From: Candidatus Daviesbacteria bacterium | GTDB lineage: Bacteria; Patescibacteriota; Microgenomatia; Daviesbacterales; UBA10151 | Length of the DNA: 64,000 nucleotides | NCBI GenBank assembly: GCA_030648645.1 | Contig: JAUSHL010000018.1 | Span: forward strand, 2,225 to 66,224 | Reading direction: 5' to 3' | In this document: positions 1-64,000 of the stretch, one piece after another | Numbering within the stretch: position 1 is the first letter of the stretch | How the letters are laid out: every line of letters begins with the position of its first letter | Made by a program: the position numbers and the translations under genes | Notes under the pieces: generated by a model | The model's input: the letters and a program-made list of their open reading frames with translations, nothing else | Database searches by the model: none | What the model was told of the DNA's origin: nothing

Positions 1-43
1 GTTTTTATCAGGAATTTATACTAAATCAAGGAGGTGAAGAAAA

Positions 44-340
44 ATGAAAGTAACATATGTTAAAAAGGGTACAATGAAACCAAGTAAACCTTTTAAAAGT
101 CTAGAAGAGGAGGCTAATTTTTGGGATACACATTCTGTATTAGATGATATAAATGAAGAGACTGTAGTTGGTTTTCATCGGGCTAATAAAACAGATACCA
201 TTACTATCCGTTTCCAGCCTGAACACATACAGGTTTTAAAAGAACAGGCAAATCAGATGGGGATTGGCCCCACAACTTTAGCCAGAATGTGGATTATTGA
301 AAAATTAAATAAGAATATTGGACATACTTCTCTCAAATAA
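44..340 (+). CDS. BrnA/CopG-like ribbon-helix-helix antitoxin-family protein
   Basis: 98 aa; FWDTH... and C-terminal RHH-like segment typical of BrnA-type antitoxins; the partner toxin would lie upstream of the window. Confidence 0.45.
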   Translation: MKVTYVKKGTMKPSKPFKSLEEEANFWDTHSVLDDINEETVVGFHRANKTDTITIRFQPEHIQVLKEQANQMGIGPTTLARMWIIEKLNKNIGHTSLK

Positions 341-463
341 GTGAAAATTTGCTTTTTGAGTATAAAAATGATATTCTATACACATGGAAACATTAAAGAT
401 AATATCTAAATATTGGTACTACGCAAACAACTAAACCTGTTGGCGTTTTTGTGCTTTTTTGCA

Positions 464-489
464 AACCGCCAGCAGAGGCGGTTTTTTTG
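464..489 (+). terminator. Rho-independent terminator-like hairpin plus T-run
   Basis: AACCGCC-agcaga-GGCGGTT followed by TTTTTTTGT. Confidence 0.45.
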
Positions 490-497
490 TGGTTTAT

Positions 498-568
498 GGG
501 AGTGTAGCTCAAGGGTAGAGTATCTGTCTCCAAAACAGATGATAAGGGTTCAAGTCCCTTCATTCCTA
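498..568 (+). tRNA. tRNA-Trp (anticodon CCA)
   Basis: Cloverleaf folded by hand: acceptor GGGAGTG/CATTCCT (2 G-U), D arm GCTC..GAGT, anticodon stem TCTGT/ACAGA with loop CTCCAAA, T arm AAGGG-TTCAAGT-CCCTT; CCA not encoded. Confidence 0.7.
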
Positions 569-681
569 CTTATGAAAGGTAGTTTTTATGGAAAGATTAA
601 TAAGAACAACAGAAATATTAAATATGTCTAGAAAGGAGGTAGTTTGGCGCTAAAGTTAATTTTTTAGGCGTCACCATTCCC

Positions 682-2052
682 ATGCCAAAAATGAAATATT
701 TTGATTATGCAACTTTGATTGACCAAATAATTAGTAGAAATCATGAAAGAAAAATATTTACTGAATTTTTGGATTCAAGAATAGATGGAAAAACTATAGC
801 TGAACATCTTTATCATGATGCAAAAGATATGTCTTTGAAAGATCATAATCATCCTGATGTCAAAAAAGAAGAATTGGTTGAAGCGATAATAAAAAGATAT
901 AAAACTACTCAGGTGGAAGATGGTCGATCTGCTTATGAAGAAATGGTTTTTGATTTAATTGCAGAAGAAAATAATCAACGAGAACTTATCAATAAAATGA
1001 AAACAAAAAAAATCACACTGAATAATTTGCCTACAAATTTTCCTAGTATGAGGAAAAATGCAGAAACTATTTTTCGGGGAAAAGTTTTTTCTGATATAAC
1101 ACCAGAAGATTGCTCAAAATATAAAACAGAAAAATATTTTATTTCTATTTTAAGAGAATATGCCCGGGATCTGTTTTTTGTCTTAAATAATGAGGCTACA
1201 GAAAAAGCAGTCAATTTTTTAAGATTAATGTATTCTCTGAATCAAATTAAAACTTTTGAACCATCTACTCTCCCAAATTTGAGAAAAATTCTTTTAGAAC
1301 ACATGAAAAAAGAAGATTCACTGGAAATAATACATATTAAAAGTATTCGTTTTACCTATCCAAAAGGCACAAATTTAAAAGTATTGGAGGATACTGCACC
1401 AGTTGTGCAATCCGGTTTAAAAGATGAAATAAGAAAATATCCTAGTGAAGAAGTTATTTTTGAAAGGATGGGCTATCTTAGGAAGCTTCTTGAGACTTCA
1501 GGAATTAAAACAAAAGCAACTGTAATTGTTTCAGATCATGATTTGGATTATTGTTTTCCAGAGACACAAAATATTGTTCCAAATGGGGATGTAGAAAGAG
1601 GAAAATTGGCTGCTAAAAATTATGTAGAAAACTTAAGAAAGTTGCACCCAGAGATAGAAAATATAAGATCATTAACTGAATTTTTAAAGGAGAAAAAAAT
1701 AGTTGATAAATTTGAAACAATGTTTAAGTCTTTGGTAAGAGAAGGAGAACAAGGAGGGGGTAGATTTATTAGTGAGAAGATTTTAGAAATGAGAGTTAAT
1801 GAACAATTCGAACATTACAATCAGATGTTTGACTCTTATTCAAGAAAATTAGCAAGACAAACTGCAATTTCCCAAATTTCTAATCTTTTATCGTTATCTG
1901 TAATTTTTGAATCTTTCCCATCTATTCCTTTACTTACTATTGACAGCCGTGGTTTTGAAGATAATTTAATTGGTGGTTGTAATCCTAATTCTGTAGTGAA
2001 ATTTTTTACCAAATTAAAAGATTCAACAGAAACAAAAAGGAATAATGTATAA
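682..2052 (+). CDS. hypothetical protein (456 aa), overlaps trpS start by 8 nt
   Basis: Long ORF between tRNA-Trp and trpS; no family recognised. Confidence 0.55.
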   Translation: MPKMKYFDYATLIDQIISRNHERKIFTEFLDSRIDGKTIAEHLYHDAKDMSLKDHNHPDVKKEELVEAIIKRYKTTQVEDGRSAYEEMVFDLIAEENNQRELINKMKTKKITLNNLPTNFPSMRKNAETIFRGKVFSDITPEDCSKYKTEKYFISILREYARDLFFVLNNEATEKAVNFLRLMYSLNQIKTFEPSTLPNLRKILLEHMKKEDSLEIIHIKSIRFTYPKGTNLKVLEDTAPVVQSGLKDEIRKYPSEEVIFERMGYLRKLLETSGIKTKATVIVSDHDLDYCFPETQNIVPNGDVERGKLAAKNYVENLRKLHPEIENIRSLTEFLKEKKIVDKFETMFKSLVREGEQGGGRFISEKILEMRVNEQFEHYNQMFDSYSRKLARQTAISQISNLLSLSVIFESFPSIPLLTIDSRGFEDNLIGGCNPNSVVKFFTKLKDSTETKRNNV

Positions 2053-3085
2053 TCAAAGATATATGATGAAAAAACGGATTCTCACTGGAGATAGACCAAC
2101 ATTAGATAGTTTTCATTTAGGAAACTATGTTGGCTCTCTTAAAAATAGAGTAAAGCTACAAGATGAATATGAAACATTTATTTTTATTGCAGATTTGCAT
2201 TCTTTAACCACTCATTTTGACAAAACTGCAGACTTAGAAAAAAATATCAGAGGTTTAATGTTGGGTTATTTATCTGTGGGGCTTGATCCTAAAAAGGTAA
2301 CTTTTTTTCTGCAATCAAAAATACCAGAAATAGTGGAAATTGCTTATTATCTCAGTGTTTTAACATCACGTTCTGTGATCGCCAGACAGCCAGCTTTAAA
2401 AGAAAAACTTGATTCAGGCGCACAAGATACTGTGGGTTTATTTTATTACCCAATTTTAATGGCAGCAGATATTTTGACTCCTAAAGCCAATCTAGTTCCA
2501 GTGGGGAAAGATCAAAAATCTCATGTGGAATTTTCTAGAGATATTGCTATTAAATTTAATAATTTATATGGAGAAGTATTTCCAATACCGGAGCCTTTGA
2601 TTGGAGATGTGCCAACTTTAATTGGCACTGATGGAAAAGCTAAGATGAGTAAGTCTTTAAATAATGCTATTTATTTATCAGATTCTGCTGATGTTGTAGA
2701 AAAAAAGGTCATGGGAATGTATACAGATCCAACCAGAATTAGAGCAACAGACCCGGGACACATAGAAAATAATCCAGTGTTTATTTATCTGGATGCATTC
2801 GGTTCGACAAGCTCACCGCAAGTGGAACAAGAAGTAAACGATCTTAAAAAGCGTTATACTGTGGGCCAAGTTGGTGATATTGAGGTCAAAAAGTACCTAG
2901 TCCAAATCTTGAATAATTTCTTAGATCCAATCAGAAAAAAACGGGCTGAATATGAAAAAAACCCAGAATTGGTGGAACAAATTTTGAAAGAGGGAACTGA
3001 AAAAGCAAGGAAAGAGGCCCAAAAAACTTTGGATGAAGTAAAAAGGGCAATGAAACTTGATTATTTTACGAGTGATAGCGAGTAA
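2045..3085 (+). CDS. trpS: tryptophanyl-tRNA synthetase
   Basis: Class I aaRS; HIGH-type motif SFHLGNY and KMSKS motif present. Confidence 0.9.
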   Translation: MYNQRYMMKKRILTGDRPTLDSFHLGNYVGSLKNRVKLQDEYETFIFIADLHSLTTHFDKTADLEKNIRGLMLGYLSVGLDPKKVTFFLQSKIPEIVEIAYYLSVLTSRSVIARQPALKEKLDSGAQDTVGLFYYPILMAADILTPKANLVPVGKDQKSHVEFSRDIAIKFNNLYGEVFPIPEPLIGDVPTLIGTDGKAKMSKSLNNAIYLSDSADVVEKKVMGMYTDPTRIRATDPGHIENNPVFIYLDAFGSTSSPQVEQEVNDLKKRYTVGQVGDIEVKKYLVQILNNFLDPIRKKRAEYEKNPELVEQILKEGTEKARKEAQKTLDEVKRAMKLDYFTSDSE

Positions 3086-3087
3086 AT

Positions 3088-3203
3088 CAAGCTTTGCTTA
3101 TTTCAAATAATATGTATCATGTCTTCCCACACTTGAAGACCGTCAGGTCGCAAGCTTTGCTTATGCGGGATCTATATAGATTCCGGGTCAAGCCCGGAAT
3201 GAC
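3088..3203. repeat. intergenic mini-repeat cluster (AAGCTTTGCTTAT direct repeat plus GATTCCGGGTCAAGCCCGGAATGAC hairpin)
   Basis: Same motifs recur at 26495-26520, 14870-14915 and 56535-56560, and in the GTCAT...ATGAC family. Confidence 0.6.
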
Positions 3204-3248
3204 ACAGGTGTTATAGTGTTTAAAGATAATCTGTGTTAAAATCTGCAG

Positions 3249-5135
3249 GTGGCTACAGATCCCAAAAAATCTAATTATAAAAAATTAATTCCTTCCTTAC
3301 CTTTCAGTAGTAAAAAAGGCAAGAATAAAAATAGTGTCATGGGGATTTTAAAAGGAATGGCCATTTATATTTTAGTTGGATTTGTAGCCTTAATTTTTTT
3401 TGTTAACCTTTCAGAAAGTAAAAATGCCGGTGATGAAATCTCCATTTCTCAGGTAGTTTATAATATTAAAGCTCAAAAAGTCGAAAAAATTTCTCTGATA
3501 GATAATAAAATTGAAGTTAAATTCAAAGATTCTGATAAACTTGCGGTTTCCCGGAAAGAAGCCGGACAATCTATCTATGAAATCTTCAAAAATTCCGGTA
3601 TTGATCCGTCGACTGTTAACATTGAAATAAAAGATACCTCCTTTTCTGATGCTTGGTTAGGAATTTTGGGCACAGTTTTACCAATTCTTTTAATGGTCGG
3701 ATTTTTCTTCTTCATTTTCCGTCAAGCCAAAGATGCCGGACAGGGTATGTTTTCTTTTGGGCAATCCCGGGCGAAAGTTTTTTCCAAAGATGCTCCGCAA
3801 ATAAAATTTACTGATGTGGCAGGAGTAGAAGAAGCAAAAAAAGAATTAGAAGAGATTGTAGATTTTTTAAAAAATCCGGCAAAATATAAAGAAATTGGAG
3901 CCAGAACTCCCAAAGGAGTGTTGTTAGTAGGTCCTCCGGGAACCGGTAAAACTTTAATGGCAAGGGCAGTGGCAGGGGAAGCAGGAGTGCCATTTTTTTC
4001 TATTGCCGGTTCTGAGTTTATGGAAATGTTGGTGGGAGTGGGTGCAGCCCGGGTGCGGGATATGTTTTTGCAGGCAAAAAAAGCTTCTCCGGCAATTATT
4101 TTCATTGATGAGGTGGAATCAATTGGTAGAATGCGAGGTTTTGGTATGAGTGGAGGACATGATGAACGGGAACAAACCTTAAATCAGATTTTGGTAGAAA
4201 TGGATGGTTTTACTCCCAATGATTTGGTGATTGTTATGGCTGCTACCAACAGACCTGATTTATTGGATCCGGCACTGGTCAGACCGGGTCGATTTGACCG
4301 CCGAGTGGTTTTGAATTTACCGGATTTGGTAGAGAGAGAAGCAATTATTAGATTGCATATGAAGGGCAAACCTTTTGCCGAAAGTGCAGATATGCACAGA
4401 CTTGCCAGACGAACGGTTGGTTTCTCCGGTGCTGATTTGGCCAATATGTTAAATGAAGCAGCAATACTGGCTGCCCGTGAGGCTAAAAAAGTGATTGATA
4501 ATATTGATTTGGAAGAGGCTGCGACCAAAGTAAAACTTGGACCGCAAAGAAAGAGAATGCAGACAGAAACTGACCGCAAACTATCTGCTTATCATGAAGC
4601 AGGACATGCCATTGCCGGACATTTTCAGCCTCAGGTTGATCCGGTCCACCGGATTTCCATTGTTGCCCGGGGTATGAGTGGGGGGCATACCATGTTTCCA
4701 CCAACGGAGGATCGGTCAAATGAGCGAAAATCCCGGCTTTTGGAACAAATTGCCACAGCACTGGGGGGAAGAGCAGCCGAGGAGTTGATTTTCAAAGATA
4801 TTTCGACAGGTGCTTCCTCTGATTTGGAAATGGCCACAGAAATTGCCCGTGAAATGGTCACAGAATATGGCATGTCGGATTTAGGACCGGTTAATATTAA
4901 AGCTCATTCTCAGTTTGGAATTTGGCCGGGGGCAGGGGAAGGAAATCAAATTTCTGAAACAATGCAGACTAAAATTGATGCTGAAATTAAAAAGATTTTA
5001 GATTCTTCCTATAAAAAAGCTCAGATAATCTTAAAAGCTCAAAAATTAAAATTGGATAAAGTAGCCAAAGCCCTCCTTGAAAAAGAAACTTTAGATACTG
5101 ATGAATTTGAAAAAATTGTGGGGAAAAAGAAATAA
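3249..5135 (+). CDS. ftsH: ATP-dependent zinc metalloprotease FtsH
   Basis: N-terminal TM, Walker [15 protein letters not shown] zinc motif; GTG start. Confidence 0.9.
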
Positions 5136-5144
5136 ATTAATTCT

Positions 5145-5552
5145 ATGATTGAAGATTTGGACCCTACATTTCGCAGTAAATACCATAAATCTCGAGAAAT
5201 AATACCTTTTAGGCCCGATTATCAAGCATTCGCAAAAGAGGCTAATGAAAAATTCGGTCAAGATTTACCGGATGATACTAAACTTGAGGATATTTATCAA
5301 TTAAAAGGTGTCGTTTTAGATTATGTAATAGGATTATTAAATAACAGAGAGGGAAGACATAGCAGATTTGCTCTCAAATCTTTTGTTGGAATCGCTAATA
5401 GAGTAGGGATCCAAACTGTGGGAGAGGTGAGAAAAATGGAAGAAAAGGAGTTAAGAAATTTAATATTAGAAAAATTAGGCAACCATTCTCAGTACAAATT
5501 AGCACCTATTTATCTAAAAAATCTATTTCATACAGATTTTCCCCAAGATTAG
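5145..5552 (+). CDS. hypothetical protein
   Basis: 135 aa ORF, no recognisable motif. Confidence 0.4.
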   Translation: MIEDLDPTFRSKYHKSREIIPFRPDYQAFAKEANEKFGQDLPDDTKLEDIYQLKGVVLDYVIGLLNNREGRHSRFALKSFVGIANRVGIQTVGEVRKMEEKELRNLILEKLGNHSQYKLAPIYLKNLFHTDFPQD

Positions 5553-5588
5553 TTATTTTAATTAAATGAAGTGATAAATATATCTATA

Positions 5589-5627
5589 GTTAACACAACT
5601 TGTCGCTATGGCGCGATTTTGTGTTAA
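5589..5627. repeat. spaced inverted repeat element, type A (TTAACACAA-N20-TTGTGTTAA, core GCTATGGCGCGA)
   Basis: Copies at 6343-6380 and 48938-48977; lies just downstream of the stop of paralog A. Confidence 0.7.
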
Positions 5628-5700
5628 ATGTCTTCAAACTTTTACATATTTATTTGGTTTCCGCGTTTGATTTAGCAGTTACAGTGTGGAGATATTAACA

Positions 5701-6321
5701 TTATAGCCCAAAGTATTTTTTATAAACTCCCTCATTTTCGACTTTTTGAGCAATAACATATAAAACTTCTTCTCCTAATCCATAATATTGTCTTAAGAAT
5801 TCAATTTGTTCATCACAAGGATAAGGAGTCAGATAAACAGATTTTTGGAGCTTTAAAAACTGCATTTTTTGCAGGAACCTTCTAAAAATATCACCCAAAA
5901 TTTTTCTTTCTTTTCTAATATCATAAATAATTATTCTCCATTTTCCATCCCATTTGGGAGGTTTATTAATCATGATTTCTTCTAACTGGTAGCTTAAAAC
6001 CTTTTTTCTACCTTTGTCCGTTAAGGTAATAACTGTTTGCCCATTAGTATCTTTAAAATCAACTACTTTTTGCTGGTAAAGCCTTTTTAATAAAAATTTT
6101 AATCTTGGCTGATTAAATTTTTCCCATTCCTTAAATTCTTTTTCTTTATTTTTCTTTTTATAATAATCAACCACTGGTTTGACAGCCATGGGTAGAGCAG
6201 GGACTAATAAACTGCCGGCAACCAAGCCTGTAACTCCCAATATTAAAAGGACTTCTTTAACAGTAGGATTTAATAAAACAAGCTTGTTGCTTCGCAATAA
6301 AATATTTTTATCATTTTGCAT
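5701..6321 (-). CDS. membrane-anchored wHTH plus Cas2/PaaX-C-like domain protein (paralog A)
   Basis: N-terminal TM helix; wHTH-like segment; KWDGKWRIIIYDI...LQKSVYL signature; paralogs at 25798-26379 and 33131-33661. Confidence 0.6.
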   Translation of the reverse strand: MQNDKNILLRSNKLVLLNPTVKEVLLILGVTGLVAGSLLVPALPMAVKPVVDYYKKKNKEKEFKEWEKFNQPRLKFLLKRLYQQKVVDFKDTNGQTVITLTDKGRKKVLSYQLEEIMINKPPKWDGKWRIIIYDIRKERKILGDIFRRFLQKMQFLKLQKSVYLTPYPCDEQIEFLRQYYGLGEEVLYVIAQKVENEGVYKKYFGL

Positions 6322-6342
6322 ATGTCATGATATATTATAAAT

Positions 6343-6380
6343 ATAACACAATTTGTCGCCATGGCGCGATATTGTGTTAA
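6343..6380. promoter_or_regulatory. type A spaced inverted repeat (ATAACACAATTTGTCGCCATGGCGCGATATTGTGTTAA) in the divergent promoter region
   Basis: 22 nt upstream of the paralog A start and 119 nt upstream of the XRE/sigma-r4 gene; perfect CGCCATGGCG core; candidate operator. Confidence 0.5.
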
Positions 6381-6498
6381 GAGTTTGAAAAACTAGTTAG
6401 TAAAAAGAAAAATTAATGTACCCTTGTGGTTTTGTTATAATATCACCAATGACACAAGAGTCATTGCAATGAAACCCATAGTTTGATAGAATATCTTC

Positions 6499-7515
6499 AT
6501 GACAAATCCAGAATCTGAATCTTTGGAAGAGTTGACAGCCTTATCTCTCTTAGCTTCTGAAACAGAGGAACATCAAGGAAGTATTATTGGTCTTAGAATT
6601 GGTCCATATAATGCGGCACTCTATAGACGAAGACAAGCATTGGGATTAACCAAAAAACAATTGGCTGCAAAAGTGGGATTCAAGACAGGAGCTTCTATCG
6701 GACAGATTGAAACACTGAGAGCCTTTCCTAGCCCAGAAATTGCTAAAAGTATTGCTGATGCTTTAAGTATTACACCCAAAGAATTATTTCCGGAATGGCT
6801 AAAATTATTTACCAGAGACAAAAAGCAACCTGCTCAAATTAGGATGGAATTAACTGAGTCAGAAGTAGATCCTATATTGATGAGGAGAGCATATGAGATA
6901 GAAACAATTTTTACAGCTGTGGATCCGCAAAATGAGGCAGAGAGTCAAGAATTAAGGGAAAAATTATATGATGTATTGGGGGGTATGACCCAAAGAGAAA
7001 GACGAGTTATAATTTCAAGATTTGGGCTGGAAGGGAAAGCTCTAACTTTAGAGGAAGTAGCAGCAGAATTTCGTCTTGGCCGTGAGCGAATCAGAACAAT
7101 CGAGGCTAAAACTTTAAGAAAATTAAGACATTCCTTCAGGAAAAAGAAATTGGAAGGTCTTGAGGATCAACAACCGGGTGATTTAAGAAGCCCACAGGCA
7201 TTAATCAATGGAGCTGTTAATGCTCTACATCAAGGAGATCGGGAAAGAGCTATAAAAAATTTAGATGAAGTACTAGAGAACTATTTGTTTGATTTTATGA
7301 TTCCAACTGGAGTCATAGACCAGCTTAAGGCATTGTTAAAAGAACCTGGCTTTTATAGGTGGACTGACAGACAAATGAATACTTTTATAGGGTGTCTTGA
7401 GGTTGATCCAGCCTTGGAAAGTTTATATCCTGAATTAGAAAAGCGGGTCTTTGAAGAAATCATACCAAATTTATGTGAAGTTGAGAAATTAAAGATTAAA
7501 GCCCACAAACATTAA
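6499..7515 (+). CDS. HTH-XRE plus sigma-70 region 4 fusion protein
   Basis: XRE-like HTH (LTKKQLAAKVG...IGQIE) and region-4 signature (RERRVIISRFGL...LEEVAAEF.LGRERIRTIEAKTLRKLRH), plus ~120 aa unknown C-terminus. Confidence 0.55.
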   Translation: MTNPESESLEELTALSLLASETEEHQGSIIGLRIGPYNAALYRRRQALGLTKKQLAAKVGFKTGASIGQIETLRAFPSPEIAKSIADALSITPKELFPEWLKLFTRDKKQPAQIRMELTESEVDPILMRRAYEIETIFTAVDPQNEAESQELREKLYDVLGGMTQRERRVIISRFGLEGKALTLEEVAAEFRLGRERIRTIEAKTLRKLRHSFRKKKLEGLEDQQPGDLRSPQALINGAVNALHQGDRERAIKNLDEVLENYLFDFMIPTGVIDQLKALLKEPGFYRWTDRQMNTFIGCLEVDPALESLYPELEKRVFEEIIPNLCEVEKLKIKAHKH

Positions 7516-7833
7516 TTATTATGAAAGAAAAGGAACCAAGACCAACAGAACCAATAGAAAACAGATCATCATTAACCAGAGCTAAGGGATATGCCCATAG
7601 GTTAAGAGAAGAATTTGGCTGTATATTGGAGGCTGTTAAAGAAAGAATTGTATTGGGTTGTGGCGGAATACTTATAGGGGGTGCTTATCTGGTTTGGGTG
7701 GATATATAATTTATGATGGACTTAAATATCAATCTTCACTGGTGAAAGGTCTTGCAGTAGTTATAGGTGGAACAATAATTGTAGCAGGTCTTGGCAGTAT
7801 ACTTTTAAGTCTTGATTCTGAAAAATCTTCTTA

Positions 7834-8619
7834 TTAATAGATTCCTAATAGTTGATACTCACTTTGGTATTCACTGGTTATTCTCTCGAGTAGCTGAATT
7901 ATATAATGACTAAATTCTTTACTATTAAAAGGTAGATAGGGGAGGTGTCCTCTTCTCTCATTAAATGTTGCGGGAAGTGCGTAGATAATTTCCCAATAAT
8001 CGGGGTTAGTAAGGGTAATAGGTAAACGGGGAATATCAGGACGTATATAGTTAAGTAATTCTCTCAATTTTTGGCCGTATCCAGGAGTGTTATTGATACA
8101 GTCTACTTCATACATCCCTAAATCTTTAGCGATAGATATTGGTTGTTGGTATTGTTCTAATTGGGCTTGTTTTTGAGCACTTCCTGCAGTATTAGTTTGA
8201 ACTGTGTACTCGCAAACACCTTTAAATTGCAGGTATCTTTTACCACGCTGGAAAATTAGTCCGTCAGGAACTGTAATGCCAGGAATCTTCGTCTGAAGAT
8301 TGTATAATAAACAGGTATGAGCTTTTGCATAGAACTCTTGGTAAATCCAATCAGTTTCGGATGGGGTTAATATAAAAAGGTTATTTGATTGTAGTTGTGA
8401 CTGAACATAAAGTCCGGCTATCCCTTCAAAATATTTGCCTGCTATCATGGGTTTAATGTTCCGTAGATCAATACCAGCGAGAGCGACTTCTTTTAGTGCT
8501 CTGGTCAATTGGCTTGCTTCTTTAGATTGGTGAAAATTCCCCAACAAAATTTGAGTCGGTTCATCAAAACCTTCCAAAGACGGATAAAAATTTTCTATTT
8601 CAACTTTTGTAGTCACCAC
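7834..8619 (-). CDS. hypothetical protein
   Basis: 261 aa ORF. Confidence 0.45.
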   Translation of the reverse strand: MVTTKVEIENFYPSLEGFDEPTQILLGNFHQSKEASQLTRALKEVALAGIDLRNIKPMIAGKYFEGIAGLYVQSQLQSNNLFILTPSETDWIYQEFYAKAHTCLLYNLQTKIPGITVPDGLIFQRGKRYLQFKGVCEYTVQTNTAGSAQKQAQLEQYQQPISIAKDLGMYEVDCINNTPGYGQKLRELLNYIRPDIPRLPITLTNPDYWEIIYALPATFNERRGHLPYLPFNSKEFSHYIIQLLERITSEYQSEYQLLGIY

Positions 8620-8735
8620 AAGATTATACTACAGGATATAAATATTTTCAAATTATTAGCCACCAGCCCCAATTTCTGCTAAAATTCAAGCATGAAGAAA
8701 TTAATTTTAGTTGACGGAATCTATCTTTTTTAACA

Positions 8736-8987
8736 TTATTTTTTTATTTTAATGCTGTGGGCAAAAGAAACCGGTTGTGTTTTAGTTTTAAATCCTAATT
8801 TTGGCCCCAGAATTTTAGTGGCATCAAGAATTTCAATTCCTAAAAGTTCTCCATTTTTCCCTAATTCCACACTAACTCCGGGAGATAGTTCTTTATGAGT
8901 TTCCTCTGGTCCACTTTTGATGAGGAACCACAAAACATCAGTTTTTTTATCATAGTAGATTTTTTGATCAGTTTTTTTCATATGCAA
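8736..8987 (-). CDS. DUF2283-like small protein (putative antitoxin partner)
   Basis: YYDKKTDVLWF...GELLGIEILDA pattern typical of DUF2283. Confidence 0.5.
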   Translation of the reverse strand: MHMKKTDQKIYYDKKTDVLWFLIKSGPEETHKELSPGVSVELGKNGELLGIEILDATKILGPKLGFKTKTQPVSFAHSIKIKK

Positions 8988-9258
8988 GCCACCTTCTACT
9001 TAAAACTCTATTTCTAATTTCATGTTCATCGGTTGGATAAACAGTGATAATCTGGATTTCATCATCCATTATATCATAGGCTACCACCATTGGCTTGTAT
9101 TTTTTTTCATATATTAAGACCTTAATGGCAATTTGGTGTTTTGTTAAAGGATCAAAAAAACGAAATTCTGCTTCCGTCACTATTTTCTTGGGATAAGACT
9201 GAGGAATAAGTCTTTGTTTGAGTCTAATTTTAAGATGTGGTTGCAATATAATCTTCAT
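8968..9258 (-). CDS. DUF4258-like protein (putative toxin partner)
   Basis: Overlaps the downstream DUF2283 gene; DUF4258/DUF2283 pairs are a recurrent putative TA arrangement. Confidence 0.45.
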   Translation of the reverse strand: MKIILQPHLKIRLKQRLIPQSYPKKIVTEAEFRFFDPLTKHQIAIKVLIYEKKYKPMVVAYDIMDDEIQIITVYPTDEHEIRNRVLSRRWLAYEKN

Positions 9259-9317
9259 TAAATTTATTTTAACAGAGTTTGAGAAAATTGTTGGGAAAAA
9301 GAAAACTGTCTAGGTCG

Positions 9318-9346
9318 TTGACAACCATTTAATAAGATATTATAAT
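9318..9346 (+). promoter_or_regulatory. consensus sigma-70 promoter (TTGACA-17-TATAAT)
   Basis: Perfect -35/-10 with 17 nt spacing, 7 nt upstream of the ATG at 9354. Confidence 0.55.
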
Positions 9347-9353
9347 TCCAGCC

Positions 9354-9710
9354 ATGGGTGAAGCTAACAAAAGGTATAATATACTTGATGAAGCTCGGGC
9401 GTTATTAGAAGGAAAAAAAGAATGTAAGGCGCCTTTTTTCGAGCGTTGTGCTAATTTTGGGGAAGCTTTAGATGAGAAGTACAAAAATTCATTAACAAAA
9501 CCTACTACCTGTTTGCATAAGCTTTATAGATTTTATAGTGACCTAGACCTAAATAATCTGCAAGTGGGGGTTGGGATAGTAGCAACTGGTATGGCAATGG
9601 TAGTGGGGGGAGCTGTTATTCATAATCCTTATTTATTTATGGCAGGAATATTCACTTTCTTTGGTGCAACTTTGCTTATCGGACTTCAACCAAATAAAAG
9701 CCATGATTAG
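9354..9710 (+). CDS. small hypothetical membrane protein
   Basis: 118 aa; C-terminal hydrophobic segments; immediately precedes polA. Confidence 0.4.
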   Translation: MGEANKRYNILDEARALLEGKKECKAPFFERCANFGEALDEKYKNSLTKPTTCLHKLYRFYSDLDLNNLQVGVGIVATGMAMVVGGAVIHNPYLFMAGIFTFFGATLLIGLQPNKSHD

Positions 9711-9719
9711 TGCTACAAT

Positions 9720-12700
9720 TTGCTCATGGAGAAAATAGTTTTAGTTGATGGGAATGCTCTGCTTCATCGGGCCTATCATGCCACACCTCCACTTTCTACC
9801 TCCAAGGGTGAGCTAATCAATGCAGTTTTTGGTTTTACTTCCATGTTACTTAAAGCCTTAGATGAGTTAAAACCGGAATATATTGCGGTAACTTGGGATT
9901 TAAAGGCTAAAACTTTTCGGCATGAGGTCTTTGAGCAATATAAAGCCAAAAGAAAACCAATGGATGAGGGATTGGCTTCTCAATTTGACCGGGCTCATCA
10001 AATTATTGAAGCTTTTAATATTCCTCAGTTTAGTCTGATAGGATATGAGGCAGATGATCTAATAGGCACGCTTGCAACGCAAGCAGTGAAACTCGAAACT
10101 CGAAACTCGAAACTCGAAACGATCATTGTAACAGGGGATAGGGATTTAATGCAGTTAATAAGTGAGAGGGTAAAAATTTTCATGCCTAAAAAAACTTTAG
10201 CTGATGTTGGATTATATGGAGAAGAAGAATTTGCCTTAAAATATGGCTTTGCCCCCAAAAATTTAGTGGATTTTAAAGCCTTGGCAGGGGATCAGTCAGA
10301 TGGCATTCCGGGTGTGCCTAAAATTGGCGAAGTTTCTGCTACAAAATTAATTCAGGAATATCAAACTATTGAAAATATTTATAAAAATTTGGACAAAGTA
10401 CCCGAGAGAACCAGAAAATTATTGGAAGAAGGCAGAGAATCTGCATTTTTAAGTCATAAATTAGCCACTATTAATACAAATACACCTATTAAATTAGATT
10501 TACCAGCCTGCAAGGTGCATGATTTTGAGAGAGAAAAAGTGGTGGAATTATTTAATGAACTACAATTTAAGAGTTTAATTTCCAGAATTCCTAATATTCC
10601 CTCTGTCATTCCTGCCCGCTTCGCCATAGCTTCAGCGAGGCGAGCGAAAGCAGGAATCCAGAAAGCCTGGATCCCGGATCCCTTCGGCCTCGCTCAGGGC
10701 GGGCAAGTCCGGGATGACAATAGTGAGATTGCTTCTCCGGCTTTGTCGGATCGCAATGACAATAATATGACTGATAGTGATAAAAATCAAAACCAGGCTA
10801 CAACAGATTTAGACAAAGAAGTTGTACCAATTTTAGAAGAAATGTCTAAGATCGGAGTATTGGTAGATCTGGTGTTTTTGAGTAGGCTTAGTGAGGATCT
10901 GCATAGTAGATTAGATAAGATTGAACAGGAAATTTACTCAATTATAGGGCATCAGTGTAATCTTAACAGCCCAAAACAGTTACAAATTGTTCTTTTTGAT
11001 GAACTAAACTTACCGGTTGTAAAAAAGACTAAAACCGGACGGTCAACTGATGAAGAAACCCTGCTGGAGTTAAAAACAGCTCATCCTGTAGTTTCTTTAC
11101 TTTTACAATATAGAACTCTTTATAAATTAGTTTCTACTTATGTTGATGCTTTACCAAAAAGTGTGGGGGATGATGGCCGTGTCCATTCCACTTTTAATGT
11201 GGAAGGTGCTTCAACCGGTAGGATTACTTCCAATCAACCAAATTTACAAAATATTCCGGTTAAAGGGGAGATGGGTTCGGAAATCAGAAAAGCCTTCATT
11301 GCTCCCAAAGGGTCGACCAAAGGTCGATCGCCCTCTGGGCGAAAAGTTTTGTTGGGGGCCGATTACTCACAAATTGAATTGCGGATCCTTGCTGATCTGT
11401 CTCAGGATGAAAATCTGATCAAGGCATTTAAAGAGAATCAGGATATTCATACGCTTACTGCCGCCAAAATTTTTGAAGTTCCGCTGGATAAAGTAACAAA
11501 AGAGCAAAGAAATGTGGGAAAAACTATGAATTTTGCCACTTTGTATGGACAAGGACCTCATGCTCTGTCGCGTCAACTGGGAGTGGAATATAATACTGCA
11601 AAGCAATACATAGATGAGTATTTTGAGCAATTTCCTAAAATTAAAATTTGGAAGGAAAAAGTTTTAAAAGGAGCTTATGAGACAGGATATGCAGAAACTC
11701 TATGGGGGAGAAAAAGATATATTCCGGAGCTTAAAGCCGGCAATAAAATGATGCAGTCTTTTGGGGAAAGAGCAGCTATAAATCATCCGGTTCAGGGTTG
11801 TCTTCCCTGGGAAACAAAAATTCTGACTTCAAGCGGTTATATTCCTATAGGAGAGCTATATAGTGCAAAAGATAAGCCTTCTCTGGTTTGGGATGGGAGT
11901 GATTGGTGGTTTTATGAAGTGTTAGATAGAGGTGAAGCACAATTAGCGCAGATTAAATTTTCTAATGGACAGGTATTTAAATGTGATATAAGACACAAAG
12001 TTTTAACTGTTGATGAGAATGGCTATGAATGGAAAGAATTTTCGCAACTTAGGTCTGGGATGAAAGTATGTTTTAGTATGCCAACAGTTCACGAGTTCTC
12101 TTCTACACAGTTTCGCTTTAAACATACGTCGAACGCTCACAATGGGATTTCTTTAAATATTATTGCAGATAAGGAGTTATGGTACTGGTTAGGATATTAT
12201 ATTGGAGATGGATATCTACATAAACGTTGGAATAGAGCTTGGGCTTTTTCATTAACCTACTTTTTTGGAGAACACGAGAGCGAAAAACGGGATAATTGTA
12301 TAAAATTTTTTACTTCACTAGGTTTGCATCCTACGCAGAGAAAGACTACACATCGCCCTAAAGTTAAATTATCCACACGTTATTTGGTTACAGTGTACTC
12401 TCAGGGTTTTGGAAGGTTGTTTGAGGAGATAGGATTATTAGGTGGAAAAAACGCTCATACTAAACGTTTGCCTTCGCGTATCTTCAAAGAATCTTTAGAG
12501 AATCGTTGTGTTTTTATTAAGGGAATTATGGATTCTGATGGGTATGATGGAATAAAGGAAAACAATAATCCAAGTATTCATATTTGCCAAAGAGGATTGT
12601 TGCAAGAGATACAACTTTTATTAAAAACCGTAGGGACAGAAAGTCAGATTAGGGGACCTTATCTCTATAACGAAAAAATTTCATATCGTCTAGATATTCA

Positions 12701-13409
12701 CAGAAATGCTCTGGCACGGGCTTTACGTCAGGGTGAAATGTCGCGGTTTGACCGTTATTTAAATCGACTAACACCTCAATTTCTAGTACAGGAAGCTGTT
12801 TCTTTAGGTGGTCATTTACAAAAAACTCAATTTGCTACAGCTTCAGATTATGTGTTATATAGCCGATGGAAAAATGGAGGCTCCTCTTCTCTCTATTATT
12901 TTCAAACTTGGCTAAAACGTAATAACGTCATATTACAATCACCTGTTTATCATTTTAATGAAATTACGGAAATAGATATACTTGATCAGTTTGAAACAAC
13001 TTACACTTTAAGTGTTCCTGGGAGTCATAGATTTGATAGCGAAGGTGTTATTTCCAAAAATACAGCAGCTGATATGATAAAAAAAGCTATGGTGGAAATA
13101 AATAATCAGTTATCAGTTCTCAGTGGTCAGTCGTCAGTTTTTGGTCAATCAGTTGTCGGTTTGTCTGTAACTGGTAAACGGAAAACTGGAAAACTAAATT
13201 CCGAAAACCGAAAACAGAAAACTGATAACTGTAAATTAATCCTCCAGGTCCATGATGAATTATTGTTCGAGTGCAACGAGAACTCTGCAGAAGAACTGGG
13301 GAAAATGGTCAAAGAAAAAATGGAAAATGCCCTAAAATTATCTGTTCCTGTGATAGTAGATTTAAAAACAGGTCCAAATTGGGGAGAAATGAAGTCCTTG
13401 AAAATTTAG
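9720..13409 (+). CDS. polA: DNA polymerase I with an intein and several in-frame repeat insertions
   Basis: 5'-3' exonuclease N-terminus, polymerase motifs DYSQIELR, KTMNFATLYG, QVHDELLFE; extein junction INHPVQG|...|TAADMIKKAMV. Confidence 0.9.
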   Translation: MLMEKIVLVDGNALLHRAYHATPPLSTSKGELINAVFGFTSMLLKALDELKPEYIAVTWDLKAKTFRHEVFEQYKAKRKPMDEGLASQFDRAHQIIEAFNIPQFSLIGYEADDLIGTLATQAVKLETRNSKLETIIVTGDRDLMQLISERVKIFMPKKTLADVGLYGEEEFALKYGFAPKNLVDFKALAGDQSDGIPGVPKIGEVSATKLIQEYQTIENIYKNLDKVPERTRKLLEEGRESAFLSHKLATINTNTPIKLDLPACKVHDFEREKVVELFNELQFKSLISRIPNIPSVIPARFAIASARRAKAGIQKAWIPDPFGLAQGGQVRDDNSEIASPALSDRNDNNMTDSDKNQNQATTDLDKEVVPILEEMSKIGVLVDLVFLSRLSEDLHSRLDKIEQEIYSIIGHQCNLNSPKQLQIVLFDELNLPVVKKTKTGRSTDEETLLELKTAHPVVSLLLQYRTLYKLVSTYVDALPKSVGDDGRVHSTFNVEGASTGRITSNQPNLQNIPVKGEMGSEIRKAFIAPKGSTKGRSPSGRKVLLGADYSQIELRILADLSQDENLIKAFKENQDIHTLTAAKIFEVPLDKVTKEQRNVGKTMNFATLYGQGPHALSRQLGVEYNTAKQYIDEYFEQFPKIKIWKEKVLKGAYETGYAETLWGRKRYIPELKAGNKMMQSFGERAAINHPVQGCLPWETKILTSSGYIPIGELYSAKDKPSLVWDGSDWWFYEVLDRGEAQLAQIKFSNGQVFKCDIRHKVLTVDENGYEWKEFSQLRSGMKVCFSMPTVHEFSSTQFRFKHTSNAHNGISLNIIADKELWYWLGYYIGDGYLHKRWNRAWAFSLTYFFGEHESEKRDNCIKFFTSLGLHPTQRKTTHRPKVKLSTRYLVTVYSQGFGRLFEEIGLLGGKNAHTKRLPSRIFKESLENRCVFIKGIMDSDGYDGIKENNNPSIHICQRGLLQEIQLLLKTVGTESQIRGPYLYNEKISYRLDIHRNALARALRQGEMSRFDRYLNRLTPQFLVQEAVSLGGHLQKTQFATASDYVLYSRWKNGGSSSLYYFQTWLKRNNVILQSPVYHFNEITEIDILDQFETTYTLSVPGSHRFDSEGVISKNTAADMIKKAMVEINNQLSVLSGQSSVFGQSVVGLSVTGKRKTGKLNSENRKQKTDNCKLILQVHDELLFECNENSAEELGKMVKEKMENALKLSVPVIVDLKTGPNWGEMKSLKI
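10088..10120. repeat. (CTCGAAA)n heptanucleotide tandem repeat inside polA
   Basis: gaaactcgaaactcgaaactcgaaactcgaaac; encodes KLETRNSKLET; same heptamer at 50149-50172. Confidence 0.8.
10605..10718. repeat. GTCAT...GATGAC hairpin mini-repeat inserted in frame in polA
   Basis: gtcattcctgc...cccttcggcctcgctcagggcgggcaagtccgggatgac; near-identical copies at 16059-16108 and 29388-29477. Confidence 0.8.
11799..13061 (+). other. intein (421 aa) with LAGLIDADG homing endonuclease domain inside polA
   Basis: Starts with Cys after NHPVQG; block B-like DIRHKVLT; two LAGLIDADG-type motifs (LGYYIGDGY, IKGIMDSDGYDG); ends ...GVISKN followed by Thr, with extein resuming TAADMIKKAMV. Confidence 0.75.
13117..13232. 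repeat. low-complexity repeat insertion in polA (CAGTCGTCAG and GAAAAC motifs)
   Basis: Adds ~35 aa between the KKAMV helix and motif C; a related CAGTCGTCAG repeat occurs in recF at ~21995-22040. Confidence 0.45.
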
Positions 13410-13506
13410 CCTCTCCAGACTTGTCTTGTAAGGCTAATAAAATTTGTTATACAATTAAAGCTAAAACATACCAAAATTACGCAATAGCGAAGAATTAGTA
13501 TGTTTT

Positions 13507-13540
13507 CCCATAAAGTGGACGATCGGGCAAAGTATGGAAT
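13507..13540. repeat. hairpin element (GTGGACGATCGGGCAAAGTATGGAAT)
   Basis: Related copy at 14738-14772 and related to type C elements at 33093 and 33650 (shared ACGATCGG and AAGTATGG). Confidence 0.55.
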
Positions 13541-13599
13541 TAGATATTTTGCGATTTTCCTGCTTGACTTATATATATCAAAAGTATAAAATGATATAT

Positions 13600-13860
13600 A
13601 TGATGGAAACTGTTCAAGCATTTCAATTAGGTTCTTCTACAGTAATTACTTTGCCCAAAACGCTGGGTATTCATCCTGGACAAAAATTTAGTCTTAAAAA
13701 AACCAATAAAAAAATAGTTTTAAAAGAAGAGAAACTTACTGAAATTGAAGTAGAAAAATTAGTTAAGCGTCTTTCTGGAGGATTAAATTTTAAATATCAT
13801 CCTAATCCTGAGGAGCTCAATAAAATTTTTGATGAAGAATATGAAGATTTGTTATCTTGA
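13600..13860 (+). CDS. AbrB/MazE-type antitoxin (VapB-like)
   Basis: SpoVT/AbrB swapped-hairpin N-terminus (VQAFQLGSSTVITLPK); ATG at 13600 is in frame within ORF 13534-13860. Confidence 0.5.
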   Translation: MMETVQAFQLGSSTVITLPKTLGIHPGQKFSLKKTNKKIVLKEEKLTEIEVEKLVKRLSGGLNFKYHPNPEELNKIFDEEYEDLLS

Positions 13861-14296
13861 TGCTAACTTGCTGGTCTACTATGGGAATAGAAATTCGCCT
13901 TTTCATTTTAGGTCTCGAAGCATCATTAAAAAACTTATTTTAGAAAATTGGCAACTACGTATTAGTTCATTAATCTTAGATGAATATGAGCATGCCATAA
14001 TTCGTTTGTCAGGAAGTATAAAGGCAGAAGTCATTAAAGATTTAAGAGGTGGGTTAAAAAAAATTTCTAAAATCCCCATGCTAGAGTTAGTTAATCCTCC
14101 ATTACGGATAAAAGAACATTTCAAAATATTAAAATTTATTGAAAAGTTTGGACTAAAACCTCGAGATGCTTATCATTTGTTTATCATGAAAGAGAATAAG
14201 ATTCAATTTATGGCTACTTTTGATAATGATTTTGAAAAAGTTTTTAACAAAAGTGTGATAAAAAAATTTGAATTAGCCCTAATTGGGGAGAAATGA
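13829..14296 (+). CDS. PIN-domain toxin (VapC-like)
   Basis: ICYLDANLLVYY and TFDNDFE acidic motifs; overlaps the antitoxin gene. Confidence 0.6.
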   Translation: MMKNMKICYLDANLLVYYGNRNSPFHFRSRSIIKKLILENWQLRISSLILDEYEHAIIRLSGSIKAEVIKDLRGGLKKISKIPMLELVNPPLRIKEHFKILKFIEKFGLKPRDAYHLFIMKENKIQFMATFDNDFEKVFNKSVIKKFELALIGEK

Positions 14297-14341
14297 GCAA
14301 GCTCTCTCCTTCGGAGATGAAGCAACTGGAAATTTAATTAA

Positions 14342-14701
14342 CTATTTTATTGAATTAGATAAAGTATAAATTGGTAAAATAAAAGTAGGAATACATAAAA
14401 CTATTGCAGAAAGACCGAATAATCCATCTGCTACAGCTAATATTCCTCCACACTTGGTGGCTAATTTATTTGCACGTTTCATAAATAGTAATAAAATTCC
14501 ATACAAAATACTCGCTAAGCATACAAAAATAGTTAAATAGATGAAAAAATAACCAAAATTAAAATTTGATATTGGAATGCTTTCTTGTTGGTATAAACGA
14601 ACTAATTTGGGAGCAACGAAAAATAACATAATAGAGGGGATAGTGGCAAAAACAATACCATTAATGATATTTATTATTCCGACTGTTTTTGGTTGATCCA
14701 T
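14342..14701 (-). CDS. small multi-pass membrane protein
   Basis: 119 aa, three or four hydrophobic helices. Confidence 0.4.
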   Translation of the reverse strand: MDQPKTVGIINIINGIVFATIPSIMLFFVAPKLVRLYQQESIPISNFNFGYFFIYLTIFVCLASILYGILLLFMKRANKLATKCGGILAVADGLFGLSAIVLCIPTFILPIYTLSNSIK

Positions 14702-14737
14702 AAAATTATTTTAACACACTTTTCATGTTTTCATAGA

Positions 14738-14772
14738 CATAGAGTGGACGATCATTGTAAGTATGGAATGGA
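14738..14772. repeat. hairpin element (GTGGACGATCATTGTAAGTATGGAATGG)
   Basis: Partner of 13507-13540; the two bracket the VapBC plus membrane-protein block. Confidence 0.5.
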
Positions 14773-14862
14773 AATGAGATAAGTTTATACATCCCACCTC
14801 GGGGGTGGGATATGAAACAGAAATCCAGGTTTTTGGAGTTTAATTTATGATATACTACACCC

Positions 14863-15258
14863 ATGAATAAGCAAAGCTTGATTTCTCGAAGACTCAAAAA
14901 TAAGCAAAGCTTTTCTACGAATAAACTTATTCCTTTTAAAAAATTTTCTAATAAAGCAGAGAGATTTAATTTATCAGGTACCTCTGTTATGGTTAATAAA
15001 ACAGGAGTTCCTTTGGGATTTGTTTTTGGTAGAGATTCTTTTATCTCTTTTTTGGAATATATTGACAGTGAATTTGAGAAAAATGTGACTGATCCAGGAA
15101 AAGCTTTCAATAACCCAGCTGGAAAATTAATTGATTTCATTGAAGAGAAATTACCAGTCAAATCTAAGTTTATGAGTGATATTAAAGAGGCCAGAAAAGA
15201 GGCTCAAAGAATAGGTTGGGTTAGCTTGGGAGAAATTGAACGATCCTTAAATGTTTAA
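14863..15258 (+). CDS. Phd/YefM-like antitoxin (N-terminus partly repeat-derived)
   Basis: VMVNKTGVPLGFVFGRDSFISFLEYID matches the Phd/YefM core; C-terminal ...IKEARKEAQRIGWVSLGEIE typical of these antitoxins; preferred over the antisense ORF 14706-15161. Confidence 0.45.
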   Translation: MNKQSLISRRLKNKQSFSTNKLIPFKKFSNKAERFNLSGTSVMVNKTGVPLGFVFGRDSFISFLEYIDSEFEKNVTDPGKAFNNPAGKLIDFIEEKLPVKSKFMSDIKEARKEAQRIGWVSLGEIERSLNV

Positions 15259-15264
15259 TGTTAA

Positions 15265-15465
15265 ATTTACTCCTCAAAGCTAAAATATTTTGCCAGCCAA
15301 CAAGAACCTATAAAATTAGCCAAACCCCTGACTAATTTATCACCAGCTACACATAGATTTAGGGTAGGAGATTACAGAATAGCTTTCTATAAGGATCAAA
15401 CCACTATTTATATAGATAGAATTGGTCATAGAAGAGAAGTATATTATTTCGAAATAGAAATTTAA
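15265..15465 (+). pseudogene. truncated RelE/ParE-family toxin remnant (no start codon, N-terminal ~25 aa missing)
   Basis: Same frame as the upstream antitoxin after TAA TGT TAA; translates ...THRFRVGDYRIAFYKDQTTIYIDRIGHRREVYYFE, a RelE C-terminal signature. Confidence 0.5.
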
Positions 15466-15995
15466 TTTCTATATTTTTGACAAAGTAGATTTTAAGGACT
15501 ATCGTTAGGAGTATGGGAGAAATATTCCGCGTTATTGTTCCGGAGGGAGATGCATCTTTTCCTGCTTTACAAGAATTAAAACAAAAACTTCCTGGGTCAA
15601 CCAGAGTTAAAATTATAGAATCAGACAATAAAATTCCTGGGCAAACTCCTCATCGTTCATATCTTTTTCATTTTAGAGAATCCTCTGAAATTATTAATTA
15701 TGAAGTTAAAGAAATTCAATAGGGAACAGAGAAAAAATTCAAAAAAGAGAGCGGAAATTGTGCACATGCCTCATTTATTTTCCGGAGGAGAATCCAGTAA
15801 AAATAAAGCCAAAAGACTGGCATCAATTCTTCACAAAGTTCGAAAAAGTTAGAAATCATTTCAAAATCTAAGCCATATTGTCATCCTGAACTTGATTCAG
15901 GATCTATATAAACCAATTTAACTCGATGTTGCAATCCTTCGATTACACTCAGGATTGTACTGAGCTTGTCGAATGTACAACCGCCAGCTGGCGGT

Positions 15996-16058
15996 CTCGT
16001 TAAATGGTTTGAACCCAAAATTTCGATTAAAAGTTGCAGATTGGAGTATTTTGGGTAT
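15996..16058. repeat. 65-nt hairpin element (reverse-complement copy of TATACCCAAAATA...ATTTTGGGTTCAAACCATTT)
   Basis: Direct-orientation copies at 58122-58183 and 58881-58944. Confidence 0.7.
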
Positions 16059-16108
16059 AGATTCCGTGTCCCTTCGGCCTCGCTCAGGGCGGGCAAGCAC
16101 GGAATGAC
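16059..16108. repeat. GATTCCGTGTCCCTTCGGCCTCGCTCAGGGCGGGCAAGCACGGAATGAC mini-repeat
   Basis: Shares the CCCTTCGGCCTCGCTCAGGGCGGGCAAG core with 10605-10718 and 29388-29477. Confidence 0.8.
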
Positions 16109-16124
16109 AGTTTTGGAATAAAAT

Positions 16125-17072
16125 CTAAACAATCAATTTTTTAACTTCTCTTTGGGTTACCTCAAATTTAGTAAACCCTGTTTTTTCTAAAATCCAAAAA
16201 ATCCCGGAAATTATTGGATAAATTAAAAGGGATAAAAATGAAGACAAAAAGTTTAAAGAAACGAAAAAGGTTATTGATAAAATTATGGCAACGATGCCTA
16301 TATTGGGACCAATTAAATTATTAATTTGGGCAGAAATAGCCTGTTTAATAAAACTATTCTGGGATGTAACAGGAGATTGGGTGGTTGTGATCTGATCTAA
16401 TATTTTTGGATCCGTACCCACTTCGCCAAGGCTTCGCGGGTCAAAGCCATATTGTTTTAAAAGATCCGGATTTTGTTTTAAAAGGTTTATCTGATCTGCA
16501 GATATATTCATCATTGGACCCGGTCCCTGAGGTAAATTAGATGTAGGAAGACCTGAGGTGGCTAAATTAATAATCGGATCAAGCAGAGAATCAGGAATCT
16601 GAAAACCATTTTTTACCAAACTTTGGGAAATATTAAAATAAAAAACTAAGGAAGATACTAAAATAATGAAAGTGGAAAGTCTTTTTATGGAAGGGATCAA
16701 TAAAATGGAAGCTTGAAAAGTTAAATAATTTTGCAGTTTCTTTTGCAAAGTAAAAAAGACAATTAAAAAGGTCAGAAAAAATCCGGCAATTAAAATATAA
16801 ACTGAAGAAGTAATTAGAAATAGAGGAATAAGTGAGGCTAAAACTGCGGTAGGTATAACAATTTTCCAGTTCATGGAGAAAGTTACTAAAATTGCAAAAA
16901 ATAAAGATGATAAAAGTAAGTATGAAACTAACAATACTGCCTGCAAAATTATTTTTAAATCCAGTGAGAAAAGAAAATTAGAATTTTGTAAAAATAAATC
17001 TAAATTAAGGCAAAAAAGGAAGAAGAAAAGCAGAAAAGGTAGGGCAAAAATAATCTTTTTCAAATAGGGCAT
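16125..17072 (-). CDS. polytopic membrane protein (hypothetical)
   Basis: 315 aa, many hydrophobic helices, Q/P-rich loop. Confidence 0.5.
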   Translation of the reverse strand: MPYLKKIIFALPFLLFFFLFCLNLDLFLQNSNFLFSLDLKIILQAVLLVSYLLLSSLFFAILVTFSMNWKIVIPTAVLASLIPLFLITSSVYILIAGFFLTFLIVFFTLQKKLQNYLTFQASILLIPSIKRLSTFIILVSSLVFYFNISQSLVKNGFQIPDSLLDPIINLATSGLPTSNLPQGPGPMMNISADQINLLKQNPDLLKQYGFDPRSLGEVGTDPKILDQITTTQSPVTSQNSFIKQAISAQINNLIGPNIGIVAIILSITFFVSLNFLSSFLSLLIYPIISGIFWILEKTGFTKFEVTQREVKKLIV

Positions 17073-17096
17073 ATAAATATTGTAGCAGATTTAAGA

Positions 17097-17396
17097 TTAG
17101 ATAATGGTGTAATATTTTTTGTTATCAAATTCTAGTTCTTTAATTTTGTAGCTGTTATTGGCATGGTCATATAAAACACTTTCAGGTTTTCTATCTAAAA
17201 CATGGTAAAGTTTTCCTGCAAAAACCAAATGTTCTAAAGAATATTCTTCTCCTTCTAAATTAGGTTTGGTAAAAAGAGGACAATGATGAAGTTCGTGTAT
17301 TGCTTGATCTTTATCCTGATAATGATGCATATGGTGAACAAAATATAATTTTTGTTCTTCCTGCTCTTTTTCTGTTAAGAAATTCTGATGATCCAT
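17097..17396 (-). CDS. hypothetical His-rich small protein
   Basis: 99 aa ORF. Confidence 0.35.
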   Translation of the reverse strand: MDHQNFLTEKEQEEQKLYFVHHMHHYQDKDQAIHELHHCPLFTKPNLEGEEYSLEHLVFAGKLYHVLDRKPESVLYDHANNSYKIKELEFDNKKYYTII

Positions 17397-17534
17397 AAGC
17401 TTATTATATATTAAGCTATCTTTTGGTACAATTTACATAATGAAAATCGCTTTAACACATGATCCTTCGACTACTTCGACTGCGCTCAGTACAAGTCCGC
17501 TCAGGACAAGTTATTTAAGTGGAGGAGAAATTAT

Positions 17535-18704
17535 ATGAAAGTAGCCTTAGCACACGATTATCTCCGTGAGTACGGTGGTGCGGAACGTGTTCTTGAAACA
17601 ATTCATGAGATGTTTCCTGATGCTCCGGTTTATACTGCCTATTATAACCCTGAAAGCTTAGGGGTAAATGCTAAAAGGTTTGCCAGTTGGAATATCAAAA
17701 CCTCTTGGATGCAAAAAGTTCCTTTTGCCAATAAATTAATTTCCCCCTTTAGAATTTTTGCTCCTTTTATGTTTGAAACATTTGATTTTTCTGAATATGA
17801 TTTAGTCATTTCTTCCTCCTCGGCTGTTTATTTTGCCAAAGCAGTCTTAACAAAACCACATACTTTGCATCTAAGCTATATTCACACTCCTCCCAGATTT
17901 TTATATGGATATACAACTTCCTTTAATTACAAAAAAAATCCAATTACTCATATTTTAGGAGAAATAGTAAATCATATCTTACGAATTTATGATTTTAATG
18001 TTTCCCAAAGGCCGGATATTTTAATGGCCAATTCCAAAAATGTGCAGGCAAGAATCAAAAAATTTTATCGAAGAGATTCAGTAATTATTTATCCACCTGT
18101 CAATCTAAAAGAGTTTGTCATTCCTGCGAAAGCAGGAATCTATGGATCCCTGGTCAAGCCAGGGATGACAAATTCCAGGATGACAGATAAAGAGTATTTT
18201 CTTTCCTTAAATAGATTAGTGAGGGGGAAGGGGACAGAGATTGCTGTGGAAGCCTGTACAAAATTAAATTTGCCATTAAAAGTAGTAGGAATGGGTCCGG
18301 AACTTGTCCCACTTCGTTCTGTTGCACAGAACTACGTGGGATGTAAAAACATAGAATTTTTAGGCAATGTTTCTGATGAGGAAAGGGTAAAGTTATATGC
18401 TGGGGCCAAAGCCTTGATTGTAGCCTCAGAAGATGAGGATTTTGGAATTACTCCGGTGGAGGCACAAGCTGCCGGAACACCAGTAATAGCTTTAAAAGCC
18501 GGTGGATTTTTGGAAACCGTGGTGGCTGGAAAAACTGGAGAATTTTTTTCTGAACCAAATGCAGAGAATTTGATGGAAGTATTAAAAGATTTTGACCCTC
18601 AAAAATATAATCCTGAAGATTGTAGAAAACAGGCAGAAAAATTCTCGGAGGAGAGATTTAAAAAAGAATTGTTAGACTTGATTGAGAAAAATATAAAAAA
18701 ATAG
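17535..18704 (+). CDS. glycosyltransferase family 4 (GT1/GT4 fold)
   Basis: C-terminal EDFGITPVEAQAAGTPVIA motif; contains an in-frame mini-repeat at 18117-18186. Confidence 0.8.
   Translation: MKVALAHDYLREYGGAERVLETIHEMFPDAPVYTAYYNPESLGVNAKRFASWNIKTSWMQKVPFANKLISPFRIFAPFMFETFDFSEYDLVISSSSAVYFAKAVLTKPHTLHLSYIHTPPRFLYGYTTSFNYKKNPITHILGEIVNHILRIYDFNVSQRPDILMANSKNVQARIKKFYRRDSVIIYPPVNLKEFVIPAKAGIYGSLVKPGMTNSRMTDKEYFLSLNRLVRGKGTEIAVEACTKLNLPLKVVGMGPELVPLRSVAQNYVGCKNIEFLGNVSDEERVKLYAGAKALIVASEDEDFGITPVEAQAAGTPVIALKAGGFLETVVAGKTGEFFSEPNAENLMEVLKDFDPQKYNPEDCRKQAEKFSEERFKKELLDLIEKNIKK
18117..18186. repeat. GTCATTCCTGCGAAAGCAGGAATC...GGATGAC mini-repeat inside the GT4 gene
   Basis: Encodes VIPAKAGIYGSLVKPGMTNSRMTD; related copies at 29388 and 55755. 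Confidence 0.75.
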
Positions 18705-18706
18705 AC

Positions 18707-19672
18707 ATGCCGGAGTTACCTGAAGTAGAAACAATAAGAAGAGGTTTGGAAAAAAAGATTGTTGGATTGACAATTAAAAATCTACAGGTTTTTTATCCCA
18801 AAGGAGTACAATTTAACCCTGAGCTTGTCGAAGGCAAAAAAGTGGTGGGAGTTTGGAGAAGGGCTAAAATGTTGGGAATAGATCTGTCATTGCGAGGAGA
18901 GAAAACGACGAAGCAATCTAACAGTAAAGATCGCCACGCAGAGTCAACACTGAGATTGCTTCGCTCCGCTCGCAATGACACCGAAGTGATCGCGATGACA
19001 TTGTTATTTCATTTAAAAATGACCGGTCAATTAATTTATGTAGCGAGTAACGAGCAACGAGAAGCGAGATTGATTGGGGGGCATCCTACGCCAGACATGC
19101 GTGGAGACTTACCAAATAAAAGTACTGTGGCAGTTTTTGAATTTTCAAATGGATCCAAATTATATTTTAATGATCAACGTCGTTTTGGATGGATACGATT
19201 AAATTCGAAATTCGAAATTCGAAATTCGAAATTATTGCAGAAGTTAGGACCGGAACCATTTGATCCAAAATTTACCTGGGAAATTTTAAAAGTTAATTTA
19301 TTGAAGCATAAATCAATGCCGATTAAGGTTGCTATTATGGATCAGTCAGTGCTTTCCGGAATAGGCAATATTTATGCCTCAGAATCTTTATTTTTAGCTA
19401 AAATTGATCCCAGAAGAAAAGTAAATTCCTTATCTGATACAGAATTTAAAAAATTATATCAGGGAATTGCCGATTCTTTAAAACTTGCAATAGAAAAAGG
19501 TGGTTCAACCAGAGCTAATTTTGTTAATGTTGATGGGGAACGAGGATATTTTTTAGATTATGCTAATGTTTATGGAAAAGAAGGATATCCCTGTACAGGT
19601 TGTAAAGGAAAAGTAGAAAAAATTACTCAGGCAGGAAGAGGAACATATATGTGTCCCACTTGCCAGAAATGA
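18707..19672 (+). CDS. mutM: formamidopyrimidine-DNA glycosylase
   Basis: N-terminal PELPEVE, C-terminal zinc finger CTGCKGKV...CPTCQ; carries two repeat insertions. Confidence 0.85.
   Translation: MPELPEVETIRRGLEKKIVGLTIKNLQVFYPKGVQFNPELVEGKKVVGVWRRAKMLGIDLSLRGEKTTKQSNSKDRHAESTLRLLRSARNDTEVIAMTLLFHLKMTGQLIYVASNEQREARLIGGHPTPDMRGDLPNKSTVAVFEFSNGSKLYFNDQRRFGWIRLNSKFEIRNSKLLQKLGPEPFDPKFTWEILKVNLLKHKSMPIKVAIMDQSVLSGIGNIYASESLFLAKIDPRRKVNSLSDTEFKKLYQGIADSLKLAIEKGGSTRANFVNVDGERGYFLDYANVYGKEGYPCTGCKGKVEKITQAGRGTYMCPTCQK
18886..18999. repeat. GTCATTGCGAG...CTCGCAATGAC / GATGAC mini-repeat inserted in frame in mutM
   Basis: Encodes LSLRGEKTTKQSNSKDRHAESTLRLLRSARNDTEVIAMT; same family as 22926, 24584, 35604 and 48090. 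Confidence 0.8.
19201..19233. repeat. (AAATTCG)n heptanucleotide tandem repeat inside mutM
   Basis: aaattcgaaattcgaaattcgaaattcgaaatt; encodes NSKFEIRNSKL. Confidence 0.8.
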
Positions 19673-19696
19673 TTATATGATGTATAATAGTGATGT

Positions 19697-19951
19697 ATGC
19701 AAAGAACTCAAATTTATTTACCTGATGATTTAAGAAAAGAGATAGATAAATATCTTGCCTTAAGTGGTGAAAGTTTAGCGCAGTATTTGCGTGAGGCTGC
19801 AGTGGAACGATTAGCAAGAAGAAAAAAACAAAAAGTTGATCTTAAAAAACTTGCAGAAGATTTCACTTCTGGAGTTAGAAAGAGTGGCTGGGAGGATATT
19901 GATGTTATTAAATGGCAAAGAGAAATCCGTAAAGACAGAAAAATAATTTAA
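19697..19951 (+). CDS. ribbon-helix-helix antitoxin (VapB/CopG-like)
   Basis: RTQIYLPDDLRKEIDKYLALSGES... RHH pattern; directly precedes a PIN gene. Confidence 0.55.
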   Translation: MQRTQIYLPDDLRKEIDKYLALSGESLAQYLREAAVERLARRKKQKVDLKKLAEDFTSGVRKSGWEDIDVIKWQREIRKDRKII

Positions 19952-19953
19952 AA

Positions 19954-20328
19954 ATGTATTTAATTGATACTAATGTTTTGATTCTTGCCCTTAAAAGTAT
20001 AGAACCGGACAAGAGCTTCTTAAAGAAAATTATTTCTCAAAAAAAGTTAAATTTATCTGTTATTTCAGTAGGAGAATTCTTCTCACAAGCAACACAAGAG
20101 GCAGAAGATAAGCTGAATAGTCTTATTGCCAAATTTCCTGTTTTAGCTGTGGATTTAGAAGTAGCCAAAGTTGCAGCAGAATATAGAAAAAAATTTTTGA
20201 AACAGAAAAGAGGACAGCTTTTAGATTATTTTCTTGCTGCTCAAGCCAAAATACATGGCTTAATTTTAATTACTAATAATAAAACAGATTTTCCTATGAA
20301 GGATATCAAAGTTATTTCCCCAAAATAG
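19954..20328 (+). CDS. PIN-domain toxin (VapC-like)
   Basis: MYLIDTNVLI and ITNNKTDF motifs. Confidence 0.6.
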   Translation: MYLIDTNVLILALKSIEPDKSFLKKIISQKKLNLSVISVGEFFSQATQEAEDKLNSLIAKFPVLAVDLEVAKVAAEYRKKFLKQKRGQLLDYFLAAQAKIHGLILITNNKTDFPMKDIKVISPK

Positions 20329-20366
20329 TCTGCATCATTTCCTAATTTCTGGTAAAATACCTTCTA

Positions 20367-21782
20367 GTGTCCCTCCTTCGCACAAGGCTTCGGAAGGGCA
20401 AGCAAAATTTTATGGCGGAAAAAATTGGATTTTCTTCAGTAATTGCCAGTTCTGGATTTAGATATCTTTGGTTTAACCAAATTTTAGTTCAGTTAGCTTT
20501 AAATGCTCTAAATTTTACCCTGATTATTTGGGTATTCAAATTGATAGATAATAATTTATCAGTTTCGGCTTTAATGTTAGCAATTTATTTGCCGGCAGTA
20601 ATTTTTGGTATTTTTGCCGGAGTATTTGTTGATATTTTTGACAGACGAAAAATTATTTTATTGATTGATTTTTTGATTGCTATATCTTTTATCTTTTTCA
20701 TTTTTATTAAGGGTTCATTTATTTTAGTTTTAGTTTTAACTTTTATTATCAATACTTTAACTCAATTTTTTATGCCTTCAGAATCTTCGGCTATTCCTTT
20801 GCTTGTATCCAAAAAACAATTATTTTTGGCCAATTCTTTATTTTCTTTAACTTTATACGGAACTTTCATGCTTGGATTTACTTTGGCCGGACCAATTTTA
20901 AATCATTTTGGCATTAATACTATGTTTATCTTAGGGTCTTTGTCTTTACTGGTAGCATTTTTTATGGCCAGAAAATTACCTTCCATCAAAGCCACAACCA
21001 ACAGCAAAAAACTGATATCTTTTAAAGTCCTATTGAATCTGACTATCAAAGAAAGTAGAGAAACACTGGAATTTGTCAGGGGAAAATTGGAAGTTTCTTC
21101 GGCTATTTTACTGATGGCAGGTGTTCAGGCATTAATTGGGGCAATGGCGGTGGTGGTACCAGCTTATATGGAAAGAATTTTGTTAATACATGCCACCGAT
21201 TCATCTTACATTGTGGTTTTACCTTTAGGTGTAGGGATGGTGATTGGAGCTTTAGTTTTGGGGAAATGGTTTCATAAATTTTCCAGAAGAGGTGTAGTGG
21301 TTCCGGCAATTGTTGGAGCAGGGACAGTTTTATTACTGTTGGGAGTAATGCCGATTATTGCCCATTTGCTTCAGGCGGCAGATTTGCCTACTTATATAAC
21401 TAAACCCCGTTATTTCTTCAAAGCTCCCTCACTTTCCACGTTGTTTGCCATACTTGCATTTTTAGCAGGGATTTGTGCAGTATCAATCATTGTGCCCTGT
21501 CAAACAGTACTACAGGAACATACTACATTTAAAAATAGAGGCAAAATTTTTTCAGTTTTGGTAGTGGCAATGACAGCCTGTTCGGCCATCACGGCGGTAT
21601 TGGCCGGAGTTTTGTCTGATATTTTTGGAATTTTACCATTACTTATATCTTTGGGAATTTTGGTTATTGGAATAGGATATTTAGTGATGCGTCCACAAAA
21701 CTTTCTTAAAGAACATTGGCTACCATCTTCCATGAAAGAATTTTTAGGGTTAGGACATTGGAATAAGGCGGATGTTTCTTAA
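20367..21782 (+). CDS. MFS transporter
   Basis: About 12 predicted TM helices; MFS-like loop motifs; start possibly at the internal Met (MAEKIG). Confidence 0.65.
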   Translation: MSLLRTRLRKGKQNFMAEKIGFSSVIASSGFRYLWFNQILVQLALNALNFTLIIWVFKLIDNNLSVSALMLAIYLPAVIFGIFAGVFVDIFDRRKIILLIDFLIAISFIFFIFIKGSFILVLVLTFIINTLTQFFMPSESSAIPLLVSKKQLFLANSLFSLTLYGTFMLGFTLAGPILNHFGINTMFILGSLSLLVAFFMARKLPSIKATTNSKKLISFKVLLNLTIKESRETLEFVRGKLEVSSAILLMAGVQALIGAMAVVVPAYMERILLIHATDSSYIVVLPLGVGMVIGALVLGKWFHKFSRRGVVVPAIVGAGTVLLLLGVMPIIAHLLQAADLPTYITKPRYFFKAPSLSTLFAILAFLAGICAVSIIVPCQTVLQEHTTFKNRGKIFSVLVVAMTACSAITAVLAGVLSDIFGILPLLISLGILVIGIGYLVMRPQNFLKEHWLPSSMKEFLGLGHWNKADVS

Positions 21783-22935
21783 AAATCTTAAACTCACTAA
21801 TTTCAGGAATTTTTCTAAAGTAGATTTAGATTTTGGTAATGCTACACTTTTAGTGGGGAATAATGCCCAAGGAAAAACTAATCTTTTGGAATCAATTTAT
21901 TTTTTGGCAACCTCCAAATCTCCCAGAGCTGATAAAGATGTTCAATTAATTAAAGATGGGGAGGAATTTGTGAGAGTGGAAGGGGAAGTGGGAAACCAGT
22001 CGTCAGTCCGGCAGTTGCCGGATCGTCAGTCGTCAGAAAGTTCTTCGAATCTGAGATTCTCAGAATCGAATGATCTGATAGCTGAAGACTCTGTACTGAT
22101 GACTTCTCTGGAAATTTTTATGCAAAAAACTGCAGGATCTGAAAGATTGGAAAAAAGAACTAAGGTCAATGGAATTGGTAGAAGATCCACAGATTATATT
22201 GGCAATTTAGTGGTAATTCATTTTTCTCCGGAAGATATTAATTTGGTAACCGGTGCTCCGGCACTACGGCGTTGGCATTTGGATTTAACTTTGGCTCAAA
22301 TTGACAGGGATTATAAAAATGCTTTAAATACTTATCACACTTCTTTAATTTCCAAAAATAAAATCTTGAAAGGAATTAAAGAGGGGGTGGCCCGTGTTGA
22401 CGAGCTGGAGTTCTGGAATGGACAAATGGTTTTCTCCGGTAATTTAATTACCCAAAAAAGACAGGCATTTTTTAGTTTTCTCAATAGTAATGGAAGTGAG
22501 GGAAGCTTAGGAAATTTCCGGTTTATTTATGAGGAAAGTTTAATTTCGGAGAGTAGAATAAGGGAATATTTAGCCAGAGAAATAGCAGCAGGTAATTCTT
22601 TGGTTGGGCCTCACCGGGATGATTTTGTTTTTAAAATAGATAGTAAGGATTTGGAATATTTTGGTTCTCGCGGGGAACAAAGAACTGCAGTATTGGAATT
22701 AAAACTAGCAGAATTGCAGTTTATAAAACAATTTAAAAATGTTTTGCCAATACTACTTTTGGATGATGTTTTTTCAGAACTTGATACTGCCCACAGACAG
22801 CATGTGATTTCTGCAGTAGATGGTCAGCAAACAATAATTTCAGCAGTAGAAAATGAACAAATCCCAGAAAGTTTCCTAAAAAAAGTACAGGTGATTAACG
22901 TAGAAAAAGGAAAGTTAATCTCTGCGTCATCCTGA
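21772..22935 (+). CDS. recF: DNA replication and repair protein RecF
   Basis: Walker A GNNAQGKTN, LLLDDVFSELD; contains a CAGTCGTCAG-type in-frame insertion. Confidence 0.8.
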   Translation: MFLKNLKLTNFRNFSKVDLDFGNATLLVGNNAQGKTNLLESIYFLATSKSPRADKDVQLIKDGEEFVRVEGEVGNQSSVRQLPDRQSSESSSNLRFSESNDLIAEDSVLMTSLEIFMQKTAGSERLEKRTKVNGIGRRSTDYIGNLVVIHFSPEDINLVTGAPALRRWHLDLTLAQIDRDYKNALNTYHTSLISKNKILKGIKEGVARVDELEFWNGQMVFSGNLITQKRQAFFSFLNSNGSEGSLGNFRFIYEESLISESRIREYLAREIAAGNSLVGPHRDDFVFKIDSKDLEYFGSRGEQRTAVLELKLAELQFIKQFKNVLPILLLDDVFSELDTAHRQHVISAVDGQQTIISAVENEQIPESFLKKVQVINVEKGKLISASS

Positions 22936-23055
22936 ACTTTTTCTGTCATTGCGAGGAGTCTCCGACGAAGCAATCTAGGTTGGGTAATTATGAATTAGAT
23001 TGCCACAGGTCGAAGTCTCGACCTTCGCAATGACAAAAGAGATGCTCAGAATGAC
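22926..23055. repeat. cluster of GTCATCC / GTCATTGCGAG...AATGAC mini-repeats
   Basis: Overlaps the recF stop; three nested hairpin units. Confidence 0.75.
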
Positions 23056-23086
23056 AATTAGGGAAGGGATTTACTTGTAGTGAGCG

Positions 23087-23680
23087 TTAGTTGAACCTAA
23101 AGGTGGAAAGAATTTGATCAATCATTTTTAATTTTGCAGATGAAGTAGCACTAATTTGCAATTTTCCATCATCAAGACCTATCCAATAAGCTGTTTGCGA
23201 TTGGTTTTTGTTATTATTCTGTTGATCGACAAAATTTATTTTGGCTCCCGGTCGCTCACCAATCTTTAAATCTGAAATTTTTTGAATGTAAAGAAATTGG
23301 GATAATTTTTGTTGCGTACCTACCGGTGCCGTCACTTGCATATCTATTTGATTTGCTGGGATATATGAGATATCGATCAGATCATATTGTAAACTTGGTG
23401 AATCCATCCCGTTCTTGATATCTAACTTTTGGTCACTTAAATAGACTTCACTATCTCCAAGTGTCTGAATATACCAATTTGTTGGGTAATCAAATTGGTA
23501 GTTATATTTTTCATTGGTATATGTTTTCCAGTCAGTAGATTCCTCAGCACTAATTGGTGTAGGTTGAACAACTAATTGAGATACAGGTTTGGTTTGTTTT
23601 TGGTATAACAAATACCCACCAACTGCTATCACAGCTACCAAAACAATTACCAATAACGGTGCCAAGCCTTTTTGTTTCAT
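23087..23680 (-). CDS. secreted or membrane-anchored hypothetical protein (paralog of 24716-25360)
   Basis: N-terminal signal-anchor; shared YTNEKYNYQFDYP and C-terminal ILSTFRFN with the paralog. Confidence 0.5.
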   Translation of the reverse strand: MKQKGLAPLLVIVLVAVIAVGGYLLYQKQTKPVSQLVVQPTPISAEESTDWKTYTNEKYNYQFDYPTNWYIQTLGDSEVYLSDQKLDIKNGMDSPSLQYDLIDISYIPANQIDMQVTAPVGTQQKLSQFLYIQKISDLKIGERPGAKINFVDQQNNNKNQSQTAYWIGLDDGKLQISATSSAKLKMIDQILSTFRFN

Positions 23681-23707
23681 TAAAATAATTATCTCACAAA
23701 GAAAATA

Positions 23708-24535
23708 TTATTTCAATTTCTTTATTGATAAATTTCCAATAAGCGATTGCATTTGTGTAATAGCTATCTGGTTTAATTGCACTAAGCGTTCGCTTTGGGA
23801 TATTCCACGGCGGATAAGTTCAGCATTTATCCCTTCTAAATTTGCCAGTACCACCAACTGAGTTACGTCTGCATAGTCGCGGATATTGCCGTCTGAATTA
23901 GGATTTTTATCTCTCCAGTCTTTGGCAGTCTTACCAAACAGAGCCATATTTAAAACATCTGCTTCAGCAGCATATGTCATTTGAGCTAATTTTTGGGAAA
24001 CGATTTTTGGAAGTAAATTTGCTTTAATTGAGTCCGTATGAATGTGGTAGTTAATTCTAGTTAATTGTCGTTTAACATCCCATCCTAGCTCAAGTTTTTT
24101 GTTTTCTTCTTGCTTTAACCTTTGAAATTCTTTAATCAAATAAAGCTTAAATTCCGGAGACAACCATGTTGCAAATTCGAAGGCGATATCCCTGTGGGCG
24201 AAAGTCCCGCCGTATCTGCCAGCAGATGACCGTATACCAATCGCATTTGTTTTTTGGGTCCATTTTGAAGAAGATAGGATAAATCCGTTAGACCCTGCTT
24301 CGTTTCTAATGTTATTGAATTCCATAACATTAAAACTTGTATTATGCACTTGCTCCCAGGCTCCCATGAACTGAATCGTATACTTCGTAGATAACCAATT
24401 CGCAATTACTATGCCAGTCGTTTCACGATCCTTGAATTTCGCCATATCTGTCAAGGAGATAAAATCATCATTCCCTTTATGTAGAATAATACCTATATTG
24501 CTGCCAAGGACAATAATCTTTTTGTTTTTCGCCAT
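23708..24535 (-). CDS. KilA-N domain protein
   Basis: N-terminal segment ...DDFISLTDMAKF.....GIVIANWL...QFMGAWEQ matches the KilA-N (APSES-like) DNA-binding domain. Confidence 0.55.
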   Translation of the reverse strand: MAKNKKIIVLGSNIGIILHKGNDDFISLTDMAKFKDRETTGIVIANWLSTKYTIQFMGAWEQVHNTSFNVMEFNNIRNEAGSNGFILSSSKWTQKTNAIGIRSSAGRYGGTFAHRDIAFEFATWLSPEFKLYLIKEFQRLKQEENKKLELGWDVKRQLTRINYHIHTDSIKANLLPKIVSQKLAQMTYAAEADVLNMALFGKTAKDWRDKNPNSDGNIRDYADVTQLVVLANLEGINAELIRRGISQSERLVQLNQIAITQMQSLIGNLSIKKLK

Positions 24536-24583
24536 ACATTAAACATATACCCAATAATACCCGAAGTCAATATGTTATTTTTT

Positions 24584-24713
24584 GTCAATGCGAGCGTAGC
24601 AAGAAGTTACCTTAAAAACTATCATGTCATCCTGAGGACTCGCCGCGGCGAGGACGTGAGGATCTTCCGATCTCGAAAGATTGCCACGGTCGCCTAGGCG
24701 ACCTCGCAATGAC
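24584..24713. repeat. cluster of GTCAATGCGAGCGTAGC / GTCATCCTGAGG / GATTGCCACGGTCGCC...CTCGCAATGAC mini-repeats
   Basis: Related copies at 25390-25426, 22926-23055 and 48090-48172. Confidence 0.75.
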
Positions 24714-24715
24714 GA

Positions 24716-25360
24716 TTAGGGGGTAAATTTAAAGGTGGAAAGAATTTGAATTAGTAAGCCTACGCACCGTCCAGTCCCTTTTGGATCTTCACAAGCTAGA
24801 TGGATAGATTCTTGCGGAGGACTACCAATAAAGATATTTATATCTGCCGAAGATCCAGTTTTATACGAATTAATATTAGAACCTGTAGGGAGTTTGAAGG
24901 AAGAAATATCAAAAGAACTCTCTGAATTTCCCTTCATTTCAGCATCAAGTTCCGTTTGTGACTTTGAAGTAATTACTCCAATTGCTAATCCTATACCTTC
25001 AGTTATTTTTCCATCAGGATCTACTTTAATATCAGGACTGAATAAAGCTAAACTATCTTCGTTATACCTTCTGTATTGATTAACCTGTAACTCATTTACT
25101 ATTTTAAAATCCTGAGGATACTTATAAGAAAAACCGTATTTATTTGAGGTATATGTTTTCCAGTTGGCGGTTTCGGCGGCGGAAGCAGAAGCTATTGGGC
25201 TTATAATTGGAGCAGAAGTGGGTTGAACAATTGGTTGAGAGATAACAACTGGTTTGGGTTGATTCTGATAAATTAAATATCCACCAACTGCCAAAGCTAT
25301 TAGGATAACAATTAAAATTGGAGCAAAACCCGCTTGGCGGACGGGTAAACCTTTTTGCAT
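24716..25360 (-). CDS. secreted or membrane-anchored hypothetical protein (paralog of 23087-23680)
   Basis: Signal-anchor, conserved WKTYT..KY motif, C-terminal ILSTFKF. Confidence 0.5.
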   Translation of the reverse strand: MQKGLPVRQAGFAPILIVILIALAVGGYLIYQNQPKPVVISQPIVQPTSAPIISPIASASAAETANWKTYTSNKYGFSYKYPQDFKIVNELQVNQYRRYNEDSLALFSPDIKVDPDGKITEGIGLAIGVITSKSQTELDAEMKGNSESSFDISSFKLPTGSNINSYKTGSSADINIFIGSPPQESIHLACEDPKGTGRCVGLLIQILSTFKFTP

Positions 25361-25389
25361 AAGTTAATTGTATCATAATTTATCTGGAA

Positions 25390-25426
25390 GATTGCCACGG
25401 TCGCTTAAGGCGACCTCGCAATGACA
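25390..25426. repeat. GATTGCCACGGTCGCTTAAGGCGACCTCGCAATGAC mini-repeat
   Basis: Near-identical to the unit at 24684-24713. Confidence 0.75.
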
Positions 25427-25502
25427 TTTCATTTTTTACCAGTAAAATGGCTGTGGAGTTTGGAAAGTTGATAAGTAATTAAAACTGCAAAAAGGGTAAT
25501 TA

Positions 25503-25712
25503 TTAAAGCATAAATAAATTTGAAATAATTCCGGAGCCGGGGATTCGGGGGACAATAAATTCAGTCACAAAAGCCTGAATTGCCTGATTCCAAGCCAGAG
25601 CTGCTACCAGTCCAAATCCAGCTGTTGATAAAGTCAGAAGCTGGATAATTACTTCTTCGTGAAATTCTCTTGCTTCCTTTGTTTCCTTCTTTTTCTTAGC
25701 CATTAAATACAT
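25503..25712 (-). CDS. small membrane protein (hypothetical)
   Basis: 69 aa, one or two hydrophobic helices. Confidence 0.35.
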   Translation of the reverse strand: MYLMAKKKKETKEAREFHEEVIIQLLTLSTAGFGLVAALAWNQAIQAFVTEFIVPRIPGSGIISNLFML

Positions 25713-25741
25713 TGTAGAAGTTTATGGTTATGGATTTCAAG

Positions 25742-25780
25742 TAGTGCCGAGATTGTTTGCTATTGCAAGATTTCTCGGCA
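25742..25780. promoter_or_regulatory. type B spaced inverted repeat (AGTGCCGAGATTGTTTGCTATTGCAAGATTTCTCGGCAT) overlapping the promoter of paralog B
   Basis: Outer IR TGCCGAGA/TCTCGGCA, inner TTGC..GCAA; followed by a TATAAAT -10-like box and the ATG at 25798. Confidence 0.5.
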
Positions 25781-25797
25781 TATTATAAATTTAAATT

Positions 25798-26379
25798 ATG
25801 ATTAGATTTGAGGTAGAGACTGAGACAATTAAAATTAGTCCGCGAGTAAGGGACATTCTTTTAGTTTTGGGAGTGATGGGTTTTGTATCTTTGGCAGTAT
25901 TAATGCCAGGACTTCCCAGAGTTTTAACACCTTTAATGAAAAAACAATACCGCAAATGGGGGCATTTTAATCAGCGAAGATTGAGATCAGAATTAAAAAG
26001 AATGCAGACGGTTGGCTTAGTAAAAGAAATTAAAGAAAATGGAGAAGTTGCATATCGGTTAACTGAAAAAGGCAAAAATAAATCTTTTAAATATAAATTG
26101 GAAGAAATTGATTTAAGTAAAAACAAATGGGATGGGAAGTGGAGGATAGTAGCTTATGATATTCCTAAGGATAAGAAAAATCAGGCAGAAGCTTTTAGGA
26201 ATCTATTAAAAAAGATGAGTTTTTATCAGTTACAAAAAAGTGTTTGGTTGACTCCTTATCAATGTAATAATGAAATTGAGTTTTTAAAAAATCTTTATTC
26301 TTTAACTGATAATGTCACTGTGCTTACAACTCAAGGTTTAGAAAGCGAGCAGGCTTACAGGAATTATTTTGGATTGTAA
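25798..26379 (+). CDS. membrane-anchored wHTH plus Cas2/PaaX-C-like domain protein (paralog B)
   Basis: KWDGKWRIVAYDIPKD...LQKSVWLTPYQC...YRNYFGL; aligns along its whole length with paralog A. Confidence 0.6.
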   Translation: MIRFEVETETIKISPRVRDILLVLGVMGFVSLAVLMPGLPRVLTPLMKKQYRKWGHFNQRRLRSELKRMQTVGLVKEIKENGEVAYRLTEKGKNKSFKYKLEEIDLSKNKWDGKWRIVAYDIPKDKKNQAEAFRNLLKKMSFYQLQKSVWLTPYQCNNEIEFLKNLYSLTDNVTVLTTQGLESEQAYRNYFGL

Positions 26380-26469
26380 TAATAGGTTAAGTGAAAGTAG
26401 ATTGTATAAGATTATATTAAGTAGATTATATAATCAGTTACGTAACTAATTACGTAATTGAGAGTAAGC

Positions 26470-26537
26470 AGTAGTGCCGAGATTTTTTGCATTAGACCGA
26501 AGGTCGCAAGCTTTGCTTATTGCAAGAAAACTCGGCG
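26470..26537. repeat. second type B element, interrupted by a nested mini-repeat insertion
   Basis: AGTAGTGCCGAGATTTTTTGCAT[tagaccgaaggtcgcaagctttgcttat]TGCAAGAAAACTCGGCG; the insert matches the 3133-3160 repeat. Confidence 0.6.
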
Positions 26538-26577
26538 GTTGACAATCGAAGAATGCTGATCATAAGATGATGGTACG

Positions 26578-27180
26578 ATGTTAGATCCTGAAGAGATATC
26601 ACAAATAATAGAAGAAGGTAAAGGAAGAGGGGCTACTGGTCTTTTTCTTATAAGCAGAGAAATAGCTAAAAAAACAATTGATCTTGCGCTCTCAGAAATT
26701 TCTCAAAATGCTCGTAAAGTCATATTTGAAACAGAAAAGAGATTGCGAACAGAAAATGCAGAATTGTATAGAATGTTGATGACTATAATGGGAGTATTTC
26801 ATGATATGAATAAGAAGGATTTTATTGAAGGATTTGTTTACACGTATAGAATATTACAAGAACAAGCGCAAATGAGTGGTCAGCAAATGCCGAAAGTATC
26901 GAAAGAATTAGCTTATTCTTATTTAATCAGCCAACAGGAAGCTCTTAATAGTGATGAAGACAAAGCTCCTCAGGGTAGTTTTGAGGAATCATTAAAAGAA
27001 CAATTAAGAACAATTTATTCTCAAGATCGGGAGTTTGAAAGAGGAATATATTTGATTACTAAATATAGATCTAATAGAAAGGATTTTTATCATGGAGTTG
27101 TAAGTATTTATAAGCCAATTAAAAGCGTTATTGATACGGAAAATCTAAGACTAAAATTAAATAATCCTGATTTTAAGTAA
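26578..27180 (+). CDS. hypothetical protein
   Basis: 200 aa ORF. Confidence 0.45.
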   Translation: MLDPEEISQIIEEGKGRGATGLFLISREIAKKTIDLALSEISQNARKVIFETEKRLRTENAELYRMLMTIMGVFHDMNKKDFIEGFVYTYRILQEQAQMSGQQMPKVSKELAYSYLISQQEALNSDEDKAPQGSFEESLKEQLRTIYSQDREFERGIYLITKYRSNRKDFYHGVVSIYKPIKSVIDTENLRLKLNNPDFK

Positions 27181-27235
27181 CTCCATTTTTAGAACTTTCT
27201 ATTTTGCGGGAAATATGCGACAATAATACGAGTGT

Positions 27236-27300
27236 AATTTTAAATTTTTAATTTTAAATTTTTAAATTGATTTAAAATTTGGATTTTAAAATTTGAATTT
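27236..27300. repeat. phased A/T-tract repeat (AATTTTAAATTTTTAATTTTAAATTTTTAAAT...)
   Basis: Near-identical ~30-nt core at 50357-50400; related block at 53470-53512. Confidence 0.7.
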
Positions 27301-27306
27301 ATTTCT

Positions 27307-28383
27307 ATGTTCCTACCAAAATATACCATTACCAATAAAATCCTCAAAAATATTGGTGTTGTTGATGCCTCGAGAGAAGTGATCATAAATTCTCCCTTAA
27401 TTCCTGCCTGGGAGGCAAAATTCAGAAAAGAAGCTATAGAGAGAACAATTCATCATGGAACTCATATAGAAGGAAATCAGTTATCTTTTGAACAAGCCCA
27501 GGAAGTTTTAGATGGTCAGGATGTGATAGCTCGTGATCGAGATATTCAAGAGATTATAAATTATCGCAATGTTTTAAAATTTATTGATAATATTTCCAAT
27601 CAAATTGGATCTGGAGGTAATTATATTTTAACAATGGAAACAATTTTGGAAATTCATACATTAACCATCGAAAAATTGATAAATCCTGAATTTGCCGGGA
27701 AATTCAGATTGAAGCAAGTGGTGGTAAAAAATTCTTTAACAGGCATGGTTTCTTATACACCACCTCCTGCAGCTGAAGTGCCATATTTAATGGAAGATTT
27801 ATTAAATTGGATTAACTGCGATGATTCAGATGATGTTCATCCTATTTTAAAGGCTGGAATTATCCATTATGAGCTGGCCAGAATCCATCCTTTTGTAGAA
27901 GGAAATGGCAGGACTGCCAGAGCTACTGCAACTTTAGTATTATTTTTAGATAGTTATGATATTAGAAAATTTTTTTCTCTGGAGGAATATTTTGATAATA
28001 ACCCAATGGATTATTATTTAACACTGCAGGCGGTTTCCAACCAATTGGTTTTGGATTCCCATGAAAGGGATTTAACACCCTGGCTTGAATATTTTGTAGA
28101 AGGAGTGGCAATAGAATTAAATAAAATTAAGGAAAGGGTTCGTAGAATCTCCTTAGATTCAAGAGTAAAGGATAAATTAGGGGAGCAGGTAGAGTTAAAT
28201 GAAAGACAGATGATTATTATGGAATATTTACACAGACATAAACAAATGCAAAATCGGGATTTTAGAAAAATATTTCCGGATTATTCTGATGATACAGTCC
28301 TTCGAGAAATAAAATTCTTAAAACAAAAAGATTTAGTCAAAAAGACCGGTGGAACTAAAAATGCAGTATACGTTTTAAAGTAA
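27307..28383 (+). CDS. Fic family protein (AMPylator-type) with C-terminal wHTH
   Basis: HPFVEGNGRTARA Fic motif. Confidence 0.8.
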   Translation: MFLPKYTITNKILKNIGVVDASREVIINSPLIPAWEAKFRKEAIERTIHHGTHIEGNQLSFEQAQEVLDGQDVIARDRDIQEIINYRNVLKFIDNISNQIGSGGNYILTMETILEIHTLTIEKLINPEFAGKFRLKQVVVKNSLTGMVSYTPPPAAEVPYLMEDLLNWINCDDSDDVHPILKAGIIHYELARIHPFVEGNGRTARATATLVLFLDSYDIRKFFSLEEYFDNNPMDYYLTLQAVSNQLVLDSHERDLTPWLEYFVEGVAIELNKIKERVRRISLDSRVKDKLGEQVELNERQMIIMEYLHRHKQMQNRDFRKIFPDYSDDTVLREIKFLKQKDLVKKTGGTKNAVYVLK

Positions 28384-29046
28384 GGCAATAGAATCTCCGA
28401 TATTTTCTGAACCACGACCTTCTTTAGCTTTATATAATGCTTGATCAGCTCTTTGACGGATACTTCTTACAGTATCATCAGATTTTACTGCAGTTAATCC
28501 TAAACTCATGGTTTGCCTGTGAGGATAATTTTGGAAATTTTCTTTTGTTTCTACCTCAATGGCAGTTCTAATTCTTTTGGCAGCAGGAATAGCATTATCC
28601 ATCTCTGCCCCAACCATAAATATTAGAAATTCATCTCCTCCTCTAGCTAAGAGATCATATTCTTCCCGCCTACTTTTTCTCTTTTCTTTCATCTCATCTT
28701 CTGGCTCAGTAGTTCTAGTATGTTGGTGAAGAATTTTTCCAGCAAGTCTTAGCAAATCATCTCCTGTGGGATGTCCTTCTGAATCATTAAATGTTTTAAA
28801 ATAATCTAAATCTACACTAATTAAAGTTCCACTAATACCTTGTTCCAAATATGCAGACAGTATTTTTTCAAAACCATCTATTGATAAGAAATCTTCAATT
28901 AATCCATCCCGATGAACTAGTCTAAAAAATTCCACTTCACTCATAGTGCCATTTCTAATACGGTTATATTGCTCTTTTGTCTTTGGATCTATTGGAAATT
29001 CAAAAGTTATTGGAGATTGTTCAACTGTTTGATCCATTTCTCCCAT
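28375..29046 (-). CDS. GGDEF-domain diguanylate cyclase-like protein
   Basis: RGGDEF motif and DLDYFKTFND upstream element. Confidence 0.7.
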   Translation of the reverse strand: MGEMDQTVEQSPITFEFPIDPKTKEQYNRIRNGTMSEVEFFRLVHRDGLIEDFLSIDGFEKILSAYLEQGISGTLISVDLDYFKTFNDSEGHPTGDDLLRLAGKILHQHTRTTEPEDEMKEKRKSRREEYDLLARGGDEFLIFMVGAEMDNAIPAAKRIRTAIEVETKENFQNYPHRQTMSLGLTAVKSDDTVRSIRQRADQALYKAKEGRGSENIGDSIALL

Positions 29047-29082
29047 TTTACATTAACAGAAGGATTTATTACAATCTTTGTG

Positions 29083-30903
29083 ATGATATTTGGTAAATTT
29101 GCGGAGTATTTGGAAAAATTAGAAACAACTTCTTCCAGATTATCTTTGATTGATATTTTAGCTGATCTTTTTTCTGAAGTTAAAGCAGATGAAATTGCTG
29201 AAGTGGTATATCTAATTCAGGGCAGAGTAGCTCCATTTTATGAACCAATTGAGATTGGGATGAGTGAAAAGTTAGTAGCAAGTGCAATTGCTCAAGCTTA
29301 TGGAGTTTCTAAAGAAGAAGTGTTGCAAGAATATAGCAAAGTGGGGGATTTGGGGAAGGTGACAGAGAAACTGGCGGGGCCTGCTATGTCATCCCTGCGA
29401 AAGCAGGGATCCATAAAGAATCCGGATGGATCCCGGATCCCTTCGGCCTCGCTCAGGGCGGGCAAGTCCGGGATGACAGTGGGAACGGTTTCTGAAACCT
29501 TATTGGAAATTGCCAAGATTTCTGGAAATGGGACTGTGGAAAAAAGAGTTAATCTTTTGTCTGATTTGTTAAAACAACTTGATCCAGTATCTGCCAAACA
29601 TTTAGTCAGAATTCCGATGGGAGCCTCCCGTCTTGGAGTTGGAGATCCCACAATCCTCGAAGCTTTTGCCCTCGCTAAATTGGGAGATAGAAAACATAGA
29701 AAAGTGTTGGAGGATGCTTACAATAAAACTTCTGATTTAGGAATTATTGGGCAGACTTTATGGAAAAGTGGAATAAAGGGGATTGAAAAATTGGATGTGG
29801 AGGTGGGAAGACCTTTAAGATCAGAGCTGACAGAAAGATTACCGGATGCAAAAACAATTTTGGAAAAAATGGGAGGCAGAGCTCATTGCCAACGGAAATT
29901 TGATGGATTTCGTGTACAAATCCATAAAAATGGGAATAATGTCAGATTATTTTCCAGAAATTTAGAAGAAACTACCCCAATGATGCCAGAGATTGTGGCA
30001 GGAGTATTAAGTCAGGTCAAAGCCAAAACTGCTATTTTGGACTCAGAAGCTCTGGCTTACAATCCTGATTCAGAGGAATTTTTACCTTTTCAGGAAACCA
30101 CTAAAAGGAGAAGAAAATATGATATTGAAGAAATGAGCAAAAAATTACCCCTGAAAGCTTTTGTTTTTGACATTATGTATCTTGATGGAAGATCGTTGGT
30201 CGGAGAATCGTTAGTCGAAAGAATGAAAAAATTAAAACAAGCAGTTTCAGGAGATGAAACCCTTATCCCTGAACCTGGGGTTTTTACAGATTCTGCAGAA
30301 AAAATCCAGGAACTTTTTGATGATGCTATTACCAAAGGGCTGGAAGGATTAATTGTTAAAAAACCTGATTCTAAATATGAAGCAGGAGCAAGGAATTTTA
30401 ATTGGGTAAAGCTAAAACGGCATAGTGCCGGGGAATTACACGACACCATTGATTGTGTAATTTTAGGATATATTTTTGGTAAAGGGAAAAGGTCTTCTTT
30501 TGGGGCAGGGTCACTCTTGGTTGGTGTTTATGATGAGAAAAAGGATATGTTTGTCACAGTTTCCAAAATTGGGACAGGACTTACAGATATAGAATGGAAA
30601 GAGGTACATAGGAGAGCTGATAAAATTTCTGTTGATAAAAAACCTGCCAGAGTTGATTCTGTGATAGTCCCTACAGTTTGGATTAAACCAGAGATTGTGA
30701 TAGAAGTTTTGGCAGATGAGATCACTAAATCTCCTACTCATACAGCAGGGAAGGTAGGAGATGAGCCTGGATTTGCCCTCAGATTTCCCAGATTGGTGAG
30801 GTTTAGAGCAGCTGACAAAAGACCTGAGGATGCCACAACTGTTCAGGAACTTTTAGAGATGTATAATATGCAATATGAGCATAAAAAAGAACAAAATAAG
30901 TAA
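29083..30903 (+). CDS. lig: ATP-dependent DNA ligase
   Basis: KxDG adenylation motif (QRKFDGFRVQIH), DNA-binding, adenylation and OB domains. The ORF opens at 28969 but that stretch overlaps the GGDEF gene, so the in-frame ATG at 29083 (MIFGKFAEYLEKLETTSSR) is preferred. Carries a mini-repeat insert at 29388-29477. Confidence 0.8.
   Translation: MIFGKFAEYLEKLETTSSRLSLIDILADLFSEVKADEIAEVVYLIQGRVAPFYEPIEIGMSEKLVASAIAQAYGVSKEEVLQEYSKVGDLGKVTEKLAGPAMSSLRKQGSIKNPDGSRIPSASLRAGKSGMTVGTVSETLLEIAKISGNGTVEKRVNLLSDLLKQLDPVSAKHLVRIPMGASRLGVGDPTILEAFALAKLGDRKHRKVLEDAYNKTSDLGIIGQTLWKSGIKGIEKLDVEVGRPLRSELTERLPDAKTILEKMGGRAHCQRKFDGFRVQIHKNGNNVRLFSRNLEETTPMMPEIVAGVLSQVKAKTAILDSEALAYNPDSEEFLPFQETTKRRRKYDIEEMSKKLPLKAFVFDIMYLDGRSLVGESLVERMKKLKQAVSGDETLIPEPGVFTDSAEKIQELFDDAITKGLEGLIVKKPDSKYEAGARNFNWVKLKRHSAGELHDTIDCVILGYIFGKGKRSSFGAGSLLVGVYDEKKDMFVTVSKIGTGLTDIEWKEVHRRADKISVDKKPARVDSVIVPTVWIKPEIVIEVLADEITKSPTHTAGKVGDEPGFALRFPRLVRFRAADKRPEDATTVQELLEMYNMQYEHKKEQNK
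29388..29477. repeat. GTCATCCCTGCGAAAGCAGGGATCC...GGGATGAC mini-repeat inserted in frame in the ligase
   Basis: Shares a 45-nt core with 10660-10718. Confidence 0.8.
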
Positions 30904-31589
30904 TGGCTACTAGTTATGAAATGTTGCGGCACATGTATACCCAGTTGGAAACAGGTATTAATGGTTTTGCTACGGATGACGATCGGTATACCGATCGTCG
31001 GTATGTGGATCTTGGTAGAAACAAAAAGGATAAGTTCTTAACTATATCAACTAGCGTAAGCCTTCTTTATTACCCCAATCCAAGTTACCGTCTCAATTTA
31101 AGTATTGCTTATAGCCCTAAGGTAAAAAGGGGTGGTTATGGTGACTTAGATAGCCTACCTCCCCATTTAAAGATGAGATTTCCGTTAATAGGTGTATTTG
31201 ACTTTGATTGTGATAGACCCGAGCAAGTAACTACTCCCTTTGGTGCTTTACCCAGGTATATTATTGGCTCAGATGATAAATTGTATACGATACAAAATTA
31301 TTATTTCCTAAATTTCCAAGGGCAAGCGGTAAAAGTTGAAGAAGTATCTCAAGCTCAAGGTGAGAACCAGACTTTAGAAGAGGCGCTTAATGATTTTGGA
31401 GATGAAGGAGATATTGTTAGAGTATCATTTTCTCCTAGAAGGAATGGTAAAGGTAGTTGGAGTGTAGTCGTCGATTTAAGAGGTGGAGATTTGGAAAAGC
31501 TCGGATTTTTGGCTAGTGAGATAGAAAACGGGCAATTCAAAAAAGTGACTTTGCAAGATCTGGGCTTGCGCTCAGATTTCCAAGATTAG
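30903..31589 (+). CDS. hypothetical protein (228 aa); start overlaps the ligase stop (TAATG); C-terminus runs into a ligase 3' fragment
   Basis: No family recognised. Confidence 0.5.
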   Translation: MATSYEMLRHMYTQLETGINGFATDDDRYTDRRYVDLGRNKKDKFLTISTSVSLLYYPNPSYRLNLSIAYSPKVKRGGYGDLDSLPPHLKMRFPLIGVFDFDCDRPEQVTTPFGALPRYIIGSDDKLYTIQNYYFLNFQGQAVKVEEVSQAQGENQTLEEALNDFGDEGDIVRVSFSPRRNGKGSWSVVVDLRGGDLEKLGFLASEIENGQFKKVTLQDLGLRSDFQD

Positions 31590-31678
31590 TTAGATTTAGA
31601 GAAGAAGATAAAAGACCAGCAGATGCTGCAACTGTTAGAGAGCTGGAGATGTATGAGCAACAATACAAAAAGAGCTAG
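31568..31678 (+). pseudogene. orphan duplicate of the DNA ligase 3' end (copy 2)
   Basis: Translates ALRFPRLVRFREEDKRPADAATVRELEMYEQQYKKS, matching the ligase C-terminus ALRFPRLVRFRAADKRPEDATTVQELLEMYNMQYEHKK. Confidence 0.7.
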
Positions 31679-31703
31679 GTTGTATTATTAAATATAATGC
31701 AAG

Positions 31704-31732
31704 TTGACAAATATAATGTAAATTGGTAAAAT
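31704..31732 (+). promoter_or_regulatory. sigma-70-like promoter (TTGACA-17-TAAAAT)
   Basis: 9 nt upstream of the vapB-like ATG at 31742. Confidence 0.5.
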
Positions 31733-31741
31733 TAATGTAAT

Positions 31742-31990
31742 ATGTACACAGTTTCTATTACTTCCCAAGGGCAAATAAGTATTCCTGTTAAACTCCGTCG
31801 TTTACTCGGCTTAGATAAATATAATAAGGCTATTATTTCTGAAAATGCCGGAAAATTAATAGTGGAGCCAGTAGGAGACATATTAAGCTTAGGTGGAACT
31901 TTTAAAACAAAGAAAAGACTACCATTTAGAAAAATCCATGAAGGATTTGAACAATATCTAGCAGATGAGGGAATGAAGGGAATGAGATGA
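31742..31990 (+). CDS. AbrB/SpoVT-type antitoxin (VapB-like)
   Basis: MYTVSITSQGQISIPVKLRRLLGL swapped-hairpin motif. Confidence 0.55.
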   Translation: MYTVSITSQGQISIPVKLRRLLGLDKYNKAIISENAGKLIVEPVGDILSLGGTFKTKKRLPFRKIHEGFEQYLADEGMKGMR

Positions 31991-32391
31991 CTAGTTTGGT
32001 TATAGATACCAACACCCTCCTAAGATTTTTACTAAACGATATTCCATCTCAATACAAATTAATCCACCAGAAAATTCAACAAGCTAAAGCGGGTAAAATA
32101 AAGTTAATTATTCCACAAATTGTAATGTTTGAAATAATCTATACTTTGGATAAAGTATACGGTTTTGATAAGAGAAAAATACTCCAAGGAATACAAGAAA
32201 TATTTTCGTCAGATTATTTAGAAATTCAGGATAAAGAAATTTTTATTGAGACCACAAAAATGTATGAAAACAGCAATAAAGTAAGTGTTGCAGACTGTTT
32301 TATATCTTCGTTTGCCAAGGCAAATGATGCAAAACTTTTTAGTTTTGATAAAGATCTCAATAAGCTCGTTTCCCAGGTTGGTAAGATTTAG
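31987..32391 (+). CDS. PIN-domain toxin (VapC-like); 3' end overlaps ligase-end copy 3 in another frame
   Basis: LVIDTNTLLRFLLND, SFDKDL motifs. Confidence 0.65.
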   Translation: MTSLVIDTNTLLRFLLNDIPSQYKLIHQKIQQAKAGKIKLIIPQIVMFEIIYTLDKVYGFDKRKILQGIQEIFSSDYLEIQDKEIFIETTKMYENSNKVSVADCFISSFAKANDAKLFSFDKDLNKLVSQVGKI

Positions 32392-32470
32392 AGAAACAGA
32401 TAGGCACTTTGAGGATGTTACAACTGTGAAAGAATTAGTAGAAATGTACCAACAGCAATATAAAAAATGA
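32369..32470 (+). pseudogene. orphan duplicate of the DNA ligase 3' end (copy 3)
   Basis: Translates FPRLVRFRETDRHFEDVTTVKELVEMYQQQYKK; the ORF-track ORF 32285-32470 is this fragment extended upstream through vapC. Confidence 0.7.
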
Positions 32471-33081
32471 ATCAGGAAATAAAAAACGGGAAAATTATAT
32501 TTTACAAGCAACTTATACTTATTCCTCCTGAATTGGCTGTACAGTGTGGTATTAGGACTGAGGCTCCAGTATTCATTGATCCTTGGGCATACTTTCCATA
32601 TGCACAAGAAAAAAAAGACAAAAAACTTTTAATTTATCAAGGAGGGCTAACTGTTCGGACGCATAATATAGATCAGGTTCGTGGTGGTATTAGATATTGG
32701 CAGAATAATTATTTAACAGGTGTAGCACGGCGTTGGTCGGTTGTATTAGAGCCTTTGGGGAAAACGTATCCCGATGAATTTTTTCATGCGGCACCAACCT
32801 ACAGGTCCGAAGCTATAACAGTAAGAAAAATTGTTCCGTTATGTGTGGGAAGACATAATGATGATCCTAATGTAGAAGGTCATAATGATGTAAGAGAAAT
32901 TCATGAGGGGGTGATCTTTGAAGGTGAATATGGTTTATGGCCAATTTGTAGTTTAGATAGACATAAAGACCCAGATTCTATTGATTGGCGTTACAGAAGA
33001 AGTTTTAATAATGGATCAATAAGTCGTATAAAGTATGGTTTTGTTGTGGATGAACAAGGAGGAATAAGTTTCTATAAATAA
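32467..33081 (+). CDS. hypothetical protein (204 aa); start overlaps the stop of the ligase fragment (ATGA)
   Basis: No family recognised. Confidence 0.5.
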   Translation: MNQEIKNGKIIFYKQLILIPPELAVQCGIRTEAPVFIDPWAYFPYAQEKKDKKLLIYQGGLTVRTHNIDQVRGGIRYWQNNYLTGVARRWSVVLEPLGKTYPDEFFHAAPTYRSEAITVRKIVPLCVGRHNDDPNVEGHNDVREIHEGVIFEGEYGLWPICSLDRHKDPDSIDWRYRRSFNNGSISRIKYGFVVDEQGGISFYK

Positions 33082-33092
33082 TCTTATCTATT

Positions 33093-33126
33093 TGCCATAC
33101 TTGCACCGATCGGACTAAGTATGGCA
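33093..33126. promoter_or_regulatory. type C spaced inverted repeat (TGCCATACTT-GCACCGATCGGACT-AAGTATGGCA)
   Basis: Perfect 10-bp arms around a CCGATCGG core; ends 5 nt before the ATG of paralog C. Confidence 0.5.
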
Positions 33127-33130
33127 GAGT

Positions 33131-33661
33131 ATGGATATGGGGTTGTATATTAAAAAAGGAAGTTTAAGCCAAGCGTTATTGACTGCTTTGGAAAAAACTG
33201 TTGATGGTATGGTAAGACTGGAAGATTTTGCCTATCATTCAGGTTTTTATGCATATGGTGGTGGTTGGCAGTATCCTTTGAAAAAATCTGCTTTGTCCAA
33301 AGCTATTTCCAGATTAAAGGAAAAAGGTTTTGTTGAAACCGAGGGTAATGAAATAGAGTTAGTTCTGAAACTAACAGATGAGGGGAAACAGGCATTATTT
33401 TTATCTGGTATTTCTGAGGAAAAAAAATGGGATGGAAAATGGAGAATTGTTATTTTTGATATTCCGGAGGAGAAAAGATTAATCAGAAATATGTTCAGAA
33501 GAAATCTCAAGAAATGGGAATTTAAACCTTTGCAGAAATCTGTTTGGATTTCCAAAAAACATGTTACAGAAAAACTTATTGATTATATAAAATATTTAAA
33601 AATAGAGGAGTGGGTTTTAGTAATTGAATCTGATAAAATTGGCCCAAAATCCATACTTTGA
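33131..33661 (+). CDS. wHTH plus Cas2/PaaX-C-like domain protein (paralog C, no TM anchor)
   Basis: KKWDGKWRIVIFDIPEEKRLIRNMFRRNLKKWEFKPLQKSVWIS. Confidence 0.55.
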   Translation: MDMGLYIKKGSLSQALLTALEKTVDGMVRLEDFAYHSGFYAYGGGWQYPLKKSALSKAISRLKEKGFVETEGNEIELVLKLTDEGKQALFLSGISEEKKWDGKWRIVIFDIPEEKRLIRNMFRRNLKKWEFKPLQKSVWISKKHVTEKLIDYIKYLKIEEWVLVIESDKIGPKSIL

Positions 33662-33683
33662 ACGATCGGATCAAGTATGGATT
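33650..33683. repeat. second type C element (TCCATACTTTGA-ACGATCGGA-TCAAGTATGGA) overlapping the stop of paralog C
   Basis: Same arm and core architecture as 33093-33126. Confidence 0.5.
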
Positions 33684-33725
33684 AAAATAGAATTTGAGTA
33701 TCAATTGTTGTGATATAATACTTCT

Positions 33726-33986
33726 ATGCCAAAGGTATTAAATTTTAGAGTCATTATCGAACAAGATGAGGATGGAGTTTTTGTAGCCTCTGTGCCGGCT
33801 ATTCCAGGTTGCTATACTCAAGGTAAAACTTATGATGAAGCAACCAAACGTATAAAAGAGGTAATTGAACTATGTTTAGAGGAGGCTAAGGATAATCCTG
33901 CATATAGAGCGAGGATTGATTTTAGCGAAAACTTTGAAGATAGATTTTTGGGAATAACCAATATCCCAGTAATCAATACTCTTTAA
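33726..33986 (+). CDS. hicB: HicB-family antitoxin
   Basis: FRVIIEQDEDGVFVASVPAIPGCYTQGKTYDEA HicB/UPF0150 N-terminus. Confidence 0.6.
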   Translation: MPKVLNFRVIIEQDEDGVFVASVPAIPGCYTQGKTYDEATKRIKEVIELCLEEAKDNPAYRARIDFSENFEDRFLGITNIPVINTL

Positions 33987-34216
33987 TGCCTAAATTACCT
34001 GTTATTTCCGGAAAAGAATTAATTAAAATCCTTTTCAAACTTGGTTTTATAGAATCCAGGCAAACTGGTAGTCATAAAATTTTCAAGCATTCGGATGGTC
34101 GCACGACTTCAGTACCTATGCACTCAGGAGAAGATTTAGGTAAAGGTCTCTTGAGAAAAATTCTTCATCAAATTGAGGTTCCACCAGATCAATTTCAGAA
34201 ACTATTAAAAAGATAG
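33986..34216 (+). CDS. hicA: HicA-family mRNA interferase toxin
   Basis: ISGKELIKILFKLGF...RQTGSHKIFKH HicA signature. Confidence 0.65.
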   Translation: MPKLPVISGKELIKILFKLGFIESRQTGSHKIFKHSDGRTTSVPMHSGEDLGKGLLRKILHQIEVPPDQFQKLLKR

Positions 34217-34824
34217 TGAAACATATTATGTCCAAAGTTGATGCGTTGGCTGATTTAAAAAAGAAAATGGATGATGATAAAACCTTGCCTCTTCGGGAAG
34301 GGGCGACACAGTTGGTTTTTGGGGAAGGAAATCCTAATGCTTTAATTTATTATTTGGGAGAAGGACCTGGGTTTCATGAGGATAAGCAAGGCAGACCTTT
34401 TGTGGGGATGGCAGGAAAATTATTGGATGAGACAAATTTATCAATTGGAATAAAAAGAAAAGATGTTTATATTTCCAATGTAGTCAGATTTAGGCCACCT
34501 TCAAACAGAGATCCGGAAGAGTTTGAAATTATGGCTTTTCAACCCTATGTGGATGCCGAAATTCAAATAATAAAACCAAAAATAATTGTGACTTTGGGTA
34601 GATTTTCTATGGGAAAATTTTTCCCAGGAGAAAGAATTTCAGGTATTCATGGCAAACCTAAAAAAATGCTTTGGCAGGGATTGGATTTGGTAGTAATTCC
34701 AATGTATCATCCAGCAGCAGCTCTTCGAAATGGCAATATGATGCAATCTTTTAAAGAAGATTTTAAAATTATTCCCCAAATAATGGAAGAGTTGCATAAA
34801 ACAGAACAGATAAGTTTGTTTTAA
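34216..34824 (+). CDS. uracil-DNA glycosylase family 4
   Basis: GEGPG motif followed by GRPFVG. Confidence 0.8.
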   Translation: MKHIMSKVDALADLKKKMDDDKTLPLREGATQLVFGEGNPNALIYYLGEGPGFHEDKQGRPFVGMAGKLLDETNLSIGIKRKDVYISNVVRFRPPSNRDPEEFEIMAFQPYVDAEIQIIKPKIIVTLGRFSMGKFFPGERISGIHGKPKKMLWQGLDLVVIPMYHPAAALRNGNMMQSFKEDFKIIPQIMEELHKTEQISLF

Positions 34825-34837
34825 ATTTGTTTGGGTT

Positions 34838-34950
34838 GTTCGGGGTCCTGTCGTTCGACAGCCCCGTCCGATGTCCTCTCCGGCAACTGCCGGATTGTGG
34901 GCACTCGACGGGGCGCCCCGTCTCACGCCACCCCTCACAAAGTGCACCAC
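34838..34950. other. GC-rich structured element (three consecutive GC hairpins) in an AT-rich genome; candidate small structured RNA
   Basis: CGGGG[CTGTCGttCGACAG]CCCCG, CCGGCAacTGCCGG and GACGGGGCGCCCCGTC; about 65% GC; lies between udg and pth. Confidence 0.35.
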
Positions 34951-35006
34951 ATTTTTCAGTTAACCTTGATTTCGCTGTTTTTTGAAATAAATGTTAATAT
35001 ACTTAT

Positions 35007-35594
35007 ATGAATTTGAAATTAATTGTTGGGCTTGGAAATCCGGGAGAGAAATATGAAAATACCAGACATAATTTGGGGTTTAGAGTGGTGGATGAATTGA
35101 GTGAGAAGATAGAAGGTGGAGAATGGAAACTGGAAAAGAAATTTAAAAGCGAGATCCTTCTCCTTCGACAAGCTCAGGATCAGGATGACAATTTGATTTT
35201 GGTGAAACCCCAGACTTTTATGAATGAATCCGGATTGGCTGTTAAGCTTTTGGCAGATTATTACAAAATTTCAGTGGAGGATATCATTATTATTCATGAT
35301 GATGTAGATATTGTTTTGGGGAAAATTAAAGTAAGACAAGGAGGTTCCGGAGGGGGGCATCATGGGGTGGAATCAATAATCAAGCAGTTACTGAATGATC
35401 AATTTGTCAGAGTCAGATTAGGGATTGGGGGAGTTAAAAGATTAAGTGAAGAGAGAAACATCGAAAAATTTGTGCTGGAAACATTTTTGCCCAATGAGAG
35501 ATCTAAAGTTAAACACATGATCAAAACAGCAGTAGGGGCTATAAAACTTTTATTGGAAAAAGGTCTGGAAAAAGCTCAGAATCAGTATAATTAG
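35007..35594 (+). CDS. pth: peptidyl-tRNA hydrolase
   Basis: LIVGLGNPG..Y..TRHNLGF N-terminal signature. Confidence 0.85.
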   Translation: MNLKLIVGLGNPGEKYENTRHNLGFRVVDELSEKIEGGEWKLEKKFKSEILLLRQAQDQDDNLILVKPQTFMNESGLAVKLLADYYKISVEDIIIIHDDVDIVLGKIKVRQGGSGGGHHGVESIIKQLLNDQFVRVRLGIGGVKRLSEERNIEKFVLETFLPNERSKVKHMIKTAVGAIKLLLEKGLEKAQNQYN

Positions 35595-35603
35595 TTGACT
35601 ATT

Positions 35604-35699
35604 GTCATTGCGAGCGTAGCGAAGCAATCTGATCCTGGACAAGCCAGGATGACAGAAGAGATTGCTTCGTCGCAAGCTCCTCGCAATGACAGGGATGAC
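35604..35699. repeat. GTCATTGCGAGCGTAGCGAAGCAATC ... CTCGCAATGAC / GGATGAC mini-repeat cluster
   Basis: Palindromic units; same family as 18886, 22926 and 48090. Confidence 0.8.
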
Positions 35700-35738
35700 A
35701 TTTGACTAAATATACTAATATAAAGTAAACTATCTCTC

Positions 35739-36548
35739 ATGGATTCTAAAAAAAGCTTTTTTACTCCTCCCGTAGCTATTTTAGCAGGCAGTATTATTAT
35801 TGCTTTGGCAATTTTAATTGCAGGTGGAACTATCTCTATTCCTTTAAAAGCAGTTAAGGGAGTAAAAACAGAAGCTACTGTTCCTACTCCTCGGATTACT
35901 CAAGTACCAGAACAGCCAGCAATCACCCTGGATATCATCAAAAATGCTTTTTTCAAAGCCTCGATTAAATTTGGTGATGTCAATAAAAAGTTGATTGCAA
36001 TTGAAATTTCTGATCCAAGTTGTCCTTATTGTCAGGTGGCAGCAGGTCAAAACAGTGCTTTAAATAAACAAATGGGTCCTCAATTTACGCTAGTGGCTGA
36101 TGGGGGAACTTATGTAGCTCCAGTAGTGGAAATTGAAAAATTAATTACTGCCGGCAAAGCTGCTTTTGCCTGGATCTATTATCCCGGTCATGGAGCAGGT
36201 GAGATGGGAACTAAAGCTATGTATTGCGCTTTTGAAAAAGGGAAATTTTGGGAAGTACATAATTTGATTATGAGTGAAAAAGGATATGATTTATTAAATG
36301 ATATTGTCAAAAATGATAAAACAAAATCAGCAGATATTGCCGAATTTCTGGCTCCGGTATTTGACTCAGTAGCGATGAAAGCCTGTTTGGACAGTGGTAA
36401 ATATGATCAACAATTAAGAGACGATATGGCAATTGCTACAAGTTTGGGTGTCCGCGGAACACCTGGATTTTATCTTAATACTGCAAATTTCCCTGGTGCT
36501 GTTCCATTTTCTGCCATGGAATCGGTAGTTAATTCTGCTTTAAAATAA
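35739..36548 (+). CDS. DsbA-like thiol:disulfide oxidoreductase with N-terminal TM anchor
   Basis: CPYC thioredoxin-fold active site. Confidence 0.6.
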   Translation: MDSKKSFFTPPVAILAGSIIIALAILIAGGTISIPLKAVKGVKTEATVPTPRITQVPEQPAITLDIIKNAFFKASIKFGDVNKKLIAIEISDPSCPYCQVAAGQNSALNKQMGPQFTLVADGGTYVAPVVEIEKLITAGKAAFAWIYYPGHGAGEMGTKAMYCAFEKGKFWEVHNLIMSEKGYDLLNDIVKNDKTKSADIAEFLAPVFDSVAMKACLDSGKYDQQLRDDMAIATSLGVRGTPGFYLNTANFPGAVPFSAMESVVNSALK

Positions 36549-36589
36549 TTTGGATTTTAAATCTTTATACTTCTTGATACAATTTCATT

Positions 36590-36934
36590 ATGGATACAAT
36601 TCTGTGGTCAATAGTGACATATGAAACACGTAGTAGAGAAAAACCAGTTGATCTTTTTATTAAAAAACAACAACCTCAAGCGAAGTCAAAAATAATCCAT
36701 AATGTCCGACTTCTACGGCAATATGGTAATAGACTTGGCATGCCTCATGCAAAAATATTAGGTGGTGGATTATATGAATTGCGGATCAGAGGAAAAGAAG
36801 AATTACGAATATTATATTGTTTTAACCAGAAAACTATTTATTTATTGCATGCTTTTAAAAAACAAACACAGCAAATACCGCAAAAAGAATTTGAATTAGC
36901 GTTTTCAAGAATGAAGGAGTTGACAAAGATATAA
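36590..36934 (+). CDS. RelE/HigB-like toxin (Gp49-type)
   Basis: LYELRIRGKEELRILYCF...IYLLHAFKK pattern; followed by an XRE antitoxin. Confidence 0.55.
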   Translation: MDTILWSIVTYETRSREKPVDLFIKKQQPQAKSKIIHNVRLLRQYGNRLGMPHAKILGGGLYELRIRGKEELRILYCFNQKTIYLLHAFKKQTQQIPQKEFELAFSRMKELTKI

Positions 36935-36955
36935 CATCTATGTTATAAATTAAGC

Positions 36956-37231
36956 ATGAGTAAATGGGATGTTTTAGAAAAAGAATTATTATCTGATAAA
37001 GCAACTAAAAAAGAGTTTGATAAACTCGTTCCTCGCTACGTAGTAATTTCACAACTAATTGAGGCAAGAATAAAAAATAAAATGACACAACTTGATGTAG
37101 CTAATAAAGTTGGTACCAAACAATCCGCAATTGCCCGTTTGGAATCGGGAAGTGTTAATCCCTCTCTGGAATTTTTACAAAGAATTTCCCAAGTAATGGG
37201 TTACAAACTCACAATTCATCTATCAAAATAA
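36956..37231 (+). CDS. HTH-XRE antitoxin (HigA-like)
   Basis: MTQLDVANKVGTKQSAIARLESG. Confidence 0.6.
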   Translation: MSKWDVLEKELLSDKATKKEFDKLVPRYVVISQLIEARIKNKMTQLDVANKVGTKQSAIARLESGSVNPSLEFLQRISQVMGYKLTIHLSK

Positions 37232-37234
37232 TTT

Positions 37235-37996
37235 ATGATATTAGCTTTAATTCTATCTTTGATTGCAGGATTGGCTGATGTTTTGGGGGGATTTTTTTCT
37301 GTTTTTAGAAAAGTTAATCAAAAAACTCTAAATTATTTTATCTCAATTTCTGCAGGTTTTATTTTAGCGGTGACTATTTTAGATTTGTATCCGGAGGTAA
37401 TAAATGAACTGGAAAGTGGGCCATTACTTATTCTTTTAGGTTTTGTGCTAATCTTTATTTTAGAAAACTTTTTTGCAGTTCATGCTCACCATGAAAAAGG
37501 AAATCATGAACATACCCTCATGGGCAAACATTTTGAAGATGATAAAATTCATAGGCATTCTGTTTTGGCAGCCTATTTGGGATTTTTAATTCATACTTTT
37601 TTTGATGGGGCTGCGATTGTTGCCAGACTTTTAATTTCTCCTGGGGCCGGTATTTTAGTTTTTATTGCTGTACTTTCTCATAAAATTCCGGAAGGATTTT
37701 CCATGGCTTCTATTTTTCAATCAGGGGGATTAACAAGAAAAACAGCTTTTTTAGGAGCTTCTTCTTTGGGTTTGGCCACAGTGGTGGGGGGAATGGTAGT
37801 TTTTTTATCAGGCCAATCTGAATTTAGTTTAATATTTTTGGCCCTTGCTACAGGAACTTTTACCTATATTACTACTTCAGAATTAGTTCCATATATTTCC
37901 GGTACTAAAGACAGAAAAGGAATTTTATTTTTTCTATTAGGGGTTTTGCTTTTTTACTTTTCCTCTTTGCTTTTGAATAGTTTGGGGTTAAAATAA
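37235..37996 (+). CDS. ZIP family metal transporter
   Basis: Eight TM helices; HKIPEGF motif. Confidence 0.7.
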   Translation: MILALILSLIAGLADVLGGFFSVFRKVNQKTLNYFISISAGFILAVTILDLYPEVINELESGPLLILLGFVLIFILENFFAVHAHHEKGNHEHTLMGKHFEDDKIHRHSVLAAYLGFLIHTFFDGAAIVARLLISPGAGILVFIAVLSHKIPEGFSMASIFQSGGLTRKTAFLGASSLGLATVVGGMVVFLSGQSEFSLIFLALATGTFTYITTSELVPYISGTKDRKGILFFLLGVLLFYFSSLLLNSLGLK

Positions 37997-38000
37997 ACCA

Positions 38001-38204
38001 ATGTCACAACCGAAAATTACCATTAACAGAAAAACCTGTATTTCCTGTGGCACTTGTGTGGCAATTGCTCCAAAAACTTTTGAATTGGATGATAAAATGA
38101 TTGCTGTAGTAAAAAGCGGTCTTTTAGATAATATAAAAACTATTCAGGATGCGGCTAGCAGTTGTGCAGTTTCTGCTATTACTGTGGAAATAATTAAAGA
38201 TTGA
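38001..38204 (+). CDS. small ferredoxin
   Basis: C..C..C plus distal Cys (ISCGTCVAIAP...SSCAVSAI). Confidence 0.55.
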   Translation: MSQPKITINRKTCISCGTCVAIAPKTFELDDKMIAVVKSGLLDNIKTIQDAASSCAVSAITVEIIKD

Positions 38205-39144
38205 TTTCCGGTAAAGCTAAATTTAAGTTTTCTTCAGCAATTTTTATTTCTTTTATTCTTGTCTTTTTTTGTTGAAACCAAGTTATTGCTTCAACAATTT
38301 TTTCTTCCGGCAATGATGCTCCGGCAGTTAATCCTACACAATTTATATCGGATAGCAATTGTGGATCCAAATCAGTTATTTGATCTAAAAGATAAGCTTT
38401 GGCACCCATTTTTTCTGCCACACTTTTTAATCTATTGGAATTAGAACTGTTAGGAGAACCTAAAACTATAATAACTTCAGCTCCCAATTTTACTAACTTT
38501 TTAACTCCATTTTGTCTGTTTTGAGTAGCCTTACAAATATCATCTTGAGGCGGTTCTTCAATTTGAGGAAATCTTTTTTTCAATTCTTTTTTCAAATTTT
38601 GAGTTTCATCAAAAGATAAAGTTGTTTGAGTAACTAAACTCAATCTTTGTTTTTTAGAAAAACTTAAATCTTCAATTTCTTCTAAATTTTGAATGACAGA
38701 TATATTATTAGGAGCTTCGCCAACAGTCCCCACAGCTTCATCGTGATTTTTCTGACCTAGATAAATAATGTGATAATTATTTTTGGCGAAATTTTTAACT
38801 TCCAAATGGGTTTTAGAAACAAAAGGACAAGTAGCATCGATAGTTTGAAGGTGGAGATTGGAAGCTTGAAGTTTGATAGCAGGAGAAATACCATGAGAGC
38901 TAAAAATTAAGATTGATCCCTTGGGAACTGCATTTAAATTATCAACGAATATTACTCCCTTTTTTTCAAAACGGGAAACAACAGTTAGATTATGAACAAT
39001 TTGGTGGTAGCAATAAATTTCTTTTCCTTGATTTTTTTGACAAACCAAATCAATTAAATCTATGGCTCTTTTCACTCCGGCACAAAAACCTCTGGGGGAG
39101 GCAAGTAAAATTTTTTTGGGAAATTTATTTTCCTTTTTTACCAT
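38194..39144 (-). CDS. ispH: 4-hydroxy-3-methylbut-2-enyl diphosphate reductase
   Basis: ASPRGFCAGVKRAI N-terminal signature. Confidence 0.85.
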   Translation of the reverse strand: MVKKENKFPKKILLASPRGFCAGVKRAIDLIDLVCQKNQGKEIYCYHQIVHNLTVVSRFEKKGVIFVDNLNAVPKGSILIFSSHGISPAIKLQASNLHLQTIDATCPFVSKTHLEVKNFAKNNYHIIYLGQKNHDEAVGTVGEAPNNISVIQNLEEIEDLSFSKKQRLSLVTQTTLSFDETQNLKKELKKRFPQIEEPPQDDICKATQNRQNGVKKLVKLGAEVIIVLGSPNSSNSNRLKSVAEKMGAKAYLLDQITDLDPQLLSDINCVGLTAGASLPEEKIVEAITWFQQKKTRIKEIKIAEENLNLALPEINL

Positions 39145-40304
39145 TTTCCGTCATCTTTAATTATTCTCTTTAATGTTGCTATCGCCTGATTTTGTAGGAC
39201 ATTTGATTTAACTAAAGTCTGACCGCGGAAAATTGCTACAGTGTTTTCTCCCTGACCCATCATGCCATAATCAGCGTCTGCCATTTCTCCCGGGCCATTG
39301 ACGATACAACCCATAACAGCAATAGATAAATTTTTTAAGTGAGAAAATTCTTTTTCAATTTTTGCTAACATTGGTGGTAGATCGAATCTGGTTCGCCCAC
39401 AAGTTGGACAACCAATTAATTCTAATTTGGTTTTGCGTAATCTTAAAGCTTGTAATAAATCATAGCAGACAGGTAATTCGTTAATTGGATCTTCTGATAG
39501 GGAAACGCGGATGGTGTCTCCTATTCCTTCTGCCAACAATGTACCGATTCCCAATACTCCCTTGATCCGGCCCATTTGTCCTGCTCCTGCTTCGGTTACA
39601 CCCAAATGCAGAGGGTAATTCATTTTCTCTTCAATCATTCGTTTGACCAGTAATCTATTTGCTTCAATCATAACCATGACATTACTTGCCTTTAAGGAAA
39701 TAACAAGTTCTTTGAAGTGATTTTTTTCGCAAATTTTCAAATATTCTATGGCAGATTCAACCATACCTTTCGGAGTGTCACCATACATTACAGTTAATCT
39801 TTCAGATAAACTACCATGATTTACTCCGATTCTCATTACTGTGCCATTTTTTTTACAGGCATCCAATACCGGAATGAGGGCTTTTTCAATTTCGATGAGT
39901 TCTGCTGTGATTTCTTTTTTACTGTATTCTAATTTTCCACTGGCTTTTTTAAAAACAAACAGTCCGGGATTAATACGGATCTTATCTAATACCATAGCTG
40001 TTTTTACGGCTATATCACTGCCAAAATGATGAATATCTGCAACTAATGGAACATCCCGATATTTCTTCTTCAGAAGTTTTTTAATTTCTATAACATGTTC
40101 GGCGTCTTTGAGTGAGGGAACTGTGACCCTCACAAGTTCTGCGCCGGCTTTATGTAATTTAATTATTTCTTTGACTACTTCCGGTACATTTTCTGTATGA
40201 GTAGTACACATGGTTTGGACAACAATTGGATTATCTCCTCCAATAATAATATTGCCAACTTTTACAGGCCTAGTTTTAAAACGAGGGCAATGAGTTTGAA
40301 TCAT
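39138..40304 (-). CDS. ispG: 4-hydroxy-3-methylbut-2-en-1-yl diphosphate synthase
   Basis: CPRFKTRPVKVGNIIIGGDNPIVVQTM and ELIGCPTCGRT; start placed at the internal Met (MIQTH), the upstream ORF extension being unsupported. Confidence 0.8.
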   Translation of the reverse strand: MIQTHCPRFKTRPVKVGNIIIGGDNPIVVQTMCTTHTENVPEVVKEIIKLHKAGAELVRVTVPSLKDAEHVIEIKKLLKKKYRDVPLVADIHHFGSDIAVKTAMVLDKIRINPGLFVFKKASGKLEYSKKEITAELIEIEKALIPVLDACKKNGTVMRIGVNHGSLSERLTVMYGDTPKGMVESAIEYLKICEKNHFKELVISLKASNVMVMIEANRLLVKRMIEEKMNYPLHLGVTEAGAGQMGRIKGVLGIGTLLAEGIGDTIRVSLSEDPINELPVCYDLLQALRLRKTKLELIGCPTCGRTRFDLPPMLAKIEKEFSHLKNLSIAVMGCIVNGPGEMADADYGMMGQGENTVAIFRGQTLVKSNVLQNQAIATLKRIIKDDGKW

Positions 40305-40355
40305 GGCTCTAATTCTAACACTTGATTCAAAAAAATAGAAGTTTAAAATAAGATC

Positions 40356-40883
40356 ATGGATAAACAAATAATTTTGGTCTGTGATGATCAAGGGAAATTT
40401 AGTGGGGAATATATTTCCAAAGAAATAGGTCATAAAGGAAAAGGTAAAAGACATTTGGCAATTACTGTTTTGTTAGAAAATTCTAAAGGGGAAGTACTAC
40501 TTCAAAAAAGAAAACATAAAATCTTTGATGATATTTGGGATCTGACAGGTGCTACTCATCCACTTCATCTTGCAGATCATGATGAAAGTTTTATAGAGGC
40601 AACTTTAAGATGTTTAAAAAGGGAATATGGGTTGGAGATTGGGGAAGTTAGGGAGGTAAGGGTAGTAGGAGAATTTAACTACTTTGCCCAATATAAAAAT
40701 GGACTTTGCGAAAATGAACACTGTGCAATGTTAGTTGGAAAATATGATGGAGTGTTGAAGTTAAATCCGGAGGTAGGTTATAGCTATAAATGGATGGACA
40801 AAAAAGAATTTTTAAAAGATATTAAAGAGAACCCTACTAACTATTCCCCCTGGGCAGTTGAGGGTGTAAAAATTCTGACTTAA
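40356..40883 (+). CDS. Nudix-family hydrolase (possible IPP isomerase-like)
   Basis: Nudix-like fold segments; the type-1 IDI Cys motif is not evident, so the call is kept generic. Confidence 0.45.
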   Translation: MDKQIILVCDDQGKFSGEYISKEIGHKGKGKRHLAITVLLENSKGEVLLQKRKHKIFDDIWDLTGATHPLHLADHDESFIEATLRCLKREYGLEIGEVREVRVVGEFNYFAQYKNGLCENEHCAMLVGKYDGVLKLNPEVGYSYKWMDKKEFLKDIKENPTNYSPWAVEGVKILT

Positions 40884-41553
40884 CACATTTTCTTTCTAAT
40901 TCTTTATCTAAAAAATTAATTGTATTCAAAGGAGATATTATTGTGGGGGATATATCAATAAGATTTTTAAAACATTGAGGATCTATTTCAGTAAGAGGAT
41001 AGTTGCCAATTTTATTTATAAAAAAACTAATATTTTTACTGTTATGTTCTCCCCAACTATATTTAAATCCTTGATTCTTTATTATTTGCCCAAAATTAGT
41101 TAAGAAAGCCTGACCTATGCCTTGTTTCTGGATGAAAGGAGCCTGAATATAATTAATTATATTAACTCCATAAGGTAATGATTCGTGGGCTATCAATAGA
41201 GCTAATAAATTATCTTTTTCTGTTAAAGTTCCTTCTTTAATTGCTTTTCGTCTATGTAAATTTAAAATTCTATTCCAATTATGTAGATTACCATTACTAA
41301 TATCATCTGTTTCTTGCATTATTCTTGGCTCATGCAATCCATCTTTTTTATAAATTCCTATACGTAAAGAAGGCACATATTCATCGTCCATTCGCCCTAT
41401 CCAAAACTCAGGTAAAGTAGTTGCTCTGATTTGTGTAGGGTCGGCAACAAGTTCCAATAGACGAGCAGGAATTAATACAGAGGGATCTCTGTATATTAAA
41501 GATAGAGGCTGAACGGCACATTCTTTATTGAACATATTCAAATAATAGCCCAT
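40837..41553 (-). CDS. GNAT-family acetyltransferase-like protein
   Basis: Q.GIGQAFL motif-A-like segment. Confidence 0.4.
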   Translation of the reverse strand: MGYYLNMFNKECAVQPLSLIYRDPSVLIPARLLELVADPTQIRATTLPEFWIGRMDDEYVPSLRIGIYKKDGLHEPRIMQETDDISNGNLHNWNRILNLHRRKAIKEGTLTEKDNLLALLIAHESLPYGVNIINYIQAPFIQKQGIGQAFLTNFGQIIKNQGFKYSWGEHNSKNISFFINKIGNYPLTEIDPQCFKNLIDISPTIISPLNTINFLDKELERKCVKSEFLHPQLPRGNS

Positions 41554-41604
41554 AGATTACCATAGACGATTTAAAAAAACAAATGATGTTATACAGCAAG
41601 TATA

Positions 41605-41634
41605 TTGACAAGAGATGATGGATATGATTAAAAT
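41605..41634 (+). promoter_or_regulatory. sigma-70-like promoter (TTGACA-17/18-TAAAAT), followed by a GGCGTAATGGCGCCAT / GCGCCATGGCGTAAT palindrome pair
   Basis: Upstream of the RNR gene at 41682. Confidence 0.45.
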
Positions 41635-41681
41635 GGCGTAATGGCGCCATCAATGCGCCATGGCGTAATAAAACATCTAAC

Positions 41682-43433
41682 ATGGAAAAATTATATACAT
41701 CTACTTTCAAACCCTCTGTATTTGCTACCGACATCTTAAAAAAAGGAAAAATAATACAGTATGCTGAGACCCCGCAAGATGCTATTGAAAGAGTGGTTAA
41801 TGATCTAAGTAGTGCCGAATATAAATTTGGAGCTACAAGGAGAGAAATGATAAATTTTGCTAATCAGCTAGGAAATTATATGGATGAAAAAAAAATAGCT
41901 CTAAACACCTCTATTTTAACAAATGCGGGCAGAGAGCATAATAGACCTCTTTCTGCATGTTCCGTTCCAGTCGTCGATCTTAGAGGAGATTTGAATAAGG
42001 TAAAAATTACTGTTGATACATACCATAAAGAAGGAATGGGAACGGGTTTTAATTTTAGTAATGTTGATGATCCAGTCAGAATATTAAATTTTTTAAATGA
42101 TTTAGCTATTTCTGGTCTGGAAGAAGGTAAAGAAGATCGTTCAGTAGGTAATATTGGTATTTGTCGAATAGATCATCCGGGTATTATGGAATTTATAGCC
42201 ATTAAAACTCAACAACCAGATAAGAAATGGATGTTTAATATTTCGGTTGACATTCCAAATGCTTTTTGGCATGCTTTGCAATCTGATAGTTTATGGAAGT
42301 TAAAAAATAATAATCAAATACTAGCTAGAACAGTATTCGATCAAATTATTTCATCAGTACATGCTTCTGGTGATCCAGGTGTCATATTTCTAGATAGATT
42401 AAATGAGGATAACCCAACTCCTGGAATAGGAGAATATATATCTACAGCACCATGTGCTGAGATGGGGTTAGTTGCAGGGGAAACTTGTCAATTTGGGTAT
42501 ATTAATTTAGCAAAATTCGTTAAATTAAAAGGAATATCCAAACAAATTAATTATCAGGATTTAGAGCAGGCATCTTTTTTATTAGTGAGGGCTTTAGATA
42601 ATGCCTTAGAACTAAGTCTTGAAAGATTTTCCATACCAACTAGCAAATTAATTAATAAAGCAAGAAGAAAAATTGGAGTTGGTGTGTGTGGTTTCGCAGA
42701 TTTACTAATAGATTTAGAACTTTCGTATGATTCTATAGAAGCCAGAAAATTAGCTAAAAACATATTCTCTTTTATCAATTTTCAAACTAAAATAGCTTCG
42801 TTCGATTTAGCGAAACGAAGAGGTTCTTTTGAAGCAATGGATTTAAGTATCAGTTGTCGATATCTGGAAAATCCAGGTTTTATTGAAAAAAAATATGGTA
42901 GTTTAGATACTGATACTATTTCAGCAAAAGAATGGAATATTCTTGCAGATCAGATTCGTACGACAAGATTATTAAGAAATTGCTCTACAATTGCTTTGCC
43001 ACCTACAGGTAGAAGTAGCTTAATTGTGGATGCTTCTGCTAGTATTGAACCTCTTTTTGATTTACGAGAAAATACATCTTCTTATTTAGGATTAATAAGA
43101 AGACTTCAGGATATAAACATAGATAGTCCAGCGAATAGAATACTGTTATCTTCAACTGGAAGTGGTCAATTTATTAATATGCCAGACGAAATGAAATCTA
43201 TATATAAAACAGCAACAGAAATAGATATTTATGGACACTTATCCATGGTGTCTGCTATACAATCATGTGTTGATGAATCAATTTCTAAAACCATTAATAT
43301 TTCTGCAAAAGAAGGACCAGACAAGATAGGTGAAATATATTTATTAGCTCATCAAGCAGGATTGAAAGGAATTACGGTATATAGAAATGAAAGCAATAAA
43401 AATCAACCGAAACAATTAGTAAAGGATAAATGA
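41682..43433 (+). CDS. class II (B12-dependent type) ribonucleotide reductase-like protein
   Basis: GDPGVIFLDRLN...STAPCAEMGL...ETCQFGYINLAKF matches the NrdJ active-site region. Confidence 0.6.
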   Translation: MEKLYTSTFKPSVFATDILKKGKIIQYAETPQDAIERVVNDLSSAEYKFGATRREMINFANQLGNYMDEKKIALNTSILTNAGREHNRPLSACSVPVVDLRGDLNKVKITVDTYHKEGMGTGFNFSNVDDPVRILNFLNDLAISGLEEGKEDRSVGNIGICRIDHPGIMEFIAIKTQQPDKKWMFNISVDIPNAFWHALQSDSLWKLKNNNQILARTVFDQIISSVHASGDPGVIFLDRLNEDNPTPGIGEYISTAPCAEMGLVAGETCQFGYINLAKFVKLKGISKQINYQDLEQASFLLVRALDNALELSLERFSIPTSKLINKARRKIGVGVCGFADLLIDLELSYDSIEARKLAKNIFSFINFQTKIASFDLAKRRGSFEAMDLSISCRYLENPGFIEKKYGSLDTDTISAKEWNILADQIRTTRLLRNCSTIALPPTGRSSLIVDASASIEPLFDLRENTSSYLGLIRRLQDINIDSPANRILLSSTGSGQFINMPDEMKSIYKTATEIDIYGHLSMVSAIQSCVDESISKTINISAKEGPDKIGEIYLLAHQAGLKGITVYRNESNKNQPKQLVKDK

Positions 43434-44074
43434 GTAAAGAATGTAAAGAAATTTTATGCTTTGTAGGTCCTTCTGGAGCAGGAAAGGATACAATTGTGAA
43501 TAAAATAAGGTATTTAATGGATGTTTCATATTATTCACTTTCAAACAAAATTAGAGAACAAGCATCTCTCTTGGGGTTAGAAAATCTTAGACGTGATGAA
43601 TTACAAATATTTGCTAATAAATTACGAGAACAACATGGAAATGGTATTTTTGCCAGCTTGTCCAAGAAAAATATTATAGAAGATCCTAATAAAATTATCA
43701 TAGTAAATGGCGTAAGACATCCGAGCGAAATAAACTTATTACGAGAAATAGAGTATACTTGTTTGCGAGTAATAGGTGTAACTGCTTCATCTGAAGTGAG
43801 ATTTAAGCGTGTAGTAGAGAGGGGAAGACAATCTGATCCCAAAACATGGGAATCTTTTATGGAGTGCGATAGGAGAGAGAATGGTATCCCAGGAGAGATG
43901 ATTGGGCAACAAAACGATCAATGTTTAAAAATAGCAGATATCATAATTGACAATAATGGATCAGTCGAAGAACTGGACTATTTAGTCGAAAGACTTTATT
44001 CGAGATTAACAGCTATATGTTTCGAAAAGTGTAGTAAAAATGTTTTTTACAATAAAAGAGGAGCAGGGTTGTGA
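43430..44074 (+). CDS. P-loop nucleoside/nucleotide kinase-like protein
   Basis: CFVGPSGAGKDT Walker A. Confidence 0.45.
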   Translation: MSKECKEILCFVGPSGAGKDTIVNKIRYLMDVSYYSLSNKIREQASLLGLENLRRDELQIFANKLREQHGNGIFASLSKKNIIEDPNKIIIVNGVRHPSEINLLREIEYTCLRVIGVTASSEVRFKRVVERGRQSDPKTWESFMECDRRENGIPGEMIGQQNDQCLKIADIIIDNNGSVEELDYLVERLYSRLTAICFEKCSKNVFYNKRGAGL

Positions 44075-44130
44075 GATTTTTTTGTTAAATATGATAATTC
44101 TGAGGAAGAATTTGTAATTTTTTTTAATAG

Positions 44131-45234
44131 TTGTATAATCGAAGAAATTTTGTTTTATTAAAAATGTCAAAACATGAGATGAAAGAATCCAATCCTATAG
44201 AATTGAAGCCTTTTTTCGTAACAGAGGTACTGTTGAGTGAGCTTAACGAAAGGTTAATAAAAGTAAGGTCTCAAATAAATAATTATTTTCCAGAGGAATA
44301 TAAACAAGCAGCTCATAGTGATTGGAGAGAAAATAGTCCTAAAGATGCGTTAGATCATGCATGGTCTTTAACAAAAGCAGAGCTGATAAATCTTGAAGAT
44401 AGAATAAGTAGAGCTTTCGTTGTCGATAATTTAGAAGGTGATTTTAAGAAAGTAAAGCCTGGTGTTGAAGTTATGGTAACTGATATGAATGGTAATCAAG
44501 ATAGTTTTGTACTTTTGAGTGTTACTAATTTAAAGGAAAAATATCTTTCCATAGAATCTCCGTTAGGAAAATCTTTGGTAGGAAAAATGAAGAACGAGAC
44601 TGTAAGGATAATAGGAGCTGATGGTAAAGAACAATCTTTTACTATTGATGGAATCAGAAAACCTAATTTTAAACAATCTTTACATAAAAAAGATGATTCT
44701 TTGGAGAGACAAGTTATAATAAGCGCACCTAAGTTACTAGATAAAAATAGTTCGACAGTAGGGCAACGGAGAAGTTCAAGAATAGATGCTATTAAAGATA
44801 AATCTTTAGAATTTAAATTAATTCAAAATGGGTTATCTGGAGTATCCCCAAAAAATAGTTTATCAGAAAAAACAAAAGCTAAAGACGAAAAACCGTTAGA
44901 AGCTATGGTTCATAGAGCGATAACTATGTTTGATGAAGTTGTTGCTAAATTAGAAAAACAAAATATTCCTTTCGAAAGAGAAGAAAAGAAACGAACATTT
45001 CTTACGGGAGGAGGAAGTCAGATTGAAGAAATTATCGAGTTTACTATAGCTGGTTCTAGATTAAGACTTCAAAAAATTAGTAGACCTAAAATTATTTCGG
45101 TGTCACAGTATTATACAAAGCGTTCTGGTTCTGATCAAACTAATATTATTTATTCAAAAACTGAAAATGATGTTTTACTTAAATATTTTAAATTGATTAG
45201 TGGTCGATGGGTAGAAGTTGATTATAGAATTTAA
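44131..45234 (+). CDS. GreA/GreB-family transcription elongation factor homolog with ~190 aa C-terminal extension
   Basis: N-terminal coiled-coil (AAHSDWRENSPKDALDHAW) and FKBP-like domain (SIESPLGKSLVGKMKNETVRIIGADG). Confidence 0.55.
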   Translation: MYNRRNFVLLKMSKHEMKESNPIELKPFFVTEVLLSELNERLIKVRSQINNYFPEEYKQAAHSDWRENSPKDALDHAWSLTKAELINLEDRISRAFVVDNLEGDFKKVKPGVEVMVTDMNGNQDSFVLLSVTNLKEKYLSIESPLGKSLVGKMKNETVRIIGADGKEQSFTIDGIRKPNFKQSLHKKDDSLERQVIISAPKLLDKNSSTVGQRRSSRIDAIKDKSLEFKLIQNGLSGVSPKNSLSEKTKAKDEKPLEAMVHRAITMFDEVVAKLEKQNIPFEREEKKRTFLTGGGSQIEEIIEFTIAGSRLRLQKISRPKIISVSQYYTKRSGSDQTNIIYSKTENDVLLKYFKLISGRWVEVDYRI

Positions 45235-45236
45235 CT

Positions 45237-45878
45237 ATGAAAAAAATCGGAAATAAAACTATTGAGGTTGAAATTAGAGCATTAGTTAATGATGCTAAGA
45301 GTGCAAAATTATGTATCGGTAGGTCAGGAGCTAAATTTATTAGAAAAATATATGTCCATGATATATATTTCTGTAATAAAAATTATTTTCAATTTGCAGA
45401 TGTAGAAATGAATAGTGTCGGTAGTTATAGTCTTAGATTAAGGTGTTCCAGAGAAAATCAAAAACAATCATTAAGTTTAAATACGAAAATAATTACAAAA
45501 GAAAGTGATCACAATGCATGGGAGGAGCATGAATCAGAGGTAAGTAATTTTAGTGAAGTATTTGAGATGCTTTGTTTTACTGAATTTAAACCATTCTTTG
45601 AATTGAAAAAATGGCGTTTAGAATATAAATTTAATAATTTAAATATTTTTATTGAGGAAATAGAAGATTTCGGAAGTGGTATAGAAGTGGAAATAATGAC
45701 TATACCAGGTTGTGAAGAGAAGGCTAAAAAACAAATAATGGAATTCTTAAATTCAATTGGTATTTCCTCTAAAGATATAGTTCCTAAAAGTGTAACAAAT
45801 ATTATTATGAGGAAACGTGCTTTTAAAAATGAAATTATAATTGATAAAAATTTAGATATCCCAGTAGACGCATTATGA
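45237..45878 (+). CDS. CYTH-domain protein
   Basis: EVEIRA acidic motif, alternating EiE β-strands, EVEI near the end. Confidence 0.45.
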   Translation: MKKIGNKTIEVEIRALVNDAKSAKLCIGRSGAKFIRKIYVHDIYFCNKNYFQFADVEMNSVGSYSLRLRCSRENQKQSLSLNTKIITKESDHNAWEEHESEVSNFSEVFEMLCFTEFKPFFELKKWRLEYKFNNLNIFIEEIEDFGSGIEVEIMTIPGCEEKAKKQIMEFLNSIGISSKDIVPKSVTNIIMRKRAFKNEIIIDKNLDIPVDAL

Positions 45879-46477
45879 TTATTTATTTTGCAGCTTCAAC
45901 ATCTGAAATCTCTCAACATAAAGATAATTATAAATTAATTGAGAAGACCATACATTCACTTAAGTTAGATTTAATTGAAAATTGGTTCATAGCTAAGTTG
46001 TATGGAAAAAATTTATACAAGAACCCAGAATATGCAATAAGAGAAGAAATTAAACTTGTTAGTAAAGCTGATTTTGTAATTGCTGAAGTAGGAGTTCCTA
46101 GTTTTGGAGTGGGTGTTGCTATACAACAAGCTTTAAATCAAAAGAAGCCAGTGCTTTGCCTCTATCCAAATAGTATGGATCGTTCTCAAGTTTCTGATGT
46201 ATTTTTAGGTTTTTATTTTAATTTATTAAAACTGGAATTTTACGATAAATATAATCTAAAAGAAATTATTAGTTCCAATTTAGAAATTGGGAATGACAAA
46301 GCTTTATCAAAGTTTAATTTCTTAGTTTCAAAAGATATAATTGAATATTTAGATTGGGTAACAGAAAAAACAAAACGTTCAAAATCAGATTTTTTACGAG
46401 AAGAAATTATCAGAAAAATTATTAATAACGACCAAGAATACTTACATGTCAAACAGAATAAGAGAAAAAAGGTATAA
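45875..46477 (+). CDS. nucleoside 2-deoxyribosyltransferase-like protein
   Basis: IYFAAS...VIAEV...G...E pattern; weak. Confidence 0.35.
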   Translation: MIIYFAASTSEISQHKDNYKLIEKTIHSLKLDLIENWFIAKLYGKNLYKNPEYAIREEIKLVSKADFVIAEVGVPSFGVGVAIQQALNQKKPVLCLYPNSMDRSQVSDVFLGFYFNLLKLEFYDKYNLKEIISSNLEIGNDKALSKFNFLVSKDIIEYLDWVTEKTKRSKSDFLREEIIRKIINNDQEYLHVKQNKRKKV

Positions 46478-47530
46478 TTGACTTATATGTCTAATTTTGT
46501 AGATTATCTCATTAAATATAATAAAGACTTAAAGCCAATTATTGACGCAACTTTTGATAAAGAACAAATAGCTGTTGGTAAAATTGTTCCTATGGCAGGA
46601 GATATGATTAATGATTATAAAAAGTTTTTATCAGGTGGTAAAAAATTAAGAGGTTGTGAAATCTTTTTAGGTTATCAAATGTTCGCAGGAATGAATAAAG
46701 AAGAAGGATTATTAGCGTCTTTAACGATTGAAATAATACATTCATTTTTATTAATGCATGATGATGTTATGGATCAGGATGATCTGCGTCGAGGAGAACC
46801 AACTATCCATAAAAAATATGCTAAGCATTTTGGCGATCATTATGGAGAATCAATGGCTATAACTCTAGGGGATGAGGGTATGTTTTGGGCATATAGAATA
46901 CTTAACTCACTTCATTTTTCCAGAGCAAATATGTCTAAAGCATCAGAATTTTTAAGCCAAGTTTTACTGGAAGTGGGTATTGGACAAGCCCTAGATATTA
47001 CCTATGAAGAGCAACATAAATTTAGTGAAGAGGCAGTTTTACAAATTCATCGTTATAAGACGGCAGAATATACTATATCTGGACCTCTATCTGTAGGTGC
47101 TATTTTGGCTGGTGCAGATGAAAAAAAATTAAAAGCTATTAAGGATTTTGGTATTCCAGTAGGTATTGCTTTTCAGATTCGTGATGATGAGTTAGGAATG
47201 TTTTCAACTGAAGAAGAATTAGGTAAACCAGTTGATTCTGATTTGAAGGAAGGAAAAGTTACACTGTTGATTGTTAAAGCTTTGGAATTTGCTTCAGTGG
47301 AAGATAAAAAATTTCTTCAATCTGCTCATGGTAATCAAAAACTAACTAAGGAAGAAGTTGAGAGAGTAAGAACTATTATAATAAATAGTGGCGCTTTTGC
47401 TTATTCTCAGAAAGCAGCAAGAGATTTGGTTGAAGAAGGGAAAAAATTTATTCCCGAGATTACTGATAACATAGTTTATCAAAAATTGTTAGTCCAGCTT
47501 GCTGACTTTGTTATCGAAAGACAATCTTAA
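46478..47530 (+). CDS. polyprenyl diphosphate synthase (GGPPS/FPPS-like)
   Basis: LMHDDVMDQDDLRRGEPT first Asp-rich motif; FQIRDDELG second. Confidence 0.8.
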   Translation: MTYMSNFVDYLIKYNKDLKPIIDATFDKEQIAVGKIVPMAGDMINDYKKFLSGGKKLRGCEIFLGYQMFAGMNKEEGLLASLTIEIIHSFLLMHDDVMDQDDLRRGEPTIHKKYAKHFGDHYGESMAITLGDEGMFWAYRILNSLHFSRANMSKASEFLSQVLLEVGIGQALDITYEEQHKFSEEAVLQIHRYKTAEYTISGPLSVGAILAGADEKKLKAIKDFGIPVGIAFQIRDDELGMFSTEEELGKPVDSDLKEGKVTLLIVKALEFASVEDKKFLQSAHGNQKLTKEEVERVRTIIINSGAFAYSQKAARDLVEEGKKFIPEITDNIVYQKLLVQLADFVIERQS

Positions 47531-48063
47531 ATATTAGGATATTTTTTTGTAATAACTTCTCTAAAAGCTAGTTTGGCTCGGTAAACTTTTCCTTCAGCAG
47601 AGCGCTCAGAAATATCAAAAGTTTCAGCAATTCCTTTAATTGTCATATCTTTCCAGTATCTTAAATACAAAAGATTTCTTTTTTCATCCGACAACAAATT
47701 CAAACAATCATGCACACAATTTCTGATTTCATCCAAACTGGCTTTTTCTTCCGGAGTTAAATTTTTGTCTTTAATATTTGCTATATCAATTAAAGCCGGA
47801 GCAATTAAGTGTGATTCATAATGAATTTGATCACGATAATAATCAGCAGCTTTGTTTAATGCAATCCGGCAAAGCCAAGTAAAGAATTTAGATTTTTGTT
47901 CAAAAGTATGAAAGCCTTTCCAAGCAGCTAAAAAAGTACTGGAAAAAACTTCTTCTGCCATAAATTGATTGCCACCGGTTTTTTTAATTAAAAATTTCAT
48001 CAGAGGAAGAGCATGTTTACGATAAAGTAATTCAAAAGAGCGTGGGGTTTTGGGGATATTCAT
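47527..48063 (-). CDS. ECF-type RNA polymerase sigma factor
   Basis: Region 2 (FTWLCRIALNKAADYYR) and region 4 (LRYWKDMTIKGIAETFDISE). Confidence 0.75.
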   Translation of the reverse strand: MNIPKTPRSFELLYRKHALPLMKFLIKKTGGNQFMAEEVFSSTFLAAWKGFHTFEQKSKFFTWLCRIALNKAADYYRDQIHYESHLIAPALIDIANIKDKNLTPEEKASLDEIRNCVHDCLNLLSDEKRNLLYLRYWKDMTIKGIAETFDISERSAEGKVYRAKLAFREVITKKYPNI

Positions 48064-48089
48064 AGACTAATAGTTATGATAACAAAAAT

Positions 48090-48172
48090 GTCATTGCGAA
48101 GCCACAAAGTGGCTGTGGCAATCTGCCAAAGTAGATTCTCACGTCCTCGCCACGGCGAGTCCTCAGAATGAC
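48090..48172. repeat. GTCATTGCGAAGCCACAAAGTGGCTGTGGCAATC ... GAGTCCTCAGAATGAC mini-repeat cluster
   Basis: Same family as 24584-24713. Confidence 0.75.
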
Positions 48173-48716
48173 AAAAAATGATATGAAAGCTTTTTTAAAA
48201 GAGATTAAATTTCCTTCAACTGAATATGCCTGTTTTCATAATTTAACTGAGGAAGTAAAAAAGGCTGTAAAAAAATCAAAAGTAGGGAATGGAATTGTAG
48301 TAGTAAATTCCAAGCACACTACTTTAACTATTGTAGTACAGGAAATTTCTGAACCAAATTTACTCAAAGATATGTTAAATCATGCTTTGCATCATGTTCC
48401 AACAGATAGTAGGGCCTGGGTTGCCAGAAAAAAAGATTTTAAACATCCCACAACTGATTATTCTCACAGGTGTCAGGATAATCCATTTTGTAATGAAATT
48501 GATGAGGATTATAACGCTCCCTCACACATTAGATCAATGCTTTATGGTCATCCTTCTGTTTTTATTCCCATTCAAAACGGCAAACCGGAACTGGGAAAAT
48601 ATCAGGAAATTGCAGCACTGGAATTTGATGGCAGAGATGGAACAGGTAAAAATGCCATCCGCCAAAGAACAGTCCAAATCTGGATTTATCCAATTGAGGA
48701 AGTTAAACTACTCTAG
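48168..48716 (+). CDS. YjbQ/UPF0047-family protein
   Basis: NSKHTTLTIVVQE and later conserved His segments. Confidence 0.55.
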   Translation: MTKNDMKAFLKEIKFPSTEYACFHNLTEEVKKAVKKSKVGNGIVVVNSKHTTLTIVVQEISEPNLLKDMLNHALHHVPTDSRAWVARKKDFKHPTTDYSHRCQDNPFCNEIDEDYNAPSHIRSMLYGHPSVFIPIQNGKPELGKYQEIAALEFDGRDGTGKNAIRQRTVQIWIYPIEEVKLL

Positions 48717-48756
48717 TAATTGAAAAGTCCTGGAAAAGGGGGTATTATTCAGGCAT

Positions 48757-48921
48757 ATGATTACACCACAAACCCAAATTAAATTGAATTTGCCTTTGTA
48801 TTTAAAAGAAAATCTTAAAAAACGAGCTGCAAAATTTGGCATAACTATGGCGGAGTATATAAGGCATCTAATTTTAAAAGATGTTGAGGATATGGATTCT
48901 CCTTGTGCCCCAAAAAAGTAA
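48757..48921 (+). CDS. small ribbon-helix-helix protein (54 aa; absent from the ORF track)
   Basis: Translated by hand: MITPQTQIKLNLPLYLKENLKKRAAKFGITMAEYIRHLILKDVEDMDSPCAPKK. Confidence 0.4.
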   Translation: MITPQTQIKLNLPLYLKENLKKRAAKFGITMAEYIRHLILKDVEDMDSPCAPKK

Positions 48922-48937
48922 TTGAGTCCTCTCTGAC

Positions 48938-48977
48938 TTTAACACAAAATCACGCTATGGCGACAAATTGTGTTAAA
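48938..48977. repeat. type A spaced inverted repeat, third copy (TTTAACACAAAATCACGCTATGGCGACAAATTGTGTTAAA)
   Basis: Between the RHH ORF and gene 49036. Confidence 0.65.
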
Positions 48978-49035
48978 TATATTTTTACTATGGATTAGAT
49001 TTCCCGTGGATTAGAGATTGTCGCAAGTATAAAGA

Positions 49036-49629
49036 TTGCTTTTCCTGTTTCTCTTTATTAGAATATACAAAATGACTGAAAATCAAAAATCACCTTATGA
49101 AAAGAATCCAGCAGAGATTTCTAATAAGTTGCGCATGGAATTGGACGAAATTCTTATACAGAATCTAAACTCCAAAAAAGAGTGTCTTTTAAGATGGCCT
49201 CAATTTTTAAACAGAGCTAGTTTTACAAAACAAAATATTGGCTACATGGCCAGTATATTTGGAGTGTTCGTTTTTGTTGCCAGTTCTAGTTTATCTACGG
49301 GTAGTGTGATAGCAGAAAGAGATATGGATTATCAGGCTAAATCTCAGGCGGAGACTAAATCTAATGAGATTTTTCTACTGAAACCAATTGATGAAATTTT
49401 AAGTGCTGAGGAATACAGAAATAATATGCAACTTCGTCGGGATAGAGAATCTTATATTCAGGAACTTTCTCAGCAGTATCTGAATACAGTGCGTCAAGAA
49501 AACAGCACTACTGCCAAAATTTATTATGGATTGGGATTTGCTGCGGGAGGAGTTATTGTGACAGTAATAGGAGCTTCCCTGCTTAGAAAAAAAGTAAATA
49601 CGGATGAAGAAAAGTATCAGTTTAGTTGA
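49036..49629 (+). CDS. hypothetical membrane-associated protein
   Basis: 197 aa; hydrophobic segments. Confidence 0.4.
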   Translation: MLFLFLFIRIYKMTENQKSPYEKNPAEISNKLRMELDEILIQNLNSKKECLLRWPQFLNRASFTKQNIGYMASIFGVFVFVASSSLSTGSVIAERDMDYQAKSQAETKSNEIFLLKPIDEILSAEEYRNNMQLRRDRESYIQELSQQYLNTVRQENSTTAKIYYGLGFAAGGVIVTVIGASLLRKKVNTDEEKYQFS

Positions 49630-51752
49630 TAAATTTCAGTGGGACCATCCTGGAAAATGATTTTACCTAAAGCATTAAATTTTTCTTCGTTTAATTTTGA
49701 ATATTTTTGGCGTTCGAGAGAACCAATAAAAACATATTGGACATTATATTTTTGCAAAAGTGTTTGAGTTAAATTTAGATCAGGGCTTTCATATAATATG
49801 GCAACATCAGTGCCTCTTTTGCCTGCTTCATCGAAGGAGCCTCGCCAGAGCCATTCATGGACCGGCCAGCCAATTACTGTTGGTAATCCTGTATTTGATG
49901 AAACTCGGGCAAAATCAGTGTAAGAATCACCCTGAGCTTCTAAAATTACCGGTTGTCCGGGAATATTTTCCCTAAGCCATAAAATGGCTTGATAGTCGGT
50001 AGGATATAAAGGAGAAAAGTAATTTAAACCATTCAAACTTTGATAATTTTTTAAATCTCCGTAATAAGATTTAATGGCAAAGTAGGGATAGATGGCTACT
50101 AGGAAGAATAAAGAGATAAGAATTAAGAAGAAAGGTAAAAATAGTTTTGAGTTTCGAGTTTCGAGTTTCGAGATTAATCTTGTAATCATGTAACTGGAAA
50201 CCAAACCTAAAATAATAAAAGCCTGATAGCCGAATTTAAAAACAGTGTTGGCGCGATAATGCGCCGGATAAATATCTTTAGCATAGAAAAATTCCGGAAT
50301 GATTAGCAATATGGTGGCAGCAAGAGCAAAGGTGAGAACCAGTAGATCTGTTGGTTCTAATTTTAAATTTTTAATTTTAAATTTTAAATCAATTTTAAAT
50401 TTTAAAATAAAAAAAATAAAACCTAAAATTACAAAGTAGAAAAAGCCCCAGAGAATTGCCAGCATCCAGATAGGGGATTTTTGACAATGATCTTTCTCAA
50501 ATAAAAACGGTCCGATTTTTCCAAAATCAGTTAAAAAAGATGGGGCGCATAAAACTCCGACACCTTGGGCAAATGGTATAAATGCCAGCCAAAATGGAAG
50601 GGAAAATAAAATAGCCCCTAGAGTAATCAGCAGAATTAAGAATAAAGAATCATGAATTATGGAAAAAGAAAATTTATTTGACTGGCTCCAGTTTTTGGCA
50701 AATAGGACTGCAAAAATAACTATGATATAAATTGGACCATCCAAGATATTGGTCATTAAAGAAACTGCTACCAGCAAGGAAACTAGAATTAAGAATAAAG
50801 AATTAAGCTTTTGTTGGAAAAACATAACAATTAATAAAGCAAGAAGGAGTAAAACAAAGGGGATATTAAAAACATGGCCATGTAAATCGGCCACCACAAA
50901 AGAATAAAGAGGAAATTCATGAATTGTAAAAGGAATAAAACGGGTGGCATTGGGATACCAATAACCAATAAAATTTAACATTGGCTGGAGAGTCCAAAAA
51001 GGTACAGGATTATCAGGAGAATAGTTTCGGAAAAAGGCATAAATTGTTTGTAAATTACCACCAAGAGTGACTAAGAAAGCACTCAAAGCTCCGGATATTA
51101 GCGTATAGCGTATAGCATGTAGTTTTTGGGTGGAGGATACGAAAAAATGGTATAAATTGGCACCGAGGGAAAAAGAAGCAGTTAAAGTTAAAGCAAACAG
51201 TGATGCCAGTGTTAAATTATAAGTAATTATAGAATCAATGCCGGAAATTTTTGTAAGCAGTGCAGATGCGAAATGACCAAAATAATAATAATTAATAGAA
51301 AGTGGAGTCATCCATAAATCCTTGGGCGGAAAATAATCAGTTCTTAAAATTGAATTTATAATTCCAAAATCCATAAATTTTTCTAAACCATGGATGGAGG
51401 GTTCGTGGGCACGAACAAAGGCCCAGAAAATGAATCCTACTAAAAATAAAATTTCTTCAAAAATAAAAATTTTATTCAACTTCAGTGACTTAATATGCTT
51501 AAGAAACTTAAGTTGCAGAAAAGCAAATATAATAAAAATTAAAATTATGGACCAAGTGGAAAAGGGGAGTATTTTAATACTGCCCAAAAACCAAACAGCA
51601 TATCCCAAAAGCAAAAGCCCCAAGATTTTAGAAAAAGCGTATCCTTTATCAAAAAAATTAGAAAATAAAGTTGTGGTAAAGGGTAAAAAACCAATGCCCA
51701 AAATAAACCAAATAAACCACCATTGCAAGATAAATATTAAGTCAGATATCAT
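49617..51752 (-). CDS. YYY-domain (DUF2298-like) polytopic membrane protein
   Basis: INYYYFGHFASAL motif; large GT-C-like membrane protein; contains heptamer and AT-tract repeat inserts. Confidence 0.55.
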   Translation of the reverse strand: MISDLIFILQWWFIWFILGIGFLPFTTTLFSNFFDKGYAFSKILGLLLLGYAVWFLGSIKILPFSTWSIILIFIIFAFLQLKFLKHIKSLKLNKIFIFEEILFLVGFIFWAFVRAHEPSIHGLEKFMDFGIINSILRTDYFPPKDLWMTPLSINYYYFGHFASALLTKISGIDSIITYNLTLASLFALTLTASFSLGANLYHFFVSSTQKLHAIRYTLISGALSAFLVTLGGNLQTIYAFFRNYSPDNPVPFWTLQPMLNFIGYWYPNATRFIPFTIHEFPLYSFVVADLHGHVFNIPFVLLLLALLIVMFFQQKLNSLFLILVSLLVAVSLMTNILDGPIYIIVIFAVLFAKNWSQSNKFSFSIIHDSLFLILLITLGAILFSLPFWLAFIPFAQGVGVLCAPSFLTDFGKIGPFLFEKDHCQKSPIWMLAILWGFFYFVILGFIFFILKFKIDLKFKIKNLKLEPTDLLVLTFALAATILLIIPEFFYAKDIYPAHYRANTVFKFGYQAFIILGLVSSYMITRLISKLETRNSKLFLPFFLILISLFFLVAIYPYFAIKSYYGDLKNYQSLNGLNYFSPLYPTDYQAILWLRENIPGQPVILEAQGDSYTDFARVSSNTGLPTVIGWPVHEWLWRGSFDEAGKRGTDVAILYESPDLNLTQTLLQKYNVQYVFIGSLERQKYSKLNEEKFNALGKIIFQDGPTEIYQLN
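50149..50172. repeat. (TTTCGAG)n heptanucleotide repeat, reverse complement of the polA repeat, inside the YYY gene
   Basis: Encodes KLETRNSKLF on the minus strand. Confidence 0.8.
50345..50410. repeat. phased A/T-tract repeat inside the YYY coding sequence
   Basis: Shares a ~30-nt core with 27240-27270. Confidence 0.7.
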
Positions 51753-52330
51753 TTGATGAATTCTATAATTTCAGCAAGATTGGTAACTGTATCAATTCCA
51801 TGAGTTTCACAATTTTTGCAACTTGGATTATACCAAAGCAATTTTGTTTTTAGATTTTTTGTTTGTAAGTATCGTAATAAATCCAGATCATCATCAATAA
51901 ATAAATCAAGATTTAATTTTTTTAAGATTTTTTCTTTAAATAAATGCGGTTGTTCGTTTGAAGTATTGAGAAAAATTTTGGCAAAGGGGGTCATTAAATC
52001 ATATTTATGCAGAAGTTTATAAGTTAATTTTTCCAAAAATTGATAACGACTGGAAATCAGATATAAATTTAGAGTAGGATTTAACAAAATCTGAGAAAGT
52101 ATTTTAATATTTTTTTTGATTGGAGGGCGGAGTGGAGAAATATGGCTTGTCCGGCGGACTAATTTTGATACCGGAGATTTAGGAATACTGTAAGCTAAAT
52201 CTTTTTGACAATGGTCTTTAAGAGAGAAAATCTCTCGCAAGCTTCGCTTATATAACCAGTCAATAAGTCTTGGGGGCACAAAAGGTGGAAAATCAATAAA
52301 AATTCTATCTAAATCAAAGCCTATCTTCAT
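51749..52330 (-). CDS. hypothetical protein (possibly HAD-like)
   Basis: FDLDRIFIDF and LFIDDDLD segments; weak. Confidence 0.3.
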   Translation of the reverse strand: MKIGFDLDRIFIDFPPFVPPRLIDWLYKRSLREIFSLKDHCQKDLAYSIPKSPVSKLVRRTSHISPLRPPIKKNIKILSQILLNPTLNLYLISSRYQFLEKLTYKLLHKYDLMTPFAKIFLNTSNEQPHLFKEKILKKLNLDLFIDDDLDLLRYLQTKNLKTKLLWYNPSCKNCETHGIDTVTNLAEIIEFIK

Positions 52331-53399
52331 ATTCTTTAAAAAGCTTTCCCCAAGGAGTTTTTAAGAATTTATTGACTCTTTCTTTGCCAAACATATTCCA
52401 CCAGTAAATATCATGATAGAAATTGGATGCAAAATAACTCCAAGGTACTATTGGTGATTGTAACAAAATTTTCTCAACCCATAAAGGGCTATGACGGTAA
52501 ATGAGCTTCTGGCCACGTGATGCCAGAGTATCTTTTCTCTTAAAATGCCAATTTATTTTGGAAATATCTGTGCCAAAGACTTTGATATTTTTAGGATTAG
52601 CTATACCTAAGCCCTGATTTTCAGCGATTCTTAGGTAATCTAAAGTCAGGGGATTAAAACCCATCATTTTGGCAGCTGTGGCATCTAAGGCGACTAAATC
52701 GGAAGAAGCCAGTAGAAAATCCTTAATTTCCCATTGCATGGCCCGGGGACCTGAGCCTTTTCCCACCACTGCTCCATCCATGATGCCAAAAATACCCGGA
52801 TGAATTTCTTTTTGAATTGATAAAAGATCAACCAATGTTTCATGAATATTTCTGTGAGCATAATGTCTGGTGGTTCGGAGCATACCAAAATAATTTTTCA
52901 TCCCTCCCGTGGTGGTGGTAAAAACATGCATTTTCATAGTCGGCAGATGAATAATATTTTTACCAATGATAATTTTGGGAAGAGATATTTTATGGAAAGT
53001 ATGACCCATGGCTAAAAGTGGTTTTTTGGGTTTATAATCCACATAAGGCTCATCAGTTAAAAAATGCATTTTCACTCCATATTTTTTTAAAATTGGTAGC
53101 CAAAGATTGTTTTGTGATCCTTTAATAACATCAGTTACCACAGTCCTATTTTCTACAGGGATAATATTTTTAGGAGAAATTCCATCTTCAATTAAAGTTT
53201 TTAAAACTCCTTCCAGTTGCCAAGGTGGAGTAGAACAGGCAGGATAAAATCTGGTCCAGGAAAGATTTATTTTAATAATAATGGGTTCTGATTTGTTAAA
53301 AGTTTTTAAATAATCTGCTTTATGTAAAAGTTTTTGATAATCAGAAAGAACTGTTTTAGATGAAGTTTTACTGATATAAACTGAGCTCATGGTTGCCAA
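52314..53399 (-). CDS. DUF362-like protein
   Basis: IIIKINLSW resembles the DUF362 N-terminal motif. Confidence 0.45.
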   Translation of the reverse strand: MATMSSVYISKTSSKTVLSDYQKLLHKADYLKTFNKSEPIIIKINLSWTRFYPACSTPPWQLEGVLKTLIEDGISPKNIIPVENRTVVTDVIKGSQNNLWLPILKKYGVKMHFLTDEPYVDYKPKKPLLAMGHTFHKISLPKIIIGKNIIHLPTMKMHVFTTTTGGMKNYFGMLRTTRHYAHRNIHETLVDLLSIQKEIHPGIFGIMDGAVVGKGSGPRAMQWEIKDFLLASSDLVALDATAAKMMGFNPLTLDYLRIAENQGLGIANPKNIKVFGTDISKINWHFKRKDTLASRGQKLIYRHSPLWVEKILLQSPIVPWSYFASNFYHDIYWWNMFGKERVNKFLKTPWGKLFKEYEDRL

Positions 53400-55093
53400 A
53401 GTATAACAGATGTTTTGGCAAAAATCATTATTTTAGGATGATCATAAACGGTGAATGATTCATCTGATGATGAATCATTAATTTTAAATTTAAAATTTAA
53501 AATTTTAAAACTGGGATAAACAGAAAACTCAGCAACTTTTTTAAAACCTAATTGTCCTGAAAAAAGTTTTTGATAATAATCTGCAGTTTTTGTATAGCAC
53601 CTATCTACTGGTAAATTTGGGCAATTAATCATTTTTTGTAAAGGAGTATAAAGTCTATTACTAGCAATAATAATGTAATCAGTGGTTTGTAATACCTGAT
53701 TTACTTTTTCCCATTTTAAAGGATCAAGATCGGAATCATACATTGGTAGATCAAGGAATTGATAATTTGATCTATTGGCAAGAGGTAGCCCGTCATCCCA
53801 ATGTTCTCTGGCAATCAAACTATTTGCCGGAATATTTTGATAAATCCATTCTGAAGCAGAAACTCTGGTATTGGGTTGAGAATAAATGGAAATAAAAGAT
53901 AAAGGCCATATCAATAGAAGAATAAAGAATAAAGAATAAAGAATTAAGAATAAAAGATGAGAAATTCTGGGTTTGATAAATAAAATAATTTGCCAAAATA
54001 GTATTGCTGCGAAAAGACAAAGGAGAGGATAGAGGGGGAGCATGTAGCGCATAAAACCAATAGCAAAATGACCAACAATTGCAAAATAAAGCCAAAAGAA
54101 AGAAGTAAGAATTAAGAATTTAGAATTAAGGATTGGGCGGAATGTTTTGAAAGTGAAAAATATAGTACCGATCAATGCTAGAGTTGCCAAAACCGGACCA
54201 AGTCCCCAGAAAAATATATTTTGGATTTCATATAAATAGGGAATTTTTCCGACATATTGCAAAGTATAAGGAAAAGTGAAAGCAGATTTAGTCATTGCCT
54301 GTTGGGTTAAAGTTTGTTGCCAGAAATTTTGAAAATCTAAAAAAGCAAATGGTTCAAAAATGAAAAAAGAAATTAAGGTAAAGATGGCCATGAAACTGCC
54401 GCAAAAAATTGATTTGTTTATGCTACCAAGCCTGGCTTGGGAGGCTAATATTAGTGTGAGTATAATTGGAACTATTAAAAGTATCGCACTGGCTTTAGTA
54501 GCCAATGCCAAACCAAAGGAAATAGAAGTAAGAATGAGGTATTTAGAATTATGTTTTTCAGTATAAAGAATCAGACAATAAAGCGTTAAAATAATAAAAA
54601 AAGTTAAAGGTGTGTCGACAGCGTAAAAATGAGAAAGTTGAATTGGTAAAACTGCTATAGCATAAAAAAATGCTGATAAAAGTCCAACATTTTTATCAAA
54701 TAATTTCTTTCCCAGAAAATACAAAATTATTAAAGTTCCCAAATCAAAAAGAGCAGATAAAAATCTACCGACTAAATTTATACTTTGGTAATTAGAAAAT
54801 TGGGAATCAAAAAGTCCTACAAAAATACCGAACGCTTTTAAAAGATAAATTGGAAAACTACCATAAGCAAAAAAATCCGGATTAGGATTTTCCAATGTAA
54901 TTTTATCAGCTACCATAGTAATCATTCTTTCATCAGGATGGAGATGAAAACCGCTATCCCAATTAAGGTTGTATAAACGAAGCAATGCTCCAAAAATAAT
55001 TATTAAAATTAATAGGACAGTTGTTTTATTTAACATTTTTTTGGAAAATTCTGATGACTGGATGATCAAAAACAGACCAGGTTTCCTCTGCAA
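53387..55093 (-). CDS. GT-C glycosyltransferase (family 39/83-like, PMT/ArnT type)
   Basis: Polytopic; DE motif in first loop (LHPDERMIT); paralog of 55026-56825. Confidence 0.6.
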   Translation of the reverse strand: MQRKPGLFLIIQSSEFSKKMLNKTTVLLILIIIFGALLRLYNLNWDSGFHLHPDERMITMVADKITLENPNPDFFAYGSFPIYLLKAFGIFVGLFDSQFSNYQSINLVGRFLSALFDLGTLIILYFLGKKLFDKNVGLLSAFFYAIAVLPIQLSHFYAVDTPLTFFIILTLYCLILYTEKHNSKYLILTSISFGLALATKASAILLIVPIILTLILASQARLGSINKSIFCGSFMAIFTLISFFIFEPFAFLDFQNFWQQTLTQQAMTKSAFTFPYTLQYVGKIPYLYEIQNIFFWGLGPVLATLALIGTIFFTFKTFRPILNSKFLILTSFFWLYFAIVGHFAIGFMRYMLPLYPLLCLFAAILFWQIILFIKPRISHLLFLILYSLFFILLLIWPLSFISIYSQPNTRVSASEWIYQNIPANSLIAREHWDDGLPLANRSNYQFLDLPMYDSDLDPLKWEKVNQVLQTTDYIIIASNRLYTPLQKMINCPNLPVDRCYTKTADYYQKLFSGQLGFKKVAEFSVYPSFKILNFKFKINDSSSDESFTVYDHPKIMIFAKTSVILWQP

Positions 55094-56825
55094 CTTCGTC
55101 GGGAAAATCTATCTTCCATCCTAACAGATTAAGTTGAGGATAGGAATTAATTTCTTTAATTTCCGTAAATTCTAAAAGATCTGCAAATAATTGATTATAA
55201 AAATTGGCAGTTACAGGAAAATCTTCGGCCAATCTTTGATGATTTGCAAATATTCTTCTGCTTTGAATTATAAAATAATCTGATTTTTCTAAATCTTCTT
55301 TTAATTTTTGTTGACTCAAAATATTTTCATCCAAATCATAAAAATTTAAAGATAGTCTTTTAAAATTTTCCGGAAGTGGAATATCAACCATGTTACCTTC
55401 TTCCAGAAAAACAGTTCCCGGAGTTAGATTTTGGGCAATCCAATTTGAAGCCTGAAGACGGACATCATTTTTTAAATAGATTGAGAAATAAGATAAGGTC
55501 CAAAGGATAGTAAGAATTAAGAATGAAGAATAAGCAAAGCTTGCGATCCGATGATCTTTAAGAATTAAGGAAAAATATTTATTAATTTTAAATTGAGAGA
55601 TTTTAAATAAAAGAAAGGCAGAAAAAATGGCAAAGAAAGGAAAAGTGGGGGAAATGAATCTGGTCCATTTGGCAAATAAAAAAGCATTGGATAAAAACAG
55701 AATTAAGAATGTAGAATTAAGAATTATGAATAAAAAGACAAGCGTCGTATTTTTGTCATTCCTGCGAAAGTCCTTCGATCCCGAGGGCCTCAGGACCGAG
55801 GGGCAGGAATCCAGATTATTGTATTCTGGATCCCGGGTTAAGCCCGGGATGACAGATAAAGGTGCGGGATGACAGTGACATTGACGAAAAATAGATAAGC
55901 ACATTGCTAGAAAACCTGCTATGCCAAAAACTAACAGAGCAGGGCCTAAAGCATATGGATAAATTTTTTCAAACTGAAATAAAACCGGAACAGTATTGAT
56001 AAATTGTCTGGTATAAAAAACCGGAATAGTGCCTATTGCCAGCGCGCTTTCATATTTAAAACTGGATAAAAAGCTGGAAAAATCTAAAAATAAATAGGGA
56101 TCAATTATAAATAAAGTAACTAAAATAATAAATAAACTTAGAATTATTCGGGAGATTATTTTTGGTATGGTCCGCCAGCTGGCGGATGGGGATGCAAGAA
56201 AAATTCCCAAAAGTATCGGCAGAAATAAAACAGCAGAGCTGATTTTAACTCCCAGTGCAAGTCCCAGAGAGGCAGAAGAAAGAATGAGGAATAAAGATTT
56301 TTTTTGTTTTACAAAATATAACAAAAAAGTTAAAGACAAAAAGATAAAAAATATTAAATTAGATTCCGGAGTTAAAAAATGAGCTTGTTGAATAAGCCCC
56401 GGAGTAAGGGCTACTAAAGCTGCTGCTAAAAGAGAGTATTTTTTATTAAAGAAAGTAAGGGAGATAAGGTAGATAAGGGGAATAGTGAGAGTGGAGAATA
56501 AAGCAGAATAAAATCTTCCAATTAAGAAAGGGGACAGGTTATAAGCAGAGCTTGCGATCTGTTGATCTAAGGTTACAAGTTGTAGTAATTGCTGAGTGAA
56601 GTAATTAAGATAGATAGAAAAAGTACCATAATTAAAAAAATGAGGGTTCATTTGATTGGGGAAACTTAATTGATTGGCAGAAATCACAATATAGTATTCA
56701 TCAGGGTGAGTAAATAGTCCCTGTCCCCAGTCTAATTTATAGAATCTCAGCACAGCACCGACAATCATGATTAAGGTTAAAGAAATAATTACCTTTTTGT
56801 TTTTCATAAAGTCTTTGATTATCAC
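55026..56825 (-). CDS. GT-C glycosyltransferase (family 39/83-like), second paralog, with an in-frame mini-repeat
   Basis: THPDEYYIV loop motif; repeat 55755-55873 encodes HCHPAPLSVIPGLTRDPEYNNLDSCPSVLRPSGSKDFRRNDKN. Confidence 0.6.
   Translation of the reverse strand: MIIKDFMKNKKVIISLTLIMIVGAVLRFYKLDWGQGLFTHPDEYYIVISANQLSFPNQMNPHFFNYGTFSIYLNYFTQQLLQLVTLDQQIASSAYNLSPFLIGRFYSALFSTLTIPLIYLISLTFFNKKYSLLAAALVALTPGLIQQAHFLTPESNLIFFIFLSLTFLLYFVKQKKSLFLILSSASLGLALGVKISSAVLFLPILLGIFLASPSASWRTIPKIISRIILSLFIILVTLFIIDPYLFLDFSSFLSSFKYESALAIGTIPVFYTRQFINTVPVLFQFEKIYPYALGPALLVFGIAGFLAMCLSIFRQCHCHPAPLSVIPGLTRDPEYNNLDSCPSVLRPSGSKDFRRNDKNTTLVFLFIILNSTFLILFLSNAFLFAKWTRFISPTFPFFAIFSAFLLFKISQFKINKYFSLILKDHRIASFAYSSFLILTILWTLSYFSIYLKNDVRLQASNWIAQNLTPGTVFLEEGNMVDIPLPENFKRLSLNFYDLDENILSQQKLKEDLEKSDYFIIQSRRIFANHQRLAEDFPVTANFYNQLFADLLEFTEIKEINSYPQLNLLGWKIDFPDEVAEETWSVFDHPVIRIFQKNVK
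55755..55873. repeat. GTCATTCCTGCGAAAG...GGGATGACAG...GGGATGACAG mini-repeat cluster inside the GT39 gene
   Basis: Family shared with 18117-18186 and 3088-3203. Confidence 0.8.
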
Positions 56826-56866
56826 AGATGGGAAGCAGATTTATGCGGATCTGTGCTAATCAGCTT

Positions 56867-58111
56867 CTAATCTGCGTTAATCTCCTCGGCTATTTTTTCA
56901 CCCATTTCAATAGCATAATTAGTTTCGCGGTCCCATGGATAAACCATTGCCATGTTGGCTAAATAAATATTTTTTAAGGGAGTTTTGAATTGGGGAATAA
57001 TTTTTTCAAAACCCACTTGCATAACAGGTTGAGCAAAGGGTTGGGTAAAGAGGTAGGGAGATGAGGGTAATTGGGGTGATAAGGGATATTGGGGGTTAAT
57101 TTTTTTAAGATAGGGGGTAAAAATCTTTAAAAGTTCTTGGGGTGATTTTTTTAAATATGGATGATCATTGGGTAAATAATTTCCAATATATAAAATATGT
57201 TGATTGCCATAATGTTTGGGATCCATAAAATTAGTATGTTCTGCTAAAACTAAAAAAGGAAAACCCGGATCATTAATATTTAACCAGTATGATTCTTTCA
57301 AAAAAGGTTTTTTCAAAATCAAAATTAAAACCTGAGCTGATAAGTGAGGAATAGAAGATAATTGTTGGACATATTTTTTAGGAAGATTTGGAGTATTTTT
57401 TAAAAAAACCGGCAGAGGTAAAGTTACAATAGTTTTATCAAATTTACGACTTAAGTCTTCAATATTTTTAACTTCTGTATTTAGTAAAATTTCACCACCA
57501 AGACTGATAATTTTGGTAGATATTTTATTGGCAAACTCCTGGAACCCGCCTGCCGGATAACAAAGAGTTGGAGTTCTTTTTTTAACTCTCCCCCAAAACC
57601 ATGTTAAGGAAATGTCTTCTTTAAATTCACCAAACTTTCCGGTAAATAAAGGTTCCCAAATTAATTTGGCAGATTTTTTACCCATATATTTTCTAATCCA
57701 GGGCAGGGCATATGTCCCCTCTAATTTTTGATAATTTTTTAATAATTTTAAATAACCTAAAGCAAGTCCGGTTCGTAATTTATCAATTGGAGAAAGATAA
57801 GGAAAAGTCATCAAAGACCTCGGATCGTCGAGGGGCAAAATTTGTCCATTAATATATGTATCAGTTTGAGGTTTTTGAAAAATAATCTTCTGATTTAATT
57901 CTTGTGCGAGTGACAAGGCAGAATTATCACTGGTAAAAATATGATGATATGATTTTTCCAAGGTCCAATCCCAATTTGGATTTTTAAATCCACCAGCTAA
58001 TCCTCCAGCTGTTGAATCTTTTTCAAATAAAGTGACTTGGTGTCCCATTTGTAAAAGTCGGAGAGAAGCAGTTAAACCGGTAAAACCTGCACCCAAAACA
58101 GCAATTCTCAT
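56867..58111 (-). CDS. FAD/NAD(P)-binding oxidoreductase (amine-oxidase/PPOX-like fold)
   Basis: MRIAVLGAGFTGLTAS dinucleotide-binding motif. Confidence 0.6.
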   Translation of the reverse strand: MRIAVLGAGFTGLTASLRLLQMGHQVTLFEKDSTAGGLAGGFKNPNWDWTLEKSYHHIFTSDNSALSLAQELNQKIIFQKPQTDTYINGQILPLDDPRSLMTFPYLSPIDKLRTGLALGYLKLLKNYQKLEGTYALPWIRKYMGKKSAKLIWEPLFTGKFGEFKEDISLTWFWGRVKKRTPTLCYPAGGFQEFANKISTKIISLGGEILLNTEVKNIEDLSRKFDKTIVTLPLPVFLKNTPNLPKKYVQQLSSIPHLSAQVLILILKKPFLKESYWLNINDPGFPFLVLAEHTNFMDPKHYGNQHILYIGNYLPNDHPYLKKSPQELLKIFTPYLKKINPQYPLSPQLPSSPYLFTQPFAQPVMQVGFEKIIPQFKTPLKNIYLANMAMVYPWDRETNYAIEMGEKIAEEINAD

Positions 58112-58121
58112 TAGGATATTT

Positions 58122-58183
58122 TATACCCAAAATACTTTCACTACAACGTTCAATCAATATTTTGGGTTCAAGCTATTTAGCGA
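58122..58183. repeat. 65-nt hairpin element, copy A
   Basis: TATACCCAAAATACTTTCACTACAACGTTCAATCAATATTTTGGGTTCAAGCTATTTAGCGAG. Confidence 0.7.
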
Positions 58184-58232
58184 GTTTTATACATACGAGA
58201 TAAATTTGCTTACATTAAAAAGCGTACTTATT

Positions 58233-58868
58233 CTATACAAAACAAACTAATCTACTGGGGGAAATAAATTCCTTCTCAACTAAAATTGCGCTATTACCAC
58301 GAAAACAAGATTGAGTTAATAATTTTTTCAAATTTTCATAAAGATTTATTGCTTCAGTTCTATCAAGTAACAACATGGGAACCTTTTCTCCTGTGAGAGG
58401 AGAGCTACCTCTGATGGCAAAAGATAGTTTTAAACCTTCACTGCCAGATGGGAATGGATGTTCAATTTTTTCAGGATCACCATTATTTAGTACAATATCT
58501 GGTTCTGAAATAATTCTAGCTGGGGGATAATTGTCAGGATTAAAATTTCTTTCCTGATGAGGGATTTCCTGTAGAATAATTGTATTATAAATACTGATTA
58601 TGGATGGTATCTGTAACATTAAGTGTTTAGCATCATCAACGCTTAAAACTGCTGCTAAACGTCTTGTAATTGGATCCTCAGGAAAACCTCTACTATAAAT
58701 TTCTACTTCTTTATCTAAGATATCAATTTCTTTTCTACCACCATTAAAAACTGTAATTCCATAAGTATTTTGAGGGAGAGGGTGCTCGAAGAATCTTTCC
58801 GATAATTGAACCGGCCCATTGACCGAAGTGTTAATAATAATCCGAGGTTTTATCTCGAGACTTATCAT
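58233..58868 (-). CDS. hypothetical protein
   Basis: ORF opens at 58889 with TTG; first ATG at 58868. Confidence 0.4.
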   Translation of the reverse strand: MISLEIKPRIIINTSVNGPVQLSERFFEHPLPQNTYGITVFNGGRKEIDILDKEVEIYSRGFPEDPITRRLAAVLSVDDAKHLMLQIPSIISIYNTIILQEIPHQERNFNPDNYPPARIISEPDIVLNNGDPEKIEHPFPSGSEGLKLSFAIRGSSPLTGEKVPMLLLDRTEAINLYENLKKLLTQSCFRGNSAILVEKEFISPSRLVCFV

Positions 58869-58880
58869 CTTGAGTAATAT

Positions 58881-58944
58881 TATACCCAAAATATTCTAGT
58901 TTGCAACTTTTGAACAAAATTTTGGGTTCAAACCATTTGACGAG
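58881..58944. repeat. 65-nt hairpin element, copy B
   Basis: TATACCCAAAATATTCTAGTTTGCAACTTTTGAACAAAATTTTGGGTTCAAACCATTTGACGAG. Confidence 0.7.
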
Positions 58945-58998
58945 ACCATTAGTTAGTAGTCGAGTTAAATTGGTTTATAAATATCTATGGGATATTTG

Positions 58999-60018
58999 TC
59001 AAAGATTTCTTTTCAAACGCCTCATTGTTTCTAATAAATAGATAGGTAGATAGCGCCAAAATTTAATTGAATAATCCTGAGCATGAACAAAATTTACTCT
59101 TTTGCCACCAAAACCTTTTTTAAATAAACTTAGTCCATACCATGGATGTTTAGGATCATCTGTTGGAGCAATTCCCCAGAAATTATAAAATGTACAACCT
59201 CTTTGTTTAGCTTCTTTGATGGCTTCCCATTGTGCTAGATAGGAAACAGTTTCTCTGCCCGTTGGGTTAGTTGCTCCCTGGTGATAGAAAGCTCCTTTAC
59301 CATAAAAAATAACCATTAAAGCTGCCACAATTTTATTATCATGTTTTTCTAAAAAAAGCATTACTTGATTATTTTTAGAAAAAGCAAGAAATTCTTCCAT
59401 GATATATTTATCAGAAAAAGGTATAAAGTTAGTGCGGCTTACTGTTTGGTGATAAAGTTTGAGAAAAATCTTCAAGTCTTTAAAATCATTGCTTTTGATA
59501 ACTGTGTACTCTCGTTTTTGTGCTTGGCGGATTTCATAACGAGTAGTTTTTCTCATTTCTGATAAAAGCTGATCTTCAGATTTGTCAACCAGATCCAAAA
59601 TCCAAGAGGATTCTGCACTCATATGAATTGGAGCATTTCTAAACCCATTTTTTTTGAACATAATTTGTGTTTTATTATCTTCTGCAAGGGCAGGGCTAAC
59701 TCTTACAAAAACAACTTTTTCTTCTAATCCTTTTTGTATAAAAAATTTTAAGAAAAAATTCCAATAATTTATTTTATCTGATTTAAAAAGAGGGCCATGT
59801 GGGCAAAAAAGAAAAGTTCCTCTTTTGGCAAATACTTTAATAATTAAAGTCACTCCTACTAATTTATTATCTTCAAAAAAACCATACTTTTCAGATTGGT
59901 CACCAATATTTTTATTAAAATCAGCCCACTCAAAAGAATGAAAAAAAGTATGAATTGAAACATGACTTACAAATTCATCCCAAATTTTTTTGTCTTCTAT
60001 TAGTTTAACTTTTAGCAT
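58999..60018 (-). CDS. FemAB-family (peptidoglycan bridge aminoacyltransferase-like) protein
   Basis: FemAB/GNAT-like fold pattern (FHSFEWADF... and YHQGATNP... segments). Confidence 0.6.
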   Translation of the reverse strand: MLKVKLIEDKKIWDEFVSHVSIHTFFHSFEWADFNKNIGDQSEKYGFFEDNKLVGVTLIIKVFAKRGTFLFCPHGPLFKSDKINYWNFFLKFFIQKGLEEKVVFVRVSPALAEDNKTQIMFKKNGFRNAPIHMSAESSWILDLVDKSEDQLLSEMRKTTRYEIRQAQKREYTVIKSNDFKDLKIFLKLYHQTVSRTNFIPFSDKYIMEEFLAFSKNNQVMLFLEKHDNKIVAALMVIFYGKGAFYHQGATNPTGRETVSYLAQWEAIKEAKQRGCTFYNFWGIAPTDDPKHPWYGLSLFKKGFGGKRVNFVHAQDYSIKFWRYLPIYLLETMRRLKRNL

Positions 60019-61243
60019 AATATTTATTTAAAACAGCAACCACTTTTTCAATATCTTTCTTAGAAAGATTGGGATTGACAGGTAAGTTTAATGATTCTTT
60101 AGCTACTTCTTCTGCAACTTTACAACTATTAATTTTATAGCCAACAGCATTAAAATCTGTGCCTTTTGGAGCAACTGGCTGGTCATACCAAGTATCAAGA
60201 TAAATTCCAAATTTTTGAGCAAAAATTTTAATTTTATCTCTTTCGTTTGTTTTGATAGTAAAGCGAAGTAGGGGATAATTAAAAGCAGGATTAGCAATAG
60301 GAAGATCACGTAATTCTTCCTGGTAATATTTATTAAAATTTAATCTTTTCACATTAAAAATATCTAATCTTTCAAATTGAGACAACGCTAATCTTGCAAG
60401 AGATGCCGGCATTTTTTTGGGGAAATATTCTGGTTTGCCACCTTTTTTTTCAAGTTCAATAACTGCCTTTGATAAAAGTTTTAACTTTTTGCTTAAAAGA
60501 TGAATTATTTTACCAAAGTTAAAAAATCCATAAGTTTGGACAATAACAAAAATTAATGGATTATAAAATAATTGCTCAATAATCCATTTTTTAGAAGGAA
60601 ATTCTAATTTTTCTTGATATTGCTTTATTCTTTCAGCCAATATTTTATTTTGAGTAATCACCATGCCTCCATAAACTGAAGACATCATCTTATCTCTGCC
60701 GAAACTGAAAAAAGCTGCATCAGAAAATTTGCCTAAATATTCATTATCATGTTTTACCCCTGTTGCATGAGCGCAATCTTCAATAATAAATAATTTATAT
60801 TTATTCGCAATTTTAACAATTTCTTTGATAGGCGCCGGAATACCAAAAGTATGTTGAATAATGACTGCTTTGGTATTTTTAGTAATTTTTTTCTCCAAAT
60901 CTCTTGGGTCAAGATTAAAATTACTTTCATCTATATCTATAAAAATAGGTTTATAACCTGACCATAAAATAGCATCAGGTACAGCAACACAAGTATAAGC
61001 CTGAATTGCTATTTCATCATCATTTTGAAGTCCTAATGATTTTAAGATAGCCATCAAAGATGTTCGACCACTATTAAAAGAAATTGCTTCTGTTCCAAAT
61101 TTCTGAGAGAATTTTTCTTCAAGATTTTTAATTTCTATTCCATTTTTTTTAGGATTAAATAGAAGTTTAATGGAAAGTAAAACATCCTCCCAAAAAATAT
61201 TTGGTCCTAAATCACAAGCAATGATTTTAAAAGGATTTTTCAT
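60005..61243 (-). CDS. DegT/DnrJ/EryC1/StrS-family PLP-dependent sugar aminotransferase
   Basis: Fold-type I aminotransferase pattern with Lys in the FGRDKMMSS segment. Confidence 0.7.
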   Translation of the reverse strand: MKNPFKIIACDLGPNIFWEDVLLSIKLLFNPKKNGIEIKNLEEKFSQKFGTEAISFNSGRTSLMAILKSLGLQNDDEIAIQAYTCVAVPDAILWSGYKPIFIDIDESNFNLDPRDLEKKITKNTKAVIIQHTFGIPAPIKEIVKIANKYKLFIIEDCAHATGVKHDNEYLGKFSDAAFFSFGRDKMMSSVYGGMVITQNKILAERIKQYQEKLEFPSKKWIIEQLFYNPLIFVIVQTYGFFNFGKIIHLLSKKLKLLSKAVIELEKKGGKPEYFPKKMPASLARLALSQFERLDIFNVKRLNFNKYYQEELRDLPIANPAFNYPLLRFTIKTNERDKIKIFAQKFGIYLDTWYDQPVAPKGTDFNAVGYKINSCKVAEEVAKESLNLPVNPNLSKKDIEKVVAVLNKYYAKS

Positions 61244-62814
61244 TTTATAATTTCCAACACTTTTTCGGCATTTCTTCCTTCAAATAAAATAACTGAATCT
61301 GAGGAATTAAAATTTATAAGAAAGTTAGCGGCTTCCTTAGGAGATTTATAAAATTTAATTTGTTCTTCTACTTTATTTGTCTTTATAAAATCCTGGATTA
61401 TATCTATAAAATCCATACCTACCCAGATTATTTTATCAACTTTTTCCAAAGCATATCTTAAAATTTCTTGATGAATAGTTGTGGTTTGATTACCTAATTC
61501 AATTATAGGGGAGAGAACAATAATTTTATTAGATTTTTGATAATTTTTTAATGTATCTAATGCCATTTTTATCCCTTCAGAATTGATATTATAAGTATCA
61601 TCAATCAAAGTAGCTCCCTTTATAGAAAATACAAGTTCCATAGTTGCTTTTATTCCTTTTAAAGAAGTAGTTTTTTGAATTAGATTTTGCAATGGTATAT
61701 TTAATTCTTTTCCTACGGCTATTGCAGTTAATATATTTGCTACATTTTGTTTGCCGATTATTTTTGCAACAATATTAAATTTTTGATTATCAAAATGAAA
61801 TATAAATTTTAAACTATCTGGAGTAGCAATAATAGCGTCAGCATAAATATCAGTCTTTTTATTTATTGAAAAAAATATTTTTTTCAAATTGTATTTTGGA
61901 GCAATTTTATTAATTTGCACATCATCTTTATTTAAAATTATTATTCCTTGATTCTTTTCCAGATAATCAACAAGTTCAAATTTTGCCTTAGTAATATTTT
62001 CCTGTGATCCAAAAAGAGCTAAATGTTGATTAGAAATAGCAGTTAAAACTCCAATTTGCGGTTTAGTTAATTTACAAAGTGAGGTAATTTCTCCAATACG
62101 ATAGGCACCCATTTCAACCACAAAAACTTCAGTTTTTGGTGTCAATTTCTGAATAATAAATTGAGCAACTCCAATTTCAGTATTTACATGTGCAGGGGTA
62201 ACTAGAACTCTATATTTAGAAGAAATAAGTTGACCAATAAATTCTTTAGTTGTTGTCTTACCATAACTTCCGGTTACTCCTATAACTATTAATTTCTCCA
62301 TAGAAGAGATTTTTTTAGAGGCTTTGGAAATCAAATTTTGCTTATGAAACCCAACTAATTTGCCTATAAATAAAACTGAAAATCCCACAAGTAATGGAGA
62401 AATTAAATCTAAAATTATTAAAGTAATCAAATAATCTTTTTGTAATACTGAAAAAAAACTAAATCCGATTATTAAAAAAAATAAAATTAAGAAAGTAAAT
62501 GTTTCTTTCATACGCAGAGTCCATTTGGGAAAAATGGCGGAGTTTCTGAATATTATTTTTAGTACAAGTACTCCATAAAACACAATAAAAACTAGTGTTC
62601 CCATAAGAGGAAAAATTATCAGAGATATAAGAACAAATAATTTAACAATATTGAGTTTACTAAAAAGTAATTGTTTGCCAATATCAGTACTGAGAAAATC
62701 TTTAAATCTATCCAAACGGTATTCCTTAATTTGCCACCAATAAAGTTGTAAAAAAATATTAGTAATAAATCCCAATATCCAAAGCAAGAAAAATAAGAAT
62801 AATAAATTATTCAT
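61240..62814 (-). CDS. Mur ligase family protein (MurF-like) with ~170 aa N-terminal membrane domain
   Basis: GVTGSYGKTTTKE P-loop typical of Mur ligases; four or five N-terminal TM helices. Confidence 0.65.
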   Translation of the reverse strand: MNNLLFLFFLLWILGFITNIFLQLYWWQIKEYRLDRFKDFLSTDIGKQLLFSKLNIVKLFVLISLIIFPLMGTLVFIVFYGVLVLKIIFRNSAIFPKWTLRMKETFTFLILFFLIIGFSFFSVLQKDYLITLIILDLISPLLVGFSVLFIGKLVGFHKQNLISKASKKISSMEKLIVIGVTGSYGKTTTKEFIGQLISSKYRVLVTPAHVNTEIGVAQFIIQKLTPKTEVFVVEMGAYRIGEITSLCKLTKPQIGVLTAISNQHLALFGSQENITKAKFELVDYLEKNQGIIILNKDDVQINKIAPKYNLKKIFFSINKKTDIYADAIIATPDSLKFIFHFDNQKFNIVAKIIGKQNVANILTAIAVGKELNIPLQNLIQKTTSLKGIKATMELVFSIKGATLIDDTYNINSEGIKMALDTLKNYQKSNKIIVLSPIIELGNQTTTIHQEILRYALEKVDKIIWVGMDFIDIIQDFIKTNKVEEQIKFYKSPKEAANFLINFNSSDSVILFEGRNAEKVLEIIK

Positions 62815-63521
62815 TTGATAAATTCCTTAATTTCTTTCGCTACATCTTCAGGGTTAGATAGAGGTAGACCATGACGTAGGTTTGAGAATATTTTAAGTTT
62901 TGATCCTTTAATATTTTGATGAATTATTTTGGCTTGCCATACAGGAGTATAAGAATCTTTTTCTCCCCATAAAATTAAAGTTGGAGTGTAAATTTGTTGA
63001 AGACAAGGGAATAAATCTTCCTGTAAAATTTTATTCATAATTTGTTTCATTTTTGGTGAAGCTTTCTGATAATCAGAATGTCTGAAAATGATTTTTAAGA
63101 ACGAAGAAAGTCCCGGTGATTTTATGAATTTAGATATTTTGATTAGAACTTTGGTTGATATAGTTTTTCTTCTAATAACTGCTGCATCACAAAGAATTAA
63201 AGTTTTAACTTTATCCGGATAATCCAGTACCATTTGAGTAGCAACTTGTCCTCCAAAAGAATGACCAAAAAGATGAAATTCTTTTAAACCCAAATCCTGA
63301 GTTATTTGAATTATTTCTTGAGCATAATCTTTAATTCCGTAAATTGTTTCAGGTTCCGGAGAATTCCCAAAACCCGGTAGATCTAATGTTATAGCTTGAA
63401 AATTTTTAGAGAGTTGTATTTGTAAATTTTCTAAAGATTTAGATGATCCCCCCCAACCATGAAGTAAGATAATTGGTTCCCCTAAACCTTGAACATGATA
63501 TTGGATTGTAGATTTTGACAT
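62811..63521 (-). CDS. alpha/beta-fold hydrolase
   Basis: HGWGG oxyanion region and GHSFGG nucleophile elbow. Confidence 0.7.
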   Translation of the reverse strand: MSKSTIQYHVQGLGEPIILLHGWGGSSKSLENLQIQLSKNFQAITLDLPGFGNSPEPETIYGIKDYAQEIIQITQDLGLKEFHLFGHSFGGQVATQMVLDYPDKVKTLILCDAAVIRRKTISTKVLIKISKFIKSPGLSSFLKIIFRHSDYQKASPKMKQIMNKILQEDLFPCLQQIYTPTLILWGEKDSYTPVWQAKIIHQNIKGSKLKIFSNLRHGLPLSNPEDVAKEIKEFIK

Positions 63522-63565
63522 GTTGATGTTGTAATTTTACCATGATTTTTGATAGAATTGTGGGC

Positions 63566-64000
63566 ATGAATGTACCTTCACACATAGCTATTATTATGGA
63601 TGGGAACCGTCGGTGGGCCAGACAAAGAGGTTTACCGGAAGGCAGAGGACATGAAGCTGGGACAGTGGCTTTAGAAAAAGTTGTGGAAGAGGCAGTGAAA
63701 TTGGGTATTAAAACCATCACTGTTTATGCGCTCTCTACCGAAAATATAAAAGAGAGAGCAAAACGGGAAGTGATGGGACTTTTTAGTTTAATGAGGTCAA
63801 GCTATCATACTAAACTAAAAAAAATGATGGCAAATGGAGTGAAGATTTCTATCTTGGGTGAGCTAAATGGACTCCCCGGATCAATAAAGAGGTTAATTGA
63901 ACAATTAAAAAAAACTTATATTAAAAATGAATCAATCAAATTAAATATTGCCCTAAATTATGGAGGTAAAAAAGAAATTGTTGAGGCAATTAAAAATTTA
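63566..64000 (+). CDS. uppS: undecaprenyl diphosphate synthase (partial, runs off the window)
   Basis: HIAIIMDGNRRWA signature. Confidence 0.8.
   Translation, partial: MNVPSHIAIIMDGNRRWARQRGLPEGRGHEAGTVALEKVVEEAVKLGIKTITVYALSTENIKERAKREVMGLFSLMRSSYHTKLKKMMANGVKISILGELNGLPGSIKRLIEQLKKTYIKNESIKLNIALNYGGKKEIVEAIKNL

Follow-up and report, generated by a model that had tools for sequence, protein, structure and literature searches.

TGTC-tagged hairpin repeats inserted in frame in genes of a Candidatus Daviesbacteria genome: a new host lineage for CGTC-type REP elements

The window analysed here, a 64-kb stretch of a Candidatus Daviesbacteria genome obtained from a metagenome (MAG; Candidate Phyla Radiation, CPR), contains around 22 GC-rich hairpin units spread over 13 places, five of them within protein-coding genes whose reading frame is maintained. 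Judging from their anatomy, the units belong to a known class, the CGTC/TGTC-tagged REPs, which includes dRS3/NTS of Neisseria and RPE-4 and RPE-6 of Rickettsia. This is a new host lineage for a known kind of element, and not a new kind of element. ORFs of at least 100 aa cover about 88% of the window, and with almost no intergenic space, many copies therefore end up inside genes.

The original prediction of a GTCAT...ATGAC hairpin family was borne out, with every listed site as described. The motif GTCATYSC appears 28 times on both strands of the window, versus 4.0 expected and a maximum of 11 in 100 shuffles; matches at 6460, 21567, 46290, 53792 and 54291 are apparently due to chance. The repeat segments have a GC content of at least 60% in a window of 33% GC, and fold better than shuffled sequences as single-stranded DNA (z from -2 to -7.5). 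Strict units reach a density of 1.9 per 10 kb in the window versus 0.28 per 10 kb in relatives (1.37 Mb), and abundance among related sources is patchy (16 of 133). The limits of two sites had to be revised, those of the polA insert and of 3088-3203, where the clear unit is 3180-3203 and the rest corresponds to a 5'-truncated dimer and other short repeats, and a unit at 15880-15903 was added. What had been presented as one family consists of genuine repeats of at least two classes, plus a third, nested motif (Table 1).

Class 1 is represented by 12 strict units with the structure TGTC, 8-bp stem starting with AT, loop of 4 or 5 nt, and CCA or CTA tail. A T precedes GTC in all 12, giving the TGTC tag; the stem starts with AT in every case and has 8 bp in 11 units and 7 bp in one; the loop is GAAA in two units and CTTGA, CTTAA or CTTGT in five, and five units have the same loop types with 24-33 nt nested in them; tails are CCA (7), CTA (4) or CAG (1). 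Class 2, or ATTGC-type, with around 10 units, reads GTCATTGCGAG...GAAGCAATC and has a bipartite stem, formed by a terminal stem of just 5 bp and an inner stem. The third motif, CCTTCG...CTCAGG, is nested within the loops of some units. Strict units of the window are mostly paired, and the usual arrangement has the tags outward (GTCAT-hairpin-ATC ... GAT-hairpin-ATGAC). In relatives, both CGTC and TGTC tags are present, loops have 5 nt in 17 cases, 4 nt in 12 and more in 9, and the most frequent tail is CCA. Classical MITEs are defined by terminal inverted repeats and a target-site duplication; the window copies do have inverted ends (GTCAT/ATGAC), but no target-site duplication is visible at their flanks, which are usually T before and A after the element, and this identity was discarded.

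The units were assigned to their class because tag, stem, loop and tail match the published definition of CGTC-tagged REPs (Di Nocera, De Gregorio and Rocco, 2013, BMC Genomics 14:522; PMC3733652): an unpaired CGTC tag (variants TGTC and CCTC), a stem of 8-9 bp that begins with A and T, a loop of 4 or 5 nt and a short unpaired tail with consensus CCA. Such REPs are found in high copy number, mostly as inverted dimers (PMC3733652), and the class was renamed Ssn-related motifs (SRM) in 2025 (Chenal et al., 2025, Nat Commun 16:2388; PMC11893778).

Table 1. Hairpin elements in the window and the units that compose them.
Feature	Position	Strand	Details
Truncated dimer	3160..3203		intergenic; 5'-truncated
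Clear unit of this dimer	3180-3203	-	stem ATTCCGGG, loop CTTGA
polA in-frame composite	10605..10760		aa 296-347, linker between 5'-nuclease and polymerase domains
polA left unit	10605-10657	+	TGTC, stem ATTCCTGC, 30 nt nested in GAAA loop
polA right unit	10671-10718	-	stem ATCCCGGA, loop 29 nt
polA extra unit	10727-10760	-	ATTGC-type
Intergenic pair	15880..16108		tags outward; 157-nt spacer with other small palindromes
First unit of pair	15880-15903	+	added to the original list
Second unit of pair	16061-16108	-	87% identical to polA/ligase right unit
GT4 glycosyltransferase in-frame composite	18117..18186		aa 195-218, linker between two domains
GT4 left unit	18117-18140	+	near Neisseria NTS core
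GT4 right unit	18146-18169	-	loop CTTGA, tail CCA
GT4 older element	18175-18186		right end, CCAGGATGACAG
fpg/mutM in-frame composite	18886..18999		aa 60-98, tip of beta-hairpin
fpg left unit	18886-18918		ATTGC-type
fpg outer right unit	18929-18939 and 18988-18999		split
fpg further right unit	18954-18979		nested in loop of outer right unit
Nested element	22926..23055		outer inverted ends GTCATCCTGA / TCAGAATGAC; inner ATTGC-type dimer 22945-23034
Three-unit composite	24584..24713		intergenic; directly after stop codon of ORF 24716-25360 (-)
Single unit	25390..25426	-	ATTGC-type; GATTGCCACGGTCGC..GCGACCTCGCAATGAC; upstream of ORF 24716-25360
ATP-dependent DNA ligase in-frame composite	29388..29477		aa 140-170 of 644-aa ORF
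Ligase left unit	29388-29410	+	loop GAAA
Ligase right unit	29430-29477	-	identical to polA copy
Intergenic dimer	35604..35699		ATTGC-type; z = -7.5; trailing GGGATGAC
Unit nested in its central loop	35632-35653	-	class 1
Intergenic dimer	48090..48172		ends in AGAATGAC
GT39/PMT-like glycosyltransferase in-frame composite	55755..55873		minus-strand gene, aa 318-357
GT39 left unit	55755-55810	+	33 nt nested in GAAA loop
GT39 right unit	55830-55853	-	loop CTTAA, tail CCA
GT39 trailing relic			GGGATGAC

None of the five intragenic segments interrupts the host reading frame, as had been proposed, and conserved Pfam domains lie to either side of each. They are insertions and not conserved linkers, being missing at all five sites from many orthologs or from the closest insert-free ones, and the nucleotide similarity between copies survives formal alignment. 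Extra residues, previously put at 23-40, are present in all five proteins, but in polA they amount to 52 aa: the insert, whose position was established by alignment with Taq, is in frame and does not end at 10718 as first thought, but reaches 10760 (156 nt) because there is a further unit at 10727-10760. This segment is missing from the closest relative, P0361 (62% identity). In the DNA ligase the insertion site is a loop of the N-terminal DNA-binding domain, and orthologs are mostly 575-580 aa long versus 606 here. The near-identical cores of the original prediction correspond to 52 nt shared by polA (10668-10719) and the ligase (29427-29478) at 100% identity, to which an intergenic copy at 16058-16109 is 87% identical. 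These 52 nt are read in different frames, as WIPDPFGLAQGGQVRDD in polA and as GSRIPSASLRAGKSGMT in the ligase; conservation of the inserts resides at the DNA level. Of the host genes, polA and the ligase can reasonably be called essential, and the two glycosyltransferases are at most putatively so.

The turnover of the elements can be followed in fpg and GT4. At the fpg insertion site, 25 loci have a loop of just 4-5 aa; the fpg genes of L211 and L212 harbour a 72-nt dimer, and the window has this dimer with a further unit in its right loop. An AlphaFold2 model of Fpg places the insert between strands 55-64 and 95-102, with parts at pLDDT <50, and this low-confidence excursion, along with the linker positions in polA and GT4 and the GT39 site between hydrophobic stretches, agrees with the expected surface location of the inserts. 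In GT4, where the linker has a baseline of 12-14 aa versus 31 here, an older element was replaced in place: only its right end is kept in the window, and L211 and L212 still carry the whole element. L213 has no element at either the fpg or the GT4 site. In GT39 the site is a loop between two hydrophobic stretches, presumably transmembrane, with nothing inserted in 21 of 25 orthologs. Insert peptides can be entirely different between close orthologs, and some inserts are inherited across orthologs of 74-81% identity. Units are nested in the loops of other units, and the same protein loop has been hit repeatedly by different elements, with junctions and families differing at one site, which argues against a single origin without gains.

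Two of the elements overlap the end of an ORF. The stop codon of a RecF/SMC_N-type ORF (21772-22935) is the TGA at 22933-22935, inside the element 22926..23055, and the first start codon of a UPF0047 ORF (48168-48716) is the ATG within the AGAATGAC that ends the dimer 48090..48172.

Compared with the NTS core of Neisseria, the unit at 18117-18140 is changed at 2 of 24 positions, which make up one compensatory stem pair, and a 24-nt hairpin nearly identical to NTS is found in >120 unrelated contigs of a viral collection. The literal published SRM search pattern matches only one unit in the window (55854, minus strand). In Neisseria, the GIY-YIG nuclease Ssn cuts single-stranded DNA beside NTS hairpins, around 3 nt upstream of the 28-nt NTS (Chenal et al., 2025; PMC11893778), unlike the boundary observed here, which falls exactly between T and GTCAT. 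In five related Microgenomates (L145, L201, L202, L205 and L209), hairpins of the same left and right types enclose a 95-aa GIY-YIG ORF (Pfam PF01541, E = 2.4e-12): upstream there is [C/T]GTCAT-stem-4-nt-loop-stem-ATC and, directly after the stop codon, stem-loop-stem-ATGAC, whose loop measures 4 nt in L145 and L209 and 5 nt in the other three loci. Residues Y8, Y18 and E65 of the protein align by position with Y6, Y17 and E64 of SsnA, the residues mutated in that nuclease (PMC11893778); its nearest solved structure is UPF0213 BH0048 (E = 1e-4), and among the matches listed there are 4387 homologs, those with source names belonging to Microgenomates lineages. The protein resembles Ssn, for which the published criterion is inclusion in CDD cd10448 (PMC11893778), and a similar activity can be predicted. 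No GIY-YIG ORF was found within the 64-kb window, and only one ssn gene in 1.93 Mb of sampled CPR DNA.

Taken together, we consider it probable that the dimers of the window are non-autonomous miniature ssn cassettes, which spread as DNA and survive in tolerant loops. The dimers look like gene-less miniature cassettes because the GIY-YIG gene of relatives has the same flanking hairpins, and their layout is that of the two ends of a hairpin-ssn-hairpin cassette from which the 95-aa gene is gone. Spread would involve a single-stranded stage, when the hairpins fold and an Ssn-type nuclease encoded at another locus nicks the DNA beside the tag; host repair or recombination would complete the insertion, with loops of existing hairpins as apparently favoured landing sites. 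To persist inside a gene, a copy would have to be in frame, free of stop codons and placed where the protein tolerates it, either in a surface loop or in a linker between domains; there it would be translated as a disordered excursion, and it might later decay by deletion, be hit again or be replaced. The activities known for Ssn are cutting of single-stranded DNA and, in Neisseria only, limiting transformation, and it is not known to transpose or copy DNA (PMC11893778). Also counting against this reading are the absence of a GIY-YIG ORF from the window, the single ssn gene in the CPR DNA sampled, the different cut site, the lack of visible target-site duplications, the one match to the SRM pattern and the poorer fit of the ATTGC-type units. 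It is conceivable, if doubtful, that the dimers are true miniature derivatives of ssn cassettes and that Ssn mobilises an unrecognised class of single-stranded-DNA elements, which prefer to land in extruded hairpin loops. In gene-dense CPR genomes, such elements would repeatedly add new surface loops to core proteins and so be a lasting cause of variation in protein length.

A different enzyme could be responsible, namely a tyrosine transposase of the IS200/IS605 type (RAYT), the one put forward for REPs with a GTAG tag. The two kinds of REP resemble each other in having short hairpins with a tag, arranged as inverted dimers, in depending on single-stranded hairpins and in lacking target duplication, and Di Nocera et al. 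(2013; PMC3733652) left open that CGTC REPs borrow such enzymes. However, the tag is TGTC/CGTC instead of GTAG, no unit-flanked transposase-like ORF was seen in the window or the flanks examined, no RAYT gene flanked by CGTC units was found in 2013 (PMC3733652), and the flanked gene in the five Microgenomates loci encodes a GIY-YIG nuclease, all of which leaves this as a very improbable alternative. Transposition might also not be involved at all, if local events (template switching, slippage, gene conversion between copies) created or exchanged palindromes within tolerant loops, GTCAT being just the commonest product. Indeed, in other lineages these loops of Fpg and GT4 are occupied by unrelated palindromes lacking the GTCAT tag and by short tandem repeats, and the GT4 element with swapped interior and preserved right junction fits recombination between copies. 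Yet the ends of the elements are sharp and conserved, and neither the identical 52-nt cores in two unlinked genes, with the third copy at 87%, nor the NTS-like hairpin of the viral collection is easily reconciled with local events: the same sequence, over and over, is beyond their reach, and we regard this origin as improbable. Because the same loops hold untagged palindromes, loop tolerance or another hairpin-making process nonetheless contributes to what we attribute to miniature cassettes.

Repeats could also be maintained because they serve the host, as DNA or as RNA, for example through an Ssn-dependent limit to recombination with single-stranded DNA entering the cell, like that of NTS in Neisseria, through transcription termination or through mRNA stabilisation, with intragenic copies as side effects. 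NTS and SsnA together lower transformation of N. meningitidis around 5-fold (PMC11893778), several intergenic copies are located directly after stop codons (22926, 24584), as known for REPs, and DNA repair genes are among the hosts, as in the 2013 survey (PMC3733652). A conserved role at any given site is disfavoured, though, because close relatives differ in which copies they have, older copies erode through deletions and abundance is patchy; this function is unlikely as the main explanation, although it is compatible with the spread of miniature cassettes and does not exclude it. That the inserted peptides are selected protein modules, acting as functional linkers or interaction loops, is hardly credible: all five inserts are open in frame and some are inherited between orthologs, but copies of one DNA sequence are read in more than one frame and from either strand, insert-free orthologs are numerous, the peptides of close orthologs can have nothing in common, and the Fpg insert is modelled with low confidence.

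These data extend CGTC-REP/NTS hairpins, and probably the Ssn nuclease too, to the Candidate Phyla Radiation, which is not covered in either of two previous works (PMC3733652, PMC11893778). Genomes such as that of the window offer a natural test of the idea of hairpin-ssn-hairpin as an insertion-sequence-like unit, raised without test by Chenal et al. (PMC11893778), since comparison of orthologs shows whenever an intragenic copy has been gained, lost, nested or replaced. They also call for caution: those annotating CPR genomes should recognise the inserts, which make proteins appear longer and give rise to spurious extensions at the N and C termini. Inserts probably break assemblies as well; many of the ssn homologs listed are on contigs <2 kb.

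With respect to known systems, REPINs share with the elements described here the inverted doublets of tagged hairpins resembling the ends of a small gene cassette, but have a GTAG tag and a Y1 transposase, versus the TGTC tag and, in relatives, a GIY-YIG nuclease gene. Rickettsia palindromic elements, reportedly described by Ogata et al. in 2000 and 2002, coincide in being in-frame palindromes in unrelated housekeeping genes, at surface-compatible sites, present or absent between relatives. RPE-1, of around 150 bp, encodes a conserved peptide, whereas units here are 23-55 nt long, modular and read in several frames, and the CPR host is free-living or epibiotic instead of being an obligate intracellular alphaproteobacterium. 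The likeness to Rickettsia is closer than originally stated, given that RPE-4 is CGTC-4 and RPE-6 is CGTC-1, a link that rests on the statement of Di Nocera et al. (PMC3733652) and not on sequence comparison with the RPE consensus. As for NTS, besides the near-identity of one unit with its core, the NTS-ssnA-NTS layout is mirrored by the hairpin-flanked gene of related Microgenomates; differences are the lack of an ssn gene in the window, the single match to the SRM pattern, and the location of just 2% of NTS inside genes in N. meningitidis versus 5 of 13 places here, and CPR are not mentioned in that work (PMC11893778).

The greatest resemblance is with CGTC-REPs, in tag, 8-bp AT stem, loop, CCA-type tail and inverted dimers, and also in the in-frame copies, concentrated in genes for DNA synthesis and repair, with polA and ligase named, that were reported in several phyla in 2013 (PMC3733652). 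The intragenic behaviour itself has been known since then; it is the CPR host that is new, Patescibacteria not being among the five phyla listed (PMC3733652). In many of the units described here, further sequence is nested in the loop, and the ATTGC-type unit, with its bipartite stem, lies outside the four described families and fits the class less well. New features are thus the CPR host, the high intragenic share, and the repeatedly hit loops, with nesting and replacement in place.

The strict scan of the window recovered 12 class-1 units, in which a T-GTC tag is followed by a stem starting with AT, a loop and a tail. The stem has 8 bp in 11 units and 7 bp in the other one. The loop sequence is GAAA, CTTGA, CTTAA or CTTGT, which in some units has 24-33 nt nested in it; the tail is CAG in a single unit and CCA or CTA in the remaining 11. 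A second type (around 10 units) reads GTCATTGCGAG...GAAGCAATC, with a 5-bp terminal stem and an inner stem. Most units are paired with their tags facing outwards, the unit with the 4-nt loop on the left and that with the 5-nt loop on the right, 3-30 nt apart. Nesting is common: the polA, GT39, ligase and 16061 units carry extra sequence at the loop edge, and whole units are found inside other elements (see table). The nested content of class-1 loops corresponds to a third motif, approximately YCCTTCG(N6-20)CTCAGG, which is also present in the GT4 inserts of the related loci L211 and L212 and stands free in the spacer of 15880-16108.

Nested elements and further repeated features in the window
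Feature	Position	Remark
Whole unit nested within another element	18954-18979	
Whole unit(s) nested within another element	22945-23034	
Whole unit nested within another element	35632-35653	
YCCTTCG(N6-20)CTCAGG-type motif	10616-10645	
YCCTTCG(N6-20)CTCAGG-type motif	10679-10702	
YCCTTCG(N6-20)CTCAGG-type motif	29438-29461	
YCCTTCG(N6-20)CTCAGG-type motif	16069-16092	
YCCTTCG(N6-20)CTCAGG-type motif	55775-55802	
YCCTTCG(N6-20)CTCAGG-type motif	15935-15965	
14-nt palindrome CCGCCAGCTGGCGG	15975-15988	
14-nt palindrome CCGCCAGCTGGCGG	56172-56185	within GT39, encodes ...SASWRT...
45-nt inverted repeat	5590-5634	
45-nt inverted repeat	6343-6387	
45-nt inverted repeat	48939-48983	
Ligase C-terminal motif	30767-30843	
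Ligase C-terminal motif	31560-31636	
Ligase C-terminal motif	32369-32402	
Paralogous ORF, minus strand	23087-23680	directly adjoins hairpin composite 22926-23055
Paralogous ORF, minus strand	24716-25360	directly adjoins hairpin composites 24584-24713 and 25390-25426

The window has 33% GC, the unit sites being GC-rich islands, and contains 28 copies of GTCATYSC against 4.0 expected. As single-stranded DNA the units fold better than shuffled sequences (z from -2.0 to -7.5). A loose hairpin scan (GTC plus a stem of at least 6 bp) gave no excess (25 versus 14-31 in shuffles); it is the strict unit definition that is informative, and not the loose one. At gathering thresholds, the sole Rfam match in the window was a tRNA, and the units, without a match, belong to no curated RNA family. 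The repeat sites listed in the original prediction all have the sequences attributed to them and are GC-rich, and the near-identical cores proposed for polA, the ligase and an intergenic copy were borne out by a 52-nt core that is 100% identical between the two genes and 87% at 16058-16109. The extents assigned to the units needed some correction: the sites stand, although the polA insert really ends at 10760, and 3088-3203 holds a clear unit at its 3' end but not in the remainder. One more unit, missing from that list, lies at 15880-15903.

Open reading frames of at least 100 aa cover about 88% of the window, yet five of the 13 unit places are intragenic. The host frame stays open through all five inserts with Pfam domains on either side, in agreement with the in-frame insertion that had been proposed; only one to three of the six frames are open in each insert. 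An example of the predicted peptide across a junction is ...FVIPAKAGIYGSL... The nearest relatives of the Fpg and the ligase are in Daviesbacteria and other Microgenomates (CPR), the closest Fpg in the genome collection searched being 67% identical. That the segments are inserts and not conserved linkers was also confirmed, since orthologs without them exist for Fpg, ligase, polA, GT4 and GT39. The Fpg site is a turn of 4-5 aa in 25 related loci (WRRAKMLGID to TLLFHLKMTG), ligase orthologs, mostly of 575-580 aa, have no such segment, and neither does the 62% identical polA of P0361. The GT4 inter-domain linker has 31 aa, versus 12-14 aa in many relatives, and 21 of 25 GT39 orthologs are empty at the site, which is flanked by two hydrophobic stretches. 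As to the expected location in tolerant parts of the proteins, the Fpg insert of an AlphaFold2 model lies between strand 55-64 and strand 95-102 and is itself of low confidence (parts with pLDDT <50). The ligase insert aligns with a loop of the Sulfolobus enzyme, in its DNA-binding domain, and that of polA, an enzyme without the 3'-5' exonuclease-like domain (Taq residues 285-429), makes up 52 of the 71 linker residues. Assembly artefacts were ruled out, as many independent assemblies carry comparable in-frame inserts.

Elements also act as gene punctuation: the stop codon of a RecF-like ORF (22933-22935) lies within GTCATCCTGA, the first ATG of a UPF0047 ORF (48168-48170) within the element end AGAATGAC, and the ligase ortholog P0223 has a spurious N-terminal extension (MPHFARNDK...) translated from such an element. 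An intein at about 11799-13100, which includes a homing endonuclease of the LAGLIDADG type, further interrupts the polA gene (9720-13409; Pfam domains Intein_splicing at aa 739-1114 and LAGLIDADG_3 at aa 932-1002). Similarity to other PolA proteins breaks off at ...INHPVQG|C; polA therefore harbors two kinds of selfish insert.

Other repeats were observed in the window. A 129-nt intergenic segment without GTCAT (34827-34955, at least 60% GC) is unmatched in Rfam. Sequence of this type (GGTCCTG..CCCGTCCGATGTCCTC..) is found in frame in Fpg of L131 and L144 and in ligases P0122 and P0123, encoding peptides like GPAARQPHSTSS; it is a second family of GC-rich inserts. A palindrome of GTCGTCAG repeats (CAGTCGTCAGTCCGGCAGTTGCCGGATCGTCAGTCGTCAG) at 21972-22041, in a RecF/SMC_N-type ORF (21772-22935), is probably a sixth intragenic insert, of another family, members of which occur in the Fpg loop (L126, L137) and the GT4 linker (L123, L133, L137, L147). 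A 45-nt inverted repeat (TTAACACAA..GTCGCYATGGCGMSA..TTGTGTTAA) is present three times at 78-82% identity; it may be an operator or a terminator, or else a small element of another sort. The motif ALRFPRLVRFR..DK from the ligase C-terminus is found three times, around 793 nt apart, which implies that the ligase is followed by two tandem ORFs (30903-31589 and the one after it) sharing its C-terminal region. The paralogous ORFs of about 200 aa show 72% identity over 67 nt, and the one searched had no Pfam match.

The same sites have been hit in different lineages. At the Fpg turn there are ATTGC-type dimers in the window, L152 and L165, NTS-type dimers in L161 and L170, another GTCAT dimer in L133, and palindromes lacking the GTCAT tag in L126, L137, L131, L144, L147, L155, L157 and L167, with junctions varying by a few nucleotides between lineages; the ligase, GT4 and GT39 sites similarly hold varied inserts. 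L213 is empty at fpg and GT4. In L211 and L212, fpg carries a 72-nt dimer, to which the window adds one unit within the right-hand loop, and GT4 carries another dimer, GTCATTCTGG...CCAGGATGAC, of which only the right end (CCAGGATGACAGAT) is left in the window, following a more recent dimer. Inserts are thus passed on, decay, receive new hits and give way to others. Several of the short 'empty' fpg alleles (L141, L146, L158, L139) end in ..GGAATGAC, ..AGAATGAC or ..ATATGAC before the conserved T-L-L codons; these alleles may be scars left by element deletion instead of never-occupied sites.

We consider it very probable that the units are selfish hairpin repeats of the CGTC-REP/NTS class, whose intragenic copies have been filtered by selection, which would leave only those without frameshift or stop codon, set in tolerant loops and linkers. 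Selected peptide modules are a rival to this reading; the shared 52 nt encode WIPDPFGLAQGGQVRDD in polA and GSRIPSASLRAGKSGMT in the ligase, so it is the DNA that is conserved and not the peptide. A host function like that in Neisseria is another, to be set beside a patchy distribution: strict units are confined to 16 of 133 related sources, and density is 1.9 per 10 kb in the window versus a mean of 0.28 in relatives.

With regard to movement, we tentatively propose that an Ssn-type GIY-YIG nuclease might mobilize the units through single-stranded DNA, with existing hairpin loops as favored landing sites, as the cassette layout and the nesting pattern would suggest. The Daviesbacteria-like contig L145 encodes a 95-aa GIY-YIG protein (Pfam E = 2.4e-12; E = 1.4e-31 against the protein of the viral-collection contig L034) with 4387 homologs, those of named source being from Levy-, Gottesman- and Curtissbacteria and Microgenomates, many on very short contigs. 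Five loci, L145, L201, L202, L205 and L209, have [C/T]GTCAT-stem-4-nt-loop-stem-ATC ahead of the gene and stem-loop-stem-ATGAC directly after it, the latter with a 4-nt loop in L145 and L209 and a 5-nt loop in the other three; these cassette ends have the layout of the ends of the window's dimers. Y8, Y18 and E65 of the Microgenomates protein correspond in position to the residues mutated in SsnA. Searches by motif, with an approximate YhbQ-like probe and with the Microgenomates protein detected no GIY-YIG ORF in the window, which says little for 64 kb, as the 1.93 Mb of CPR DNA sampled yielded a single such gene. Rival routes are local generation with gene conversion and RAYT-type mobilization. 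RAYTs have been proposed to move other, GTAG-tagged REPs. No dedicated transposase was found for CGTC-tagged ones (PMC3733652). Class, selection and Ssn mobilization taken together seem to us a somewhat better than even proposition.

Previous work has defined CGTC-tagged REPs by a tag that is often TGTC, an 8-9 bp stem starting with AT, a loop of 4 or 5 nt and a CCA tail, mostly arranged as dimers, and has equated them with Neisseria dRS3 and Rickettsia RPE-4/-6 (PMC3733652). Class-1 units conform to every point of this anatomy, which upholds the predicted likeness to the Rickettsia palindromic elements. Copies within genes are known from several phyla, and many of them interrupt genes for DNA synthesis and repair, DNA polymerase I and a ligase being examples; CPR is absent from the phyla listed (PMC3733652), and we found no relevant literature report of palindromic elements in CPR. 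SsnA, a 94-aa GIY-YIG protein typically encoded in an NTS-ssnA-NTS setting, binds the NTS (CGTCATTCCCGCGMAVGCGGGAATCYRG) and cuts nearby, in single-stranded DNA only; NTS loops can be exchanged or extended with cleavage kept, and just 2% of the NTS of N. meningitidis fall within genes (PMC11893778). The GT4 left unit equals the NTS core but for one compensatory pair, whereas the published literal SRM pattern matches a single window unit; being too tight for this lineage, it was set aside for classification by anatomy and NTS core. The exact pattern of the NTS-like 24-nt hairpin is present in more than 120 viral-collection contigs (40-71% GC), and in L034 hairpins flank a GIY-YIG gene. The in-gene behavior is genuine but was already described in other phyla between 2000 and 2013, and a likely partner enzyme followed in 2025; to these systems the window adds a CPR host, an unusually high intragenic share, loops that have been hit repeatedly, and nesting and in-place replacement, both directly evidenced.

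Follow-up and report, generated by a model that had tools for sequence, protein, structure and literature searches.

A probable class 1 intein with an embedded LAGLIDADG homing endonuclease in the DNA polymerase I gene of a Candidatus Daviesbacteria bacterium

The polA gene of this Candidatus Daviesbacteria bacterium carries an in-frame insert of 421 codons, which is very probably a class 1 intein that houses a two-motif LAGLIDADG homing endonuclease. The gene occupies positions 9720..13409 (+) of the window, by which we mean the whole 64,000-nucleotide stretch of DNA that was analysed, and encodes a PolA of 1229 amino acids including the insert. The intein lies at 11799..13061 (+), equivalent to amino acids 694-1114 of the precursor, and runs from Cys1 (TGT, 11799-11801) to Asn421 (AAT); these limits are indicated by profiles, by the predicted fold and by homologues with the same boundaries. 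Sequence anatomy, the fold match, extein continuity, purifying selection, a patchy distribution and family-wide conservation were established directly, and from these we infer splicing, DNA cleavage and homing. The insert adds a clear-cut case to a known kind of mobile element rather than a new kind, and leaves the current understanding of inteins unchanged.

The host protein matches the Pfam families 5_3_exonuc_N, 5_3_exonuc and DNA_pol_A, and scores 824 bits against the NCBIfam DNA polymerase I equivalog. Its N-extein (9720..11798, +) comprises the 5′-3′ exonuclease domains, a linker in the place usually taken by the 3′-5′ exonuclease domain, and the polymerase domain as far as ...ERAAINHPVQG, with Gly693 as the -1 residue. 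The C-extein (13062..13409, +) starts with Thr+1 (ACA) of TAADMIKK and includes motif C (QVHDE) and the stop codon. The insert itself, which begins CLPWETK and ends HRFDSEGVISKN, is flanked by NHPVQG and TAADMIKKAMV; the initial annotation had described a 421-residue insert at 11799-13061 splitting the PVQGTAAD segment of polA, and every sequence detail that it gave proved correct. The insertion point corresponds to Gly850/Thr851 of E. coli Pol I and Gly755/Thr756 of Taq. Since the conserved Gln of the PxQG motif, in the catalytic cleft, sits one residue before it, PolA activity should depend wholly on splicing. At the GC content of the window (33.6%) a random codon would be a stop about 7.4% of the time; by our own arithmetic the probability of 421 stop-free in-frame codons is near 1e-14, and the open frame of the insert is therefore not due to chance.

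Comparison with intein-free PolA, proposed with the initial annotation, reveals exact continuity of the exteins. Fused without the insert, they align gaplessly over the junction with the Taq and Klenow Pol I sequences, and 20 intein-free Daviesbacteria polA genes have NHP[VI]QG[TS][AS]ADMIK unbroken. Removal of the insert, which in the window polA would join AATCATCCGGTTCAGGGT directly to ACAGCAGCTGATATGATAAAA at the DNA level and gives the predicted spliced-junction peptide AAINHPVQGTAADMIK, restores a continuous conserved host protein, as is characteristic of class 1 inteins. The same continuity could in principle arise by removal at the RNA level, if the insert were a group I or group II intron with an in-frame LAGLIDADG ORF. 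Introns also encode LAGLIDADG endonucleases, and the rRNA genes of candidate phyla radiation bacteria are known for insertions that encode homing endonucleases (PMC11270868). We nevertheless consider an intron extremely improbable, given that Hint lobes flank the endonuclease and that the ends of the insert fall exactly at the extein junction, with Cys1, Asn421 and Thr+1. A search against intron RNA families produced no match at the gathering threshold, and none at an E-value of up to 1 in nucleotides 11500-13400.

Profile searches, also proposed with the initial annotation, bear out both parts of the intein. PF14528 (LAGLIDADG_3) matches the insert with 40.8 bits (cut-off 22.5) and TIGR01445, which describes the intein N-terminal region, with 25.8 bits (cut-off 24.5), while PF14890 (Intein_splicing) reaches 26.3 bits, under its cut-off of 35.8. 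The AlphaFold2 model of the intein has a pLDDT of 87.4 and a pTM of 0.89. The top PDB matches to this model by Foldseek are full-length endonuclease inteins, namely TliVMA (7qss; E 2.9e-18, TM 0.66), PI-PkoII, PI-PfuI and PI-SceI; the endonuclease part on its own matches I-DmoI (TM-score on target ~0.7), I-SceI and the PI-SceI endonuclease, and the Hint part matches the RecA and DnaB mini-inteins. A Hint fold made of N- and C-terminal segments is accordingly seen in the model, in the Foldseek matches and with TIGR01445. A profile of the family matches PI-SceI (amino acids 98-308), TliVMA and PI-PfuI. No match to the intein was found in PHROGs.

The N-terminal lobe of the Hint domain (11799..12128, +; amino acids 1-110) is rich in beta-strands, with pLDDT above 90 in the AlphaFold2 model; TIGR01445 aligns with amino acids 1-70 and DnaE inteins align with 1-74 by phmmer. 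Block A (11799-11837, +) reads CLPWETKILTSSG. Block B (11967..12008, +; amino acids 57-70) reads GQVFKCDIRHKVLT, its register being set by alignment to the DnaE intein sequence ...ATKDHKF.... It contains the CDIRHKVLT (amino acids 62-70) that had been noted, without its Cys, as block-B-like in an insert starting with Cys. His66 is B:10, and three residues before it, at B:7, Asp63 takes the place of the usual Thr; Asp is found there throughout the family, which conserves the motif CDxRH, with Cys62 and His66 invariant. The B:7 residue assists splicing and has no nucleophile role (PMC4031507).

The C-terminal lobe (12939..13061, +; amino acids 381-421) is defined by invariant columns and by a PF14890 alignment that reaches residue 421. 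Blocks F and G (12996-13061, +) read TTYTLSVPGSHRFDSEGVISKN and contain Thr403 at F:4 (usually Asp), His410 at F:13, Lys420 at G:6 (usually His) and Asn421 at G:7, so that of these assisting residues only His410 is canonical. The register of the two blocks was set from their distance to the C-terminus, from conservation within the family and from canonical block F and G sequences (Ssp DnaB, Mtu RecA); a phmmer search with the last 41 residues, which take in blocks F and G and extein, gave no match among PDB sequences.

Among 150 aligned relatives the terminal Asn is present in all, Lys is penultimate in 134 and Thr is at F:4 in 142, and the +1 residue is Thr (74), Ser (59) or Cys (17). Position 1 is Cys in 20/20 tabulated relatives, and CDxRH occurs in every one of the 95 N-junctions that could be matched by pattern search. 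Cys1, the block B His, the terminal Asn and a Ser, Thr or Cys at +1 are conserved throughout the family. The initial annotation was right that Lys replaces the usual penultimate His, and this is no oddity of one copy; because most relatives share both this Lys and the Thr at F:4, the alignment indicates that the penultimate Lys is a trait of the family rather than a sign of decay. This bears directly on whether the intein may have lost splicing through Asp63, Thr403 and Lys420, leaving polA inactive or the insert a permanent polymerase domain. All three assisting positions depart from the consensus of PMC4031507, and PF14890 stays under its cut-off. Family-wide conservation of these same residues speaks for selection and not decay, however. 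The nucleophiles do not vary, an intact frame has been kept in an AT-rich genome, and the intein is under strong purifying selection. Inteins without a penultimate His are known to splice, with Lys reported at that position (PMC5050341), and a permanent 421-residue domain in the active-site cleft is hard to square with a well-conserved polymerase domain. Loss of splicing is thus very improbable. The Pab Lon intein, too, is said to splice with a penultimate Lys.

Within the established classes, the insert has the Cys1, Asn421 and Thr+1 of class 1, gives a mixed picture at block B (His66 at B:10, but Asp63 at B:7), and departs from class 1 at two assisting positions of high though not universal conservation, where Lys420 and Thr403 replace the His of G:6 and the Asp of F:4. 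These replacements are compatible with membership, since inteins without a penultimate His splice (PMC5050341 and references therein). A class 2 (KlbA-type) intein, with Ala at position 1 and attack by Cys+1, is ruled out by the Cys at position 1 and the Thr at +1. A class 3 (Trp-Cys-Thr) intein, with Cys at F:4, Trp at B:12, Thr at G:5 and no N-terminal nucleophile, disagrees with Cys1, Thr403 and the Ser419 found at G:5.

As a class 1 intein, the element would act as follows. Translation would yield the 1229-residue precursor with its polymerase cleft interrupted, and the Hint domain would assemble from amino acids 1-110 and 381-421. An N-to-S acyl shift at Cys1, helped by His66, would form a thioester, which Thr+1 would attack to give a branched ester intermediate. 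Cyclisation of Asn421 would then free the intein, the block F His410 and/or Lys420 taking the role of the penultimate His, and an O-to-N shift would leave ...NHPVQG-TAADMIKK... in an active PolA of 808 residues. The released 421-residue protein would be a site-specific endonuclease able to cut intein-free polA across the empty site, and recombinational repair off the intein-bearing copy would copy the intein in.

The putative endonuclease core (12129..12701, +; amino acids 111-301) is supported by PF14528, whose 40.8 bits come from two stretches, by PF05204, and by the matches to I-DmoI and PI-SceI. The two dodecapeptide motifs of the initial annotation are both there: LWYWLGYYIGDGY (12177..12215, +; amino acids 127-139), ending ...YIGD137G, and VFIKGIMDSDGY (12510..12545, +; amino acids 238-249), ending ...MDSD247G. 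Two motifs with acidic ends, the profile match and the fold match together place the protein with the monomeric two-motif LAGLIDADG homing endonucleases, and the acidic residues of both motifs, the catalytic Asp137 and Asp247, are intact. The core is followed by a helical extension (12702..12938, +; amino acids 302-380) of four helices in the AlphaFold2 model, which is probably DNA-binding. It is kept in the family and missing from one shortened relative, P0014; a Pfam search with amino acids 302-380 gave no match.

Comparison of the window intein with that of a second Daviesbacteria polA, L020, which has the same intein of 421 residues at the same PolA site (78% identical, no indels), gives a dN/dS of 0.074 overall, 0.048 for the endonuclease and 0.056 for the helical extension, values that are rough because synonymous sites between the two are near saturation (pS 0.69). 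Over the last 150 ungapped residues compared between the exteins, synonymous sites are saturated. The intein is under strong purifying selection. An alternative is that splicing is intact and the endonuclease no longer cleaves, the element being fixed and decaying, or kept for folding or for control of PolA maturation, with its patchiness recording past mobility only. In some relatives the acidic residues of the LAGLIDADG motifs are replaced (Asn/Asp and Arg/Val pairs), and these losses in several copies indicate that endonuclease decay does occur in this intein family. Such losses, with Asn, Arg or Val at the acidic positions, are common in it, and the shortened copy P0014 falls in with them. 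The GC content of the intein matches that of its host, so the element has not come recently from a donor of differing base composition. For the copy in the window we still think a dead endonuclease unlikely: both catalytic Asp residues are kept, no part of the intein has a lower dN/dS than the endonuclease and its helical extension (0.05-0.06), there are zero indels over 421 residues relative to L020, and the identity of these two inteins (78%) exceeds that of their exteins (71-72%).

The distribution of the intein also bears on its mobility. Three of 23 Daviesbacteria-type PolA genes contain it, and the inteins of these carriers are 70-78% identical pairwise. The carriers are scattered on the extein tree, a neighbour-joining tree of ~270 residues without support values, and in its extein L020 shares 83% identity with the intein-free L032 but only 71-72% with the window. 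The low number of carriers and their failure to cluster point to a mobile intein and, together with the purifying selection, lend indirect support to site-specific cleavage of intein-free alleles. The same intein is found at the same PolA site in L050 and in 14 viral contigs, the longest of them 512 kb, and the relatives that were looked at in detail are all inserted at one PolA site. The impression that the family is very rare, gained from 16 matches in a k-mer-limited search, was overturned by an exhaustive homologue search, which returned 81 representatives at E <= 1e-30 and 245 at E <= 1e-10; some 150 cluster representatives carry a related intein at the same PolA site, and members of the family are just 25-40% identical to one another. 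The earlier statement that Pol I inteins are uncommon consequently holds for published surveys and for Daviesbacteria (3/23), but not for sequence space overall, since this particular intein family is fairly common in metagenomes, viral contigs included. Two apparent variants were dismissed on inspection. P0002, whose gene is interrupted within the endonuclease, resembled an intein that is split in nature, but the interruption consists of 10 consecutive N in a scaffold; in L007, where a long tblastn span suggested a second insertion, polA is an ordinary intein-free gene of 786 amino acids.

The element is a well-supported case of a bacterial family A polymerase with an intein, a host that the intein surveys consulted mention only briefly, and it extends the known carriers to candidate phyla radiation bacteria. 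Both Novikova et al. 2016 (PMC4760082) and a table in PMC5874633 list bacterial DNA polymerase I with the replication and repair proteins that contain inteins, as a minor host outside the top 15; the main texts of both give no Pol I insertion site and no candidate phyla radiation example. The polA intein fits the general tendency of inteins to gather in the catalytic motifs of proteins of the replisome. A gene caller or homology pipeline will read this PolA as 1229 residues, whereas recognition of the intein gives the true enzyme of 808. The endonuclease is a candidate for a new rare-cutting specificity, and the natural, conserved set of Thr (F:4) and Lys (G:6), with Cys1 and a mostly Thr or Ser +1 residue, offers material for comparison with canonical inteins and for protein engineering. 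A bolder suggestion is that Asp (B:7), Thr (F:4) and Lys (G:6), together with the invariant Cys before B:7, mark out a sub-type of class 1 splicing with a catalysis of its own. In it, Lys in place of His would promote the cyclisation of Asn or resolve the branch, splicing of the polymerase might respond to conditions such as pH or, through Cys1 and Cys62, redox state, and the family would pass to and fro between large phages and bacteria of the candidate phyla radiation, always at one PolA site; to this we would give only a slim chance.

Among inteins of known structure, TliVMA and PhoVMA (7qss, 7qst), PI-PkoII (2cw7), PI-PfuI (1dq3) and PI-SceI (1vde) are built like the polA intein, with a two-motif LAGLIDADG endonuclease dividing the Hint domain, and likewise begin with Cys1 and end in Asn. 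The polA intein is only 12-17% identical to them and differs in its host protein and site (a bacterial or phage family A polymerase), in Thr at F:4 and the penultimate Lys, and in the four-helix extension after the endonuclease core. Class 1 inteins of mycobacteriophages have Gly, Lys or Ser in place of the penultimate His, and the upstream block F His can substitute for it (Kelley et al. 2016, PMC5050341). The likeness to the polA intein, which retains the block F His410 and has copies on viral contigs, lies in the non-His penultimate residue; the phage inteins, compared here by description, sit in terminase, recombination directionality factor and other proteins, not in PolA. The PolA intein itself is in none of the records of the GenBank phage collection. 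The best matches there are phage ribonucleotide reductase inteins (for instance nrdA of Vibrio phage ICP1), with 21-27% identity over the Hint N-lobe and endonuclease; their host protein differs and their sequences are distant, and some of the matching ribonucleotide reductase records are annotated as intein-containing.

The polA gene of the window is a single ORF of 1229 codons (9720-13409, forward strand), whose product contains 5′-3′ exonuclease domains and a family A polymerase domain that is broken into two parts after residue 693 (Pfam DNA_pol_A, 450 bits), and scores 824 bits with the NCBIfam DNA polymerase I equivalog. The insert comprises 421 residues (aa 694-1114; nt 11799-13061) and reads, with slashes at the junctions, ...ERAAINHPVQG/CLPWETKILT ... 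HRFDSEGVISKN/TAADMIKKAMV. In insert numbering, it carries CDIRHKVLT (62-70), LWYWLGYYIGDGY (127-139) and VFIKGIMDSDGY (238-249). The initial annotation had proposed a LAGLIDADG intein here, and translation of the frame reproduced its position, length, flanks and quoted motifs. At the window GC content of 33.6%, the chance of a 421-codon in-frame insert remaining open is arithmetically estimated at ~1e-14. As listed, the ORF begins at TTG, but translation more likely starts two codons further on, at the ATG at 9726 (MEKIVLVDG...), in line with MKRLVLVDG in the relatives. No recognizable 3′-5′ exonuclease domain was found in Daviesbacteria PolA (window 9720-11798; relatives L001-L032), where a short, variable, low-complexity linker joins the 5′-3′ exonuclease to the polymerase domain. 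Intein-free Daviesbacteria PolA proteins are ~725-790 aa long. Compared with the intein-bearing relative L020, the window protein has 11 extra residues (STKGRSPSGRK) directly before motif A.

Profile searches, which the initial annotation had suggested, identify the insert as an intein with a homing endonuclease: LAGLIDADG_3 (PF14528) reaches 40.8 bits (cut-off 22.5), and the intein N-terminal splicing region (TIGR01445) 25.8 (cut-off 24.5) over residues 1-70. The PF14890 (Intein_splicing) alignment reaches residue 421, yet its score of 26.3 is below the cut-off of 35.8. Using phmmer against PDB sequences, residues 1-74 resemble DnaE inteins and residues 121-283 resemble PI-PkoII; a profile of the intein family matches PI-SceI, TliVMA and PI-PfuI. 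An AlphaFold2 model of the insert, with a homologue alignment as input, is confident (pLDDT 87.4, pTM 0.89), and its top Foldseek matches in the PDB are full-length endonuclease-bearing inteins, TliVMA first (7qss; E 2.9e-18, TM 0.66), followed by PI-PkoII, PhoVMA, PI-PfuI and PI-SceI. Lower-ranked matches cover the parts separately: I-DmoI and I-SceI align with the endonuclease, and the mini-inteins of RecA and DnaB with the Hint portion. An intron was also considered; Rfam intron models gave no match at the gathering threshold in the whole window, nor at an E-value ≤1 in nt 11500-13400. The window holds no second copy of the intein.

With the insert removed, PolA aligns gaplessly across the junction with Taq polymerase and the Klenow fragment (AINHPVQGTAADMIKKAMV against AFNMPVQGTAADLMKLAMV). 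By alignment offsets, the intein separates the equivalents of Gly755 and Thr756 in Taq, one residue past the conserved Gln (Q754 in Taq, Q849 in E. coli) and ahead of the Asp of motif C; this point corresponds to Gly850/Thr851 of E. coli Pol I if, as we assume, the Klenow fragment starts at residue 324. The same segment, NHP[VI]QG[TS][AS]ADMIK, is uninterrupted at protein and DNA level in 20 polA genes from Daviesbacteria, the candidate phyla radiation lineage to which a scan of one genome per species assigned the organism (relatives 56-70% identical). The comparison with intein-free polA that had been called for thus shows a continuous junction in Taq, Klenow and all 20 relatives.

The model and the conserved blocks divide the intein into a Hint N-lobe with blocks A and B (residues 1-110; nt 11799-12128), a LAGLIDADG core with catalytic Asp137 and Asp247 (111-301; nt 12129-12701), a four-helix extension without Pfam match (302-380; nt 12702-12938) and a Hint C-lobe with blocks F and G (381-421; nt 12939-13061). 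Cys1 occupies the first nucleophile position. In block B, Asp63 takes the place of the usual Thr at B:7, and His66 is at B:10; block F has Thr403 at F:4 and His410 at F:13; and block G has Lys420 at G:6, usually His, and ends with Asn421 (G:7) before Thr+1. [quoted passage not shown] Cys1 and the missing Trp-Cys-Thr triplet rule out splicing by the class 2 or class 3 route. Most probably the intein splices by the canonical class 1 route, which would restore an 808-aa PolA, and the LAGLIDADG endonuclease thus released would drive homing. Anatomy, fold, precise junctions, conservation and selection are established by the analysis, and splicing and cleavage are inferred. Cys62 (11982-11984), directly ahead of B:7, is invariant, C-D-x-R-H being present in every pattern-matched family member (alignments A1 and A2); it may pair with Cys1, and such pairing could allow redox control of splicing.

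A k-mer-limited search returned 16 relatives of the intein, every one inserted in a family A polymerase at this position. In IMG/VR, 14 viral contigs of up to 512 kb carry a 25-40% identical intein at ...QG/C...[ST][KQ]N/[ST], and exhaustive phmmer searching of 1.84 billion cluster representatives gave 81 matches at E ≤1e-30 and 245 at ≤1e-10. Among the best 159 proteins, 150 could be aligned over the final 40 intein residues. All 150 have Asn at G:7; G:6 is Lys in 134 (His 8, Arg 5, Gln 2, Gly 1), F:4 is Thr in 142 (Cys 4, Ser 3, Asp 1), F:13 is His in 145 (other residues in 5), and +1 is Thr in 74, Ser in 59 and Cys in 17. A pattern search of the N-terminal junction matched 95 proteins, nearly all with [PA][IV]QG before Cys and every one with CDxRH as block B. 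The penultimate Lys noticed in the initial annotation is thus a conserved trait of a large family tied to the PolA site and does not signal decay. Kelley et al. (PMC5050341) found Gly, Lys and Ser at this position in class 1 inteins of phages and point out that a His in block F can stand in for the penultimate one; the window intein keeps that block F His. The assisting residues, mildly unusual but family-wide, are the sole feature of some mechanistic interest.

The family seems to span different stages of endonuclease decay. Asn, Arg or Val replaces one or both LAGLIDADG acidic residues in several copies, and most of the endonuclease module is missing from P0014 (relatives concerned: contigs L039, L040, L042, L043, L045 and L046; proteins P0006, P0007, P0009 and P0014). 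The window copy keeps both acidic residues. In two cellular intein-bearing contigs, L048 (P0001) and L049 (P0003), polA is broken up into two or three successive gene calls.

The intein of L020 (Daviesbacteria RIFCSPHIGHO2_01_FULL_40_11) is also 421 aa long and aligns without indels to the window copy (77.9% protein and 75.7% DNA identity). Nei-Gojobori dN/dS between the two is 0.074 overall (Hint N-lobe 0.129, endonuclease 0.048, helical extension 0.056, Hint C-lobe 0.077), values that are approximate, since synonymous changes approach saturation (pS 0.69); even so, every part is clearly under strong purifying selection. The intein also occupies this site in a third carrier, L050 (source of P0002), whose polA gene only looks split because of a 10-N scaffold gap. 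These three are the only carriers among 23 Daviesbacteria-type polA genes, and they are scattered on a neighbor-joining extein tree (short, without support values). L020 shares 83.4% extein identity with intein-free L032 but 70.8% with the window, whereas the inteins of the carriers are 70-78% identical. This patchiness and these identities fit either horizontal spread through homing or two-way gene conversion. At 35.7% GC, the intein is like its exteins (36-39%), and so bears no compositional mark of recent import.

The type of intein is already known, and the present one is a further member. Novikova et al. (PMC4760082) name Pol I as an intein host outside the top 15, and Pol I also appears in a review table (PMC5874633). 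In the searchable literature, neither this insertion site nor an example from the candidate phyla radiation was found described. None of the GenBank phage records in the collection searched has this intein; the nearest there are ribonucleotide reductase inteins, with 21-27% identity.

Toxin-antitoxin-like small genes lie on both sides of polA: a DUF2283 gene with an overlapping 96-aa ORF upstream (8736-9258, reverse strand) and a weak MazE-like match adjoining a PIN-domain gene downstream (13534-14296, forward strand). In L050, a MazE/PIN pair (1816-2500) is directly upstream of the intein-bearing polA.

Besides the intein, the window polA contains two more in-frame insertions, both hairpin-forming, one of them from a repeat family dispersed in the window. 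The latter is a GC-rich palindromic element of ~115 nt (10604-10720) in the PolA linker (aa ~296-334), translated as VIPARFAIASARRAKAGIQKAWIPDPFGLAQGGQVRDD. Its DNA fold is a branched hairpin with a minimum free energy of -30.7 kcal/mol (z-score -4.1). The element recurs as exact 52-nt and 29-nt pieces plus shorter ones (29427-29478, 16069-16097, 18116-18171 and 55754-55874). It looks like a REP- or MITE-like dispersed repeat family whose insertion into genes is tolerated; Rickettsia palindromic elements likewise insert into coding sequence. Similar in-frame patches occur in the intein-free relative L007. The second insertion (13105-13231), in the C-extein 44 nt past the intein, contains a 37-nt imperfect inverted repeat (z-score -3.7) and has no other copies in the window; Rfam miRNA matches to this hairpin are at chance level. 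It makes the stretch from the post-TAAD helix to motif C (QVHDE) ~35 residues longer than in Taq (LSVLSGQSSVFGQSVVGLSVTGKRKTGKLNSENRKQKTDN), and the length of this loop varies among Daviesbacteria with or without the intein.

Follow-up and report, generated by a model that had tools for sequence, protein, structure and literature searches.

Orphan 3' ends behind a DNA ligase gene of Candidatus Daviesbacteria point to serial C-terminal displacement

A complete ATP-dependent DNA ligase gene in Daviesbacteria DNA is followed, on the same strand, by two orphan copies of its own last 33-38 codons, with small genes between and behind the copies. The three ligase ends probably record serial "C-terminal displacement" of the ligase by homology-anchored recombination that needed no element-encoded integrase. 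The stretch analysed here, referred to as the window, is 64 kb long, and its relevant features are collected in Table 1.

Table 1. Features of the ligase-to-pth region, in window coordinates
Feature	Position	Strand	Evidence
ATP-dependent DNA ligase, in-use, 606 aa	29083..30903	+	Pfam DNA_ligase_A_N, _M, _C; TIGR00574 3.5e-125
Copy 1, in-use ligase 3' end	30756..30903	+	nhmmer E 1e-29
p228, 228 aa, start-coupled to ligase stop (TAATG, 30901-30905)	30903..31589	+	ORF
Copy 2, orphan ligase end, 38 codons, one codon deleted, own TAG stop	31558/31560-31678	+	tblastn E 3e-13; nhmmer E 3e-20
Promoter-like site, sigma-70 type, upstream of vapB	31704..31732	+	TTGACA-17-TAAAAT, 11/12, TG of extended -10
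vapB-like antitoxin, AbrB/MazE fold, 82 aa	31742..31990	+	PF04014 1.2e-3; TIGR01439 2.3e-5 (both under curated thresholds)
vapC, PIN-domain toxin, 134 aa	31987..32391	+	PF01850 3e-12
Copy 3, orphan ligase end, 33 codons, own TGA stop overlapping next ATG	32368/32369-32470	+	tblastn E 7e-11; nhmmer E 4e-16
p204, ORFan, 204 aa, start-coupled to copy 3 (ATGA, 32467-32470)	32467..33081	+	ORF
PaaX_M/Cas2-like regulator, variable interval	33131-33661	+	
HicB-HicA, variable interval	33726-34216	+	
Family-4 UDG, variable interval	34216-34824	+	
pth, peptidyl-tRNA hydrolase, conserved right border of variable interval	35007..35594	+	TIGR00447 6e-56; synteny in ~45 loci

Ligase ends and small genes in the window

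The window ligase is 76-77% identical to Daviesbacteria ligases, and its gene is the conserved homology anchor of the locus. The in-use end, copy 1, consists of motif VI (LRFPRLVRFR..DK) and the C-terminal helix, followed by an extension that reads ..EHKKEQNK before the stop. We searched the 64-kb window by tblastn with the last 60 ligase residues and by nhmmer with a profile built from 86 in-use ligase ends. The tblastn search revealed no ligase end in the 64 kb beyond copies 2 and 3, and among the 73 ORFs of the window the ligase alone has orphan end fragments. Both orphans are open through to their own stops: copy 2 reads ..GLALRFPRLVRFREEDKRPADAATVRELEMYEQQYKKS, its homology beginning at profile position 14, and copy 3 reads FPRLVRFRETDRHFEDVTTVKELVEMYQQQYKK, beginning at position 33. 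An earlier sequence-only reading had described the ligase, both fragments, the 228-aa ORF, VapBC with a promoter before it, the 204-aa ORF and the two start couplings, all of which we find where it placed them. It had also noted that the genes preceding the fragments run into them in another frame. Indeed, the stop of p228 falls inside copy 2, from which its last codons are read, and that of vapC falls inside copy 3, which supplies its last 7 codons.

The 228-aa gene had been listed as one of the cassettes; it is no stray one, being the regular ligase neighbour in a sub-lineage. Its four homologs (48-71% identity) all lie directly downstream of a ligase, in the related loci L151-L154, and their C-termini stop earlier than that of the window protein. 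The C-terminal ligase extension (..EHKK(E/G)QNK or ..KKEQK, then the stop) is common to the window, L151 and L152, and the p228 gene is start-coupled in all three. Because the extension and the coupled gene occur together, the in-use end and p228 look like a single natural unit; they would have come jointly and represent the latest arrival. In the second cassette vapB and vapC overlap by 4 nt, and the promoter-like site before them, the best-scoring one in 6.3 kb, is homologous to the promoter of the vapBC cassette in L096. p204 has no Pfam or NCBIfam match, is unrelated to the p228 family and finds only itself among 5.8 billion proteins.

The copies have diverged. Copies 1 and 2 share 79% of nucleotides over 77 nt (or 76/100), slightly more than the approximately 65-70% first estimated for all copies; copies 1 and 3 agree at 65/93 positions, or at 73% over 52 nt. 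Exact matches between two copies reach at most 8-12 nt, depending on the pair, and across all three no invariant run is longer than ~7 nt. Pairwise pS reaches 0.74-0.93 with pN of 0.15-0.21; since pN/pS stays at 0.18-0.29 while pS is nearly saturated, the copies must have evolved as functional coding sequence. Purifying selection acted on them while they diverged as functional ligase ends in separate lineages. Every orphan, in the window and in the related loci, is nearer to in-use ends of foreign genomes than to that of its own genome, which ranks only 11th-83rd of 87.

These relationships bear on a local origin, in which the ligase end was duplicated in tandem and diverged in place while the intervening genes were replaced. 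The nearly equal copy spacings, 793 and 792 nt, fit such direct repeats and count against displacement; in the related loci L097 and L100 an orphan even abuts the in-use stop codon directly. However, the substitution pattern is that of functional genes rather than of decaying duplicates, the orphans resemble foreign in-use ends more than their neighbour, no cryptic similarity exists between the cassettes, and one orphan pair equals the working end of a different lineage (L075, see below). We therefore regard local duplication as very improbable, and the recent tandem duplication already rejected by the sequence-only reading finds no place in these data.

Repeats in a metagenome-assembled genome also invite the suspicion of a chimeric or collapsed contig. 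DGRs are abundant in CPR genomes, so that a diversity-generating retroelement with template and variable repeat comes to mind as well. Assemblers based on k-mers cannot confuse the copies, however, because these have no exact word above 12 nt in common. An independent Logan assembly of run SRR13727527 contains a 3373-nt contig that spans all three copies and is 100% identical to window positions 30694-34066, and the architecture recurs in unrelated samples. A retroelement is contradicted by mismatches that are not adenine-specific (8/16 between copies 1 and 2) and by the lack of a reverse transcriptase nearby. On the sequence evidence, both explanations can be set aside with near certainty.

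Recurrence in related loci

We compared ~85 related loci, designated by L-numbers. The locus has the conserved order Fic-(GGDEF)-ligase-pth, and the ligase-to-pth distance ranges from 17 to 5081 nt; near-empty sites, the comparison proposed beforehand, are present in L115, L114, L131 and L139. The site behind the ligase is therefore a recombination and insertion hotspot, as had been suspected. A single ligase end is present in 72 of the related loci. Besides the window, L151, L002/L072, L080/L085, L092, L093, L003/L084 and L097/L100 carry orphan ends, with at least six arrangements among the related loci. An orthologue of copy 2 with the same junction lies in L151 (positions 1115-1231). L151 has this junction without vapBC, copy 3 and p204, which indicates that the array was built stepwise; HicBA is also missing there from the corresponding place.

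The direction of displacement is evident from L002 and L072. Their orphans (..PEDATTVKEISEMY..) differ from the in-use end of L075 by six synonymous substitutions and one non-synonymous substitution, whereas their own in-use end is only ~70% identical to their orphan. In the NJ tree of full-length ligases L002, L072 and L075 group together (87/100), as do these three with L071 (100/100). Between L072 and L075 the gene bodies are 87-98% identical, but the last 60 nt only 60-71%. Since the orphan matches the working end of the sister lineage, the working copy is the newcomer. This bears out the earlier proposal of incoming segments that carry a replacement end, with the resident one displaced downstream. 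Copy 2 of the window is such a displaced former ligase end, and copy 3 would be the oldest resident end. The orphans of L002 and L072, and those of L080 and L092, differ mostly by synonymous substitutions (pN/pS 0.05-0.08). One old displacement followed by neutral decay does not give such values. This counts against a simple displacement history, which has to be supplemented by recurrent events or by orphans being used again.

The sequence-only reading had likened the array to elements that integrate into the 3' end of a gene, and had suggested looking for a recombinase with a matching att site. Such a rival explanation would involve integrase-less CIME-like or micro-CIME-like cassettes whose attP mimics the ligase 3' end, inserted serially by a recombinase whose gene lies on a helper element or at another place in the genome, with the orphans as attR. 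Integrase-mediated integration and accretion classically leave direct repeats of a gene's 3' end on either side of tandem inserts (PMC7563491). Several independent-looking orphans begin right after DKR, and two orphans derived from the 5' end of an EndoQ-like gene have endpoints no more than 3 nt apart, one of them (L099) in a young repeat with 3 mismatches in 72 nt. Yet neither the 64-kb window nor 20 representative proteins of the ligase-to-pth interval from 45 related loci include an integrase or transposase, and the ligase ends formed no hairpins. The predicted crossover near RFPRLVRF has no counterpart in a common point: orphan starts are scattered over profile positions 14-16, 33, ~64-67, 88 and ~115. 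The short identical stretches, the repeats that end exactly at the stop codon, the cargo translationally coupled as in ordinary genomes and the 0.7-0.8 kb cassettes that cut into the p228 and vapC frames likewise argue against site-specific integration, which we consider unlikely.

In relatives, at least six different gene ends occur in duplicate, and site-specific integration would need several specificities to produce them. They include the 3' ends of RecF (L003, flanking HicAB-like genes), Fic (L101) and an LRR protein (L104), and the 5' ends of Pth (L115) and of the EndoQ-like gene; in L096 the latter flanks a vapBC homologous to that of the window, and in L099 it forms the 72-nt repeat. 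Such a variety of gene ends around small inserts favours a general recombination route over one att specificity. Some boundaries nevertheless repeat. The E75, HicBA and tandem cases share a boundary after motif VI (DKR|AED), and L096 and L099 share one at codon 17-18 of the EndoQ-like gene. If illegitimate joins fell purely at random, such coincidences would not be expected, which counts against displacement; the junctions could go back to a common ancestor, be favoured by selection or mark a specific site of breakage.

A possible route and its known parallels

Homology-anchored displacement might proceed as follows. Donor DNA from related Daviesbacteria, carrying the 3' part of a ligase gene and whatever lies downstream, would pair with the resident ligase, a conserved and presumably essential gene. 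A first, homologous crossover would take place within the ligase. The other end would join either illegitimately, by homology-facilitated illegitimate recombination (HFIR), or through short homology, in a Campbell-type event or a double crossover via an existing orphan; in either case the join would fall in the final 60-120 nt of the resident ligase gene. The incoming end would then take over as the working end with its cargo gene behind it, and the resident end would be shifted downstream as an orphan with its own downstream gene still attached. From the layout of the window, the order of states may have been ligase-copy3-p204, then ligase-copy2-[promoter-vapBC]-copy3'-p204, and finally ligase-copy1-p228-copy2'-vapBC-copy3'-p204; orphan ends and downstream genes could be exchanged afterwards. 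A selective filter may account for the shortness of the orphans: in this genome with almost no intergenic DNA, a join in the redundant resident gene would be harmless, whereas an insert between long direct repeats would soon be lost by deletion. We found no donor-type genome in which a ligase directly adjoins vapBC or p204.

A similar arrangement arises in fungal mitochondrial genes, where mobile endonuclease ORFs bring a replacement C-terminus. Paquin et al. reportedly described in 1994 such an ORF in Allomyces atp6, with the original 3' end left downstream as a duplicate. As in the window, the insert lies in or after the 3' end, the gene gains a foreign end in frame and its native one becomes an orphan, but the cassettes of the window contain no recognisable homing endonuclease and p228 has no nuclease-like structural match. 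Integrases accrete ICEs, IMEs and CIMEs in tandem at tRNA genes or at the 3' ends of protein genes, for example at fda and the tRNA-Lys gene of streptococci (PMC7563491); SGI1 integration at trmE is outlined in PMC8409611. There, too, the insert's own 3'-end copy restores the target gene, direct repeats flank the units, and arrays can include units without recombination genes. In contrast, the window lacks a detectable integrase and a conserved core, its units measure just 0.7-0.8 kb, its repeats have variable boundaries and are 65-79% identical instead of near-identical att sites, and related genomes show the pattern at the ends of several different genes.

The closest parallels are the Rhs/CdiA C-terminal displacement (Jackson 2009, as cited in PMC5361080) and the sequential displacement of T6SS effector-immunity modules in V. 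cholerae (Kirchberger 2017, PMC5361080; PMC9711863). In both, a conserved gene body precedes a same-strand string of displaced 3' fragments that each keep a short homology, the newest unit adjoins the gene, older ones lie downstream with their attached gene, and no integrase is involved. The route proposed for these arrays is HFIR (PMC5361080, PMC9711863), with an upstream homologous anchor and an illegitimate join near the resident 3' end. According to the accounts of transformable bacteria cited there (de Vries and Wackernagel 2002; Prudhomme 2002; Meier and Wackernagel 2003), a one-sided homologous anchor integrates foreign DNA beside a conserved gene without mobile-element machinery; HFIR is a laboratory-defined process, and in the window only its footprints suggest it. 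Unlike Rhs and T6SS, the anchor here is a housekeeping DNA ligase in a CPR bacterium, the displaced ends are homologous and functionally equivalent rather than alternative toxin tips, and the cargo comprises unrelated small genes (p228, VapBC, an ORFan, HicBA). As these are not cognate immunity genes, there is no obvious selection to keep an old unit. The initial idea of a hotspot with replacement ends holds, and the ligase case is best read as a variant of the displaced 3'-end arrays known from Rhs and T6SS. The two leftover ligase ends are a record of successive small-gene insertions behind the ligase of an uncultivated member of the Daviesbacteria (CPR), most likely acquired by ordinary recombination with the DNA of relatives rather than through a dedicated mobile element.

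Orphan ligase ends and the genes between them

The 3' end of the ATP-dependent DNA ligase gene (copy 1, the end in use) recurs downstream in the window, a chromosome segment of a Candidatus Daviesbacteria (CPR/Patescibacteria) MAG, as two orphan ends, copies 2 and 3, with small genes between them. Nucleotide identity among the three copies is 65–79%, and the longest exact match between any two of them is 8–12 nt. The gene p228 (product of 228 aa) and vapC both stop inside the next orphan in a different frame. A sequence-only reading had described diverged ligase ends separating small gene cassettes, and all of its sequence-level statements on the array, including coordinates, start/stop couplings and frame-shifted stops, are borne out. 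Since no shared word exceeds 12 nt and an independent Logan assembly is identical to the window across 3373 nt, the array is not an assembly artefact. Among the 73 ORFs of the window, only the ligase has orphan ends. The three ends start at 30767, 31560 and 32369, giving start-to-start spacings of 793 and 792 nt. This near-equality is probably a coincidence, because in L151 (L-numbers denote ligase loci of related genomes) the first spacing measures 787 nt; a search for cryptic similarity between the cassettes as its cause found none. For annotation, orphan ends carry a warning: they give rise to small ORFs that are spurious, and they alter the C-termini of the genes beside them.

Features of the window and of related ligase loci
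Feature	Sequence	Position	Remarks
DNA polymerase I ORF	window	9720-13409	1229 aa
G+C-rich repeat	window	10645-10755	inside polA, in frame
G+C-rich repeat	window	16065-16112	
ATP-dependent DNA ligase	window	29083-30903	complete, three-domain
G+C-rich repeat	window	29380-29490	inside ligase, aa 106-144, in frame
p228	window	30903-31589	start coupled (TAATG) to ligase stop
Copy 2, orphan ligase end	window	31558-31678	last 38 codons; same strand as ligase; own stop codon
Promoter-like site	window	31704-31732	best in region; upstream of vapB-vapC
vapB-vapC	window	31742-32391	after promoter-like site
Copy 3, orphan ligase end	window	32368-32470	last 33 codons; same strand as ligase; own stop codon
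p204	window	32467-33081	start coupled (ATGA) to copy 3 stop
HicB-HicA cassette	window	33692-34216	
HicB-HicA cassette	L003	7780-8297	
HicB-HicA cassette	L153	1562-2094	
HicB-HicA cassette	L154	558-900	
G+C-rich repeat	window	~34827-34985	
G+C-rich repeat	window	35595-35705	
RecF orphan 3' end	L003	2007-2075	1.4 kb behind recF, HicAB-like genes between
Fic orphan 3' end	L101	5741-5794	response-regulator gene between
LRR-protein orphan 3' end	L104	10467-10544	403-aa ORF between, P-loop ATPase-like by eye
Pth orphan 5' end	L115	6411-6500	decayed
EndoQ-like 5' end, direct duplicate	L096	3654-3708, 4446-4500	17-18 codons; around vapBC
EndoQ-like 5' end plus promoter, direct duplicate	L099	1904-1975, 2361-2432	72-nt repeat, 3 mismatches
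E75 element	L002	7735-7806	
E75 element	L072	8409-8480	
E75 element	L080	8409-8478	
E75 element	L092	8406-8478	
E75 element	L093	8409-8450	hairpin lost
E75 element	L151	1240-1310	

Far from being a stray gene, p228 has four homologs (48–71% identity), each of them just behind a ligase. The conserved motif of p228, LKMRFPLIGVFDFDCDRPEQVTTPFG (aa 68–119, window 31104–31259) bears a weak likeness to ligase motif VI and the tail ALRFPRLVRFRAADKRPEDATTV (tblastn E 0.03 in the window), and a similar weak match is seen for the p228 homolog in L153; the likeness may be due to chance or to a very old captured ligase end. The second cassette is a predicted type II toxin–antitoxin operon of the VapBC type, a PIN toxin following an AbrB/MazE-fold antitoxin: VapC matches PF01850 above the cut-off (3e-12), VapB matches PF04014 (1.2e-3) and TIGR01439 (2.3e-5) under their curated cut-offs, and the two genes overlap by 4 nt behind a promoter-like site of their own. 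The 204-aa protein p204 is a true ORFan, finding only itself among 5.8 billion proteins and matching no Pfam or NCBIfam family; remote membership in the p228 family is rejected by an hhalign probability of 0.2%.

Other repeats lie nearby. A 30-nt palindrome, CCATACTTGCACCGATCGGACTAAGTATGG, stands on both sides of the gene for a PaaX_M/Cas2-like regulator (33095–33124 and 33651–33680) and is kept upstream of the ortholog in L151 (~1767–1798); it may be the operator of this regulator. Repeats some 110 nt long, rich in G+C and partly palindromic, are scattered through the window (local GC 0.46–0.48 versus 0.34 overall; 33.6% G+C for the whole window). Two of them lie in frame within protein genes, and the repeats resemble Rickettsia palindromic elements, which are MITEs that coding sequence tolerates. 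The ligases of L002 and L003 lack the G+C-rich insert or differ in that region, and in L097/L100 an orphan ligase end is split by a similar palindrome. The DNA polymerase I ORF appears by eye to hold a putative intein with a homing-endonuclease-like insert.

The ligase-to-pth interval in related genomes

Genome and metagenome scans gave at least about 150 ligase loci, about 85 of them close relatives, among the matches listed. Close relatives have the gene order Fic-(GGDEF)-ligase-variable interval-pth-(ZIP/DsbA), where pth encodes peptidyl-tRNA hydrolase. The ligase-to-pth gap spans 17 nt in L115, 50 nt in L114 and L131, and at most 5081 nt among the matches listed. The commonest gene of the interval encodes a PHP-like protein that resembles EndoQ by eye and has no Pfam match; TatD DNase, hydrolases, PRTase, IMPase, BrnT/BrnA, HicBA, VapBC and more are found as well. 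Given this range of lengths and the very different gene content, the interval is a hotspot. HicB-HicA cassettes occupy differing places in it from genome to genome; an extended -10 box, TGGTATAAT, is common to them and lies some 12 nt ahead of hicB, and an orphan ligase end stands behind the cassette in L003/L084 only.

Besides the window, orphan ligase ends are present in 11 related loci (L151, L002/L072, L080/L085, L092, L093, L003/L084 and L097/L100), all on the + strand downstream of the ligase, and 72 loci have a single end among the matches listed. More distant ligases (≤46% identity) have none. The orphans start at positions 14–16, 33, 64–67, 88 and ~115 of an nhmmer profile built from in-use ligase ends, and several begin directly after ligase motif VI (DKR|AED).

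The relatives also carry duplicated ends of genes other than the ligase, both 3' and 5'. The vapBC cassette enclosed by the EndoQ-like duplicate of L096 is homologous to that of the window, and the duplicate of L099 encloses a 390-nt insert with a minus-strand ORF. With 3 mismatches in a 72-nt repeat, the L099 event is recent. The ends of the two EndoQ-like orphans lie ≤3 nt apart, at codon 17–18. Since six different gene ends are duplicated, one att specificity cannot explain all of them.

Divergence of the ends and direction of displacement

Codon-wise comparison of the three window copies finds synonymous sites nearly saturated (pS 0.74–0.93) and few non-synonymous changes (pN 0.15–0.21; pN/pS 0.18–0.29), a pattern which argues that most of the divergence accrued while the copies were working ligase ends. 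Differences between orphans of related loci are likewise mainly synonymous (pN/pS 0.08 for L002 versus L072, 0.05 for L080 versus L092). Compared with 87 in-use ends of relatives, every orphan is nearer to foreign ends than to the end of its own genome, which ranks only 19th and 27th for the window orphans and 11th to 83rd for orphans elsewhere. Local duplication of the ligase end is rejected on the low pN/pS, the closer foreign ends and the lack of hidden similarity between the cassettes.

The direction of displacement was read from L002 and L072. The neighbor-joining tree of full-length ligases groups these loci with L075 (87/100 bootstraps), and all three with L071 (100/100). L075 has one ligase end, ..PEDATTVKEISEMYKQQYKK, and the end in use in L002 and L072, ..AEDCTTVAELKEMYKLQYKKD, is deviant. 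The orphan of L002 and L072, ..PEDATTVKEISEMY(E/N)QQYKK*, differs from the working end of L075 by 6 synonymous changes and 1 non-synonymous change, and is about 70% identical to their own in-use end. Identity between L072 and L075 falls from 87–98% in the gene body to 60–71% in the last 60 nt. The sister grouping, the match of the orphan to L075 and the drop in identity suggest that the orphan once was the resident end and that the end now at work is the newcomer. The converse fits equally well: a deletion between repeats in L075 would have returned an orphan to use, which relies on the same recombination between repeats.

By analogy with a newcomer end in L002/L072, and from a tail extension linked to p228, the in-use end of the window would also be a newcomer. 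The closest locus, L151, has the order ligase-p228-orphan end-...-PaaX-UDG-pth and the same p228/orphan junction; it lacks vapBC, copy 3, p204 and HicBA, and window 31659–33089 stands in place of L151 1218–1760. The in-use ends of the window (..EHKKEQNK*), L151 (..EHKKGQNK*) and L152 (..KKEQK*) have the C-terminal extension in common, and in all three p228 is start-coupled to it. Homologs of p228 without a following orphan stop 5–15 codons earlier than p228. Because of the shared extension, the coupling and these earlier stops, copy 1 and p228 look like a natural unit of ligase end plus neighbour, which would have displaced copy 2 at a join that clipped the end of p228. Copy 2 with the promoter and vapBC would earlier have displaced copy 3, to which p204 remains coupled. 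Within the window's own ligase, identity profiles against L071, L075 and L002 reveal no clear switch, the tail extension aside, and a donor arrangement for the window inserts was not found among the loci listed or the p204 protein matches.

Recombination with related DNA and its alternatives

Homology-anchored recombination with related DNA is the simplest account of the displaced ends. A conserved gene would provide the homologous crossover, and the second join would lie within the same gene of the resident genome, close to the gene end, and would be made through homology-facilitated illegitimate recombination (HFIR) or by way of an existing orphan. The ligase is a plausible anchor for HFIR, with bodies 60–98% identical between lineages. 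Joins would cluster near the gene end since intergenic DNA is very scarce in such a genome and a join that hits the redundant resident copy would do no harm, whereas long repeats would soon lead to loss of the insert. The same route has been proposed to explain T6SS immunity arrays and, at Rhs loci, the rows of orphaned 3' regions (PMC5361080, PMC9711863). C-terminal, or sequential, displacement is the closest known kind for the window array. As in Rhs, CdiA and T6SS effector–immunity arrays, a conserved gene is followed by same-strand orphan 3' fragments homologous to it, and the orphan would have been the resident end before the in-use end arrived (L002/L072 versus L075). Unlike those arrays, the window has no polymorphic toxin domains: the anchor is a housekeeping ligase, the ends are homologous, functionally equivalent C-termini (motif VI plus helix), and the cargo consists of unrelated small genes (p228, VapBC, p204) rather than immunity-like partners of the ligase. 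In the literature we found no CPR-specific account of such orphan gene ends.

Known insertion systems were considered as alternatives. Neither the 64-kb window nor 20 representative variable-region proteins from 45 related loci yielded an integrase, a transposase or a reverse transcriptase. The ligase ends fold no better than shuffled sequences (z −0.72, +0.27 and +0.74), which rules out an attC-like or other hairpin. Integrons comprise an IntI integrase, attI, and cassettes whose terminal attC sites form hairpins; the window has neither an integrase nor ends that fold better than shuffled ones, and an integron is rejected. Diversity-generating retroelements combine a reverse transcriptase with template and variable repeats differing at adenines. 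Only 8 of the 16 mismatches between copies 1 and 2 have A in one copy, the rest being of all kinds, and with no reverse transcriptase such an element is also rejected. Integration of an ICE, IME or CIME into the gene end is not supported, no tyrosine or serine recombinase being present in the window or the 20 proteins; att repeats with a common core disagree with the varying orphan starts and with exact matches of ≤12 nt between window copies. From the sequence-only reading, the idea of a hotspot stands, and so do replacement ends that stem from different lineages. An att-bearing element inserted by a trans-acting integrase has no support, given that no integrase was found in the window or the 20 proteins, that the boundaries vary and that several gene ends are duplicated.

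In five related lineages (L002/L072, L080/L085, L092, L093 and L151), a complete ligase end and the orphan that follows it are separated by E75, a conserved element some 75 nt long that the window lacks. E75 consists of GCTTGCGAAAWCTTCG, then a hairpin, then GCTACGWTGTTCTTAAA. Between L002 and L072 it is 97–100% identical, compared with about 87% for ligase and coding DNA there, and compensatory changes affect 7 of the 16 predicted hairpin pairs in four sequences. E75 has no Rfam match (a search of the window and three relatives gave only a tRNA), and the loci bearing it do not form a clade in any bootstrap of the ligase tree (0/100). It may be a terminator, a 3'-UTR element, a small RNA or a recombination signal. 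Together with the recurring breakpoints and the synonymous-biased orphan differences, E75 leaves room for a mechanism of greater specificity, or for recurrent exchange via orphans as right-hand homology arms. The same three observations, with breakpoints at motif VI and at codon 17–18 of the EndoQ-like gene, hint at a bolder reading, which we consider unlikely: short gene-end fragments would serve as portable homology arms or as targets of a novel nuclease or recombinase, and small cassettes, such as toxin–antitoxin pairs or single genes, would move between Daviesbacteria without a recombination gene of their own. If true, this would amount to integrase-free, integron-like gene gain in streamlined CPR genomes.

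The genomes of CPR bacteria are tiny and tightly packed, and to our knowledge the ways in which these bacteria gain genes are poorly understood. The ligase locus and its relatives form a readable fossil record, with one acquisition per displaced ligase end. The displaced ends would also give the direction of the process—the new gene adjoining, the old pushed away—and point to related lineages as donors. Should the pattern prove genome-wide, gene gains of uncultivated lineages could be counted and dated from their orphan gene ends, which would also show that a conserved core gene can act as a landing pad without mobile-element machinery.
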